From Ginglymostoma cirratum (lineage: Eukaryota), in assembly GCA_024137785.1 (NCBI GenBank), contig JAHRHZ010000098.1, forward strand, positions 38,669,231 to 38,733,230: a stretch of DNA of 64,000 nucleotides, given 5' to 3'. Positions within the stretch are counted from its first letter, which is position 1, and every line of letters starts with the position of its first letter. The position numbers and the translations under genes are program-made. Below are positions 1 to 64,000 of this stretch, one piece after another. The notes beneath the pieces are model-generated. The model searched no databases, was not told the origin of the DNA, and worked only from the letters and a program-made list of their open reading frames with translations.

Positions 1-513
1 CGATGCTACCCAAAGGTTGCAGGAACAGCAACTCATATTCCGCTTGGGAACCCTGCAGCCCAATGCTATCAATGTGGATTTCACAAGCTTCAAAATCTCC
101 CCTCCCCCGACCGCATCCTAAAACCAGCCCAGCTCGTCCCCACTTCCCTAACCTGTCCTTCCTCCCACCTATCCCCTTCTCCCACCTCAAGCCACATCCC
201 CATCTCGTACCTACTAACCTCATCCCGCCCCCTTGACCTGTCCGTCCTCCCTGGACTGACCTATCTCCTCCCTACCCCCCCACCTGCACTCACCTTTACT
301 GGCTCCATCCCCGCCTCTTTGACCTGTCTCTCTCCTCTCCACCTATCTTCTCCTCTATCCATCTTCTATCTGCCTCCCCCCTCTCCCTATTTATTTCAGA
401 ATCCCCTTCCCCTCCCCATTTCTGAAGAAGGGTCTAGGCCCAAAACGTCAGCCTTCCTGCTCCTCTGATGCTGCTTGGCCTGCTGTGTTCATCCAGCTCT
501 ACACATTGTTATC
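1..513 (+). mobile_element. Penelope-like element 3' end (GIY-YIG C-terminus, pyrimidine-rich UTR, terminal repeat)
   Basis: Frame from position 2 reads DATQRLQEQQLIFRLGTLQPNAINVDFTSFK, typical of the PLE ORF end; then a CT-rich UTR and the terminus ctgaagaagggtctaggcccaaaacgtcag...ctctacacattgttatc shared with other copies here. Confidence 0.85.
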
Positions 514-669
514 ATAAATTCTCTTAACACTGTTTTTAATAGACCCACAGCCATGTTAGCCAAATGTCTGTAAATGTACCTTTAGAAGCCTTTATATAGT
601 CCATTATTGTGTTTTTAGCTGGATTGCATTCGCATACCATTCTCCTAAGCTTTGTCTAATTTTGGTTTC

Positions 670-935
670 TTGAGAATGCTCAATTTTAATCACTCTACCA
701 CTGGTGCCAGTGTTTTCAGTTACCTATGCCCTAATACTCTGGGAAACTCTCCCCACACCTCTCTAGCTCTGCTGCACTTTCCTTCTTTAAGGCATTCCTC
801 AAAACCTCTCTCTTTGTTCAAGTTTTTGGTTTTCTGATTGGGTGTCTCTATACTCCTCGTTGTCACATTTTGTTTTATAATGCTTCTATAAAGCACCTTA
901 GGATATCTTATGATGTTAAGTCTGCTATGCAATTG
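670..935 (+). mobile_element. L2 LINE 3' tail, old
   Basis: Resembles L2 3' end (ttcagttacctatgccctaatactctgggaaactct...ttcctcaaaacctctctcttt...taaagcaccttagg); similar to 58600-58890. Confidence 0.55.
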
Positions 936-3589
936 TCCTTGCTATATTTTAACATACAGGTAATACCCACAAATTAGAAGCCAGATAGATCCTATGCTTA
1001 TAGTCATGGACATCACAAGCCAAAGACAGTACCTACCCACCTATCTGAAGGACTGCTGACTGTTCTTTTTTGCCTGCCAGGTGATTGAGTTAATCTGACA
1101 TACCCAATAAAACATGAACTTCAGCATTTCACTTGCTCCTGGATAAAAAATCAACTGAATAGAATAAGAGAAATACTCTTATTGCCTTTGGCACGTTTTA
1201 AATCTGAACATTTATTGGTATGTGACTGATCAAAGACCTTGAAACATAAAGCAACTCACTGAAGATCAATTTCACAATTCCAAATTAATATTAAATTTCC
1301 AAACTTCAAATACCTTCAGGACTATTTCAGATGCAGTTTTAGACAAAAAGTAAGGCAGCTAACTGAATTGATCCTAATCGGAGAATTTTTTAGCAAGACA
1401 AATAGTTTGGTTGTGTAAAAATTAATTTGGAAATGTTCAATTCTTGTTGTGTTATTGTGCCAAAGTATTATAGAGAGGGTTTGATTGAAAATGCTTTGTT
1501 CAAACTGAAGCCCAATACAGATGAAAGGATCATATATAAAAGACTCAAGCTGTTATTAACTGTGTTAGGGCTGCAAACCAATTTGCTGGCACTCAGGGTG
1601 GCAGCAATGCAAGCATAAATGTTGCAGATTATCTCAGGTCAGCGTCAAGGAATATTTTCCTAAGTTAGGGGTCATTAACCACAGTATAAAAAAGGAATTT
1701 TATTTTTAAGTAAAAACAATATGTATACTCAGTGAAAATAGAGCTAATACGATTTCTTTCAACTCAACAATCTTTAAGGGGAAGGTGGAAGTAGCCAAAA
1801 AAATAGCTTTGCTAAAATTACACATTGTGTATCTCCAAAAGTATCTGTTTCACAGAATGCAGCAATAAGATTGGAAGCAGAAACTCCAACACACCATTTG
1901 GAAAATAATTTCTCAGCTATAACAATAAATAAGTAATTGTCCCCATCTGAATAGTTAAAATCATTAGCAACTTACACCTAATCACAAAAGCACAGATTAC
2001 CAATTTTATGTTAATATGCACTTAAAAAATTAAGGAAACAAGGTCTTTACAGATCTGTCACCTCTAAGTCATGTACGGAAAGTTAACTCCAAAGTGTAAT
2101 CTAGTTTGGTCCATGGAGAACTCCTCACATGGCATTTTCATTGGCCTCCCCCTGCCCCAAGTTCTCCACAATTTTATGATGGCATGGGCAAGACCTATGT
2201 CAGCCAGCCTAACCTTGTTCCAGTCAAATCTCTTAAGTGGCCAATTAATAACCATTTAAGGGCCATTTCCTGCCTAGTTTCAACTTTCAGGACAGTAAGA
2301 AGTACTAAAGCATGACACTCACTCTTGCACAAAGCCCAGAGAGTGACTCTGTTCAGGCCTTGCATGGGAACAGAATAAAGGCGCCTCCATTACCAGTCTC
2401 CTTTCAACATCAGCATTCCCATTAAAATCATTGTGGATATTCCCTCTTCTCTAACCCCCACCCCATCCATCAGAAGCTCTTTGAGGTGGGACATCTTCCT
2501 CAGTGAATGGGGCAAGTCCCATCACCAGCAATTAACACTTTCTGCAACAGAGCCAGTATCAGTGGCAGTGTATTCTCCAGCATTTCCTCAGGTGATGGGA
2601 AAAGAAACCCTGCTAAAAATCCTGGTCAATGTTAATCAAAACATCCTTATTATCATATTTGCATCTGACTTTAACTCAGGGAAATCCTATTTCTAGAAAC
2701 TGTAGAAACTTGTTGGAATTGAAGATTCACTACACAATAAAAAGGACTTTTTAATGGAAATGACCCTTAAAAATAATTGAACGAAAGAAAAGGTAAAACA
2801 AGTTAGCATGCTGGCAACATATATTCTACCCTGAAGATACCACCTCAACCTGACAACAAATGACAAACTAAACAGAATTTACTGTTGAATCAAAGAGTGA
2901 CGCTGACCTTTATTCTGTTTGCTTCAGTGCAGAAAAGGCACACAGGGCTACATTTTTGTCTGTCCCTGGTGGGTCATGGAGGCCCTTCTCCTTGGCCAAT
3001 TATAATTTCGGTGATGATGAGACTCCTACAACAGTGTTAAGCTAGGAAGCCCAAGATGTTGAGACAGAGATTATAAAGCAATACAGGTCCAAAAGGAGAT
3101 GGTCTGTGACTTGACGTAGAATTTTGGGAGATGGTGTTCTCAAATAATTTCTGCTGTTATCCTTCCTCATGATTCAGATTACAGAGGAGAGCAGTATTGT
3201 CAGAGTGTTCTTGGATGCACGTTGCTATGCATCCTGGTGACTGTACAGACAACAATCTAATGCTGCAGTGTTGGGGGGACGGGGGGACGGGGGGTGATAG
3301 TATTGATCCTTGTGGGAGGAACAAATCAAACAAACTGTAATGTATACTGTGAATTTTTTCAGTGCTGTGGCAGCCACACCTACTCAGGTGAAAGACAAAG
3401 CATTCCAAAACACTCCTAGCTACAGGTCTGCAGATGACAGATATTTTTAGGGATCAAGGTGAGGCACGGTGGGGGTCACTATTCTCTACCTTACCCTCGT
3501 AGCAATGTTATTATGGATCCAACAACATTTGTCATCAACGGACACCCTTGATGAGTAATGGCTGAGTGAAAAAAAAAACCGAGCGATAG

Positions 3590-3778
3590 AAAGGACTGCA
3601 GATGCTGGAAGCTGGAGTAAAAAACCTTGGCACTGGAAAAGCGCAGCAGGTCAGACAGCATCCAAGGAACAGGAAAGTCAACCTGTCAGGTTGGAACTCT
3701 TCTTCAGGACTTCTTTTCCAGAAGAAGGCTTCCCACCCGAAATGTTGACTTTCCTGCTTCTCAGATGCTGTCTGACCT
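3590..3778. mobile_element. Palindromic PLE-terminus mini-element
   Basis: ggtcagacagcatc...caggaaagtcaac inverted against gttgactttcctg...gatgctgtctgacc; two degenerate hammerhead-like cores back to back. Confidence 0.7.
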
Positions 3779-3914
3779 AAAACAAAAGCTCATTACTTCA
3801 CACCTACAAGGCACAAACTTTACCTGTCACTCATTAGATTAAATTATCTAGTTTCTTATGTAGGCTGACATGAACTCCTTACTATCAGGAATTAAAGATG
3901 AAGAATTATTAACA

Positions 3915-4720
3915 AACATTCCCATTCCTGACTATTACAGGAGGAAAGTTATTGAAGAAGCAGCTTAAGGTGACTGGGCCTAGAGTACTACTTAATTAAA
4001 CACACACAGATATGCCCCAAGGTTACAATACGTTCTTTTGCCCTGACTACTAGAGGCCAGACATTCTGACCAAAGTTAGATCAAGGTTGTTAATCAGCAT
4101 GGAGCTGATTAGTTTTGGTGGTACCTGATCTGTGCATCAAAAAGCAGGTTACTTCCTGGTATCTACGTTCAACAGTACTACTGATTACTCTTTCAATCAC
4201 TTCATTGATGATTTGGAGAGGATGACTGATTAGTAACTGAAGATGGATTTATTTTTGTGAATCTCAACAACCTTCCATATAACCTATATTAGTGTCTGGC
4301 TGTACTGAAGCAAGTTGGCCAACTCTGGTGCAAGGGTCTTGAACAGCAAAATGACATTGCTAGACTCCAATTTCATTGTTTGCTGCATTATCTTCCTTCC
4401 TGATATCACATTGACTGGATCAAATTTGTGACACATTGACAATAGGGACCTTAGGTGGTGGTTAAGCAAGATCATCTCCTTGACTCCTTTGGCTGACGGT
4501 GTTTGCAAAACTTCAGTTTTGCTTCTGTACTCAACCATTGTTGAACTTGTATGTATTTTATGACGTATTCACCTGTTACTTGCCTAGTAGTCCACCCCTA
4601 ATTGCCTTTAAGAAGGGGGTACTGAGCTGTATCGGTGTTTAGGGACACTAACATTGTTGTTAAAGATGGGAGTGCTAGGATTCTGAACTGCACACAATAA
4701 AGATAATATGCAGTACCAGG
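3915..4720 (-). mobile_element. Degraded CR1/L2-group LINE ORF2 fragment
   Basis: ORF 4284-4538 contains FKTLAPELANLLQYS, matching the KTCAPELAxPLAKLFQYS motif of this LINE family. Confidence 0.55.
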
Positions 4721-5282
4721 TTCTGGTTTCCAATTTTCTTCCCGTCTATCCTGAAAGCATTCTCTCATTCTATAGAATTGTTGAAAAGTACAACTTTTCT
4801 TTTAGTATCTCACCAATACTGAATATGGAAAATCAGACAGCGAATTTCAGTGGGTACGGCGCTAAACATATCTTCATCTGACATATACATTTAGGAAGAT
4901 TACACCAAAGAGCACTAGATAATGCCCATTCTTCCACTTGGATCAGCTGACTTTTTTTTTCCATACAGGCTCAAATCCAAAACTGCATTTGCTGCAGTAC
5001 TATCGCCCTGGATCAATTAACTCTATATAAACGGAATAATAACATTCAAAATTTCACAAAATGACGTGATTTTTCAGCATTGAGAAGTGTATCCATATCT
5101 GGAGGACTTGCAAGATGAGAGCGAAAAGGGTGCAATGATTTTCACGAGCAGAATAAACTAATTTCATTCAAGATTTCTAATATTTGAATGCATAAACTTT
5201 GAAAAGAGTGACATGGTGAAAATGATGATTTTAGAATTACTTTGCAATTTGACACATTCTCCAATTCTAAACAAAACGTTTA

Positions 5283-5622
5283 ACATTCATGAGGGGTATA
5301 GAAAGTGAATGGCAGGTGTTTTTTCCCTACAGTAGGGGATTTCAAGACTGCAGACTTTTTAAGGTGACAGGATAAGGATTTAAGGAGGATGTGAGAGCCA
5401 ACGTTTTACACAGAGTCTTATGGAATGGACTTCCAGAGGAGATGGTGGATGAGGATGCAGTTACAACGTTTAAGAGACATTTAGATAAGTACATGAACAA
5501 GAAAGGTTTGAAGAGATAAGGGCCAAGCGCAGGCAGGTGGGACTAGTTCAGTTTGGGATTATGGTTGGCATGGACTGGTTGGATCGAAGGGTCTGCTTCC
5601 ATGCTATATGACTGTATGACTA
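5283..5622 (+). mobile_element. CR1 LINE 3' end
   Basis: Typical shark CR1 3' end (gagacatttagataagtacatgaac...gatcgaagggtctgcttccatgctatatgactgtatgact). Confidence 0.85.
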
Positions 5623-7064
5623 CTCAAAATGTTTAACAGGTTTTTAGGTATTCAAGGTACTAATGCGAAAAGCCAACTTAAGATTGGGCCACTACTGTCC
5701 TTAAAATGGTAAGCATACCAGTTTTCATTTTTCTTTTCATTCGCGTCATATTAATGTGGTTATTGTGTAATAATTTATAGGTTTTTAAAATGCAGATTTT
5801 CAAGATGACAATTCTTGCCTTCCTACAAGTAGACTGTTACCTATTGAATAGATTCCATTGATGAAACTCACCAGATTAGCAAGGGACATTTTTTTTCACT
5901 TTTACACTAGAAACCCTGTGTTGTGTGGTATGACATGCATAGGATATCTGAACCTTGAGATGCATATCTAAAACGTCATCAAACAGCTCTTCTGAGATGT
6001 TTTTGTAACAACTCCTTCCTAAGACACTTGCTGCCCACTATCTACATTGTCTGAGTCTCACAGGGGATCAGACTGACACATGTCTAAAAAATCATGAAGT
6101 GTTTACTCCACACAATTCTCTCACTTTACATGCATAAAGAATTTTTTTAGCTGGCTGTCAAAACTGTAAAGTCATCTCCTGCTTTTATCTGCCACATCCA
6201 GTTTGTAGCTGGGATTTTTAATAAATATTTTTAGTGCCAAACACATTTTCTGGAGGTCTTTTACAGATATTTGCTTCGCAATCGACAATGAAAACATTAA
6301 TAACCAACATATTACGTTCACACGGAATCCCATCAAGAACATCCCATATTTGAAAGGAACGGTAGCATTTTAATTTGAAAGCTAAATGAACTGTCCAATT
6401 GGATTTTGTTAGGTTGATACATTTTTATCACTGCTTCTGGTTAAGAAACATACTTCACAGCCAAGTAAGCGAATACTCAAATCTGCAGTCTGGGATTTGC
6501 ATAAATTCACCTTGCTTTAACAAAGCTCTCATTTAACCTGCCATGTTTGACCACTTGAACATTAATTTGCCTGGCACCGCTGATGGTAAAATGGCAAACT
6601 GTGGGCTGTTATTAAATAAATCTGCAATTAGAAGTGAAATAACTGTCAGCTATTCTGTCTGACTGCTTAAACTGTAAGTCACTGATAACGTATGAATAAA
6701 TGTGAATCTAATACTGTTCTGTGTGGTCAAGCTGCACGATGAACAACATTCAACAGCCTGTACCATGCATCATGTGGAACAACGAGTGATTGTGATCCAA
6801 GTGTGCTTCCATGATGAACATTAAGTTACATTTATTCATACATCCTAATTCCAGTCTACTTTACCTTTTTGAAATGTCACCAGAGGTCAGCCTATCTTGA
6901 CAGTTCAAACTAATTCCCGATTCTCAAGTTGTAATGATGTAAGTGAAATCTTGTCTATGGAGAGATGTCCTCAAAAACACCACTAAATTAATTTGTCATT
7001 GAGTAGTTCCAAACAAGATGCCATTTCATGAGAACATATTCAATCATCTTTGGCTATTTCACCA

Positions 7065-7712
7065 CAGAAGGTTAGCGTACAGGTATAGCAAGCAATTAAA
7101 AAGCCAAATAGTATGTTTGCTTATCCTACAGTAAGGAAATCTTGCTGTAAGATACAGTGCTTTCGAGAGACAACAACTGGAATAGTATGTTTTGTTTTGT
7201 TCTTCTTATCCAAGGAAGGATACGCTTACCTTTGAGGAATTGCAACAAAAATTCATTAGATTGATTTCGGGGACAAGAGGGCTATGCTATGAGAAGTGAT
7301 TGAATAGGATGGGCCTATATTCTGTGTTTTACAAGATTGAGAGGTGATCTGATTGAAATAAATAAAATTCTGAAGAAACTTGGCAGAGTAATTACTGAGA
7401 AACTGTTTCCCCTAGCTGGAGACTCTAGAACTATCCAGCCATCATTTTAGACGAGGGAGTTGGCTAATTAGGATAGAGAAATGTCTTCACTCAGAGTATT
7501 GTGAATCTCTAAAAATGTCTGTTCCAAAAAAATATGGATACTCAATTAATCAGAATATTCCAGTACGAAACAGTTGGCATTATATGGCATTAAAGAAATC
7601 AAAGAGTTTGGTTTTAGGGCAGGAAACAGGAGTTGATATGGCAGATCAAGCATGATCTTATGAAAAGGTGGAGTAGGCTCCAGAGTAATAGGGCCTATTC
7701 CTGTTCCCACTC
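7065..7712 (+). mobile_element. CR1 LINE RT C-terminus and 3' UTR, degraded
   Basis: caggtatagcaagcaattaaaaagccaaatagtatg...gagaggtgatctgattgaa (QVQQAIKKANxM / RGDLIE motifs). Confidence 0.8.
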
Positions 7713-8039
7713 TGATTCAGTTTCCTCCTAAATGTGTCACTAGAGATTCAGTTGTTCAGTTTCCTTCCCTACTTCATTTAATTTGTGTTCTCTGGGGTGT
7801 TATCTTTTCCTTATGTATGTTTCCTTCATAGCAATAACCTCCTCCACTCTCCCAACTCTACCCGTGATTTTAGTGATCACATTTAGCAACTTCACATTGA
7901 TTTCTAACTTCCAGCTTTCCTGTGACACAATGGTAGAACCATTACATCCTTATTTACTCCATACTGTAAATGGGTCAAAGTAAAATCACTTCTTTAATTT
8001 CTAAGATACTGTAACCTTACGTCTCTTGCAAATCCAATG

Positions 8040-8662
8040 CTAGGTAGACAAGATAGTGAATGAGGTGTTTGGTATGCTTGCCTTTATTGGTCAGAGCACT
8101 GAGTATTGGAATTAGGAGGTCATGTTGCAGCTGTACAGGACATTGGTTAGGCCACTTTTGGAATACTGCATTCAATTCTGGTCTCCCTGCTATCAGGAAG
8201 GATGTTGTGAAACTTGAAAGGGTTCAGAAAAGATTTACAAGGATGTTGCCAGGGTTGGAGGGCTTGAACTATAGGGAGAGACTGAATAGGCTGGGACCAC
8301 TTTCCCTAGAGCGTCAGAGGATGAGAGGAGACCTTATAGGAGTTCATGAGATCTTGAGGGGCATAGGTAGGGTGAATAGACAAGGCCAAAACTACAGGGC
8401 ACAGGTTCAAAGTGAGAGTGGAAAGATTTAAAAGGGACCTATGGGGGAATGTCGTCATGCAGAGGGTCGTGCATGTAAGGAATGAGCTGTCAGTGGAAAT
8501 GGTGGAGGCTGGCACAATTACAACAATTTAAAAGGCATCTGGATGGTTACATGAATAGGAAGGATTTACAGGGATAGGGCCAAATGCCAGCAAATGAGAC
8601 TGGTGGCTTGGATGAGTCGGACCGAAGGGTCTGTTTCCATGCGGTACTGACTCTATAACTAC
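8040..8662 (+). mobile_element. CR1 LINE 3' fragment
   Basis: ORF 8060-8431 contains RKDVVKLERVQKRFTRMLPGLEGLNYRERLNRLG...MRGDLI, the CR1 RT C-terminus. Confidence 0.92.
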
Positions 8663-9347
8663 GATCCCATACCTTCAACAGTTACACAGAGTTCCTCATT
8701 TTCATGATCACCATCTCCTCGGGTGATCTTCTTTCTACATTTTCAAGATCCAACCTTTTCTTTCATCTGCCTTCAACAACTTTTAATTTTCTAGAAAGTC
8801 TTTCCTATATCTCAGGAAACGTTTTATGGCCTCTGACAATACCAGCAGACACACAGGAGGAACACTCTTACCTGAAAACATGATATTATCCTCATGTATA
8901 GTAACCCAAATCTTACAATTGCAACTCTTATATTTCTCAACACTACTTATCCTGCTACAGTACTCAAATCCTTCTCAAAGCATTCTTCCCTTAATCATCT
9001 AAGCTGCAAAGACGTCATCCTGCTGGCAGATAGTGGGTAAGAAAATCTTGTTCATTTTTGTACAAATCTAATTTTATTAGGCAGCATTCAATTGAAATCT
9101 ATAAAATCTGAAGTTCCCTGGCTCATGCAGGGTTTTATCAAAGTATCCACTGAATGCCATTTGGGCTTGGTTAAAGAAACAGTTTCACCAATTCCTCTCT
9201 AACTGGGTCTGATCAGTCTTGTGTGTTAGGAGCATATAAACCTGATCCTAGTTTGAAATACAACAGAGTGCAAGAGTTATCCTGTTCAAATAGTGTACCA
9301 ATTGATGTAAGTCTACTAAAATATATAAAAAATAAGTAAATACAATA

Positions 9348-9640
9348 TGGTTAGCACTGCTGCCTCACAACACCAGGGACCCGAGTTCGATTCCAGCCTT
9401 GGACAACTGTCTGTGTGGGGTTTGCACATTCTCCCCGTGTCTGCGTGGGTTTCCTCCCACAGTCCAAAGAAGTGCAGGTCAGGTGGAGTGGCCATGCTAA
9501 ATTGCCCATAGTGTTCAGGGATGTGTAGATTAGGTGGGATATAGGGGAATGGGTCTGGGTGGGATGCTCCAAGGGTCAGTGTGGACTTGTTGGGCCGATG
9601 GGCCTTCTTTCCACACTGTAGGGATTCTGTGATGATGATG
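9348..9640 (+). mobile_element. HE1-type V-SINE (tRNA-derived)
   Basis: ggttagcactgctgcctcac, B box gagttcgattcc, V-domain gtttgcacattctccccgtgtctgcgtgggtttcctcc, CR1-like tail. Confidence 0.9.
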
Positions 9641-9689
9641 AATATTGAATGAAATAGTGAAGTAGTTAATTAGGATGCATTAAGGATGA

Positions 9690-12600
9690 CAGCACAGGGG
9701 GCATGCAACAGCTCTGGCATGTGGGAGTTCCAGGATACCAGTCCAGTCCGGGGAAAATAGGTCTGCAGTAAGTGTTATCAGCCTGAGCAACTTTGGCTTG
9801 GAGTTATGAGGTGGCGATTGAACTACAGGCACTGTGACGCATCAGGGAGGTGGAATGTTATCTGGATCTTTTGTACCAGGAGGCATTCACACCTCTTAAC
9901 ATAGGGTCTTCTGATTTGATCAGTGTTCATGGATAGCAAAAAATGGGAGTACAAGTGAGGCAAGTAAGGGGATCCACTGGGCAGGAACACAGAAGCCTCA
10001 GCTTTTCCAAGTGTCCAACAGGTTTGAGGTACTTTCAACTAGTTTGGATGAGAGCAAGGGCTGCAGGATAGATGCGTTAACTGACCATGGTGACATGCTG
10101 CAGGAAGCAATTCAAGCCCTCAGAAAGGAATATATTGGCAGTAGAGGGCAGTATAGTGAGAGTGATTGACACCATTCTCTGCAGCAAAGGGCAAGAGTCC
10201 AGACAAAAGTGCTGTCTGCCCAGTGCCAGAGTTCGGGAGATCTACTCAGTGCTGGAGAGGAACTTGCAGTGGAGGGTAAAGATCCAGTCCTTGTGGTCCA
10301 TAAGGTACCGAAGACAATGGGCAGGAGAAAGGAAGTTCCACATAGTGTGAGGAGCCAGGCACGAAATTAAGCAACAGGACCTCAAAAGGTCATAATCTCT
10401 AGATTGCTACCTGAGTCAAATGAAAACATTAAATCATATTAGAGACATGAATACATAGCTCAAATACTAGCGTGGGATAAGTGCCTTCAGGTTTGTGGGG
10501 CACTGACACCAATTCCAGAGAAAGTGGGGTCTGTACTAGTAGAATGGTCTCTCCCTGAACTGTGCAGGGACTGGCGTTCTATATGGACTGCATAACTGAG
10601 AATATAGAGAGAATTCTAAAGTAAATAGAGGACAAAGGATCAAAACTGGGAAGAGATGGCAGGTTAAAGAAGAGAGACATTGCAAAGGCATAGATGGCAT
10701 CAATATGGAAAATGACAAACACACCGTGACAGAAAGGGACAGTCAGTACAAATCTCAGAGTAAACCAACAGAAGTTAGAAAAGGAAGAGAAAGGATAAAA
10801 CTGAAGACTCTGTATCTGAATGAACATAGCATTCAAAACAAAACAGATGAACCAACAGCGCAAATAGAAATAATTGAGTATTATCTGGCCGCCATCACAG
10901 AGATATGGCAGCAGGGTGACATAGATTGGGACTTGAAAATTGAAGAGTACAGGACATTTGTGAAGAACAGGAAAGATGGCATTAGCACAACAGAGAGGGT
11001 TGACTGAAGTTCAGAAAACCAGGACATGGAAACAGTTGTGTGGTGGTGAGGAATGAGAGATGAGTCACTTATGTGAGTGGTGTACAAGGCCCTAACAGTA
11101 ATCACACTGTACCATGGAGCACATGAGAAATAATGGAAGCTTGTTAGAAAGGCATGGTGATAACCATGGGAGAGATTTTAAAATACATATAGACTGGAAA
11201 GGACAAAGTAGCATAGATGAGGATTTCAAAGCATGTTGCAGGGATAATTTCTTGGAACCCTGTGTTCTAGAGCCAGAGACCACGCCATACTAGACATGGA
11301 GTTGTGCAAAGCAGGATTAATTAATAATCCCATAGTGAAGGAACGCCTAGGTAGCAGTGACCACAACATGATGGAAATTTCCATGCATTTGAAGGAGAAA
11401 GGAGTGGGCCACTGAGCTTATGAAAGCAGAGCTGGCTACAGCGATTGGCAAATTAGGTTAACGGACAGTCATCCATCCTGATGTCTATACCTATGACATA
11501 TTAGAATAAATTAACAGAGACAGAAAGAAGGTTCTGGGAGGTTCAGCAGGCTTAAAAGTGGATACGTCAGCAGGCCCAAATGAGATGTATCTCAGACTGT
11601 TGAAGCAGCAAAGGAAGATGACATCAGAAGCCCTGAAAGTAATTTCAAATGCTCTCTGGCCTCATGTATGGTACCAGACACTGAGGACAGCTAACTTTGT
11701 CTCATTATTAAAGAAGGGACAGACCAAGAATTTAAAGGTCAATCAGTCTAATCTTGGTGGTGGGGAATTAGAAAGAATTCTGAGGGACTGACTATACCTG
11801 CACTTGGACAGACGCTAATTAACCATACATAATCAGCATGATTTGTTAAAAGGTCGTATTTAGCATACTTGGTCAAAGTTTTTGAAGAGTCTAACCAGGA
11901 GTGTTTCTCTGGGCAGACAGGTCAAAAAAGTAAGAGCCCATGGCAAAGTGGCACGTTGGATCCAAAATTACAGGGAAGCAGAGGGTGACGTAGCAGGATT
12001 TTTCTGTGACTGGAAGCACATTTTCAATGGGGTTTAGTCAGGCTTGATGCTGCAGCCTTGCTGTTTTTGAGGTGCGTGTTAATGATTTGGACTTAGAAAA
12101 AAAAGAATTTTTGTTCATAGGGTGGTAAATCATGGAGAGAATAGCTATAAGCTGTAGGAGGATATCAGCAGCATGCTCAGGTAGGCTGACCAGCGTCAAA
12201 GGGAATTCAACCTGTAAAGATGCAAGGTGATGCACGTGGGGAGGGCTAATAAGGCAAAGGATTACACTATGAAAGTACTGAAGATCAGGGGGACTTTGCT
12301 TTGCATTTCTACAGATCCCTGAAGGCTGAAGGGAAGGTCAATAAGGTATATGGGATACCTTTTGTCAATAACCAAGAGAGAATAAAGGAATGAGGATGTT
12401 ATGCAGGAGGAGTATAAAAAGCCTGTTAGCCCACACGGGAGTACTGTGTGCAGTTCTGGCCACATTATGGAAGGACGTGATTCCACTAGAGACAGCACTG
12501 AGGAGACTTACCAGGATACCATCTGTGCTAGAAGGTCTGAACTATGCATAAGGATTGCTTAGAGAGTGTGGTTGTCTTCCTCAGAGCAGAAAACTCGAGA

Positions 12601-12705
12601 GGGCACTTGACTGGTGTATCTGATTACTAGAGGCATAGACAGAACAGAAAGGAAAGCACCTTTTCCATTAGTAGAGGGCTCAATGACCAAAGAGCATAGA
12701 TTAAA
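9690..12705 (+). mobile_element. Long degraded CR1 LINE: ORF1 (zinc finger + esterase-like) and ORF2 (APE endonuclease + RT), internally deleted
   Basis: VEGSIVRVIDTILCSKGQESRQKCCLPSARVREI (ORF1 esterase-like); LKTLYLNEHSIQNKTDE...AITEIW (endonuclease); SAGPNEMYLRLLKQ...TANFVSLLKKG (RT N-terminus); many stops and frameshifts. Confidence 0.85.
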
Positions 12706-12768
12706 AAGTGTAAAGACAGTGTCTTTTTTGTATTTTGATTGTGGAGTGAAATGGGAAAAGAACTGTTT

Positions 12769-13090
12769 CATACAGAGGCATCTAGGCGTACAGGTCCACA
12801 GTTCCCTGAAAGTGGCAACCCAAGCGGATCAGGTGATCAAGAAGGCACATGCTATATGTGTCTTCACTACGATGTTCCAAATATGGCCTATTTAAAGTTC
12901 TATTCAGCTGCAATTTTTATATTCTGTGCCCCAGCCAGTGAAGACACATATAGCATGTGCCTCCTTGATCACCTGATCCGCTTGGGTTGCCACTTTCAGG
13001 GAACTGTGGACCTGTACGCCTAGATGCCTCTGTATGTTCGTGCTTTCAAGGTTTCTGCCATTTACTACATACTTCCCTCCTGCATTCAAT
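12769..13090. repeat. CR1 fragment with 100-bp inverted duplication
   Basis: 12769-12868 is the reverse complement of 12937-13036 with one mismatch; both encode QRHLGVQVHSSLKVATQADQVIK (CR1 RT). Confidence 0.9.
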
Positions 13091-13530
13091 CATGTTCTTC
13101 ACAGCCTACAACACATTACTGATGACGAGGAGCAACTCGTCAAGATCTTCCTCGCACCTCCACTTCTCGCCTTCAAACAACCGCCAAACCTTAATCAGAC
13201 TACTGTTCGTAGCAAACTAGCCAGCCTTCAGGACAATATCAACCACAACACTATGCGACCCTGTCATGCCAACCTCTGCAAGAATTGTCATGATCTTCGA
13301 CATGGACGCTACCATCACACATGGGAACACCAGCTAGCATGTGCACAGCAGATACTCACGTGACTCAGTCAGCGTCTATCTCATACACTGCAGGCAAGGA
13401 TGCCCCGAGTATTGTATATTAGCGAAACCACGCATATGCTATGACAACGGATTAATGGACACTGCACAACAATCGCCAACAGGGATGTTCCCTCCCAGTG
13501 GGGGGAACAGTTCAGCAATCAAGGGCATTA

Positions 13531-14255
13531 TTTTTTTCTATTCATTTTGTGGGATGTGGGCATTGCCGGATGGCCAGCATTTCTTGCCCATCCCTAGTGG
13601 CCCTTGAGAAGACGGTGGTGAGCTGCCTTTTTGAACCGCTGCTGTCCTCCTGCTGTGGGTTGACCCACAATGTTATTAGGGAGGGAATTCCAGGATTTTG
13701 ACTCAGTGACAGGGAAGGAACGGCGATATATTTCCAAATCAGGATGGTGAGTGACTTGGAGGGGAACTTGGAGGTGGCGGTGTTCCCACATGTCTGATAC
13801 CCTTGCCCTTCTAGATGGAAGTGGCCGTGGGTTTGGAAGGTGCTGTCTAAGGATCTTTGGTGAATTTCTGCAGTGCATCTTCTAGACAGTACACACTGCT
13901 GCGACTGAGCGTCGTAGGTGGAGAGAATGAATGCTTGTGGATGTCGTGCCAATCAAGCGGGCTGCTTTGTCCTGAATGGTGTCAAGCTTCTTGACTCTTG
14001 TTGAGGCTGCACTCATCCAGGCAAGTGGGGAGTATTCCATCACACTCCTGGCTTGTAGATGGCAGACAGACTTTGAGGAGTCAGGAGGGGAGTTACTTGC
14101 CGCAGTATTCCTAGCTTCTGCCTGCTCTTGTAGCCACTCTGTTAGTGTGGTGAGTCCAGCTGAGTTTCTGGTTAATGGTAACCCCCAAAATGTTGATAGT
14201 GGGGCATTCAGTGATGGTAACACCATTGAACGTCAAGGGACAGTGATTAGATTAC
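13531..14255 (-). mobile_element. CR1/L2-group LINE 3' end inserted in the PLE
   Basis: ORF 13882-14226 has SVMEYSPLAWMSAASTRVKKLDTIQDKAARLIG...SLHLRRSVAAVCTV; ORF 13594-13878 has SKSWNSLPNNIVG...QRFKKAAHHRLLKG; tail shared with the tRNA-SINE family. Confidence 0.88.
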
Positions 14256-14399
14256 CACCATCACCAATAAGAGACAACCAGCCGCGGATTTTCGGGTAAT
14301 AGTCCTCCAAGGTGGACGTCAGGATACGCAACAACGCAGAGTCGCCGAGGTCTTGATTCAATTTCGCACTACAGGTGACCCCACCACACTATACACTCC

Positions 14400-15519
14400 C
14401 CTTCGCAGGCACACGCACATGCTCCCATACTCCCTAACACATACTCCCAGACACGCGTGCCCACACGCGCAGACACAGACAAACACACACACATGATCTC
14501 TCCCCTGTGCAAACACACACACACACACACACACACAATGTTTCGCATGCAGATGCAGACACAAACACACAGACACGATTTCCCAGGCGCGCAGACGCAA
14601 CCACAGACACACACACATATGATGTCTCGTACGCAGATAGAGACAAAGACACACACAGACACACACGATCTCTCATGCGCTACCACGCGCGCAGACACAG
14701 ACACAGATAAACAGACACGATCTCTGGCATGCGCAGACACGGACACGATCTCTGCTGCGCGCAGACACAGACACAGGGACACAATCTCTGCCATGCACAG
14801 ACAAAAACACACGATTTCTGCCGCACGCAGACAGACGCATAGACACGATCTCTGCTGTGTGCAGACGCAGACGCAGACACAGACACACAAGAACACACAC
14901 AAACACGGTCTCTCACTTGCTCCGACACAGACTCTCACACACGCGATTTCTCACGCACACAGACACACACATATGATTCGCACGCAGACAGACACACACA
15001 CGCGATGTCTCATGCACACGCAGACATACACACAATCTCTGCTGCATGCTGACACAAACACACACACATGATCTCTCACGTGCTCCGACAGAAACAGACA
15101 CACGCACGCACGTGCACATGCACATGCACACCCGCTGCCTCGCGCGCAGGCACACGCACATGCACATGCGCTGCCTCGCGCGCAGGCACACAGGCACACA
15201 CACGCACACACACCCCCCACTGTCTCACGCGCAGACACACACACACACACCCCCCCGCTGCCTCGCGCGCAGACAGACACAGACACAGGCACACAAACAC
15301 ACCCACACACACCTGCTGTCTCACGCGCAGACAGACACAGGCACAGACCCACACACTCCCACAGATCCTCTCATGCTCGCGCACATATACACACACACAT
15401 GCGCACCTCTCACACACGCCCATATAGGCAGACACAAACACAGACACACACAAAGAATCTCTCACACACTCCTCCTCCCCCCACCCCCACACACACACAC
15501 TCGGACAGATTCACACACA
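14400..15519. repeat. Complex CA-rich minisatellite
   Basis: Recurring cacgatctct...gcgcagacacagacacac and cgctgcctcgcgcgcag units in (CA)n; source of the many overlapping low-complexity ORFs. Confidence 0.95.
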
Positions 15520-15698
15520 TTTTTACTTCACAAACAAGGAGTCACAGAACCTCGATGAGCCTAGGTTTCACTCACAATTAAGGACAGACAGTCATACAGC
15601 ACGGAAACAGACCCTTCAGTCCTACTCATCCATGCCGACCAGGTTTTCCCATTTGCATGTTTTTGGCCCATATCCCTCATGTACCTGTCCGAACGTCT
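15520..15698 (+). repeat. Local direct duplication of 17237-17431
   Basis: Near-identical: 3 substitutions and a 16-nt deletion in this copy. Confidence 0.92.
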
Positions 15699-16224
15699 CA
15701 CATTCTGATAAACACAGACATACCCCCATGCTTCCACCCACACACCCCACGCTCCCACTCAAACACCGTCAGTCAACATGGTGTTTTATAAATTCTTACT
15801 TCAGGAATAAAACCAACCTGACTCCAAACCAAAATACAAACAGATTCTAAACAAGGCCTCATACCTATCATGCATTCTCTGACCTCAAATGTCACCTCTT
15901 CTTTACAGTGATAAAACCTTTACTTCTCTCAGGACAGTGACTTGAAAGAAATTCAGGGATATAAATATTAAATCAATTAAAACTTTCAAAATGATTAAAG
16001 ATTTAACAGCATCTTAGGCTTTTTAATACATCCTCCTCAGTTGTGTGACCCTTTGATCTTCTACTTATAAATTCTGTGCCTGAGGCCACCTCTCTCACTA
16101 ACATCTCAAGGAGGAGCGAGGCTCCAAAAGCTTGCGCTTTTAAGTAAACCTGTTGGACTATAACCTGGTGTCGTGTGATCTCTGATCTTGTCCACCCCAG
16201 TCCAACAGCAGCACCTCCACATCA

Positions 16225-16710
16225 CACGTTACATTTGTCTTGATTAAATTCCATCTGTCCTAGTCTCCAGCTTTCTATGTCCTGCTATATCCTCTGGCAA
16301 TCCTTCTCATTATCTGCAGCTCCGCCAATCTTTGTGTTGTACACAAACTTATTTATTAGGCCACCTACACTTTCCTCCAAGTCATTTATATATATTGCAA
16401 ACAACAGGGGTCCCAGCACTGAGCCTTGTGCAACACCACTGGTCACAGCTCTCCAGTCAGAAAAACACCCTTCCACCGCTATCCTGTCTTCTGTGAACAA
16501 GCCAATTCTGAATCCATCTTATCAGCTCACCGTGGAGCCCATGTGACTTCACCATCTGTATCAGCCTGCCATGAGGCATCTTGTGAAAAACCTTGCTGAA
16601 GTCCATATAGACAACATTCATTGCCCTCTCCTTTTTGTCACTTCCTCATTAAACTCAATCAAGTTTGTGAGACATGACCTCCCCCGCACAAAGGTATGCT
16701 GCCCATCACT
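16225..16710 (-). mobile_element. CR1 LINE RT core fragment
   Basis: ORF 16285-16500 has [33 protein letters not shown]...[10 protein letters not shown]. Confidence 0.92.
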
Positions 16711-16711
16711 C

Positions 16712-17030
16712 TTATGGGAAAATCAAGAAATAGGAGATTGCTGTTTAAAAATACAGGATTGCCCATTTAAAACAGGGATGAGATGAAAGCTTTCCTCTCA
16801 GAGTCATGAGTTTTTCCAACTCTCTTCATCCAAAGGCAGTGGAATCGGAGTCTGAATGTTTAAGGAAAAACTGAATCGATTCTTGGTAAGTAAGGAGCAA
16901 AAGGTCAGTACAGTTAGGTGTGAATGTGGATTTGATGTTACAATTAGGTTAGTCACAGTCTTATTAAATGGCAGAGCAGGCTCAAGAAGCTGAAAAGCCT
17001 ACACTTGCTCCATGTCTGTGTGTTCCATAA
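16712..17030 (+). mobile_element. CR1 LINE 3' end
   Basis: ggattgcccatttaaaacagggatgag...ttaaatggcagagcaggctcaagaagctgaaaagcctac. Confidence 0.75.
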
Positions 17031-17305
17031 ATCTCCCTCATAGCATTAAAAGCAATTGTTGACTCAACTCAATATTTGCCATGACCTCAAAACTGTGCAA
17101 CTCCATACTTTTCCAAAACATTATTTCCCTTAACAATTGGGAAGATCGTAATACCGACGCTTAACCATACTTCACAATAGCAGCTTTCTGCCTCCTTTTT
17201 ATTAATTTCAAACACAGTGGTAAGCTTCATTCTAGCTTTTTACTTCACAAACAAGGAGTCATAGAACCTCGAAGAGCCTAGGTTTCACTCACAATTAAGG
17301 ACAGA

Positions 17306-17585
17306 CAGTCATACAGCACGGAAACAGACCCTTCAGTCCTACTCATCCATGCCGACCAGGTTTTCCCATTTGCATGTTTTTAGCCCATATCCCTCTAAAC
17401 CTTTCCCATTCATGTACCTGTCCGAACGTCTTTCATAATTTGTGACTGTCCTACATCTATCACTTCTGCTGATAGTTCATTACACATACGAGCCACCCTC
17501 TGTGTGAAAAAGTTGCCCCTCGGGACTCTTTTAAATCTTTCTCTGCACATCTTAAAATTATGCCCTCTAGTTTTGAACCCCCAGC
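17306..17585 (-). mobile_element. CR1 LINE 3' end
   Basis: ORF 17410-17595 has KTRGHNFKMCRERFKRVPRGNFFTQRVARMCNEL. Confidence 0.88.
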
Positions 17586-17619
17586 CATGCTTCACAGTAA
17601 CACAAGTGAGTTTTTCTTA

Positions 17620-18335
17620 TATTAGTTCATGGGATGTGGATGTTGTGGATCAGGCCAGAGTTGTTGCACATTCACCACGAGGTGGTGGTGAGTTGCCTTC
17701 TTGAATTGCTGCAGTCCTTGAAGTGTAGGTACACCCACAGCACTGTTAGTGAAGGAACAGCAATACAGTTCTAGGTCAGGATGTTAAGTGGCTTGGAGGG
17801 AAGTGTTCAGATGATGGTGTTCCTACATATCATGTTTCTTTGTCCTTCTGGGGGTCAAAGGTCATAGATTTTGAAGTTGCTTTTACAAAGGAGCCCTGGT
17901 GAGTTACCACGGTGGTTCTTGTATGCAGCAGACACAGCTGATACTGTGTTTGTAGTGGAGAGCATAAATGTTGCAGGTGGTGGATAGGGTGAAAATCAAA
18001 CAGGCTGGTTTGTGGGAGCGAAGTACTGCAGATGCTGGAATCTGTACTGGAAACAAATGCTAAATATCACAGCGGGTCAGACAGCATCCATGGAGAGAGA
18101 GCAAGCTAACGTTGAGTCTAGATGATTCTTCATGGGGTTTGGTTTGTCCAGGATAGCATCAGACTTCTTCAGTGGTATTGGAACTGCAGGGAAGTAATCC
18201 AACACACTCCTTATATATGCCTTGTAGATGGAGCACAGACTCCAGGGAAGCAGGTGGTGACTTACTTGCCACAGGACTCCTAACCTCTAACTTGCCGCTA
18301 TAGCCACAACATTTGGTTATATACAACTGGTTGTA
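17620..18335 (-). mobile_element. CR1/L2-group LINE 3' fragment, interrupted at ~18014-18139 by a PLE terminus
   Basis: Same family as 13531-14255; PLE terminus (ctgcagatgctggaatctg...agctaacgttgagtc) flanked by tggtttgt repeats at 18006-18013 and 18140-18147. Confidence 0.75.
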
Positions 18336-18389
18336 TACTGCTGAGACTCCGTCTGCGCCAAAACCAAATCCAAACAAGATTAGAATGTC

Positions 18390-18467
18390 TGAAGAAGGGT
18401 CTTGACCCGAAACGTCAGCTTTCCTGCTTGGCCTGCTGTGTTCATCCAGCTCTACATCTTGTTATCT
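18390..18467 (+). mobile_element. Minimal PLE-terminus insertion with intact hammerhead core and 14-bp TSD
   Basis: aagattagaatgtc at 18376-18389 and 18468-18481; CTGAAGA-a-GGGTC-tt-GACCC-GAAA-CGTC at 18389-18416. Confidence 0.85.
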
Positions 18468-18669
18468 AAGATTAGAATGTCCTTTTGTTCAAAAAGTGTA
18501 TCAAAGTAGATCTTCATGTTGTTTATTATTTAATAATAATAGACCACTTCTATATTACCAAGACATTGACCACAACCATGCTGGCTGAAGGATGATTCCA
18601 GGCCACATTCTTGCTGCTGACCAACTGTTCCTAATTATAAACTCGCAGGAATAATACAGCTAGACTTAC

Positions 18670-18800
18670 TTTTTCATATCAACTCTTATCTCTTTAGCAG
18701 GGGATGCTGTTGGAAGAACTATTGATATCTTGTTCTGTTGTGGACTTCGGTAGCAAGTTTGGCATATTGACTGCGCCTGAAGGACGCAGTAGTTTTCCCG
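18670..18800 (-). other. Candidate alternative/poison exon (131 nt) downstream of the FBRSL1-like exon
   Basis: Acceptor catttccacttacctcacag, donor AAA|gtaagt; open in phase 0 (RENYCVLQAQSICQTCYRSPQQNKISIVLPTASPAKEIRVDMK); no recognised homology. Confidence 0.3.
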
Positions 18801-19897
18801 CTGTGAGGTAAGTGGAAATGTGATTTCAAGTATGTCCTGAGTGTCTTTCAAGTGTATATGTGCACGTTAGGAAATGTGATGCTCGCCTTTTTTAAAAAAG
18901 ATTAACAATGTGTGGAATACATAATCTATTACCTACGAATAAAAGCAGCAATTTTGTTTAAAAATATATAGAGTTGAGTGCAGGTACTCAAATGGAGATG
19001 TTCAGTTTGTGGAGCATTTGTCCAAAGCTATATTGTTCCACAGATCAATCAAAATCCATTCAAACTGACAGGAATATAATCGGTCTTCTCTAGGTCAGGT
19101 GGGCATTTTGATCAGGACAAATATTGTGGCCATTTATGATCAAATTATTCAGCATGTCATGTAATATTTAGTAATATATTTCAATGGAATATTGCTGGAA
19201 ATGATGTTGGATCCCTTCATTCACAATGAATTGGCGAACACAGCTGATGGCACAACATTGTTGCTATAAGTAATCATTTCTAGTCTTCCTGTAGCCCTTG
19301 AACATTATTTATATGCTATTCAACAAGTGATATGTCTATACTCTGGGATGAATTAAGGACTACCCTTCATATAAATCTGAGATACCTCCCTTTCTTGAAG
19401 TAAAACATAGAATGCTTCAAAAACACGGAACAAAAAAGGGAGTATTTACAAGCAATAGCCATCACAGAATAGTACCATCACTGTACCTGCAATGTAACCA
19501 TGTATGCCACACTGCATTCATGGGTTTGAAATAAAGATGCTGTACACCAGTGCTGTCAAAAAGGGGAGGGGAAATTTGCTGTCACACTTAATCATAATAG
19601 GTATGACAAACCTGGCTTTGCACATTCATTATTCCATAAATCTGGTATTTTCAATAAACATTTTTCAGACCAATCTTCAGACATCTCGCTAATTCTGTCT
19701 AAAGGAAATTCCTATTGAAGTACTGCAATAGCTCCCATGACATTCTTAAAAGTAGGCTGAATCACCAAATAGCACTTTATAAAATCATATCTTCACGTCT
19801 ACTCTTAACCTCAAAATCCCTTCAAAAACAAGTGCAACAGTCTGTCATTGCCACAGAACACCCAGTGCAGATCCTTTCTTTTGAAGTGTGTACTTAC

Positions 19898-19999
19898 ATC
19901 ACTAAGCTTGTCTCGGGAGCTGCTCCTCTGTGGGCTGTTGGCTTCTCTGACATTCTCACCCTCGCTGTGCCTGCCATTTTCTTTGGATGAGACCTTCAT
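19898..19999 (-). CDS. FBRSL1: Internal coding exon (exon 3) of an AUTS2-family gene, most likely fibrosin-like 1
   Basis: Acceptor tcactctctctcatcttatag, donor GAT|gtaagt; 102 nt, phase 0/0, the only open frame; MKVSSKENGRHSEGENVREANSPQRSSSRDKLSD matches recalled AUTS2 exon 3 (34 aa, ending RSSSRERLSD) and the MKV...SSRDPLSD exon of FBRSL1. Family assignment is firmer than the paralog. Confidence 0.78.
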
Positions 20000-21209
20000 C
20001 TATAAGATGAGAGAGAGTGAGAGATGCTTAAGTAATAGCAAAACTATACTGTAGGATGACGAATGAACAACTACAGCTGTAGGATCAGTGTGTTAAATTT
20101 ACCGATGGAAGGTTACACTTCAAAAGCACCATGGTAGATCTTTACTGTTGATTCTTTTCTGGAAGTACAACCCAAACTTAATCAATAAAAGGAACAGGGG
20201 AAACAAAACACAATTATGAACTTATATAACACCTTCAAGGATACGCAAAAAAGTTCATAACAATGTATTATTTTAGTAATCAGTCTTTCAATGGGATTGG
20301 ACTGACAATACTCTGGCTTTAAGGATAGTATCCCACTAAAGAAATCAAATATCCAAAACTTTTCCATTAATTGGTATTCCAAACAAATTATTATTTTAAG
20401 AAGCAAGGACATTTTGTGAACACCGTTCCATATGTAGGGGGTTATGAACTCATCCATTTTATTGTTCACAAGACAGGTGGAAAGTCAAAGCAGTGTTGTT
20501 AAACAGGTTGCATGGCAGCGTCAACCAAAAGATAAGGCAATATGCTGAGATCAAGGTGTTAGAAGAAAGGATGGGAAATCTTGTTAAATTACAGTTTATT
20601 ATCTCAATATTTCACATTACTTTAGACTGCACTTTTAATAATACAAATACATCAGCCAATGTGCATTTGCTAAGAACCAATAATCAACAAAGGATCAAAC
20701 AATCTGGTTTTGGTGCCATGGACGGAAGAATGAGAGTGCAGGTATTCACTGGAACAGAAAGTAGAAACCAAATGAAGCTTAGCATCTTGGGGGTTTAGTG
20801 TTTCATCAGTGCTGTCCCTAAGTAGAAGCCTAAACTATGTCAAATCACAAAATGGAAATTAAACTCACAAACTTTTTACTCAGGCAACAGGGTTACCGAT
20901 TAAAAAAAGAAGAAAAACTCTGTGACTATAACAAAAATTACACTGCCCCCATTTGTGACTAAATATTAACCTGTGGTGTCACATAACTAACTGTAAACAT
21001 AAGCTATGAACTTCTTTACAGCAACTGTACCACTGGTCAAAACCCCATTTACTCATTCAAAAGGCTGTCAATACATTTCAAAAATGTCAGGCAGCAAAAA
21101 TATGTCGTTGACAAATAAAGGAGAATTAAACATGAGAGGCACCTGATTTTCTAATGAAATGCATGGCTGAGAGCTCCTTGTGTGCACAGAATGGGAGATG
21201 ACAACCTCC

Positions 21210-22770
21210 ATGAGACACGCCATAAGATACAGGAGCAGAATTTTGCCATTCAACCACTGAATCTATGCCGCCATTCGATCATGACTGATCATGCTTTTAA
21301 CCCCATTCTCCTGCGTAACCTTTGAGTCCTCACTAATCTATGTCTGTCCTGAAGACGCCTGATGACTTTGGCCTCCATAGTCTTCTGCTGAAATGCACTG
21401 CAGAGACTCAGTACCCTCTAGCTGAAGAAATTGCTCCTCATCTCAGTTCTAAAGGGATTGTCTCTTCACAGTGCCCTTTGGTCCAAGTATTTCCTCCACT
21501 GGAAAGATCTTCTCCACATCCAAGCTATCCAGGCATCCCAGTCTTCCATTTCAATCAAAGCCCCCTTCATCCTACTAAACTCCATCAAGTACAGACTCCA
21601 GATTCCTATTATGACAAGACCTACATGTGAGCCTCCTCTGGTCCGACTCTAAAGCCAGCAAAAAAACTTTCCTTAATTGTGGGTCCAAAACTGCTCACAA
21701 TATTCCAAATGCAATATTGTGACCAAAGCCTGATACAACCTGAGCAGTACATCCCTGTTCTTGTACTTTAGCCCTCTCAAAATGAATGCTTTCATTGCAT
21801 TTGTCTTCCTAACTGTCAACTGAACCTGCATGTTAACCTTAAGAAGATCCTGAAAAAGGATTCCCAAGTCTCTTTTTGCTTCAGATTTCCGAAGCCTTTC
21901 CCCATTTAAAAGATAATTGAAGCCTCTTCTTCCTACGAAAGTGCATAACCTCACTTTCTCATTATATTCCATCTGCCACTTCTTTGCCCATTTTCTAAGC
22001 CTGCCCAGGTCCTTCTGCACCATCTCCCCCTCCTCAACACAACCTGTCCCTCCACCTTTGTGTAACCTGCAAACTTGGCTTCAATGCTCTTAGATTCTTC
22101 GTCCACATTGTTAATGTAAAATGTTCATTATGAATAGTTGTGGTCCAAACAATGAACCCTGTGGAACTCAACTAGTCACCAGCTGCCATCTTGAAAAAGA
22201 CTCCTTTATCTCCACTTTCTATCTCTGCCAGTCAGCCAATCCTCTATCCATGCCAGCACTCTTTCCCCGGCACCATTTAATTTAGCAGCTTCCCAAGTGG
22301 CGTCTCGTTAAAGGCCTTCTGGAAATCCAAATAGATCACATTCACTGACTCTCCTTTGAGAAAGTAACAAATTTATACAAAGTGTTCTAACAGATTTTTC
22401 AGGCATGACCTCCGCTTGACAAAGCCATGCTGACTCAGCCCTACTTTACCATGCACTTCCAAGTACTCTGCAATCTCATTCTTAACAATGAACTCTACAA
22501 TTTTACTAACGACAGAGGTCAGGCTAACCATCCAATAATTTCCTGTCTTCTGCCCCTCCCTTCTTAAACAGGGGTGTTACATTAGCCATTTTACAGTCCT
22601 CTGGCACCCTGTCTGACTCCAGCGATTCCTGAAAGATCACCAATGTCTCCACAATCTCCTCAGCTATCTCCTTCAGAACCCTGCAATGCAGTTCATCCAG
22701 TCTGGGTAATTTATTACCTTTGGATCTTTCAGCTTCCCCAGCACCTTCTCCTTATTATCGCCAGTACACT
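21210..22770 (-). mobile_element. CR1 LINE ORF2 (RT) and 3' UTR
   Basis: ORF 21673-22023 has QKDLGRLRKWAKKWQMEYNEK...RDLGILFQDLLKVNMQVQ...LHLEYCEQFW; 5' end abuts a (gcctct)n run at ~22773-22806. Confidence 0.92.
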
Positions 22771-23479
22771 CACCTCTGCCTCTGCCTCTGCCTCTGCCTC
22801 CGCCTCCCCCCACCCCGACTCTCCAGAAGTTCTGAAATGCAGAATGGATTAAATTTATACAGCAACCTGACACCCGACACTTATTCATTCTCAAAGTGTC
22901 AGCAATGGAGTTAGCAATGGGACAAGTCTGCAGTTGATCACGGCTGATTTTTTTTCAACCCCATTCTCCTGCCTTCTCCCCATAACCTTTGATACCTAAA
23001 AGAAACTGATAGAAAACAACTTATCAACATCTGTGGTTGAAACCGGTGCTATTGAACAGTGTCTCCCTATCTATCCATAACATACACGTCTTGTGTGCTT
23101 GCATGAGTGAATGGAAAATTTTAAAAGTTTAAAATAGATAATTTTAGGTTAGCAATTCGACTTATGTTTTTAACCAAGAATAAATAGTCTCATCACAATA
23201 ATGTTACCTTCTTATTCACGGAAAAAACATGATGTCCATATTCTTTTAACTTGAATTGGGACAGATGGATACTATTGGGGCAATTCAATGGTTTAATGAA
23301 ATTTTTACATTTGTGGCAATTCTGGGAATAGTGGGACTTGATTTGCAGTAAATTAGGCCAGTGACTTATAACAAAATAAATACCATTCTATTTTTTTTTA
23401 ATCAACTATCAAAAATCAAGAAAAACTTGCACTCAATCTTGTTGCAGGATCCAGGTTAAGTGCACAATCTGATATATCA

Positions 23480-23758
23480 TTCATTCATAAATTCCCTATA
23501 GAGTGGAAACAGGCCCTTCGGCCCAACAAGTCCACACCGAACCTCAAATATCCCACCCAGACCCATTCCCCTCCAACCCACCTAATCTACACATCTCTGA
23601 ACACTATGGGCAATTTAGCATGGCCAATCCGCCTAACCTGCACATCTTTGGACTGTGGGAGGAAACCGGAGGAAACCCACGCAGCCACGGGGAGAATGTG
23701 CAAACTCCGCACAGTTGCCCGAGGGTGGGATCAAACCTGGGTTCCTGGTGCCGTGAGA
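23480..23758 (-). mobile_element. HE1-type V-SINE
   Basis: Reverse-complement match to 9348-9640 (ggaaacccacgcagccacggggagaatgtgcaaactcc). Confidence 0.9.
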
Positions 23759-24129
23759 CAACAAATTATTTGTATTTAAATATCGGATTACAATGAGATT
23801 GGGCGATATATTTGCAGTCCAAAGATTGCACATATAATAATCTTATGTTACTGCCTTTAATGATCCCAACACCCCCTCTCTCCATTTGTTCTATAAATAG
23901 TGGCAGCAGCCACCTGGCCACAATTATACCAAAAAGGTTTCCTCTATAAACAAACAGCATATGCACCATTCAAACCCCCAGGAGCTGCATACTTAACATT
24001 CATTAAATCAACATGCTTTCAATGACTCAGGGAATGTCAGCAATTAACTCCAATGCAATGAACAAGCAGGAGGAGAGAGTGAGGAAGAAGGGTGGAAAAT
24101 ATCTGTCCAAGTAACAGTCTAGGAGAGGC

Positions 24130-24450
24130 TGATCAAGAATGCAAATTAGAATGAATGCCATTGCAATTAACCTATTAGACTAAATACCAATTATTAAACA
24201 CGCTTGTTCTTTTGGCTCACACTGCTCTGAATTAAGAGGGTCATCAGCTGATTTGACAGATCGTGTTCCTTTACACCTGCTGGCTGCCAGCAGGAGTCCG
24301 CACACCCTCTGGCAAGGCAAGCCAACCTGTCTTAATCATTTGTAATTATCCTAACAAGCTCTCGTCGTAATTCTGGTTACAGGAGTTGCTAATCAGCTAA
24401 ACAAAATTAAATGGTCTAACCTACAATTCAGTTGTCTGCCCCAACACAGA
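24130..24450. promoter_or_regulatory. Putative conserved non-coding enhancer
   Basis: Repeat-free; clustered TAAT/ATTA sites, TGATTTGACAG (PBX/MEIS-like), palindrome cctgctggc-t-gccagcagg; conservation not tested. Confidence 0.4.
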
Positions 24451-24959
24451 GACACAGAATTATTCCCCACCTGGACCTTAAATCTTTGAAAACCTTAGTA
24501 TAGGCTAGATGCAAGTGTCAGTGATATCTCCTGTTAATGCTAACTTGCTTTTACAGCTGCAACCCATGAATAGAAGCACCAGTCACATTATCTTGATTGC
24601 AAATAAAATGATATTCATTAGTGAATATCTCGACACAGTTATTGCTATACACAGACAGCAGCAGATTTTCTATTCACAGAGTAAGACGGAGCTAGGAAGC
24701 AAGATATACTTATAACACATCCAAATGGGTGGGAACTACATTCATCTGGTTCCGCTCTTACCTAATTGCAGCCACAGAATCAATCTGCAGCAGCTTCTCT
24801 TCCAGTTGCTACAGAGCTACCATAGATGTTCCACAGGATCTATCCTTAGCGCTCCTATTTCTCATGTAAATACTACTCTTCAGTGGCATTATTCGAAACA
24901 CAACAGAATTTCCACATGTACACTGATGACACTCAGCCCTAGTTCACCATAGCCTCTAA

Positions 24960-25500
24960 ATAATCAGAATTCTTGTCCAACATGCAGTACTGTTTGAGTA
25001 GAAGATTCCCCCAATTAAATGTGTTAGGTAGACTGAAACTTTTTCCCGGCCTCAACTCATCTCCTATAGAAAACCACATCAATGCCTTTGTTGCTCTATA
25101 CTTTGCTATTTCAATGCCCTCCTAGCTGGTGTCTCCCATTTTATATTCCACAAACCTGAAATGCAAAGCTCTGTTGCTGGTACCCTAACTCACTCCAAGT
25201 CCCTTGATGACCGATATTGACTTCAAGAAAAACCTTGAATTTTCAAATTCTTATCTTGTTTTCAAATTCTCCCATGCTCTCCCCTCCGTATCTGAATAAT
25301 CTGCTTCAGTTACACATTCCAAGATAACTGTGGTCCTATAATTCTGGCTCTGGAGCATCCTCAATTGTAAAAACTCCATCATTAGTTGCCGTGCCAGTCC
25401 AGCCCTGAACTCTGAAATTCTTTCCCTAAAATTTCTTGCTTTCCACTTTTAATACACTCCTCAGAGCTGACCAATTTGGCTAAGTTTTATGGTCATTCAG
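24960..25500 (+). mobile_element. L2 LINE RT C-terminus/3' end, old
   Basis: cacatcaatgcctttgttgctctatactttgctatttcaatgccctcctagctgg resembles LIHAFVTSRLDYSNALLAG. Confidence 0.65.
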
Positions 25501-25529
25501 CCCAACATGTCCTTACATGAACGTTCAAA

Positions 25530-26120
25530 TTACGAGCAGAAGGTAGTCAACACCTTGTACCTGCTCAACATTTTAGAAGATTAAGGCCAATCTGACTAAG
25601 GACTCAAATCTCCTTCCCTTTCTACTCCCTATAATCTCGGACTCAGTTGTTAATCAAGAATCCATCTATATTAACCATAAAAATATTCAATGGCTCGCCC
25701 TCCACTGCTGTGTGGCAAATAGAATTCTACAGACTCTCAACTTTCTGTTGACAGAAAAGAAAATCTCCTCACTTCCATCTTAAATTTGACACCAATTATT
25801 TTTTAAACCATGTCCTCAACTTTGAATCTCTTGCACAAGAGAAAACATCCACCTTGTCAAGTCCCCCCAGGATCCTAAACATATTAATAACATGATCTTT
25901 CATTCTCCTAAACTCACATGTATACAGTCCCAGTCTGTCCAACCTTTGCAGTTACTGGGTCAAAATCCACAATTCCCCTCCTGATAGCATTGTGGATGTC
26001 CCTACACCCCAATGACTGGAATGATTCAAGAAGATATTTCACCAACTTCTAAAGGTTAATCGGCGATGGGCAATAAATGTTAGCCTAGCCAGTGGTGGCC
26101 ACATTCCAAGGAGGAGATAA
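25530..26120. mobile_element. Old CR1 3' end (minus) followed by a CR1/L2-group LINE tail (plus)
   Basis: tagaattctacagactctcaac...atctcctcacttccatcttaaat; then gatgggcaataaatgttagcctagccagtggtggccacattcc. Confidence 0.6.
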
Positions 26121-27049
26121 AAAAAATTACCCTTCATCTCAGGAATCACGTGGCTTGGAGTAAAATAGTTTAAAGATACTATACAAATACAAGTTATTGA
26201 TGGTTTACAATTGCCTGCCTATGTGGCAACCTCTAAGATATATTCAATAGGGGGAAATTATACTTCAGTAATGGACATTCCAACAATGCTCATAAACAAC
26301 CTAGTTAATTGCACGCAAGGAATGAGATATCAATTGTCACTGTCTAAATTTTTCACACAGCATAAGAACAATGAATTTCACACGCAGTCAGCTGGACCAG
26401 CTAGGTCACTACAGAAGGAGAAAAATGAAAAAAAAAAGAACAATTTTGAGCTCAAGGCAGTCATAATGTTAAATTATATATCTATTCCAATAAATCTCCT
26501 CCCCTTCATCAGCCTGGACCTTCCTGTTCAGAACACCATAGCCAGCTCAAAGTGTGGCAGGGGATTTATATAAATAGCCACTCCCAGTCTGGGGTCAATA
26601 TCTTAGAGTATTGTTGTTTTCTACAATTAAAATTGTTGAAATTTCAGACATTGAGGATTCCATGGTGTCTTGCTCTGTGAATCAGCTTCATGTTCAAAGA
26701 AAGATAATGAAATCTCATAGGAGCACAGGAAACAGAATTAAAATGGAATTTTTCTTAAAAAAACAGTGACTTGGGATAGAAATTCAAGAGAAGCAAATTC
26801 TGAGGATTGGTTTGAAGTAAAGAAACTAGTTAGCTATCTGATGTTGATCATTCTTTTTTTCTTATATTTGAGACATACAAAGTCAACGAGAGAAGACGGC
26901 AGTTATCTATCATGTTCTCTTGTAATCATCTCTTCACTACTTCACATCTCTCACCACTGTCAAGAGCCCCTGAGGGGTTTCATTTGAAAAGCTCACAGTT
27001 TAATCTCTAAATCGTGCTGATCCTTCTACTGCACACTCCTGCCACAGCT

Positions 27050-27610
27050 CACAATGGACCTGCGCACTTACTTCATTTATTTTTCCTCCGGTGTTATAAA
27101 AACACATTTCTATGCCATGCTTTCAAAGCATACGCACATTCCCCCTCATTATTAATAAATACACTTTCATTTATCAAATGCTCCATTTGAGTGCCGCATG
27201 GGCCTGGGGCAAAAGGAGACAAATTCTCCCTTTAAGTTGTTATGAAAGGTGTCGCACTGAGCGACCCTAACCCCCATTAACCCAGTTTCTAGTCTGCTTC
27301 TACTGGGAACAATGAGGCTCCTCAGCAGCTAAACTTGTAGTGATCTTGTGCCATCTCAATATATTTGTTCATTATTTTCTGCACACACAGAAGCATTTTA
27401 AAATGTACTTGGGGCAAGGGCCAAATTGAATCATCTGCCTTAATTTTCCACACGGTGCAAAGCTGCAGCTGCTGTGTGGGCTGTGTTTTGTTTTCTTTTC
27501 TTGATATTAACATTTCCCTAGCTCTCAATTTCAACAGGGCCATCATGAACTACAGGGTTATGGCTGCGTTCTATAATATTCCCCAAACTCTGCAGTATTT
27601 AATATGAGTC
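27050..27610. promoter_or_regulatory. Putative conserved non-coding element
   Basis: Repeat-free; TTAT/TAAT motif clusters and retained CpGs (gtgccgcatg, gtcgcactgagcgacc); inference only. Confidence 0.3.
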
Positions 27611-28254
27611 ACTTGTTCTTTTGTTATCTAAATAACATGGAATTTTTTAATATAGTTACCTCAAAGAATATCTAAAATAGAAATAGATCCTTTGTCAATT
27701 TTTGAATATGCATTTATAATTGAAAGCAGCAATTTAATCATGAAAATTCAAACCAAAATTATGTTAAAGTTTTCCCTGCTCTCCTAGTATGGAATTAACT
27801 GAAGAATAACCCATTTATTAAATATGGTTTCACTTTAACCACTCTGACCTATATTCTATTCTCATTGGCTTGAGCATTCCTGTTGTGCAATCTACGCAGC
27901 AAGATCACAACAGCAATATTTTGATGTTGCATTTTGAGAGATGCTAGGGTCCTCGTTCTCAATGCGTATACTTCATGTAGACAATGGCAATCAAAAAGGA
28001 AACATTTTGGATTTGTTGAGATCAGTCACATACAGAGTTCCATATTGCATTGTATACTATATCACACTTGGCTCCAAAACATGTAGAGGATAATGGTTCA
28101 ACCTTTTAAAACAAAAAGCAGTTATTGTCTGTTTCTAGGCCTTCTTCAACTGCCAATGTAGAACAAACTTTTTAGCCAGTAGCACATGCGGGGGCCTTAA
28201 AGAGATAAGCTGTGTGAAACATAGATCCACCTTAACAACTAAACGTTACAATTA

Positions 28255-28965
28255 TCCTTCAGTAAATGACTATGAACAGTACCACATGATATCCAACTAT
28301 AAAGGAGGACACAGCATGCCCTAACACACTGGCCACACTACCCTACATTGAGAACATACTGGAAATGACAACAAGACTTCTAAGGGCACTAGGAATCATG
28401 GTGGCCCACAGGCCCACAGCCACTCTACGATAAACACTTACAAGGATTAAAGATCCCATTCCCACAAATGCTGAATCAACGTGGTTTACAAAATACCATG
28501 CAACGATTGCGTTGGACAGACAGGAAGGAAACTAGCCATCAGAATACATGAACATCAACTAGCAGCAAAATGGTATGACAAACTCACCTTAATATTGGTA
28601 CACACACACAATGAAGGGCATCAGTTTAACTGGGACAAAGTAACCATTGTAGCCCAAGCCTAACGCAGACACACATGGGAATTCCTAGAGGCATAGTTCT
28701 CCACCCGTAATGCAATCAACAAACATATCAAATTGGACCCCATATACAAATCCATACAGATCAACACCGGAAATGACACTACTCACCATAACAGACCAGA
28801 CAGAATAAACTCCAAGCAGAGTAGAATAACATTGCTTCATTGGAAGCTCCACTGATGATGTCACCTAGCATGGTGATGAAATGTCTGAACGAGAACAAGC
28901 CAGCTCAGTGAGCAAGTCAAAACCTCACCCACAACCCGAGCTACAGATCTTTGCCAAAACTTTAA
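28255..28965 (+). mobile_element. Penelope-like element (second family): GIY-YIG end and hammerhead-containing terminus
   Basis: NVVYKIPCNDCVGQTGRKLAIRIHEHQLAAK...GHQFNWDKVTIVAQA; CTGATGA-tgtcacc-tagcat-ggtgat-GAAA-tgtc at 28852-28885. Confidence 0.88.
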
Positions 28966-31954
28966 ATAAAGGAACTGACTCTAACCTATTCAATCTGGTA
29001 CGGATTCACATGGACCTGGTGTTGAAGCTCACTTCAGCAGCTTTGTGCTGAGGACGCAAACACTTTGCTACTCCTCCTTGTTAAAAAAAGTGGCAGACAC
29101 TCAATACAAACAACCTGGACATTTGTAAAGAGACACTCTCAACTTTCTTACCTTTTGAAGAATCAAACTGATCCCCACCATCAAAATGTTGCAGTATTTT
29201 AATAGTTACTCATAAACCACTTTACTTATCTGATTTGCTCCCTCTGCTACATGGCTGAGGGGCAATCTGCACTAACCCTCTGCTCAGTGCTGTTACTGCG
29301 GCATTCTCAAGGAAAATGACCTTATACTAAAGTAGTCTCCTCTAGGGAAATGTTCAACGTCTGTTGAAGTCTGGAAATTCTAGTTACTGAGAAATAATGC
29401 TCACTTTTTTCTGAAGACCTTCTATACATTATACATATAGACTTCATTATTACAATTCCCCCAAATATATTAGGAAATTTTGCTGTGCTTTCCTTTTCAT
29501 CTAAAGTTAAAGTTACTAGAGAAACAATGGCCCTCCTATACCTCAGTCCAGTAGCTGAGAGAGCGTGGTGTCAGTCAGCCACTTGACCTCCCATCCAAGG
29601 TTAATTTTGTCCTAATTTGGTATCCATATATTGACACTTTGCTGCATGTGTCACTAAATAATGATCAGGATCGGTGGAAAAATTGATCACTCTGACTGCT
29701 GTCCAGATGTTATGCAATTAGGGATTATCAGCAACACTCTTTCTGGTCTAGACAGATCAGTGCAAAACTGGACAGTTCATTTATACACTGATCTATTAAA
29801 GAATCCTAATCCTTTTGAACTGAAATCCAAGGTGTTTTATAAATGAATCTTTTTTGAAGAAGGGACAGCAAGTTATCAGCAACAACATGAAGTGAAAAAC
29901 TTGATTTCAGAGACTTTTGTTCTGATACTAACCAATATTTTACTTTTTATGTTTCTTGGCCAAGTTATAAATTAAAATAACACACAATGGTCCAGGTAGC
30001 ACAACACTTATAGGCAAGTAAAACTGTCGTGCCTTGAAGTGAAATTGGTTGCAATACAAACAAGCTCACTTCCTTTGTACATCCCCCTTTGAAAATAAAT
30101 CAATCAAATTAGATCTGAAAATAACAGCACAAACTTGCTGACATACCTGAAACCCGTGAATATCTGAGCAAGCCATAAATCAGATAAAGACTTTTTCTGA
30201 CTTCTAGCTGCAAGTCTCACCCTAATGCATTCCAACTGATTTTATATATGCTTAGTCTTATCTTATAATTAGATCAACTGGGAAAAATAACCTCTGCATC
30301 TGTGTGCTTTACATTCACAGTAAGTTGGCAGTTCAGAGGCTACCTATTCCCTGGATTATGTTCAAAACATTTCAACATTGCTCGCTTTTCTATCCTCTTG
30401 CTGTGTTTGATGACTTATTGAGCTCCAGCTTCTGGGGAGCTTGCACACTGCTCTTTTACATAAGGAGCATCTTGGAATCATCAGTCCCGTCTCATTTCAC
30501 AGGGCAGTGTTGGATATGTGTGCATTTTTTGGTAATTTTTTTCCAAGACCAATTATGAATACTTTTCTTTGTACAAATTAAATGCTCTTTACAATGCTTC
30601 CCATTTCAAAGCCTGTTAAACCAAAATCTCAATCTATGATTTAGTCCATTTAAACATATCTTCTCAATCTAAGAATGAATGCATACCACACAAGTTGTTT
30701 TACATCAAATGACACTCAGCTTACTTTATTATTCAAATGTTAATCTTTTTCAAATACTACCCCCACCCCCCCCAGTGGAATGTTTGCCTCCATATGGCAT
30801 CACCCAGTCAAAGGGGAGAATGAAGGCTAGAGCCAGTTTGTTACCATAAGACCAATACCACTCAGGTAACACAATTCTGTTTGAATGACAGTGAACTACA
30901 TTGTCGAAAGATAATCCTCCTTACAGACCACCCCTGAACTGATAAAGGACAGTGAGCCTTGCAGATAACGAACAGTCAGTCTTGCAGATGTTAAGCATTG
31001 TGCAGACACGGCAATCAAACTCATAATCATCTGGCTTTGTTAATCCACCTGACATCTAGGCAATGCTGATCCAAACAGTGCCAATATAAGATAAACACTG
31101 TGGGATTCAGTTGTGATTAACTCACAAGCTTTGACCTTTTTTTTATTACACCATCCTCACATCTTCTTATGACTATTTCTGTGATGAATATAAGAAGCAG
31201 CGCCCATGGATATCATTTGCGTGTTGTTAAACATTCAGATTTTTGAGGCAGATGGACACATACAGACACATTATAATCAAAATTCACCAGATTATACTGA
31301 ATACAGCTTTAAGTTGCCCAACATTAAACAGTGGGAGAACTGTAACACCAGAGGCTGCATCAATAAATAGTGATGCAACTTCAATGCCTTTCACAGACAA
31401 AATGCTGATTCATTGCAATGCCATAATTTAAAAAAAGGTACTGTGAAAATGGTGCTCACCTACAGAAGGGAAACATATAAGAGGAAACACTGGCATAATG
31501 GATTTCCCAGGACTTCATTCTGAATGGAGTCACAAATGCTCACTTGGCCACAGTTTAGAAACAGCATCTCATGAAAACACATCAGACCGTGAAATTGGTG
31601 CAGCTGATGTTACTGTTGTGCACCTGGTTGTTGCTGCCTCCTGTTTGTTACTCTGTTCTTTGCTTCACTCATTGCATCTCAATTACCCAGCTCATGCTTT
31701 GCTGAGGGAGTGGGACAGCAAGTGAGGTCACGGGTGAGGCAGCAAGGACTTAAAGGTTTGGAGTGGTGTAGTGAAAGGGTCAACCAGGAGGAAGTGAGCA
31801 ATGATAATGGTTGCAGGTGAGGCAGTGAGTGGTTAGGAATGGAACAGTGATCAACAGACATTAAAAACATTTTTCTTTGTTACAGCCAGCTACTTGCATT
31901 GTTGATGGTGGTGGCGTCACAGACATTGCAACTGTATGTGCAGAGAGCAAACAC

Positions 31955-32470
31955 AGCCGTTTGGAAACACCAGAAAATGCTGATCAGGCATTAGGTTAGT
32001 TAACATTTCAGGCGAAGACCCTTACTCAGAAAAGGGGATTGGTGGAGATGTGGTGAAGACATATGGGTGGAAACCCACCAATTAGTGTCAAAGTGAACAG
32101 GTTTGAAAATGAGCATATATATAAGTTCAAACAAAGTTCAAAGCTATTCAAATCAAAGACTTGTGGAGTGCTTTGGAGAAAGTATTAAATATTGTCCTTG
32201 AGTTTGCATCGAGCTTCACTGGATAAGTGAACAAGGCTGCGGCCTAGCTCCACGTGAAACAAGGAAGAGTTCAAGGAGCAGCCTGCAGAACTCAGTTTCA
32301 TCACATTAAAAATAGATGTGTCAGCAATATAATCACCTAATATACATTTGGGTTCTCTAATTTAGAGAATGTTACACCATTAGCACTCAAAACAGTAAAT
32401 AAAAAAAGCAAATATATGAAAATTGCCATCATTAAGGTGCGTGCTTACAACTTTGAATAGTGCTGAGAGG
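31955..32470 (-). mobile_element. Old PLE remnant
   Basis: Terminus ttaacatttcaggcgaagacccttactcaga and ttgagtttgcatcgagcttcactgga, resembling the PLE 3' end at 40926-41400. Confidence 0.45.
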
Positions 32471-33226
32471 AGGCAAATGAGGTAAATAGACAGTAAGCTA
32501 AATCTTTCAATTTGACAAAATATCTACTAGCTGTCATTGTAAAATATCTGGATCCAGTCTTGAAAGAACCTCAGGTCCAATAAATACCATGTCTTTTTCT
32601 TGGTGCTCAAAGGTTGACAAACTAGATATCCTAGGAGGTGCAGGTAAGGTTGTCTGTAATTTTTTTTTTCTATTATTAAAGCTAAAATGACAAACTGTAA
32701 CATTGAGACAATATAGATTAAATGCAGAGTTGCACACAGCTATACAGATAAGAGAATCCAATTCTGTGCTCAATGAGCTGATCTCAGCTATGGAATCAGT
32801 TGCAGTATTACCATTGACCTGCATGTCGAGGACTACAATGAAGGAAAAGCCAGCATGAACAACAACTAGCGATTTGAATTCTTGCTGAAAAGTGCCATGT
32901 TTGGACAGTAGATTCTGGCGAGGGTGCCCGTAGCAGTGAATACCCTGATGACAGTCTCTGCTCACCTACATTCTGAAGGGCTACAACCTCTCATGTATCT
33001 GGAATGCCCTTCCAGAAGAGGAGAAATTTTCTAAAAATAAAAACTGAGAAGCTGATATGCTGTTAGGAACTGTTCTAACTTAATTTGCCAAAGATTCAAC
33101 AGATCCAAGAGATACACAAATTAAGTGCAAAGATCAAAGTTACCAGAAGAAAGATCTAATTTGGTAAGTAATGATTTTCAACATTTTTACCTTTTATGAT
33201 CTGCACATAGAAACTCCTTAATACGA

Positions 33227-33315
33227 TTGTTACAGAGACAGTAGGAACTGCCGATGCTGGAGAATCTGATATAACAAGGTGTAGAGATGGCCTACTGTGT
33301 TCCTCCAGCTCTACA
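33227..33315. mobile_element. Collapsed PLE-terminus mini-element with TSD
   Basis: ggaactgccgatgctggagaatctgatataacaaggtgtagag...ctctacacctt; ccttaatacga (33216-33226) and ccttaatatga (33316-33326). Confidence 0.7.
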
Positions 33316-35019
33316 CCTTAATATGACTAACAGGCATCACTTGAATTATTTTTGTCCCTTTGTCCATTTTTGAGCTCATTTACCTCATTGAAAATTAAGT
33401 ACTTACATAGAAACAAAGGAAGAGGAGGCGGCCATTCAGTCCCTTAAACCTGTTCCATCATTCAACAAAACCATAACTGTCTGTGTCCTAATTTCCATCT
33501 AGCCACCTTGGTTCTAAATCCTTCTATTGCTCTCATATTTAAAATCATTACTGGAAGTGGCATCTAAAGTTTGTGTTTACTGTTAAAATTTTTTAAAACA
33601 GTCTCTCTCTTAGCTCTGACTTTAATATTATGACCTATTGTCTTAGACAAGAATCTACTTACCGATTCCTTTCAAAATCCAAAAAAACCATTGTTCCAAT
33701 TATTTCTTCTAATATAATCTAATACATTCAGGCAAATTTTATGTAATATCTCCCATTAATTAAACCGGAGTGTCTTGGTCATATTCCGATGGTTCTCCAT
33801 TGCACTTGTTCCACAGTAAATATATGTTCATTTGGACTGAGTCATTTTTCTCCTGCAACTCATCTATTTCTCCTCTATCCTTGATATCTTGTGAAAAGTA
33901 CCATTTTTCATACATGAGACCAGGCAATCAATGTTTGCAAACTATTCACCAATGCGTGATCAATGTAGCCAAACCCATTCTGTAGCAGGGCACAGCAATT
34001 TGGTGGGCTAAATTACACTGAACACTGTCAAGATTGCAGTAAAAATTCAGATGGTTCACTAATGTCCTTCAGAGAAGGAAACCTGCCAGTTATGATTTCA
34101 GTTTCTTATGGCTTTAGATTAACTAGGGATGGAGGTAATATCGTTATTCCGGAGGAAAACTCAACCAGAGTTGCATTCAGCAAGCTTATCAAAAAGAGGC
34201 GATTAAGGCTATGAACTGACAGATCTACATGGCTCAGCCATAAGGGGAACATTGCTTCAAGTTTTCAGAAACAGGTGCATAAATCTCAAAGGATTAGGTT
34301 AAGAAAAACTATTTACAATTTCAAATGATTATTTAAATCCATGAGAGAAAATGCAGCTGAAAGCAGCAGCACAAATCACTGTTGTTTTCTCCATTGTTAG
34401 ATAATTAGCAGAAGTATATATAATGGTACAGTGCAGAAGACCTTAGAAATCAGAGAACCCTGAAGCAAAAGACCACAAAGATGGTTGTAGGTGAATGCTC
34501 TTCCTAGAACTGAAAGTTCCAGTTTTAATGTTTAAATATCCTTTCACCTAAAAATTTTTGTGAAACTAAAATAATTACATCTAACTGTTCAAGTCAATGA
34601 TTACATACATCAGATTCAACTAATCCGCTTCATTACACATCTCTGTATAACTGAATCAAGACAACTGTGTGTAGGCTTTCACCATCTGGCTCAACATGCT
34701 CAATGATTGTTTAATTTCCTGTTCATTACAATCTGTATTCGATCATATTTGATTAATTGGCAGAGTAAGTTGTTATCCATAACAAAACTGTTGGAACAAA
34801 GGAAAATAAATGGCCCTGCAGTAAAATGTCAGTTATATTCCTGTGTTTCATGGAATTCTCAGTAATGTTCAACAACCTGTTAATAGCCTTAACTCATAAT
34901 CTCTCATTTCCAGAAACAATTCATACACTAATCCATGGTAATTTCCGCAAATTTAATTCCTTTTCAATCTGGATTGTCCCTGGTGCGTCCTCATTTCTCT
35001 TGTATCCATATTGATTATG

Positions 35020-35178
35020 TAGTTCACTTATGTCCAATAAGGAAGGAAATCTACTATCCCATCTGATCTGAACTACATGTAACTTCAGACCCACAACAAT
35101 GTGGCTGACTCTTAACTGCCCCGTGGCAATAAATGCTGGCCTAGCCAGCGACACTCACATCACACAAATAAATAAAAT
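35020..35178 (+). mobile_element. tRNA-derived shark SINE, 3' half
   Basis: ttcacttatgtccaataaggaaggaaatct...cagacccacaacaatgtggctgactcttaactgccc...gcaataaatgctggcctagccagcgac. Confidence 0.75.
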
Positions 35179-36387
35179 ACGTCTTGCAGAGTACATCCTA
35201 TTTATAATTCTAGGAAAAATAAATCACTGTGTCACACTGAGAATTTTTGCATGAATGCAACTAAATTTAGCCACCAGTAATTAGACTGTAACCAGGATAT
35301 CACGATTGAGGTCCCATAGCTTCTGCTATTCTAAGTACAAGTGAATACAAATTGTCATAAACTAATCTTTCCACTACAGCAGTTAAAATAGAACTTGGTT
35401 TCTGAGCTTCATCTGGCTTTTTTAAAAAACCCATCAAACTTTAAGACTTCGCTCGAATAAGCATATCGATAGTACTGTTGTTTATTTTTTCCTACTGTTT
35501 TACTGAAGGCAAAGGGACGTTGTTTTGAGCTTGTATAAGTTTTTACTTCATTTGTTTTATCTCATTTATAACTGTACATAATAGTTCCTCCTTGAAAGAT
35601 TAACCTATAATGAACAGTACTTGGTATTTAAATAGAAACATTTTTCAGCATTTTTACTGACACTAAGCTTTTTGTGCTATGAACAGGATAGGCGATAGGC
35701 TTTGCAAATAACAAACTCTGCTTATCTGTATATCAATCCTGTAGATGGATAGTACTACTGATCTGAAAGAGTTGTTATCAGAGTTTAGTCAGAAAAAACA
35801 GAATTTATCATTATTCAACTTTGATGAGATAACTCAGGAAGACAGCACAAATGCAGACTACTAGATTATAAAACCTTGACGCCCAGTGAGCATCCCTCCC
35901 CCCATTCCTAATTTCCATCAAACTGACTACATAGACTCTGACATTTTATACAAACGCTAACGTTTATACCATATGGGAAATTAACTAATAAATTGCTAAA
36001 GAATGAGGTAGGCCTTAATTCATCCCTATAGTCTTCTCATTTCAATATGCAATTGTTTCCTCTCATTTTTTTCTAACTGTTGAAAGTTCATCCCATGTGT
36101 TGATCACTGAAAAAATTTTGACAAATTGGCTTTTGCTGCCTACTTGTCTTGCATTTGCATTTTAATCTAAAATACAATTTCTTTTAGCTATCTTATAATA
36201 TTAATTGACTGATATTACACAAAAATTATGAAAAAGGCAGTAAGAAAGTGGGCTGGAAAACCACATCAAAAGATACTGGAAACATGCATCTGCAAATAAA
36301 CTAACCGTCTCAGTCCTAACCTAAATTGCTGGTCATTGGGAAGGCATAAAATATCATCCACCAAAAAAACCGATAAAATGGTGTTAT

Positions 36388-36916
36388 AAAATAAAACTTG
36401 GAATTTTTGGAAACACTTAACTTTTGCGAAGAGAATAAGATAGGAGTAAATATTTAACAAGAAGATCTTTCATCAGGACTCGAGCATCCTTTTTGCACAA
36501 ATGCTGTGTCCTGATTTAAAATATTAACTTGACTTTCCTCAGAGTTACCACCTATGTTTTTTTCAGTAGGTTGCATAGAATTGGTTAAACACGGTCATAT
36601 GTTCTGGAAGTATCAAATTCCTAACTGATGATAAAAATTACATGATATTGTACTTCAAATGTAATTTTTAATCACCAGTTAGGAATTTGATACCTCCAGA
36701 ACATATTCCCATGTTTAATCAATTCTACGGCAACCTACTGAAAAAAACATAAGTGGAAATTCTGAGGAAAATCAAGTTAATATTTTAAGTCAGGACACAG
36801 CATTTGTGCAAAAAGGATGCTCGAGTCCCGATGAAAGATCTTCTTGTTAAATATTCACTCCTTTCTTATTCTCTTCACAAACGTTAAGTGCTTCCAAAAA
36901 TACCAATTTTTATTTC
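36388..36916. repeat. Long inverted repeat (fold-back), ~255-bp arms, 15-nt loop
   Basis: 36388-36643 is the reverse complement of 36659-36916, about 90% identical by manual alignment; loop gatattgtacttcaa. Confidence 0.95.
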
Positions 36917-37689
36917 AAATTTCCATCTGCAGTATTTTGCTTTTCGTTTTACGTAGGCTAAGATTCAGTTTTCCTGATTTGAAGACCTCACTCCTTGTAG
37001 GAATATGCCACTTGCATTACCAGTTGAAAGAGAACTGACGCAAGCTATCAAAGCTACGATTCAGCGATCCCCACAGCATTCACAAACTGCATTAAAACTA
37101 ACAGAGCATGAATTGATAAGCTTTTATTGCTTGTTATGTTGGGGGCACCTATAAACTAGATTTGCAGAAAAAACAGAAGTGGGAAGAATCTTAACCAACA
37201 GAGGCAGGTGGATTCCTTTAGTGCTCCTGCAATAAGAGTCAGCTCTGCTGATCAATCATTAACATTGTCCTAGAGCCATCTGGTTCAAACAGTAAACCAT
37301 GGAGTTTGGCACAGATGTTTTCACTTGGTTGTGAACTTCAATAATCAGGCAGGTGGTCTTGAGAGTCACTTCAAATTCTTCTGTCCCGATTGAGGGTAAT
37401 CATGAAATGCACAGCAGACAACTGACAAGCATGTTTATGCTCTCACTAGACTTCCAGCAGATGTCATTCACAACTTCTTTTTAAAGAGTAAATCAATTGT
37501 CAGTTTAGAAGTAAACTAAGTATCATGGTATAATACACAATGGTCTTATACACTGAAATTTCAAAAGTGATTCAAATGTGAGATGACTGCTATTTGGAAA
37601 AAATTACTGATTTAGTAGTTACAGCTGATACTCAGTCTTAGAGAGGCCCTTACAGCTCAGTTGTGGCTGAGTACAAAAATTTCCTGCAA

Positions 37690-38400
37690 ATAAATATCGT
37701 GAGGACTGAAATCATTGCCTTTGGTCTCCACCACAAACTCTACCCGACTCCATCTATTTCGCTGACAACAGTCTGTGGCTTAAAGAAGGTTAGTATCCTT
37801 AACATTATGTCTGAGATGAGCTTCTGAACACAGTCACATCCTCACCAACATCATTTATTTCCGCGAAGAACAAGGCTTGACCAGGCCCCTGAATTAGTTC
37901 AACTGCTTTAACATGTCTTTGTTACCTTTAGACTGAACTATTCCAACACACTCAGTTGTATCCACAATAAATGGATTGCTGCGGTTCACCATCATCTCAA
38001 GGCAATTGGGGATGGACTACAAATGCTGCCCTTGCCAGCAACACTCACCTTTCATGAAAGAATTTTTTAAAAAAACCGTCTGGCCTCCCACATCCTATCT
38101 TTCTCAAACCCGGAGGCCGTCCAAAACTCTAAGCCATGTTCTAACTCACACCAAGTCCTGTTTATCCATCACCCCTGCCTAGTTTCACTGGTCACCTGGT
38201 TCAGCAACACCAGGATTTTTAAAATTCCATTTTGTTTTCAAATCCCTTCATGGCCTTGCCCCTACATATCTCTGTAATGTCTTCCTGCTACTCAAATCTC
38301 TAAGCAATTAACATCTTCTAATTGTGACTCTTTAATATTCTAGTTTTCACTTGCTCCTCCATTGGCAGTCATGTCTTTAGCTGTAAAAATCTTATGCTGT
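37690..38400 (+). mobile_element. L2 LINE fragment, old
   Basis: aggactgaaatcattgcctttgg (KTEII), tttgttacctttagactgaactattccaac (FVTxRLxYSN), ttctaactcacaccaagtcctgtttatccatcacccctg. Confidence 0.65.
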
Positions 38401-38579
38401 TAATAACTTTACTTCACATTTTTGTTGGGGTCTTTTGAAAGGAAAATAAAACATTTGTCCAATTCTAATTGCTATTGACATTTATGTACAATGCAATCTC
38501 TGGAAATCTGTTGTCCGGAAATACTAGCTGTTTGGAAATCTTTTCGTCAGAATCACTTATTCTCTCTATGTATTCAGCA

Positions 38580-39512
38580 ATGTGACACTAAAATAGGTGG
38601 GAAATAAGAAATGAGCAATGGGCCAATGAAGAAATTAAAAAATCTACAAGTGGATGTGGGCAGGTTTGGTGTATGGGCCAAAATTTCGGCTGATAAAGTT
38701 TAACTTGGATAAATGTGAGGCTATCCATTTTAGGCAGAGGAATACAAAGGCAACTTATTATCTAAATGGAGAGAAATTTCAGAGTGCTTCCATTCAGAAG
38801 GATCTGAGTGTTTTCATGCATTAACTGCAGAAAGCTAGTATTCAGGTACAGTACCTAGTAAGGAAAGCAAATGAAATTTTGGCATTTAATACTGAAGGAA
38901 TACAGTATAAAAGTAGGAAAACGTTGCTGCAACTGTCCAAGCATTAGATGGACTGCACCTGGAGCATTGTGTACTGTTATGGGCCACTTACTTGAGGGAG
39001 AATGTAGTTGCATTAGAGGGAGAAGTTGTTCACTAGATTGATTCTAGAGATTAGTGGTATGTCTTATCAAGAAAGATTGCACAGTTTAGATCCTTACTAT
39101 CTGGAGTTCAGAAGAATGGCAGGAGATCTAATTGAGGCACAAAGGATGCTAAACAGGACTGACAAAGCAGACGCAGAGAAAATGTTTCCTCACGTTGGGC
39201 AATCTAGAACAAAAGGACACAGCTTTAGGATAAGGGCTGGCAGATTTAAAATAGTGACGAGGAGGAATTACTTCTGTCAGAGGGTCGTGAATCTGTGGAA
39301 TTCACTGCCCCAGAGTGGCGTGGATGCTGGGACGTTGAATAAATTTAAGGAGACAGACAGATTTTTAATTGGTAATGGTTTGAAGGTCTGAGAGAGCAGG
39401 CAGGCAAGTGGATTTGAGACTGAGATGAAACCAGCCATGATCGTATTAAATGGCAGAGTAGACTCATGGGTCTGAATTGCCTCGTTCTGCTCCCAGTTCC
39501 CACGTTCTAACA
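38580..39512 (+). mobile_element. CR1 LINE RT C-terminus and 3' UTR
   Basis: ORF 39026-39391 has FTRLILEISGMSYQERL...GDLIE...SRTKGHSFRI...RNYFCQRVVNLWNSLPQ. Confidence 0.92.
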
Positions 39513-39813
39513 TTATAGTGCATTTTGATTCACACATTTACAATGAGACACGCTAACATCTATAATCCAAAAATTCTAAAATCCAAAGATGATTTGGTCC
39601 TAAGCATTCTGGACTGAATAAATAATATACTCTATTATATAACAGTCGATAGACAGCAGGCAAATAGTAGTGTTATCAACGATCTTAGTTACTCTATGAT
39701 CACCAATGAATATCTTGTGCAAAATCTTTGAGAAACGAAGAAATAGCGCAAGGTGTCTACCATTAATGGATGAAACATTACTGCAATTAAATCCTTGGAG
39801 TTTTTTTCTATTA

Positions 39814-40114
39814 ATACATTCACAGGATGCGATCGTCGCTGGCTACATAAGCATTTATTACACATCTCGAATTGCCCAGAGGTTATTTAAGATTCGCCAC
39901 ACTGTTGTGTGTCTGGAGTCACAGGTAAGGCTGGCAGTCTCCTTCCCTAAAGGATATTAGTGAACCAGATGGGATTTACCAACAATCCATTTTTAATCTC
40001 ATTTTTAGACTCTTAATCCCAGAATTTTTAAAATTGAATTCACTATGGTGGGAATTGAACCCGGGTTTCTGGATTAACAGTCCAGTGATAATACCACTAG
40101 TCCATTACCTCCCC
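39814..40114 (-). mobile_element. tRNA-derived shark SINE, near full length
   Basis: Minus strand: ggggaggtaatggactagtggtattatcactggactg...ggttcaattcccacc (A/B boxes), then body and LINE-shared tail. Confidence 0.85.
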
Positions 40115-40925
40115 TTTGTTCTTTACTGGAGAGAAAGTATATTCAAATGTCACGTGAAGCTATGTTTGAAAATTAAGCATCTCAGTTCAGAGAATCCAGA
40201 ACAATAATAAGCAGACTTCATTCCCTCATACTAACATCAAAAAAAAAGAAATGCACGAGTAAAATGTAAGCATCAAAATTCTCTTGTATATTACCTTATA
40301 GTCTCCCCATAGCAAAGCAGCCCAATTTGTCCACATTTGACAAGTGTCTATCAGGCAGAAATTAGGGTGGATATAACCTTTTGGGGCTCAATGTTTCAAG
40401 GGCTGTTTTGCGAAATTCCAGTTCTTATAATTCTCTCTCCCGAAGATGATTCATAGGACTTGGATCCATGGACACCAACAGTTCTCCAGTGTCCCATTAA
40501 AGTGACTATTTTTCCCATGTTTCCTTAAACTGGCTAGTTAATAGTTTGAGAGTTCATACCTGGTTTCACTCATCAGCCATAGACATAATTTTCATGTGAA
40601 TGTGCAATGGTCTACAGGCCAGCAATAAAGGTACAGGAACCTTGAAAGTTGTGCCCTTTTTTTGAAAACCTGTGGGCACTGAAACTGGTTGCACCAACCA
40701 GTCATCAGCGTGTAAAATAATTAGAGAGAGACTGGAGGACCCTTGACTTCTGAAACAGCGTGTTTCAGACAGAGTGTGCGGTCAGCAACTTCATAAAAGA
40801 GTGTCAGAGGAAGCAAGAACATCAGCTTACAAACAGCATGAGACACAGCCAAGTCTGCAAACTCTCAAACAGCACGAGAAAGCATGAAGATAGCAGCTCC
40901 ATAAACAGTCAATACAGCGTGCACC

Positions 40926-42700
40926 TAGAGGAACACAGCAGGTTAGGCAGCATTACAGGAGCAAGAAAATTGACGTTTGGGTTTATATCCTTCATCAGGG
41001 TTGAGGAGGGTGAAGGCAGCTCAGAAATAAATGGAGTGAAGGGGTGGGACTTGGGGAAGGTAGGCGGGATAGTAATAGGTGGATGCAGGTAGGGTATTAT
41101 GGAGATAGGTCATGGGAAGGGTGGGGCAGATAGGTGAGAAAGATGATGGACAGGTTGTGTCAGGTCAAGGAGGTGGGGATAAAAGGGGGGGGGTTGGACA
41201 TGGGATGAGGCTGGAGGTAGGGAGATTTTGAAACTGGTGAATCCCATGTTGAGGCCATCGGGCTGTAGGCTCCTGAGGCGGAATATGAGGTGTTGCTCCT
41301 CCAGTTTACGTGTGGCGTCATTGTGACACTGGAGGCGGCCCAGGATGGACATGTCGCCCAGGGAGTGGGAGGGGGAGTCAAAATGGTTGGCAACTGGAAA
41401 TGCTGTTGATTATAGCGTACAGAGTACAGATGTTCTGTGAATCAGTCACCAAGTCTACACTCGGTCTCACAGATGTAGAGGAGGCCACACTGGGAGCAAC
41501 AGATACAGCAGACCAAGTTGGAGGACGTACAGGTGAATCTCTGTTGGATTTGGAAAGATTGTTTGGGGCTTGGATGGAGGTGAGAAGGGAGGTGTCATGG
41601 CAAGTTTAGTACTTCTTGTGGTTGCAGGGAAAGGTGCCGGGTGTGACGGAGAGTGTGGAGTGGCCGAGGGAGTTGCATAATGAGCAGTCCATATGAAAGG
41701 AAGTTTGGGGTGGGTCGGATTGCAGACGGTGAAAGTGGCGGAGGATTATATGCTGGATGTGGAGGTTGGTGGGGTGGTATGTGATGAGCAGGGGGACTCT
41801 GTACTTACTTTTGTTGTGGGCAGGGGGTTTGAGGGTAGAAGTGTGGGAAATGCAAGAGATGCAATAGAGGGCATTACGAATAACTGGAAGGGAGAAGTTG
41901 TGATCCTTGATGTAGGAGGACATCAGTGATGTCTGGGAGTGGACGCTTCATCTTGGGAGCAGAAGTGGTGGAGGTGGAGGAATTGGGTGTATGGGATCAC
42001 ATTCCTGCAAGACGGTGGGTGAGAAGTGGCATAGTCAAGGTAGCTATGGGAGTCAGTGGGTTTGAAATACATATTGGTGCTGAGACAATTACCGGAGATG
42101 GAGACGGAGAGGTTAAGGAAGGGAGGTGTTGGAGATGGTCCAGATGAATTTGAGGTTGGGGTGAAAGGTGTTAGTAAAGTTGATGAATTGTTTGAGCTCC
42201 TCTTGGGAGCACGAGGCAGTGCGAGGAAGAGGCGAGGGCTGGTACCAGTGTAACTGCAGAAGAAGGACTGTTCCATGTATCCTACAAAGAGGCAGGCACA
42301 GCGTGGGTCCATGGGGGTGCCCACAGCCACCTCTTCAGTTGGTCGGGAGTGGGATAAAGGCATCAGCGGGAGCAGCTGAGGCGACCGCATAGTTAATGGC
42401 ACGAGGCGAATTAAGGAGGTGGTTGTGGAAAGGGTTGGGGTCTAGGGTAGTGGAGGTGGTCTGTGTTTGGAGGTAAGCACGAGCAAGTTGGATGTACTTA
42501 TGATCCATGATGTCCAATAGGGCGGAGAAAAAGCATTTGTTGAGGGTGTGGATCCTGCGTAGAATGAAAAACAGTAGCGAGATCCTTTGTGGTCTGGGAA
42601 AAGGCGTCGGTGGGAGTGGCCAAGGCAACCACGTGATTAATGGCGCCAGGCGAAACATGTCAGCGGGAGCGGCCAAAGCGACCATGTGTTAATGACACCC
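40926..42700 (-). mobile_element. Penelope-like element (N-terminal region, RT, GIY-YIG, terminus), deleted and degraded
   Basis: VAVGTPMDPRCACLFVGYMEQSFF (RT), LSTNMYFKPTDSHSYLDYATSHP, RVPLLITYHPTNLHIQHIILRHFHRLQSDP, ATRKLEEQHLIFRLRSLQPDGLN; ~55-bp internal repeats at 42335-42700. Confidence 0.92.
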
Positions 42701-42789
42701 AGCTTCATAAACAGACTAGTGTGCTTACGTGAGAAGGGTAGTGGTGACATGAGATTTAAAGAAACATTAACAGATAAGCCATTGAGTGA

Positions 42790-43022
42790 TTGAGTTGTAC
42801 AGCATGGAAACAGATCCTTCAGTCCAACTCGTCCATGTTGATGAGATATCCTAAATTATTCTAGTCCCATTTGCCAGCATTTGGTCCATATCCCTCTAAA
42901 CCCTTCCTATTCACGTCCCGATCCCGATGACTTTTAAATGTTTTAATTATATCAGCCTCCAGCACTTCCTCTGGCAGCTCATTCCATACACACACCACCC
43001 TTTGTGGAAAAAGTTGCCCCTT
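42790..43022 (-). mobile_element. CR1 LINE 3' end
   Basis: FPQRVVCVWNELPEEVLEADIIKTFK...KGLEGYGPNAGKWD. Confidence 0.88.
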
Positions 43023-43174
43023 AGTGTAATACAACAGGAAAGCAGGTAGGTGATTGGTTGGTATTTCTTCTGTATCTCTTAGTTGGCCAAGTTGAAAAGT
43101 ACACTTAAGAAATTCATTCTCGAAGTATTTAATATCCAAATTAATAATAGAAAGATGACTAGGAAGGACTGGGA

Positions 43175-43414
43175 AAAAAATCAAAGTTGTTGGAGAAGCT
43201 CAGCAGGTCTGGCAACATCTGTGAAGGAAAAAACGGAGTTAATGTTTCGGGTCTGGCGACCCTTCTTCAGAACCCCTTCTGGAGAAAGGGTCACCGAACC
43301 CGAAACGTTAACTCTATTTTTTCCTTCACAGATGCTGCCAGACCTGCTGAGCTTCTCCAGCAACTTTGTTTTTGTTCCTGATTTACAGCATCCACAGTTC
43401 TTTCGGTTTTTATT
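43175..43414. mobile_element. Palindromic PLE-terminus mini-element with 15-bp TSD
   Basis: Arms 43182-43272 and 43277-43368 are inverted copies; taggaaggactggga at 43160-43174 and 43415-43429. Confidence 0.9.
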
Positions 43415-43474
43415 TAGGAAGGACTGGGAGATGTCTTGCTCCTACAGAGTGTGGAAGCTAGGGAAGAGCTGAAA

Positions 43475-44395
43475 CTATGAGGTCATGCACTTCGGAAGGA
43501 AGAATAGGTGACTATTTGGCCCCCATATTTAAAAACGGATGTATTGACATTGGAAGCAGTTCAAAAGAGATTCACTAGATTGATTCCAGGGATGAAAGGT
43601 TGATACATCAAGAATGGCTAAATAGGTTAGTCCTTTATTCATTACCGTTTAGAAGAATGAAGGGGTAATCTCATTGAAGCACACATGATTGTGAAGGGGC
43701 TTGACAGGGAGCATGTTGAGATGATGTTTCTATTATTGGGGTAATGTGATCTTGGGGACATAGTTACAGAACAAGTGATCATTCATTTAAAACTGAGGTG
43801 CAAAGGCATTTCTTTTCTGGGAGGCAAATGAATGCCTGGTTTTTCCTGCCCGAGAGAGCTGTGGAGGTTAGATCACTGAAAGTATTTAAAAAGGAATTTG
43901 ATAGATTTTTGAAATATTAAAGAACTGAGAGCTCACAGAATCAGAATCCCTACAGTGTGGAAGCAGGCCACTCAGCCCATCGAGTCCACACAGATCCTCT
44001 GAAAAGTATCCCACCCAGACCCGCTTCCCCAACACTATCACCTATAACCCAGCACTTCCCAATGGCTAATCCACCTAGCCTGCACATCCCTGGACACTAT
44101 GGGCAATTTAGCACAACCAACCACCTAACCTGGAAACCTCAATACTGGGAGGAAACCCACACAGACATGGGGAGAATGTGCAAACTCCACACTGACAGAC
44201 AGTTGCCCAAGGATGGATTTGAACCCAGGACCCTGGTACTGAGAGGCAGCAGTGCTAACCACTGTTGATAGTTATGTGGATGTGGGTTTAAAGAGAGGTT
44301 CAAGTCTGGGACAGATTAGCCATGATCTTATTGAATGGCAGGGCAGGCTTGAAGGGCTGAATGGCCTACTCCTGCTTCCATGTTCTTACGTTCTT
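43475..44395 (+). mobile_element. CR1 LINE 3' fragment interrupted by an HE1 SINE
   Basis: gaggtcatgcacttcggaagg (EVMHFGR), ttggaagcagttcaaaagagattcactag (LEAVQKRFTR); tail resumes after 44266. Confidence 0.85.
43934..44264 (-). mobile_element. HE1-type V-SINE
   Basis: ggaaacccacacagacatggggagaatgtgcaaactccacac...gaggcagcagtgctaacc. Confidence 0.9.
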
Positions 44396-45107
44396 TTTAT
44401 TGCCATAGTTTAGAACGATGCCTTTGTTCTAATTTATAGGCTGAAGTTCATATCTTCTTGGACTGAGTGCTCAGCAGGTCAGGGTAACTGATGATGAATG
44501 TTTTTTGTACATTTTAGTTGAATTCAAATTACAAATATACACCTAGTTCTTTGTCATGCATATTCAAATCATAAAAAACACACTGACAATACATCAGATT
44601 ACTATTTAATACAGAATAAATGAGTCACAGATTAAACCTTTCCTGAGATGCATCATATCAAAGACATTTTATTTATTGCTATTCAAATTAGTAAACCACA
44701 CTGTTACAATACTGGGATAGCAAACCAGACCTTATCAGCTTCTCAATCAGTAATTTGCAGTGAAATTCAAATATTCTATGATCCTCAAAATTGCTCAAAC
44801 GTTCCTAACCAGACTTTACAAATAACCATCTTGATCCCAAATTTATAACATAAACAAAAATAACAATTTATTATTAACAATGTAATGCAGCCTTTCTTAA
44901 ACAATGGCACATCTTTAGCCACCCCATCCCCACCAGTCTTCTAGCACCTCACCTGTGGCTGTCGATGATGAACTACAAGACAATCTAATTAATATCTACG
45001 ATGGAAGCTCAATTTTCTTTGGTCACTAATCTCCACCCGCTCGCTGACAGACAGACAGACATAGTTACGAGATAAGTTTAAAAAATAAAAGAATCATAAT
45101 TTGTAGT

Positions 45108-45857
45108 GTCATAGAGATGTATAGCATGGAAACAGACACTTTGGGTCAATTCCTCCATGCCAATCAGATATCCTAAATTACTCTTGTCCCATTTCCCATC
45201 ATTTGACCAATATCCCTCTCAACCCTTCCTATTCACATAACCATTCAGATGCATTTTAAATGTTGTAATTGCACCTGCCCCCACCACTTCTTCTGGCAGT
45301 TCATTCCATACGCACACCACCCTCTGTCTGACAGAGGATTCCCTTTAGCTTCCTTTCAAATCTTCTCACCTTAAACTTGTGCCTTCTAGTTTTGGACTCT
45401 CACACCCTGGAGAAGAGATGTTGGCTATTCACCCTATCCATGCCCCTCTTGATTTTATAAACCTCTATAAGGTCACACTTCAGCTTCCGATGCTCCAGGG
45501 AAAATAGCCCCAGCTTATTCATCTTCTCCCTATAGCTCAAACCCTCCAACCCTGGCAACATCTTTGTCAATCTTTTCTGAACTCTTTCAAGCTTAACAAC
45601 ATCTTTCCTGTAGTAAGGGGACCAGATCTGAAGTATGCCAAAAATGGCCTAACCGATGTCCTGTACAGCCACAACATGACCTCTCAACTCCTATACTCAA
45701 TGCGTCAACCAATAAAGGCAAGCATACCAAATGCCTTCTTCACTACCCTGTCTAACTGCGACTCTACTTTCAAGGAACTACGAACCTGCACTCTAAGGTC
45801 TCTTTATTCAGTAACACTCCCTAGGACCTTACTGTTAAGTGTAAAAGTCCTGCCCTG
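45108..45857 (-). mobile_element. CR1 LINE 3' fragment
   Basis: Reverse-complement match to the 8040-8662 family (ccctccaaccctggcaacatc, aaggcaagcataccaaatgccttc). Confidence 0.9.
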
Positions 45858-46777
45858 CTAGTTTGCTAGTAAGTTGCTCATTTGATAACCATTTCAATGA
45901 TAAATACCAAGCCTTCATGAAATCTGATGGGTTGCATTACAGGCACACAGGATTGTATCTTGCTTGAAACCAAATGTCAATGCAAACAGCTTCAAAAGAC
46001 TTCCGGTGACTTTTCCTCATTTGTTTAAAGACTGGGGTTCTTGGGACTTTCTGCAAGTCGATTACTTGGGAATAAACAAAGAGCGCTTCCAAAGAAATAC
46101 TGCCACCAGTGCAAAATTCAGTTAAAACTAATTCATTTTTTGGTTTCTCTTTAATTTTCAATATTTTTGTGTTCAATGTTGGCTGGCCGGCATTGGTCCT
46201 CTGTTGATTGACCAATTCAACATCCAATCAGCTGCCAGTCCCTGAACATCATAACATCTCGGTACCATTTGTCCATGGTTTGCGAGAGCAATACTTAACG
46301 TGCATTATCTTTCCAGGCCAGTTCCCAGCAGCAAACATCAGTATTTTGGTCCTTGTGTTTTTTATAAAAGAAGCTGCTGTTCTAAGTTCAATTCTCAATG
46401 ACAACTCACAATTCCAAACCAAAAATGAAAAAAGAACTAAAATAATGATGGCCCCAGCAACTGAGGGAGATGCTTTGAGCAGTGTTTCTTTACAGCAGTA
46501 TTCAATTCTTTGCCAGCAGATGGTAGTCTTAGTTAGAAGAAGTTACTAAACATTAGACATATGCAGGGGAAGTTCAGAATGTTTTAACATTTAAATAGCA
46601 TTTTTCTTAGTACTGTTCTTCAGCCTGTAGTTTAATGCCTTAGGTAGAGATTTCATAGCACAAACAAATATAGAGAATTCTTCATTACTGTGGAAGGATG
46701 TAATTAAACATCACTTTGATAAATTCTTTAAGGTCAACTTCTAAACTGCAGCATTTTATTTTCAGGTGTCTCTGTAA

Positions 46778-47735
46778 TGTGATCTGGAGGAAGGTTTAGA
46801 TGGTGTGATTAGCAAGTTTGCAGATGACACTAAGATTGGTGGAGTAGCAGATAGTGAAGGGGACTGTCAGAGAATGCAGCAGAATATAGATAGATTAGAG
46901 AGTTGGGTGGAGAAATGGCAGATGGAGTTCGATCCAGGCAAATGCGAGGTGATGCATTTTGAAAGATCCAGTTCAAGAGCGAACTATACGGTAAATGGAA
47001 AAGCCCTGGGGAAAATTGATGCACAGAGAGATCTGGGTGTTCAGGTCCATTGTACCCTGAAGATGGCAACGCAGGTCGATAGAGTGGTCAAGAAGGCATA
47101 CGGCATGCTTTCATTCATCAGACGGGGTACTGAGTACAAGAGTTGGCAGGTCATGTTGCAGTTGTATAGGAATTTGGTTCGACCACATTTGGCATACTGC
47201 GTACAGTTCTGGTCGCCACATTACCAAAAGGATGCGGATGCTTTGGAGAGGGTGCAGAGGACGTTCGCCAGGATGTTGCTTGGTGTGGAGGGCGCTAGCT
47301 ATAAAGGGGGTCGAGTAGATTAGGATTATTTACATTAGAAAGACAGAGGTTGAGGGGGGACCTGATTGAGGTCTACAAAATCATGAGAGGTATAGACAGG
47401 GTGGAGAGCAAGAAGCTTTTTCCCCCACAGTGGGGGACTCAATTACTAGAGGTTACGATTTCAAGGTGAGAGGGGAAAGTTTAAGGGAGATATGCGTGGA
47501 AAGTTCTTTACGCAAAAGGTGGTGGATGCCTGGAACGTGTTGCCAGCGGAGGTGGTAGAGGTGGGCATGATAGCGTCATTTAAGATGTATCTAGACAGAT
47601 ACATGAATGGGCAGGGAGCAGAGGGATACAGATCTTTGGAAAATAGGTGACAGGTTTAGATAGAGGATGTGGATTGGCGCTGGCTTGGAGGGCTGAAGGG
47701 CCTGTTCTTGTGCTGTAATTTTTTTTGTTCTTTGA
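46778..47735 (+). mobile_element. Young 5'-truncated CR1 LINE (RT to 3' end)
   Basis: ORF 46805-47323 has ISKFADDTKIGGV...WQMEFDPGKCEVMHF...RDLGVQVH...LVRPHLAYCVQFWSPHY; CpGs retained. Confidence 0.95.
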
Positions 47736-48089
47736 TGAAATTTTATATTTCCTTGTGAAGTCCCCTTAGCACTGTACCCATTCTGTCTAAATTTGACATA
47801 TAACTTTGTTGTTCAACTGTTGTCTAACAATTTGACAGTTTTACAGTCAGTGAGTAGTCCAGCAGAAGATTATTGAAACAGATATGTTGCACTCTCCTCA
47901 ACAACTTTGCTGGATGATCCCATTAGTGTGTTCTTGTTCCTCTTTTCTTATGCAGACCAGTTCTGCAATCTATTTTTTAGCAACCATTTTCAATAATGAG
48001 TTGTTAGAAAATAAATCACAAGGAAAATACAAATCTCATTTGAAGCTTGTGAAAATTGAGATTAAGGATTTGAGCCTCCCACTTATCAC

Positions 48090-48860
48090 GAAGGGATACT
48101 AATTAAACACAATGGTCACCTCAATCCAATTCAGCAAGTCTGATAGTGTTTTCCCCCCGCTTCTGTGTTTTGAAACACTTCATTTTTGTTTTCCTGTAAA
48201 ATCACAAGGCAAAAGTAACATGCAAGAATGAAAGCACACTCATTATCTATTTTTCACGCAAATTAGCACCCTCACCCTTCACGTGATAAGCAAGTGGAGT
48301 AATGGAATTATGAATATTTTTAACCTTTATTAATGCTGCTGAATCTGAATCATTGGACAAATATGGCAAGCTGACCAGGCGACTAAATCACAGTCGCCTC
48401 ACGCATCACATCTGAGGTCTGAAAGCCTTAAGCTTGTCTTTGCATCATTCAAGCAAAAGTGGATTTCCCCTGTCAGGGTGGCAATTCACGCAGCCATTCG
48501 ATACTACAACTCCTTACTTAATTCTGTAACAAAAAAGTCCAACGTGCAGCATATGTACAGGTTTATTCTGTTACAATGAATATTACATTAAAAAAATGAT
48601 ACATCATTGAGCTCATCAGCAGTTATTTGGCCTGATGAACAATTTAGATGATTTCTAAGAATTTGTGCAACCTCTCTTGCCATATCGAATGGCAACATTA
48701 ACTGAGCTAAGTTGGCATTATTTGCATTGAAAAGAAATGACAGTGTAACATGATTTTCTTTTTGAAAAAAAGTATTTGAAGGGGCAAACTTTACACTAAA
48801 TGGACTTTTATTTAAACGCACTTGCATATGTTACGATTGTCATCATACGCTTACCCACAC
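48090..48860. promoter_or_regulatory. Putative conserved non-coding element
   Basis: Repeat-free; CACGTG overlapping GATAAG, TAAT clusters, CpG-retaining hairpin aggcgact-N7-agtcgcct; inference only. Confidence 0.4.
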
Positions 48861-49869
48861 AAGCAGGAACAACCAAAAGATAGTTGAGTTTACATTCTGT
48901 TGGCTAGATTTTACTTAAAACAAAACCCTTTAAAGATTTACTTGTTACCTTTATCTTCTTATTTTAAAAAAAGCCACAGAATTTGTCATCAAGATGGGGC
49001 AGCAAAGGAAAGCTCCCTGAATTCTTTGAACTGTTGCAAATCACAAATCAAGTAATTCTCTGCCCTTTGACCTTCCACTGTAGGGCAGTTCCTTGGATAG
49101 GCAAAATTGCAATGTTTCATGGTACACCATCCTCTATGCAGCCACTGTTCATATACACAAAGAAAATATGCTTACAAAGTAAAAAAACTGAAACCTTAAC
49201 AAATGTTTCTTTTTCCAGCACATAACTGCACAGCTGACATTGGAAAGGTATCTATTAAAGGGTGGCTTTAAACTATTCAAGTTGAACATTTCCATTGTAA
49301 AATGGAAGAGTTTGTATATTTCAGTCCAGTAAGTGGCGCTAAAATACCACATTACATCACATAAAGAGCCCTGTTTTCATCTGAAGTAATCTTCATCCTC
49401 TTGACACATGCAGAATTGAAATTAGAGATTTAACTCCTACTCTAATCAACTGAAAACTGGGTATATTTCAGCAAAATCTGTGCAAGGACTTCAAAACCTG
49501 CAGGGAACCTTCTGCCACTTCTGCTCCCACCTGCTCCTCCAATCTCCCCAACCAGGCACTCTGGAGTAACCACCCAAACCCAACTAACTGCTCCTTCAAA
49601 TCCCCATTAACACCGTAAGACCTTAAAAAGCTTAATTATGATGGCAGCTGGTGTCGTAAAAAGGAGAATAGTGTCTCTGCGGGTCCTCTTCACTGCTGTC
49701 TATAGATTGCTGTGTTATATGAGATCACAGGCAACTGGAACAAGAAGACTCAGCTGCAAGGACTGTTTTTTTCCTATTCATTTGTGGTATACTGATAAAT
49801 GTAGAAGGCTGCTGACCAGAAAATTCTAGGCCCATCTCTTGGATAATATGTTATACTGAAATGCTGTAT

Positions 49870-49995
49870 AGCCTACTCAGGTGAACTTAAAAGATGATAT
49901 GTTATTATTCGAAGAGTAGGGGGGTCTTGTGTCCTAGAATATCACCAAAAGAAGACTATCTTGTCATTCAATTCACTTGATGTCTGTGGGACTTT
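49870..49995 (+). mobile_element. Degraded Deu-domain SINE remnant (SacSINE1/AmnSINE-like)
   Basis: ctcaggtgaacttaaaagatg...tattcgaagagtagggg...gtgtcctag...tatcttgtcatt...gtctgtggga resembles the recalled Deu core. Confidence 0.45.
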
Positions 49996-52829
49996 CAATT
50001 CACTACCATTCTTGACTTAAAATGGGGGAAAATGTACTCTGATACCATAAAAGTTCTATACGCAATTTCTGAGATATTGCCAGAAACAGCCAAGTGAAAT
50101 ATCACTATCACTATGTTTAGATAGTATATACAGTTTTTCATGATTCCAACGACACAAAAACAAGCATATTCAATCAATAGTTCAATCTTATTGCTCTCCA
50201 AGTGGCATTTTATTGAAAGAATTATTTGCATAGCATTAACTTTTTGCTTGAGTATATTGGAGGCTATCAGACATAAAATCAAATTTTCAAGTACGGACTT
50301 ATGAATTATCTGATCAATTCTGGCAACTAACAGGAGGAGGTGAGTGTGCTTCAAAATTATGAACAGGGTATTAAATGACTATTTAAATGGGAACATTGTG
50401 CAAAGATACAAGGAAAAGTGAAGAGATTGGCACTGTTGGTGCAAACACAATGATCCAAATGGCCTCCTTCTGAATCGTACCAATTCTACAATTCCGTGAA
50501 AGTTGTTAAAGCTCATCCAGTTCACAGACCTGGAATGTGTTCACTTGCGTGTTTTTATAGTGAAATTCACTCACCAATTTTAATTTTATGTTGTTACTGT
50601 AGATGTAAAACATCTAAGCACTCCTTACATCATCAACAGTTTAGGGGCCACTAGTACTGCCTGGAATGTTCGTTTAATCACAACTTTGAAAGAACAGGTA
50701 AAAAAAAAACTTTTCAACAAAACAATTCACTTCAAAAATGCAAACTTTTCTCGAGAAAATGATTTCAAGGTTTATCGAGTAAAAACATCCAAATGTGTTA
50801 AGTATAGCTTTGAAAAAGAATGGCATTGGTAGATTTTCAACCTAAAGCAAACATCCCCTATAAATACAACCTCTATTAGCATATGCGAGTCATAGATCCT
50901 GACCAAAAGCATACATGTAGCACTGACAAAGTATCAAGCAACCCGCAAAGCTATAGAACAAGTCAACTCTCTCAAACCCCTCAACACATCACTCTGAAGA
51001 GAATGCACAAATTTGGTACAGAGAAAACACAAACCCAAACTGGAGTTGACATAACAACTATTGTGCGCTATTCAGCATGACTGTATCAAACTCAAAGTAT
51101 GGTAAACAGCCATATCAATATTCATAATTGATCATATTACAAATGCTGGGTTGAGTAAATAGTATTAATGTGAAAATATGGCAAGCTGTTAATGCACAAG
51201 TTATTTCTATTATTATTGATGGTTATTTTTAATCTTAATTTTTTTGCTGAAATAAAATTGGGAGAAAGGATTAAAACAACGAAGTTACTATACCGCAGAA
51301 CCCTGCTTTCGCGCGGGTCAATGCACTAAATGTGCTTTTTACTTACATGAAGTGATGTTCTTTAATAGTTCGAAATACTCCCAAATGTACTTTTTTTTCC
51401 CAAGCCATCAATTTATCATCTGTGTACTCAACAATAATCTTTCTTAAATAATATGTTGTTTGAAACAATATATCCTATTTCACTCGAGCCATTGATTGGG
51501 GGCAGTAACTCCCAGAACTCTTAGTAATTAAAAACTCTGGTGCAGCTCTCTGAAGAGTCAGTGTTTTTCTACCTTCTCCAGATCTCAACCTGCAGCATGT
51601 CACCATTGCACCTGGCACATTTTTCTAGACTCAAAGTACACACCAAATGATTCAATTATACAACATTACCATACGTTTCACACAGTACTACAGAACATGA
51701 TGAACTCCATTTAAATGCATATACTAATGTATTATATATCATAGAAAATTTTATATACTTAATAAAAGCCACTTCATCAAGTTTTCTGATTAACCACTAC
51801 AGATGAGCCAATTATATCGAGCGATACAAATCAACCACTGTTTTAAAAAAGGTGGTACTAATACACTAGTCCACAAAATCTATTTCAACTAACAGGGAGA
51901 AAACTGTGTTAATCCTCTCATTAGAATCATCACAAGAGTTTTCACAGAAACCCCAACATATTGTACATGTGAACAGACTTCTCCCTGGTCAGTTGTAAAT
52001 ATTTGGAAATCTGCCCTACGGCATGGAAAGATTGTTACGAACAGACGTGACTCTCAAGGTAAGATGACTGTCCTGTGACACTGTACAGCTACTCATCAAA
52101 TTACAGCAAACTTTGTTTTAACCAGCACCTTATGAACCGGCACTCATGATAAACTGACAAAAATTAGATTGTTTGCTGTATTATTCTGTCCAATTATTAC
52201 AGATTTTTAAAAAATATATACACCTCAATCTAACTATATTTCTTGTTCAATCAAATGGCCACATGAAGTATCAACAGATGATCCAATTGCAAGTCAATTT
52301 CTCCTCAAGTACTACAAAGTCCAAGAGGTCAGTTGAAGGCGAGAGTGAGAAGGCTCTCTGCTGATAAGTTTTATTTAAGGCAAAGCTGCATTACTATTTA
52401 AGTGATTTATGCTGTAAATAGAAGTATAATAGTGATGTGTATACCACTGTATTACACTTCTATCACTTAGCATCTGCTTTTACTTTAATTATGTGGACCT
52501 CCTGATTATTGGAATATTGATCAATCAGCACACCTCTGGTGCCACAGGTGCCTGACAATAATAAGGTTACTGTAGTTATTGTGGTGTCTGTTGATTAACT
52601 CTGAACGAGGTCCCATGAGACCAAAAATGATTGCTTATTACCATCCTGCTTTAAATCAAAGATGATTGTTTTAACTTGCAGCTGGAATTTTTTTTAATGC
52701 ATTAGGTTGCAACTGAATGGAGATACATGACATTAAATAACTGGTAGACTACTAGACTGGAAGAAATTCAGAAACCATATACTAAATGTAATTAGAAGGA
52801 GAGCTACATTTAAATTGGAGGAAGTTTGG

Positions 52830-53900
52830 TTAAGGTTCACGAGGTTGATTCCTGGCACGAAAGAATTGCCTCATGAGGAAGGATTGAGCAGCTTGGGCCT
52901 ATATTCATTGAAAGGAAGGAGATTTTATTGGGAAATTGGAAGGGTTGATACTGAGTGGATGTTTTTATTTACCCAACTAGTTCATTAATGTCCTTTAATC
53001 TAGGAAATCTGCTGTCCTTACCTGGTCTGGCTTACATGTGACTCCAGATCCACTGGGCAGTTAGGGATGGATCATAAATGCTGGTCTAGCCAGCAATGTT
53101 CACAGTCCACAAACAACTAAAACAAAGTCATGGGAGAAATCTAGAACTAGAAGACAGAGATTCAGAATAAGTGGTTTCTCATTTCACATGGAGACGAGGA
53201 AGAATTTCTTGTCTCAGACAGGTGTAAATCTTTGGAATTTCTGTCCCAGACTTTTTGGAGGGTCATTATACAAGTTCCAGGCTGAGTTAGTTCAAGAAAC
53301 TGTCTACTGGGGAGCAAAGCCAGCATTTATTGCCAATCCTAAGTTCCCTGGAGATGATGATAGAGAGAGATAGAGAGATGATAGATCAACTGCTGTAGTG
53401 CATGTGGTAGTCTGCAGTGCTGACAGTGAGGGAGTCCCAGGATTCTGACCCAGTAACTGCGCAGAAATGATAATGTATTTCCAAGTCACGATGATGTATG
53501 ATAATGGAAGGGAATTTACAGGTGGTGGTGATTCTATACATCTGCTGCCCTTGATCAATTAGGTGGTCGAAGCAGTGGGTTTGAAAGGTGCTGCAGACAA
53601 AGCCTCCACAAGTTGCTGCAGTGCATCTCGTAGATGGTATGCACGACTGCCATTATGCACCAGTGGTAGAGAGTGAATGTTTAAGGTGGCGGATCAAGTG
53701 TTTTGGCTCTGACGGCAATGCATCCTTGAGGATTGTTTGAGCTGCTTGAGGATTACTGAAGCTGCAGTCATCTCAGTTACGGGGACAAGCAGGAAAGCAA
53801 AGTTGAGGCCAAGTTCAGCTATAATTCTACTGAATGACAGAGCAGGTGTGAAGCATTGTATAGTATACCCCTGCCCTAGCTTCTCATGCTTTCATGTTCT
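52830..53900. mobile_element. Nested cluster: CR1 3' part (+) with tRNA-SINE (52972-53125, +) and CR1/L2-group LINE tail (53305-53710, -)
   Basis: aggttcacgaggttgattcctgg (RFTRLIPG); SINE body ttcattaatgtcctttaatctaggaaatctgc; CR1 resumes with tctagaactagaagacagagattcag. Confidence 0.75.
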
Positions 53901-54083
53901 TGGCAGAATTTCAAAGTGGCCTACTTGCTTGACCAACTTTTCAAGTTGCAAGTAAATGGAAGGAAAAAAGATGTACAATGGAAAATATCCTGTCAATAAA
54001 CTGCCAGAATCATTCCAAGTCACTCAAAATGGTCCACAGGATAACAGCTGGAATTTAATAATTTATTGATGACTCAATTTCAC

Positions 54084-54376
54084 AGCACAGTGGTTAGCAC
54101 TGCTGCCTCACAGTGCCAGGGATCTGGGTGTCTGTCTGGGTGGGTTTCCACTGGGTGCTCCAGTTTATCCCGCAGTCCATGAATGTGCAGATTAGGTGTA
54201 TTGGTCATGCTAAATTGTCCACAATATCCAGGATAAGTCCAGTGTCCATGGTAAATATGGGATCATAGGGATAGGGTGGGTTGCTGGGTCCGGGCAGGAT
54301 GCTCTGCAGAGGGTCAGTGCAGGATTCAAATGGGCTGAATGGCTTCTTTCTGCACTGTAGGGATTCAATGATTCTA
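54084..54376 (+). mobile_element. HE1-type V-SINE, internally deleted
   Basis: cacagtggttagcactgctgcctcacagtgccaggga...gtgggtttccactgggtgctccagttt...catgctaaattgtcc. Confidence 0.88.
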
Positions 54377-55316
54377 TGAAAGGAAACTATTTTAGGCTCA
54401 GCACTGTTTTAATAGCATGTCAAATAGTATTTTATACTTATTTTATTTCATCAATTGAAACTCTAAACTGCAATTTTAAAAAGGATTTGGTATATCAAAG
54501 GAAAGAAACAAAGATCTCTTCTCAGTACTCCTATTGTAAGTCCACAGCATTTTTCACTTTACGATAACATGACCTTCTGGGCTGAACGTGCCAAATCCTA
54601 GCCTCTCGAGCACTTGAATTTATCATCCACCTGTGGCTTGTTTGATAACTTCTTGTTTGCATGTTTGGAGTGGAGTTCCTTGTAATAACTAAGCCACAAA
54701 TTTCTGACAACTCTTTTAAATGCAGGTGCTTAGTTACTGCTGCAAATGCACTGACTGTGATGCTGCATCAGCAACATCTACAACCACAATAACCACAAGT
54801 TAGTTCTGTTTCACACCAAAATTATTGTAAAGTGATCTTGTTAGATTTGACATATTACTGTAACAATGCTATTTGCACTTAAAAGACATGGTTCAGTACC
54901 CTCAAGAAAAGATAAGTGAAGTAACTAATTCACTAGCAATAATGCAAAAAATAGTCAACGCTATAACTTATGTATGTCAATGGGGTACATCAAGGGATTT
55001 GTCTGTATATTGCACACTCAGCAGTGTGTACAGCAAAGGAATTTCTACATCACATTAAGCTAAATTTAAAAGGCATGTCTGCAATCAAAGATAATTTCCT
55101 ACTATTTCAATTTGAAATTGTATGAAGTATTAATCTATCGAGATTTCGAGCCCACTGATCCAGAGTTTCCAATTCTAGTTGAATGCACTTCTGGAAGCTT
55201 CATCACACAGTCATCAATATTCAATTCATACTCCCTAGTACTGTCATTGGCCACCCAATAATTCCCAACCATCTTCTTGTAGGAAATGAGACGGAAAGAG
55301 ACTAATTTCCTAAGTG

Positions 55317-55484
55317 AAAATCGAAAGAACTGCGGATGCTGTAAATCAGGAACAAAAACAAAGTTGTTGGAAAAGCTCAGCAGGTCTGGCAGCATCTGTG
55401 AATTAAAAAATCAGAGTTAACATTTCAGGTCTGGTGATCCTTCCTCACAAAACATGTTCTTTTCCAACAACTTTGTTTTTGTTC
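55317..55484. mobile_element. PLE-terminus mini-element with partial inversion and 15-bp TSD
   Basis: Same family as 43175-43414; ctaatttcctaagtg (55302-55316) and ctaatttccttagtg (55485-55499). Confidence 0.88.
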
Positions 55485-56564
55485 CTAATTTCCTTAGTGG
55501 ATGGGCCTTTTTGTCAGACAAACAGCCAATATTTTTATGGCTAATAAAAAATGCTAAAATATCTCGAAACAATACTTTTGTTAACGTCCTTATGATTTTT
55601 AATTGTGGTTTCTTCACCTGCAATAATTTTTCCTTCTGCTCACACATCACTAGTACTCCTCAAAAAATCTCTCTTTATCTCCTTTCGACATCATAACTGA
55701 AAACACATCATCAGTTTCTACATGCGCGACACTATATCATACTGAATGGAATAGATTTCAATCAGATCTAGTAACTCAAGACCAGGCATCCATGAGGCGC
55801 TGCAGGCCATTAGCAGCAGGAATATTCCGTTACAATCTGAAATCTCATGGCCCAGCATGTTCTTTATCTTCATTACCAACCTAAAAGTGCAGGAGGGTAT
55901 GCAATTATAAATGAGGTATCATCCTGGTGAAGCTACATCAAAGGAATACTTGCATGCCAAGCAACAGAAGCAGCAAATGACCAACATAGCTAAGTGATCC
56001 CACAAACAATGGACGAAACCTCTGCAATCCTGCCACATTCCATTATGAATAGCAGAGTTAAATAAAACCACTGAGATGGCTGCACAAATGTACCTATCCT
56101 CAATGATGGGGGAGCCCAGTACATTAGCACAGAAGGTTAAGGCTGTAACATTTGAAATAAGCTTCAGGTTGCCATTCGGCACATCTGGCTATGTCCTTCT
56201 GAGATTTGCATAATAATAATCTGCTCACTCGCGCTCAGTTTGGATTCTACCATGCCCACGTAGCTCCTAGCCTCATTACAGCATCAATCCCAGCATTTCC
56301 AAAATAGCTGAACTCAAGCAGAGATGTGAGGGTGACCACTCTTAATATCAAAGCAAGATGTGACCAAGTATGGCATCAAGGAGCCCTAGCAAAGCTGGTC
56401 AATAGGCATGAGGAAAATGCCCCTCCGCTGGTTGCAGTCACATCAAGTAGAAAAGATGGTTGTTGGAATTCAATCATCTGAGCCATATCCTCAGGGTAGT
56501 TATTTTCTATATCAACTTGTTCAGAAATTTTATTGCAGACCTCTGGAGCAGGTGGGGCTCGTTT

Positions 56565-56913
56565 TTAAAATTCATTCACAGCATGTGGGTGTCGCTGACT
56601 AGACCAACATTTATTGCCTGTCCCTGATTGCCCAGGGGACAGTTAAGAGTCAGCCACATTGCTGTGGGTCTGGAGTCACATGTAGGCCAGATTAGGTAAG
56701 GATGGCAGTTTCCTTCCCTGAAGGAAATGAGTGAACCAGATGGTTTTTTCCAATAATCGACAATGGTTTCACGGTTATCAGACTCATAATTTCCAGATTT
56801 TTAAAAAAATTGAATACAAAATCCACCATCTGCCATAGCAGGATTCAAACCCAAGCCTCAGCTTCACTGTATTAACAGTTTAGTGATAATACCGTGAGGC
56901 CACTGCCTCCCCT
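56565..56913 (-). mobile_element. tRNA-derived shark SINE, full length
   Basis: Same family as 39814-40114; inserted within a short tRNA-headed element (56512-56960). Confidence 0.88.
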
Positions 56914-57216
56914 TAAACCGAGTTCAGAGATGGGACACTACCACCGTGCCACAAGAGTCTCCAAACATCCTCAGGGCAACATCCTAGGCCCAACAACTTC
57001 CAACTGTTTCATCAATGACTCTCCCTCCATCATAAGGTCAGAAGTGAGTATGTTCACTGTTGATTGAGCAGTGTTCAGCACCATTCACTTCTCCTCAGAC
57101 ACTGGAGCAGTCTGTGTCCAAATAGAGCAACACCTTGCCAAGGACCATTTGTGCCTCACCAGTGCCAGGTAATAACCATTTCAAACAACAGAGAATCCAA
57201 ACATTACCCTTTGATT

Positions 57217-57400
57217 CAGAGATAATAGGTACTGCAGATGCTGGAGAATCCAAAATAACAAGGTGTGGAGCTGGATGAACACAGCAGGCCAACCAGCATC
57301 ATAGGAGCAGGAAAGCTTGATAACAAGGTGTGGGGCTTTCCTGCTCCTATGATGCTGCCTGGCCTGCTGTGTTCATCCAGCTCCACACCTTGTTATCTCG
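57217..57400. mobile_element. Palindromic PLE-terminus mini-element with 15-bp TSD
   Basis: ataacaaggtgtggagctggatgaacacagcaggcc...ggaaagc inverted against gctttcc...ggcctgctgtgttcatccagctccacaccttgttat; cattaccctttgatt at 57202-57216 and 57401-57415. Confidence 0.9.
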
Positions 57401-58019
57401 CATTACCCTTTGATTTCAATGGCAAAATTATTGCTGAACTGTCCATTATCGACATTGTGGGTTGGTATTGACCAGAAACTGAACTGCATCAGCCATATAA
57501 GTATTGAGGCTTCAAGAGCATGTCAGAGGCTGGGAATGCTGTATCTACTGGCTCCTCAAAGCTGCAAGTCAGGACTGTGATAAAGTAATATTCATTTGCA
57601 TAGACGAGTGTAGTCTTAACAACACCAAGAGGCTTATCACCATCCAAGAAACAGCAGCCTGCTTCATTGGCACTCTATACATGACCTGCAACATTCACTC
57701 TCTTCACCACCGACACACATTGGTAGCAGTACTTTCTGAAAGATGCACTGCAGCAAATCACTAAGGGTCCTTGGACAGCACATTTCAGTTCTATGAATAC
57801 TACCACCTAGAATAACAAGGGCAACAGATACATTGGACCACTGCCACTGCAAGTTCACATCTAAGTGAGACACCATCCTGATTTGAACTATTATGATCTT
57901 TCCTAAATCTGGTGAAGGCCTCCTAAACAACACTGTTGGTATATCTAAACAAGGTGGACTCCAGAAATTCCAGAGCATGGCACACCACCATTTTAAGGGC
58001 CATTACGGATGGACTGCTG

Positions 58020-58890
58020 ATCCTCAATTCCACCTCAAGTCTCTTGACCTGCTCAATGTTCTTAAATTGTTTGGCTGCTCATCTAACATCCATTACTGGA
58101 TGAGCACAAAATTCTTCCAAGTGAATACTGGAAAGACTGAAGTCATTGACTTTAGTCCTAGTCACAAATTCTGTTTCTTAGCCACTAGTTCCATTCTTCT
58201 CCCTCACAAATATGAGAAATGAAGTAGACTCTTTGCAACCTCTGTCATATTTGACCCAGTGATGAGCTTTGATACACAACACTGCTCATTTCCACCAGTG
58301 TAATGTCATCCAGACTTTACCCTGCGTCAGCTCAGCTACTGCTGAAACCTTCAGCTGTTCCTTTGTAACCCTGACACTCATTATTCCAATGTAGTCCTAG
58401 CTGGCCTCCAATTTTTCTACCCTCCATAATTTGAGATTATCCATAACTCCGCCATCTATGTTCCAACTCATAACATGCCCTATCCATAAAATCACACTGA
58501 CCTATACAGTCAACACTGAAGTGGTTAAACAACACTTTAGTTTTGAAATTCTCAGCTTGTTTTCAAATCCTTCCATGGATTCATTCCTCTTTATTTCCAG
58601 CAGCTATACAATTCTGATCTATCCTTCCCAACACTGGTTCTCGAGTATCACCATTTTAATCGTTCCACCTCTGGTGGTCATCCCTCTGGTTCCCAAAGCC
58701 CATACCTCTGGAATTTCTTCCCTGAACCTCCACCTCTCTTGTTTGAAGATACTCCTTAAAACTTACTTCTTTTGTCAACTTCCCAAATGTCCCTCTGTGT
58801 GACTTGTCACACAAAATCAAATTTTGTTTGATAATGCTCCTGGGTTATGTTTTACTATGTTAAAATATACTGTAGAAAAAGCAAGTAGCT
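58020..58890 (+). mobile_element. L2 LINE RT C-terminus and 3' tail
   Basis: NIHYWMSTKFFQVNTGKTEVIDF; ctttgtaaccctgacactcattattccaat; L2-type tail. Confidence 0.8.
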
Positions 58891-60431
58891 CACAACAGTA
58901 TCTTTGCAATTAAATTTCTAATCTTGGAGACTTCAGTTTAGCCCTGGATTGGTCCTCACGGTATTTCCTAATTCTATGCTACTTCAATTTAAAATTTCAG
59001 AAGTGCTCTGCCTTTCCCAGTCTCTAAGCATTTAAAATGCTTCCTATCACAAAATAATTTACTGCATATATCCAAGCAAGTTCAGAGTTTGTTACAATTC
59101 TAATCAGGCTGATTGCACCCTGAAATTATTAATAATTTTGTCTACCTATATGCTGTAACGCCAATTGTTCCAAAGCAAGCACCAAGAATTAACATCAATA
59201 GAACTATTTGTAAGCAATGGGTAAGATTCAAAAGATCAAACTGTGCCACAACAATTAAGTATTTTCCAAATTGGTCTCTTTCCCAATGTAACAAAATTCA
59301 CAAGACAGCGTGCCTTGTTACATTAACAAATTAGAAACAATCAATGCTTGTCTAATATTAGACATTTTCTCAACTTACTACATGTCCTTCCTCCTCACTG
59401 TAATGAACTCTAAACCTTCTGTGTCATGTAATACTCACCAAATTCTTTCCAGCAAAGTAGCACCCACCAAGGACTTTCCAGTTCATACTGCCTGTAAATA
59501 TTTATAACACAGGGCTTATCATCCCTAATCACAAATAAAATTACCTTCTATTTAATTTGCTACGCATGATGGATTTATGTTTCCCAAACAGCAAAGAACT
59601 CTGTCATGGATGTTAAACTTGATCAGAATAATTTTCAAGCTAATATAAAACTTAAGTTTCAATGAGAATGAAGAACTGTAAAATAAGTTATTTACTTGCT
59701 ATACTGCACAAGGATCTCAGATGACAAGTGATAACCATGTTATAGAAAATAAGATTGTCTAAAAGACGCGAGAAGTACAAGATCTAAAAACTTAAGAAAA
59801 AAGCAAGGCTTTCCCTGTAAGACAGTGCTCAGACAAAAGCAGTTTGAATTCCATTTTTTACTAGGTGCAGATTTTCTTGGACAGAGTTATAGCACTTTTT
59901 TTTAATAAAAGGACTTCAAATTCATACAATTTACAGTTTTTCAAAAAATTATTTCATAATATTATTGATCATGCTGTGGATTGTGGCTTGGAAATAATAA
60001 GCAGCAGCTATCAGTAACCAAGCTGAGCACCAGATTCGAAACAGAAGTTTTTAGGGTCTGTTGTCCACTTGGAAACAGAAGACCGCAGGGGTGCTGGAGA
60101 GAAACCAGAGTCAGAGTGAAGAACTTGTACCCTAAACCGAACCAGGAACCAAGAGCCACTCTAACGACTGCAGAGTTTCTAGATGGTTTCAGAAGCATAA
60201 CTTTATAATTTAAGCTTCCTGCGTTAACCTACTAGGCTGTCTCCTGTTGCCTGAAAGGTAGAACTTTACAGCTTAAAACAACCAAATAGATTTTGGGATG
60301 TGAATTTTAATTGTAATCTAGAACTTAACAAGTATCACTATGCTAATTGATGACATTTGTAAATGACAGAAGTGTTTATGGAAATGTCACACTATGGCAG
60401 TATAGCTGGCTTTAGATACTTTCTAATCAAC

Positions 60432-61110
60432 CACTGGAGCAGTTGGAACTTGAACCCAGGTCTTCTGGCCGAGAGGTTGGGACACTAGCTGTGCCATAAC
60501 AGCCCTGAATAGTTGCCTTTAGAATTTTTTTAAATTAAAAGTTGTGCACCTTCATGAAAATAGTCTAGATATTCTCAAATGAACCTGTTCAGATATTTGA
60601 TTACACACCTCTGGAGCAGGTGGGACTTGAACCCAAGTCTCCTAGTCCAGAGGTAAGGACACTACCTCTACTCCACAGGAACCCTTAAAGATTTAAGTTG
60701 CCATTGTCCTATCAGACCCCACAGTGGCACTTGTATTAGAGGGGCAATTGGAGGTGGTTTAGCCTGAGGGTCACCACACCTCAGGCAAAGGGAGAGGCTG
60801 AGAATTCTTTCATGGTCACCTCAAACTGTGCAAAATAGCCTGCTTAGTTTTTTTTTTTACATCAACCTGTTCAGAGATGTTATTATACATCTCTGGAGCC
60901 AGAGGGACTTGAACCTAGGACTTCTCAGAGGGACAGACATTACCATTGCACCACAAGAACCCTTAAAAGTTTAAGTTGCCATAGTCCCATCAGAGCATAG
61001 AGCTCCACTTGCATTAGACAGATAATTGACGGTGGTTTAACCTGAAAAGTCACCACACCTTAGGTGACAGGGAGTGTTTTTCATGATAACCTCAGCCAGT
61101 GCAAAATAGA
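60432..61110 (-). repeat. Tandem ~283-bp composite SINE-derived units with tRNA-like heads
   Basis: 60582-60840 and 60864-61110 are diverged direct repeats, partial third head at 60432-60505; minus-strand B box ggttcaagtcc. Confidence 0.75.
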
Positions 61111-61434
61111 CAAATTAGACAATTCATGAACTACCTTAACCAATTTAAAGGAATTACATCAGTCCAAGTCCTATATGAAATATATTGCAGCACAGTTTCA
61201 ACCATACAAAGCTGCACGAGTGACAAAACACATAGGCAGCAACCTGATGGCAACAATCAATAAGTTAACAGGATGCCAAGTGGTTAATATGGAAGGCCTT
61301 CATTTCTAATGTTATAAACCACAGAAACTGTGGCTTTATACAAATTCAACCTTATAAGTGACAGAGTTAGGCACGTGTTATGGATGAAAACAAATGTCGC
61401 CAAGTGGCAACAGGAGATAACTATGTTCGAGTAG

Positions 61435-61666
61435 TGATGTAGTGATTGGAACGAGGTCAGCCAGGTGGATTGTGTTGAGTATGAAACCCCTGATTGGGGC
61501 TGCTAACCTGAGCCAATTGTGAACCCTGGCTGACAGAAGTAAACAGGATGGTCAGGGGTTCTGTTCACTCTCGGGACTGAGCTGTCTTGTCAGAGTCCAC
61601 GTACTGTGCATGTGTAAATAAACGGTGACATGATTATGGGATACTGGTCTCTGTGCTGTTATTTCA
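61435..61666 (+). mobile_element. Solo LTR (232 bp)
   Basis: TG...CA termini, 5-bp TSD agtag (61430-61434 and 61667-61671), CCAAT-like sites and AATAAA near 61617. Confidence 0.8.
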
Positions 61667-61759
61667 AGTAGTAACAATTTATTGACAAAAAAGTTGTGCT
61701 TTTAATATCTGCATAATGATCAGGATGGGTAGGACTTACAAAGAATTGAAATCCTGGGA

Positions 61760-62400
61760 TGAATAACATTGATTGTAGGAAAAAGCAGTATTAATTTTGA
61801 ATCCAACAGCAAGCCCAAAGAGAGGGAGATATTTGGATGATTATATTTGAAGCTTAGGAAATACAAGAATTATTAAAGGATGCAAAGCATCTTTAAAAAG
61901 GATACAGACACATCTTAAAAGGCAGTTGAGATGGCTGTGAAAAGAACTACGGGATCCTGGGCTTTATATACAGATAAACAGAATAAAAAGTAAGGTGGTC
62001 AAAAAATACTGGTTAGGCCATGCTCAACAATTTTGTCCAATTCCAGGTATGCAACTTTAGGAAGAAGAAAGATCCTGGAGAGGATACAGAGGGATTTACT
62101 AGAATGCTAGAAGGAGTGAAGGACTTAAGTTTCATCCATTATTCTGAGAAGCCAGAAGTGCTTTTCTTAGACCAGAGAAGATGAAAGGGAAATTTAGCAG
62201 AGGTGTTCAAAATTAGCAAGGATTTAACACTATGAATAGACAGCAATTGTTTTCAGTGACAAAAAAGGTCAGTAATCAGAATACAAACTTAAGGCAACTG
62301 GCAAAAGACTGGTGGAAGAAGGTCAATTTTGTCGATGCAGCAAATTATGATGGATTGAACTGTCAGAAACCAAGTGAATAATAACTTACAACTGAGAATT
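61760..62400 (+). mobile_element. Old CR1 LINE fragment
   Basis: gagagggagatatttggatg, ctggttaggccatgctc, ctggagaggatacagagggatttactagaatg (LERIQRxFTRM). Confidence 0.75.
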
Positions 62401-62418
62401 TTGGGTAAAAGATCAAAC

Positions 62419-64000
62419 AGTGGTAGTGTCACTGGACGACTAATTCACAATAATCAAATCTTACTATCACAACTTTGGACTTTGAATGGAATTAATGAAT
62501 CTGGAATTAAAAGCTAGTTTCAACAACGGTGACCATGAAATGCTTGCCAATTGTTGTTAAAAAAAAGGTTCAGTAATCTTCTTTAAGTAAGAAAACCTGC
62601 CATTCCTACCTGGTCTGCCGTGCATGTGACTCCAGACCCACAGCAACATGAGTGACTCTTAACTGCCCTCTGAAATAGGCAAGCCATTCAGTTACATCAA
62701 ATCAATACAAGATCTAAAAAGAATGAAACTTGATGAATCACTCAGCTTTGACCTATGGCAACCTAGCCCTATTGACCCTGCTAAATTTTCCTTATAAACA
62801 CCTTTAAACTTCTGCCAAAATTGGTACACCTGTTGCACGCAATAGTCACACAAGTCTGACACTGTCAAACTCATCAAATCATACCTTACATTGACTCCAG
62901 AGTACATGAAGTCTCATGGCTTCAGGTAAAACATGGACAAGGAAACCTCCTGCTAATCACCACTTACCACTCACCCTTCCATCCCTAGCTGGTCACTTAG
63001 CACTTCTCTATTGCGCACCAACTGGGATTTGCATTTAAGGGGTAGTGAGGACATTGAACGTACACCGCATGGGGAACTAAATGCCCAGCAGAAAGGCAGT
63101 GTCACAGCAGCACCACTACCGAAAGGACATGACTGCCAGACTGGTTTTGCAGCAGGTGGTAAGGTAACCAACTAAGAGGGGAAAAAAACTAGAAGACCTC
63201 ATCCTCACAAATCTACCAGTTACAGCTGCATCTGTCTACTGCACAGTCCTTGTGGAGACAAGTACCATTTTCACTTTGAGTATTCCTCTGTTCTGTTGTA
63301 TGGCAATATCATCTAGCTAAATGGGATAGATTTCAAACAGATCGAGCAATTCAAAACCAGGTATTCAAGAATGCCAGGAGCAGCACCAGGCATGTCTAAA
63401 AATGAGGCAACAATCTGGCAAGGCTACAACATAGGAATACCTACTTGACAAACAGCAGAAGGAGCATGTGATGAGAAACAAATCAATCAGATCCAAGTCC
63501 TGCCACATAAAATCGCAGATAGTTGTGCACAAAACAAACAACTATAGGTGGTTGGCCCTACAAATATCCCGTCCAGTGCAAAAGACAAGGCTTAAGCATT
63601 TGCATCTCTTATTAGTCATAAATGCTGATTAGATCATCCACTGTGCCATCCGCCTGAGGTCGCTAGCATCAGAGACAATGATCCTCAGCTTTTTAGCCAT
63701 TTTCTGAACCTGAGTAAATTGAAAGCATTGTACTACTGCAAACGCTTCAACATTCCAGCACTTGTATTCAATGGACCAAAGGGCTTTTTTCCGTGCAAGA
63801 GACCTCTATGACTTTATTATAAGAATCATCCTTCAGAACTACCTGCAACCCTAGCCAAGCTGTTCGGTGCAACTTGAACACTGCCAACTGAAAAGGCACG
63901 TCCTATCTTCAAGATGCAGGACAAATTGAACCTGGCCAATTATGATACCATTAGTCTACCTCAGTCGTCAACAAGTGATGGAAGATGCAGTCAACAGTGC
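62419..64000 (+). mobile_element. tRNA-SINE-like segment continuing into a degraded CR1/L2-group LINE ORF2 that runs off the window
   Basis: agtggtagtgtcactggac...gtgactccagacccacagcaac; gggatttgcatttaagg..., agacctcatcctcacaaatctacc (DLILTNL), aaccctagccaagctgttc (PLAKLF), aaccctggccaattat-like NxANY motif near 63930. Confidence 0.7.

Follow-up and report, generated by a model that had tools for sequence, protein, structure and literature searches.

In EN+ Penelope-like elements (PLEs), an insertion unit combines a 5′-truncated copy with an adjoining inverted, 5′-truncated pLTR, a tail of 30-40 bp at one end only and a hammerhead within the pLTR, as set out in the available text of Craig et al. 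2021 (PMC8557442) and, for Pen2a_Av, of Arkhipova et al. 2013 (PMC3846280). TSDs of rotifer PLEs are given there as 8-10 bp (PMC3846280), and the Neptune clade is defined by a Cys-rich motif within the stretch that links RT to EN (PMC8557442, PMC3846280). For PAc, a Poseidon element of Anolis carolinensis and the one PLE system to have been reconstituted, the available text of Frangieh et al. 2024 (PMC11167929) describes nicking and extension of both target strands and a tail bounded by two internal start sites, with the hammerhead upstream of them. RNA shortened at its 5′ end gave shorter products, and the ORF's first 172 nt were required; that text maps 3′ ends, not the 5′ ends of inserted copies, and describes no RNA-seq ends where the hammerhead cuts (PMC11167929). 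In the available accounts of D. virilis the transcript starts inside the upstream pLTR (PMC2377424) and the hammerhead lies ~120 nt downstream of the start site, past an intron (PMC2377424, PMC4209133); therefore, PLE transcripts do not generally start at the hammerhead.

The hammerheads of metazoan PLEs are minimal type I motifs, CUGANGA / helix II / GAAA-C-GU-H lacking a helix III loop (Cervera and de la Pena 2014, PMC4209133), and a single one did not cleave in vitro. Schistosoma carries dual opposite-strand motifs 100-700 bp apart and many single motifs ascribed to truncated PLEs (PMC4209133). Like the insertions described below, metazoan non-LTR retrozymes are non-coding, pLTR-related and equipped with a type I hammerhead, and a chondrichthyan genome contains them (Cervera and de la Pena 2020, PMC7229834; Li et al. 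2026, bioRxiv 10.64898/2026.07.22.740005). They form head-to-tail tandem repeats with a hammerhead in each unit, and have circular RNAs.

Here we analyse a window, a stretch of 64,000 nucleotides from Ginglymostoma cirratum (contig JAHRHZ010000098.1), in which an initial annotation had recognised seven short insertions made only of a PLE terminus. These copies share the architecture, tail and hammerhead of the EN+ units; in contrast to those units, both arms are usually terminus-only, TSDs reach 14-15 bp, and 5′ ends in the window and in relatives cluster at a single site ahead of the hammerhead, a feature that we did not find described in the available text.

Parent element and terminus-only insertions

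The features of the window are as follows. Coordinates within the terminus are those of the copy at 1-513, where core base C3 is 422 and the predicted cut is 449|450.

1-513, + strand: 3′ end of a long PLE copy, putatively Neptune-type, subfamily A (tblastn with P0001, aa 421-462 on 2-127, 93% identity), in the order EN C-terminus, C/T-rich 3′ UTR, decayed hammerhead, untailed end at 513
418-422, + strand: shared 5′ boundary of the short copies, 0-4 nt ahead of hammerhead C3
3582-3778, both strands: pair, subfamily C; left arm tailed, right arm shortened, each beginning at most 10 nt ahead of C3; a flank repeat was looked for and none found
18014-18139, - strand: single tailed arm, subfamily D, beginning at about C3; weak 8-bp flank repeat 18006/18140 (8/8)
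18389-18467, + strand: single untailed arm, subfamily A, beginning at C3, whose C is common to arm and TSD; internal deletion of 14 nt; 14-bp TSD 18376/18468 (14/14)
31998-32033, - strand: hammerhead-only fragment, B-like, 35 bp, E 4e-4, upstream end indistinct
33227-33315, both strands: very short pair, subfamily A, no hammerhead; left arm tailed, right untailed, TGG microhomology at the joint; weak flank repeat 33216/33316 (10/11, 8 exact)
40919-42354, - strand: long PLE copy, older and broken (tblastn with P0001, four collinear pieces, E 2e-106)
43175-43414, both strands: pair, subfamily B; left arm untailed, right tailed, the two C3 positions 8 nt apart; 15-bp TSD 43160/43415 (15/15)
55317-55484, both strands: pair, subfamily B; tailed left arm to about C3, untailed right arm of 28 nt; TSD 55302/55485 (14/15)
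57217-57400, both strands: three-piece insertion, subfamily A, comprising a tailed antisense arm that stops at the predicted cut, a 16-nt antisense restart from the untailed end, and a sense arm running from cut site +1 as far as the untailed end; 15-bp TSD 57202/57401 (15/15)

The terminus of the short insertions is of PLE origin, because in the window it is attached to coding sequence for RT, linker and GIY-YIG. The 40919 copy, which extends to at least 42354, comprises RT, thumb, Cys-rich linker, GIY-YIG EN, 3′ UTR and an A-like terminus, and is collinear with P0001 across aa 54-462. Pfam matched RVT_1 (E 9e-5) and GIY-YIG (E 9e-5) in P0001; a Pfam search of the window's own broken PLE frames gave no RT or GIY-YIG match. 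Both in 1-513 and in the 40919 copy the terminus follows EN, as does the pLTR with its minimal type I hammerhead in EN+ PLEs. Inspection by eye showed a Cys-rich, Zn-finger-like motif between RT and EN, both in P0001 and in the frames of the window. By this linker motif, which differs from PAc and which Nematis has too, the parent element appears to be Neptune-type. Neither long copy had been recognised in the initial annotation, nor had the fragment at 31998-32033.

All seven insertions lie at or near the places first given, the 3590 copy beginning ~8 nt further left (~3582), and each consists of the terminus alone. They hold no coding ORF, the sole listed ORF of at least 120 aa over an insertion (43083-43472) being a stop-to-stop frame across a palindrome. 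Head-to-head pairs are indeed the usual form (3590, 33227, 43175, 55317 and 57217; 5/7), with single arms at 18014 and 18390, and the 43175 and 57217 insertions are near-palindromes. Optional tail, inverted 5′-truncated partner and TSD thus all occur, as in EN+ PLEs. Direct flanking repeats had been claimed for six of the seven, and all six were found. Among 600 random pseudo-elements, flank scores of at least 14 occurred in none, at least 13 in one, at least 9 in 1.5% and at least 8 in 3.3%; against this null the TSDs are firm at four insertions but weak at 18014 and 33227, and two of the six flanks contain one mismatch.

At least two subfamilies of the same architecture had been noted; four were found, with identities among window copies mostly 54-75% between groups and 74-94% within them. 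BLAST and a profile scan of the window each recovered ten terminus loci, the same ones, none clearly of intermediate length, and short copies outnumber long ones by 7-8 to 2.

Arm ends and the shared 5′ boundary

The 3′ ends of the arms fall at two sites ~37 nt apart, giving tailed and untailed forms. Exactly one arm is tailed in all four complete pairs, and the untailed end also occurs on the unpaired copies at 1-513 and 18390. The GATGCTG/CAGCATC blocks, a stem joining terminus and tail, are invariant in 5/5 tailed arms. For the start-site hairpin, none of the 12 predicted pairs covaries, and folding z-scores of -1.3 to 0.0 are not significant.

At the other end, every hammerhead-bearing arm of the short insertions (7/7) stops within about 10 nt of C3. 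These are seven of the nine arms that clearly reach C3; the other two run at least 421 and ~1365 nt. A constant-rate truncation model, simple and fitted post hoc, gives P = 9e-9, or 6e-8 when the 31998 fragment is counted as a miss. In subfamily A the boundary is marked by ATT at 418-420, with a C/T-rich tract directly upstream, and A418 lies within an Inr-like BBCABW match, a motif of low information with five such matches in 301 nt.

The same boundary recurs in relatives, for which we used contigs from DNA runs X10, X4 and X13 and from run X1, guessed to be RNA, with subfamily A only and a word share of 0.13-0.28. In the three DNA runs, copies give way to unique DNA 3-4 nt ahead of C3, hundreds to more than 1000 times in each. 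Among the loose ends listed, those before 419 came from 324 contigs in X10, 392 in X4 and 1287 in X13 (plus 503 at 418), and in the DNA runs long 5′ loose ends occurred only at 418/419. They have a median length of 202-255 nt, an agreement of 0.33-0.36 and an A-rich composition; the low agreement and A-richness indicate unique flanks and not a second UTR. A cap-derived G is not in evidence, as the loose-end consensus adjoining 419 has T at its end. At the 3′ end, loose ends at 513 were found in 929 (X10), 1041 (X4) and 3936 (X13) contigs among those listed. In run X1, 513 was among the loose ends listed (252 contigs), and 419 was absent from the six listed. The 513 junction is shared with one relative, organism B, since its contigs span 487-640. 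In X10, X4 and X13, summed depth steps up ~3-4x across 421/422, a weak signal that is not a measure of copy number.

At least 4 (X10), 17 (X4) and 50 (X13) contigs contained head-to-tail joints, which run from 513 to 417, 419, 421 or 422. The commonest inversion joint listed occurred in 8, 15 and 13 contigs, compared with the 324, 392 and 1287 carrying the 5′ boundary; this joint is probably undercounted because contigs break in palindromes. Elsewhere, a scan of viral contigs gave 0 matches, and a metagenome scan gave 8, none reaching more than a few bases past the motif, which we treated as chance.

Hammerhead cores

Hammerhead remnants were expected in five insertions, and there they are, in seven arms, but an intact core survives in one arm only. 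By alignment, the unchanged core CUGAAGA...GAAACGUC is found only in 18390, the other six of the seven insertion cores being decayed, and the type I descriptor matched only two of the seven arms (18389+ and 43270-). At E<=1 Rfam matched no hammerhead family, returning nine weak others, mostly miRNA-type hairpins. Paired hammerheads lie on opposite strands with ~8-10 nt between cores; the window pairs thus abut, unlike the dual motifs of Schistosoma, and most stub cores are decayed.

The 57.2-kb copy was said to have lost its hammerhead. The absence is confirmed but the loss is in doubt: the motif may never have been there, because each of the two arms has its start at the predicted cut. Microhomology is an alternative cause of these starts, the right arm sharing AGCT with its partner. 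A class of copies starting at the cut site is not established. Position 454, where joints occur in the relatives, probably pools starts at ~450-454, because the reference has C at 453 and about half of the reads T; pooling alone could lift 454 to the top of the relatives' list.

Discussion

The insertions had been read either as a distinct non-autonomous, retrozyme-like element or as stereotyped extreme truncations of PLE integration. Our data support the latter, in that arms stop near C3 across subfamilies and in relatives. Unique junctions tracking PLE subfamilies had been named beforehand as the mark of truncation products, and this is what the window holds. We found no description of the sharp 5′ boundary in the available parts of the PLE literature, the insertion architecture itself being published.

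We consider it fairly likely that the insertions are terminus-only copies of Neptune-type PLEs, made when priming by the element's RT falls close to the 5′ end of the element's RNA and synthesis runs off after ~95-135 bases. By analogy with PAc, the PLE protein would nick both target strands and start cDNA at two internal RNA sites, with nicks ~8-15 nt apart yielding the TSD. Head-to-head pairs would arise where each strand is primed once, and solo arms where priming happens only one time. The RNA 5′ end would lie ~4 nt before C3 and would most likely be the transcription start. The competent priming site may be the 5′ copy of the terminus, because PAc needs RNA downstream of its start sites that is missing from the inserted terminus. 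Re-priming after run-off could produce the head-to-tail dimers joined 513-to-419. On this model most stubs would be dead on arrival, not members of a self-propagating family. Counting against the model are the absence of 419 among the loose ends listed for X1, the lack of a cap-derived G, the start site in D. virilis, the low information of the Inr-like match and the lack of covariation in the stem. A narrower and less likely version is that the stubs are integrated 'strong-stop' cDNAs of an RNA starting on base 1 of helix I, with a minor cut-site class reflecting cleavage in vivo and the dimers leading to vertebrate retrozymes.

A rather unlikely alternative keeps the insertions as PLE by-products but assumes a longer RNA, on which the boundary is a hot spot for stopping or joining, through RT primed at the 3′ terminus stalling on leaving a (protein-bound) hammerhead, the cDNA end annealing to an AT-rich nick by way of the ATTT that directly precedes C3, or 5′-3′ decay halting at the hammerhead. 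The ATT at 418-420 would suit it, as PAc prefers to cut 5′-ATT-3′ in the available text of that study (PMC11167929). The C/T-rich tract beginning directly upstream of the boundary, the missing cap-G sign and the microhomology at several junctions are also consistent with it. However, a longer AT-rich run at 389-396 shows neither a pile-up among the ends listed nor a depth step, and in subfamilies B, C and D, where no ATT directly precedes C3, arms stop at that same place. Moreover, reverse transcriptases stall mostly on the entry side of a structure. A splice acceptor as the boundary was rejected for subfamily A: the nearest AG after the pyrimidine tract (398-399) is ~20 nt off, and there is no loose end at 400 among those listed.

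An independent element is improbable. On that reading a SINE- or retrozyme-like unit of ~95-135 nt, holding promoter, hammerhead and priming hairpin, is transcribed from the stubs and copied in trans by PLE protein. The excess of stubs over long copies in the window would fit, as would the relatives' loci that are head-to-tail dimers of the unit, the one opposite-strand joint repeated across contigs among the joints listed, and the pLTR derivation of vertebrate non-LTR retrozymes (bioRxiv 2026.07.22.740005). However, the seven copies have seven different junctions where a SINE- or MITE-like family would share a composite one, and they fall into four subfamilies, one tied to the window's coding copies. 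None (0/7) contains two or more head-to-tail units with a hammerhead each, the window holds no tandem array of the unit, and, unlike in retrozymes, tandem dimers are a minority of the relatives' loci while window copies are solo or inverted. The hammerheads within pairs are opposed, a lone minimal hammerhead went uncleaved in vitro (PMC4209133), and PAc needs RNA beyond the inserted end, according to the text available (PMC11167929).

We give just as little credence to fold-back self-priming for the pairs combined with recombination between short direct repeats of full-length copies for the solo arms: the available text of Arkhipova et al. (PMC3846280) does ascribe rotifer head-to-head palindromes to self-priming, and some solo pLTRs to recombination or deletion, and 43175 and 57217 are near-palindromic, but fold-back alone leaves unexplained the tailed plus untailed arm in 4/4 pairs, the untailed end on unpaired 1-513 and 18390 and the restart inside 57217, and recombination requires full-length copies starting at the same boundary, with repeats of only ~95 nt.

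TSD-flanked palindromes of this type are better annotated as PLE stubs than as MITEs or a new element. The boundary bears on PLE integration, on the RNA start and on the role of the hammerhead in vivo, and its sharpness, in hundreds to more than 1000 copies per genome, offers an exact coordinate for testing. If the strong-stop version were true, the shark genome would be a fossil primer-extension map of PLE RNA. More generally, the run-off model would explain why most animal PLE hammerheads are solo or inverted with no ORF, and it suggests a path that leads from PLE termini to retrozymes.

Terminus loci and flank repeats

Ten loci with the terminus of a Penelope-like element (PLE) were found in the window, the same by BLAST and by profile scan. 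Seven are short insertions made only of terminus (stubs), all of them listed in the initial annotation and all confirmed as present.

Terminus loci in the window, with sequence group and direct flank repeat (TSD)
1-513 (+): long terminus-bearing copy, group A
3590: stub, group C; comparison of the flanks found no repeat
18014: stub, group D; 8 bp, exact
18390: stub, group A; 14 bp, exact
31998: 35-bp terminus fragment
33227: stub, group A; 10/11, one mismatch
from 40919 (-): long terminus-bearing copy, group A
43175: stub, group B; 15 bp, exact
55317: stub, group B; 14/15, one mismatch
57217: stub, group A; 15 bp, exact

Flank repeats had been claimed at six stubs; four are exact and two carry one mismatch. 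Among 600 random pseudo-elements, scores of at least 14 occurred in 0/600, at least 13 once, at least 9 in 1.5% and at least 8 in 3.3%. Therefore, four TSDs are firm and two (18014 and 33227) are weak. The proposal of at least two subfamilies held as to multiple groups, and the arms (single terminus copies) sort into four.

Parent element and other repeats

The PLE origin proposed for the stubs is borne out by the 40919 copy, in which the terminus runs into a GIY-YIG endonuclease, a Cys-rich linker, a thumb and a reverse transcriptase, in that order. This copy matches the whale shark protein P0001 in four collinear pieces (E 2e-106), positions 2-127 of the window match the same protein (93%), and P0001 scores for both RVT_1 and GIY-YIG. 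We found 14 relatives; 10 of them carry a species name, and all 10 are sharks and rays. Judged from its sequence, the Cys-rich linker indicates a parent element in the Neptune clade, as defined in the available portions of PMC8557442 and PMC3846280. Five stubs had been described as hammerhead-bearing, and remnants are indeed seen in seven arms of five elements; only 18390 retains an unchanged core, and an Rfam search of the window gave no hammerhead match.

Several other repeats lie in the window. At 28240-28965 (+) lies the 3′ end of another PLE, from an unrelated family that is presumably of Poseidon type; its C-terminus is GIY-YIG-like by eye, without a Pfam match, and is followed at 28852 by a minimal hammerhead that is nearly intact and has a helix II of 6 bp. 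At 12769-13036, arms of 100 nt are 99% complementary around a 68-nt spacer, and directly after them (13050-13530) comes a broken fragment reading like PLE linker plus endonuclease. The long AT-rich, MITE-like palindrome at 36378-36926 (arms of 197 nt at 91%, inner arms of 62 nt) yields spurious miRNA matches. A 159-nt direct repeat (15520-15678 and 17237-17395; 98% identity, 1717 nt apart) adjoins a CA-rich minisatellite at 14369-15558. Lastly, a unit in three copies at 60395-61045 (spacing 177-282 nt; weak tmRNA match), with what we take to be a tRNA B-box-like motif, is probably SINE-derived.

Anatomy of the arms

Arm coordinates are given in element sense, with the long copy at 1-513 as reference and the hammerhead core base C3 at 422. 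Arms end 3′ at two sites, untailed arms at 513 and tailed arms about 37 nt beyond. One tailed and one untailed arm are joined in 4/4 complete head-to-head pairs, and in the fifth pair (3590) the right arm is cut short. The 5′ boundary is sharp: stub arms with a hammerhead all (7/7) start within about 10 nt of C3, where they are bordered by TSD, flank or partner arm, and the long copies extend past C3 by at least 421 and about 1365 nt. Under a constant-rate truncation model, a simple one fitted afterwards, P is ~1e-8 for arm starts near C3. The two arms of 57217 start at the predicted hammerhead cut (449|450), and a further four arms are even shorter. A class of cut-site starts is tempting and unproven; the right arm of 57217 has AGCT in common with its partner.

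The 5′ boundary in relatives

Contigs of four public sequencing runs from relatives (X1, guessed to be RNA; X4, X10 and X13, DNA) were aligned to 150-640 at 80% likeness; this test outside the window covered subfamily A alone. Loose ends before 419 were found in 324 (X10), 392 (X4) and 1287 (X13) contigs, with 503 further X13 contigs at 418, and among the loose ends listed for the DNA runs these are the only long 5′ ones. They are A-rich with low agreement (0.33-0.36), as expected where flanks come from insertion sites that are unrelated to one another; the alignment artefacts listed alongside them are short, with agreement of 0.6-0.95. The 3′ loose ends peak at 513, in 929 (X10), 1041 (X4) and 3936 (X13) contigs. 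Among the joints listed, those running head-to-tail from 513 to 417-422 occur in at least 4 (X10), 17 (X4) and 50 (X13) contigs, and opposite-strand joints at 419-454 in at least 8, 15 and 13, respectively. Position 454 is probably a composite of several starts, as the reference copy differs from about half of the reads at 453. In the DNA runs, summed depth is three to four times as high after 421/422 as before it, which is weak evidence. X1, from organism A, has the 513 end in 252 contigs and, unlike the DNA runs, no 419 among its six listed loose ends, which counts against the boundary evidence. Scans of viral-contig and metagenome collections for the terminus gave nothing useful.

Proposed mechanism

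According to PMC11167929, Poseidon of Anolis carolinensis (PAc) introduces nicks in both strands of the target in vitro and extends both, begins cDNA synthesis at two positions inside the RNA, which delimit the tail, gives shorter products on 5′-shortened RNA and requires the initial 172 nt of the ORF. An RNA beginning just 5′ of the hammerhead would have, at the 5′ end, both the priming sites and the binding region downstream of them, and priming near that end would yield run-off cDNA of 95-135 nt. Single priming would then leave a solo arm, priming once per strand two head-to-head arms of which one is tailed, staggered nicks the TSD, and re-priming head-to-tail dimers. Parentage, both 3′ end sites and the 5′ boundary are observed; where the RNA begins, what kind of end that is and how the steps are ordered are inferred, and for these run-off is the simplest reading and, in our judgement, a reasonably probable one. 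A418 lies in an Inr-like match, one of five such in 301 nt, that fits a start site; loose ends of the relatives' contigs showed no cap-G sign at the boundary. The D. virilis Penelope transcript starts within the upstream pLTR (PMC2377424, in part) with the hammerhead about 120 nt away, unlike the start proposed here. A longer RNA, with the boundary made by a stall, microhomology or a decay stop, we regard as unlikely; fold-back for pairs with recombination for solo arms (PMC3846280, in part) is less likely again.

Four of six untailed ends (513, 18468, 55485 and 57401) have ATT in the first 7 nt of host DNA, which there resembles the tail start; the binomial P is ~0.003, for a pattern noticed before the test, and ATT fits the cutting preference of PAc. 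The word AA(T)CCCC(TT) lies just 5′ of C3 in B and D arms (18133-18139, 32032-32042 and 43271-43278), and in subfamily A at 400-408, after AG at 398-399. This placement suggests that a splice-acceptor-like site may lie close to the hammerhead, which is also the case in D. virilis Penelope.

Relation to known elements

Inverted truncated partners, one-sided tails and TSDs, all shared by the stubs, are standard PLE features in the available portions of PMC8557442 and PMC3846280, and opposite-strand dual minimal hammerheads were earlier attributed to truncated PLEs (PMC4209133, in part). In PMC7229834 and bioRxiv 2026.07.22.740005, what defines a non-LTR retrozyme is units joined head to tail, together with circular RNA; the stubs lack the head-to-tail units. 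The part of review PMC6765202 available held nothing further on stubs. No two of the seven insertions share a junction, and the suggestion of a distinct new element fell away; an independent non-autonomous unit is improbable. The stubs are real, Penelope-derived and stereotyped, as the initial annotation's alternative of stereotyped truncation had it. What deserves attention is the 5′ boundary, a sharp one of which we found no description in the portion of the PLE and retrozyme literature covered by our search: it allows direct tests of where the RNA starts and what the hammerhead does.
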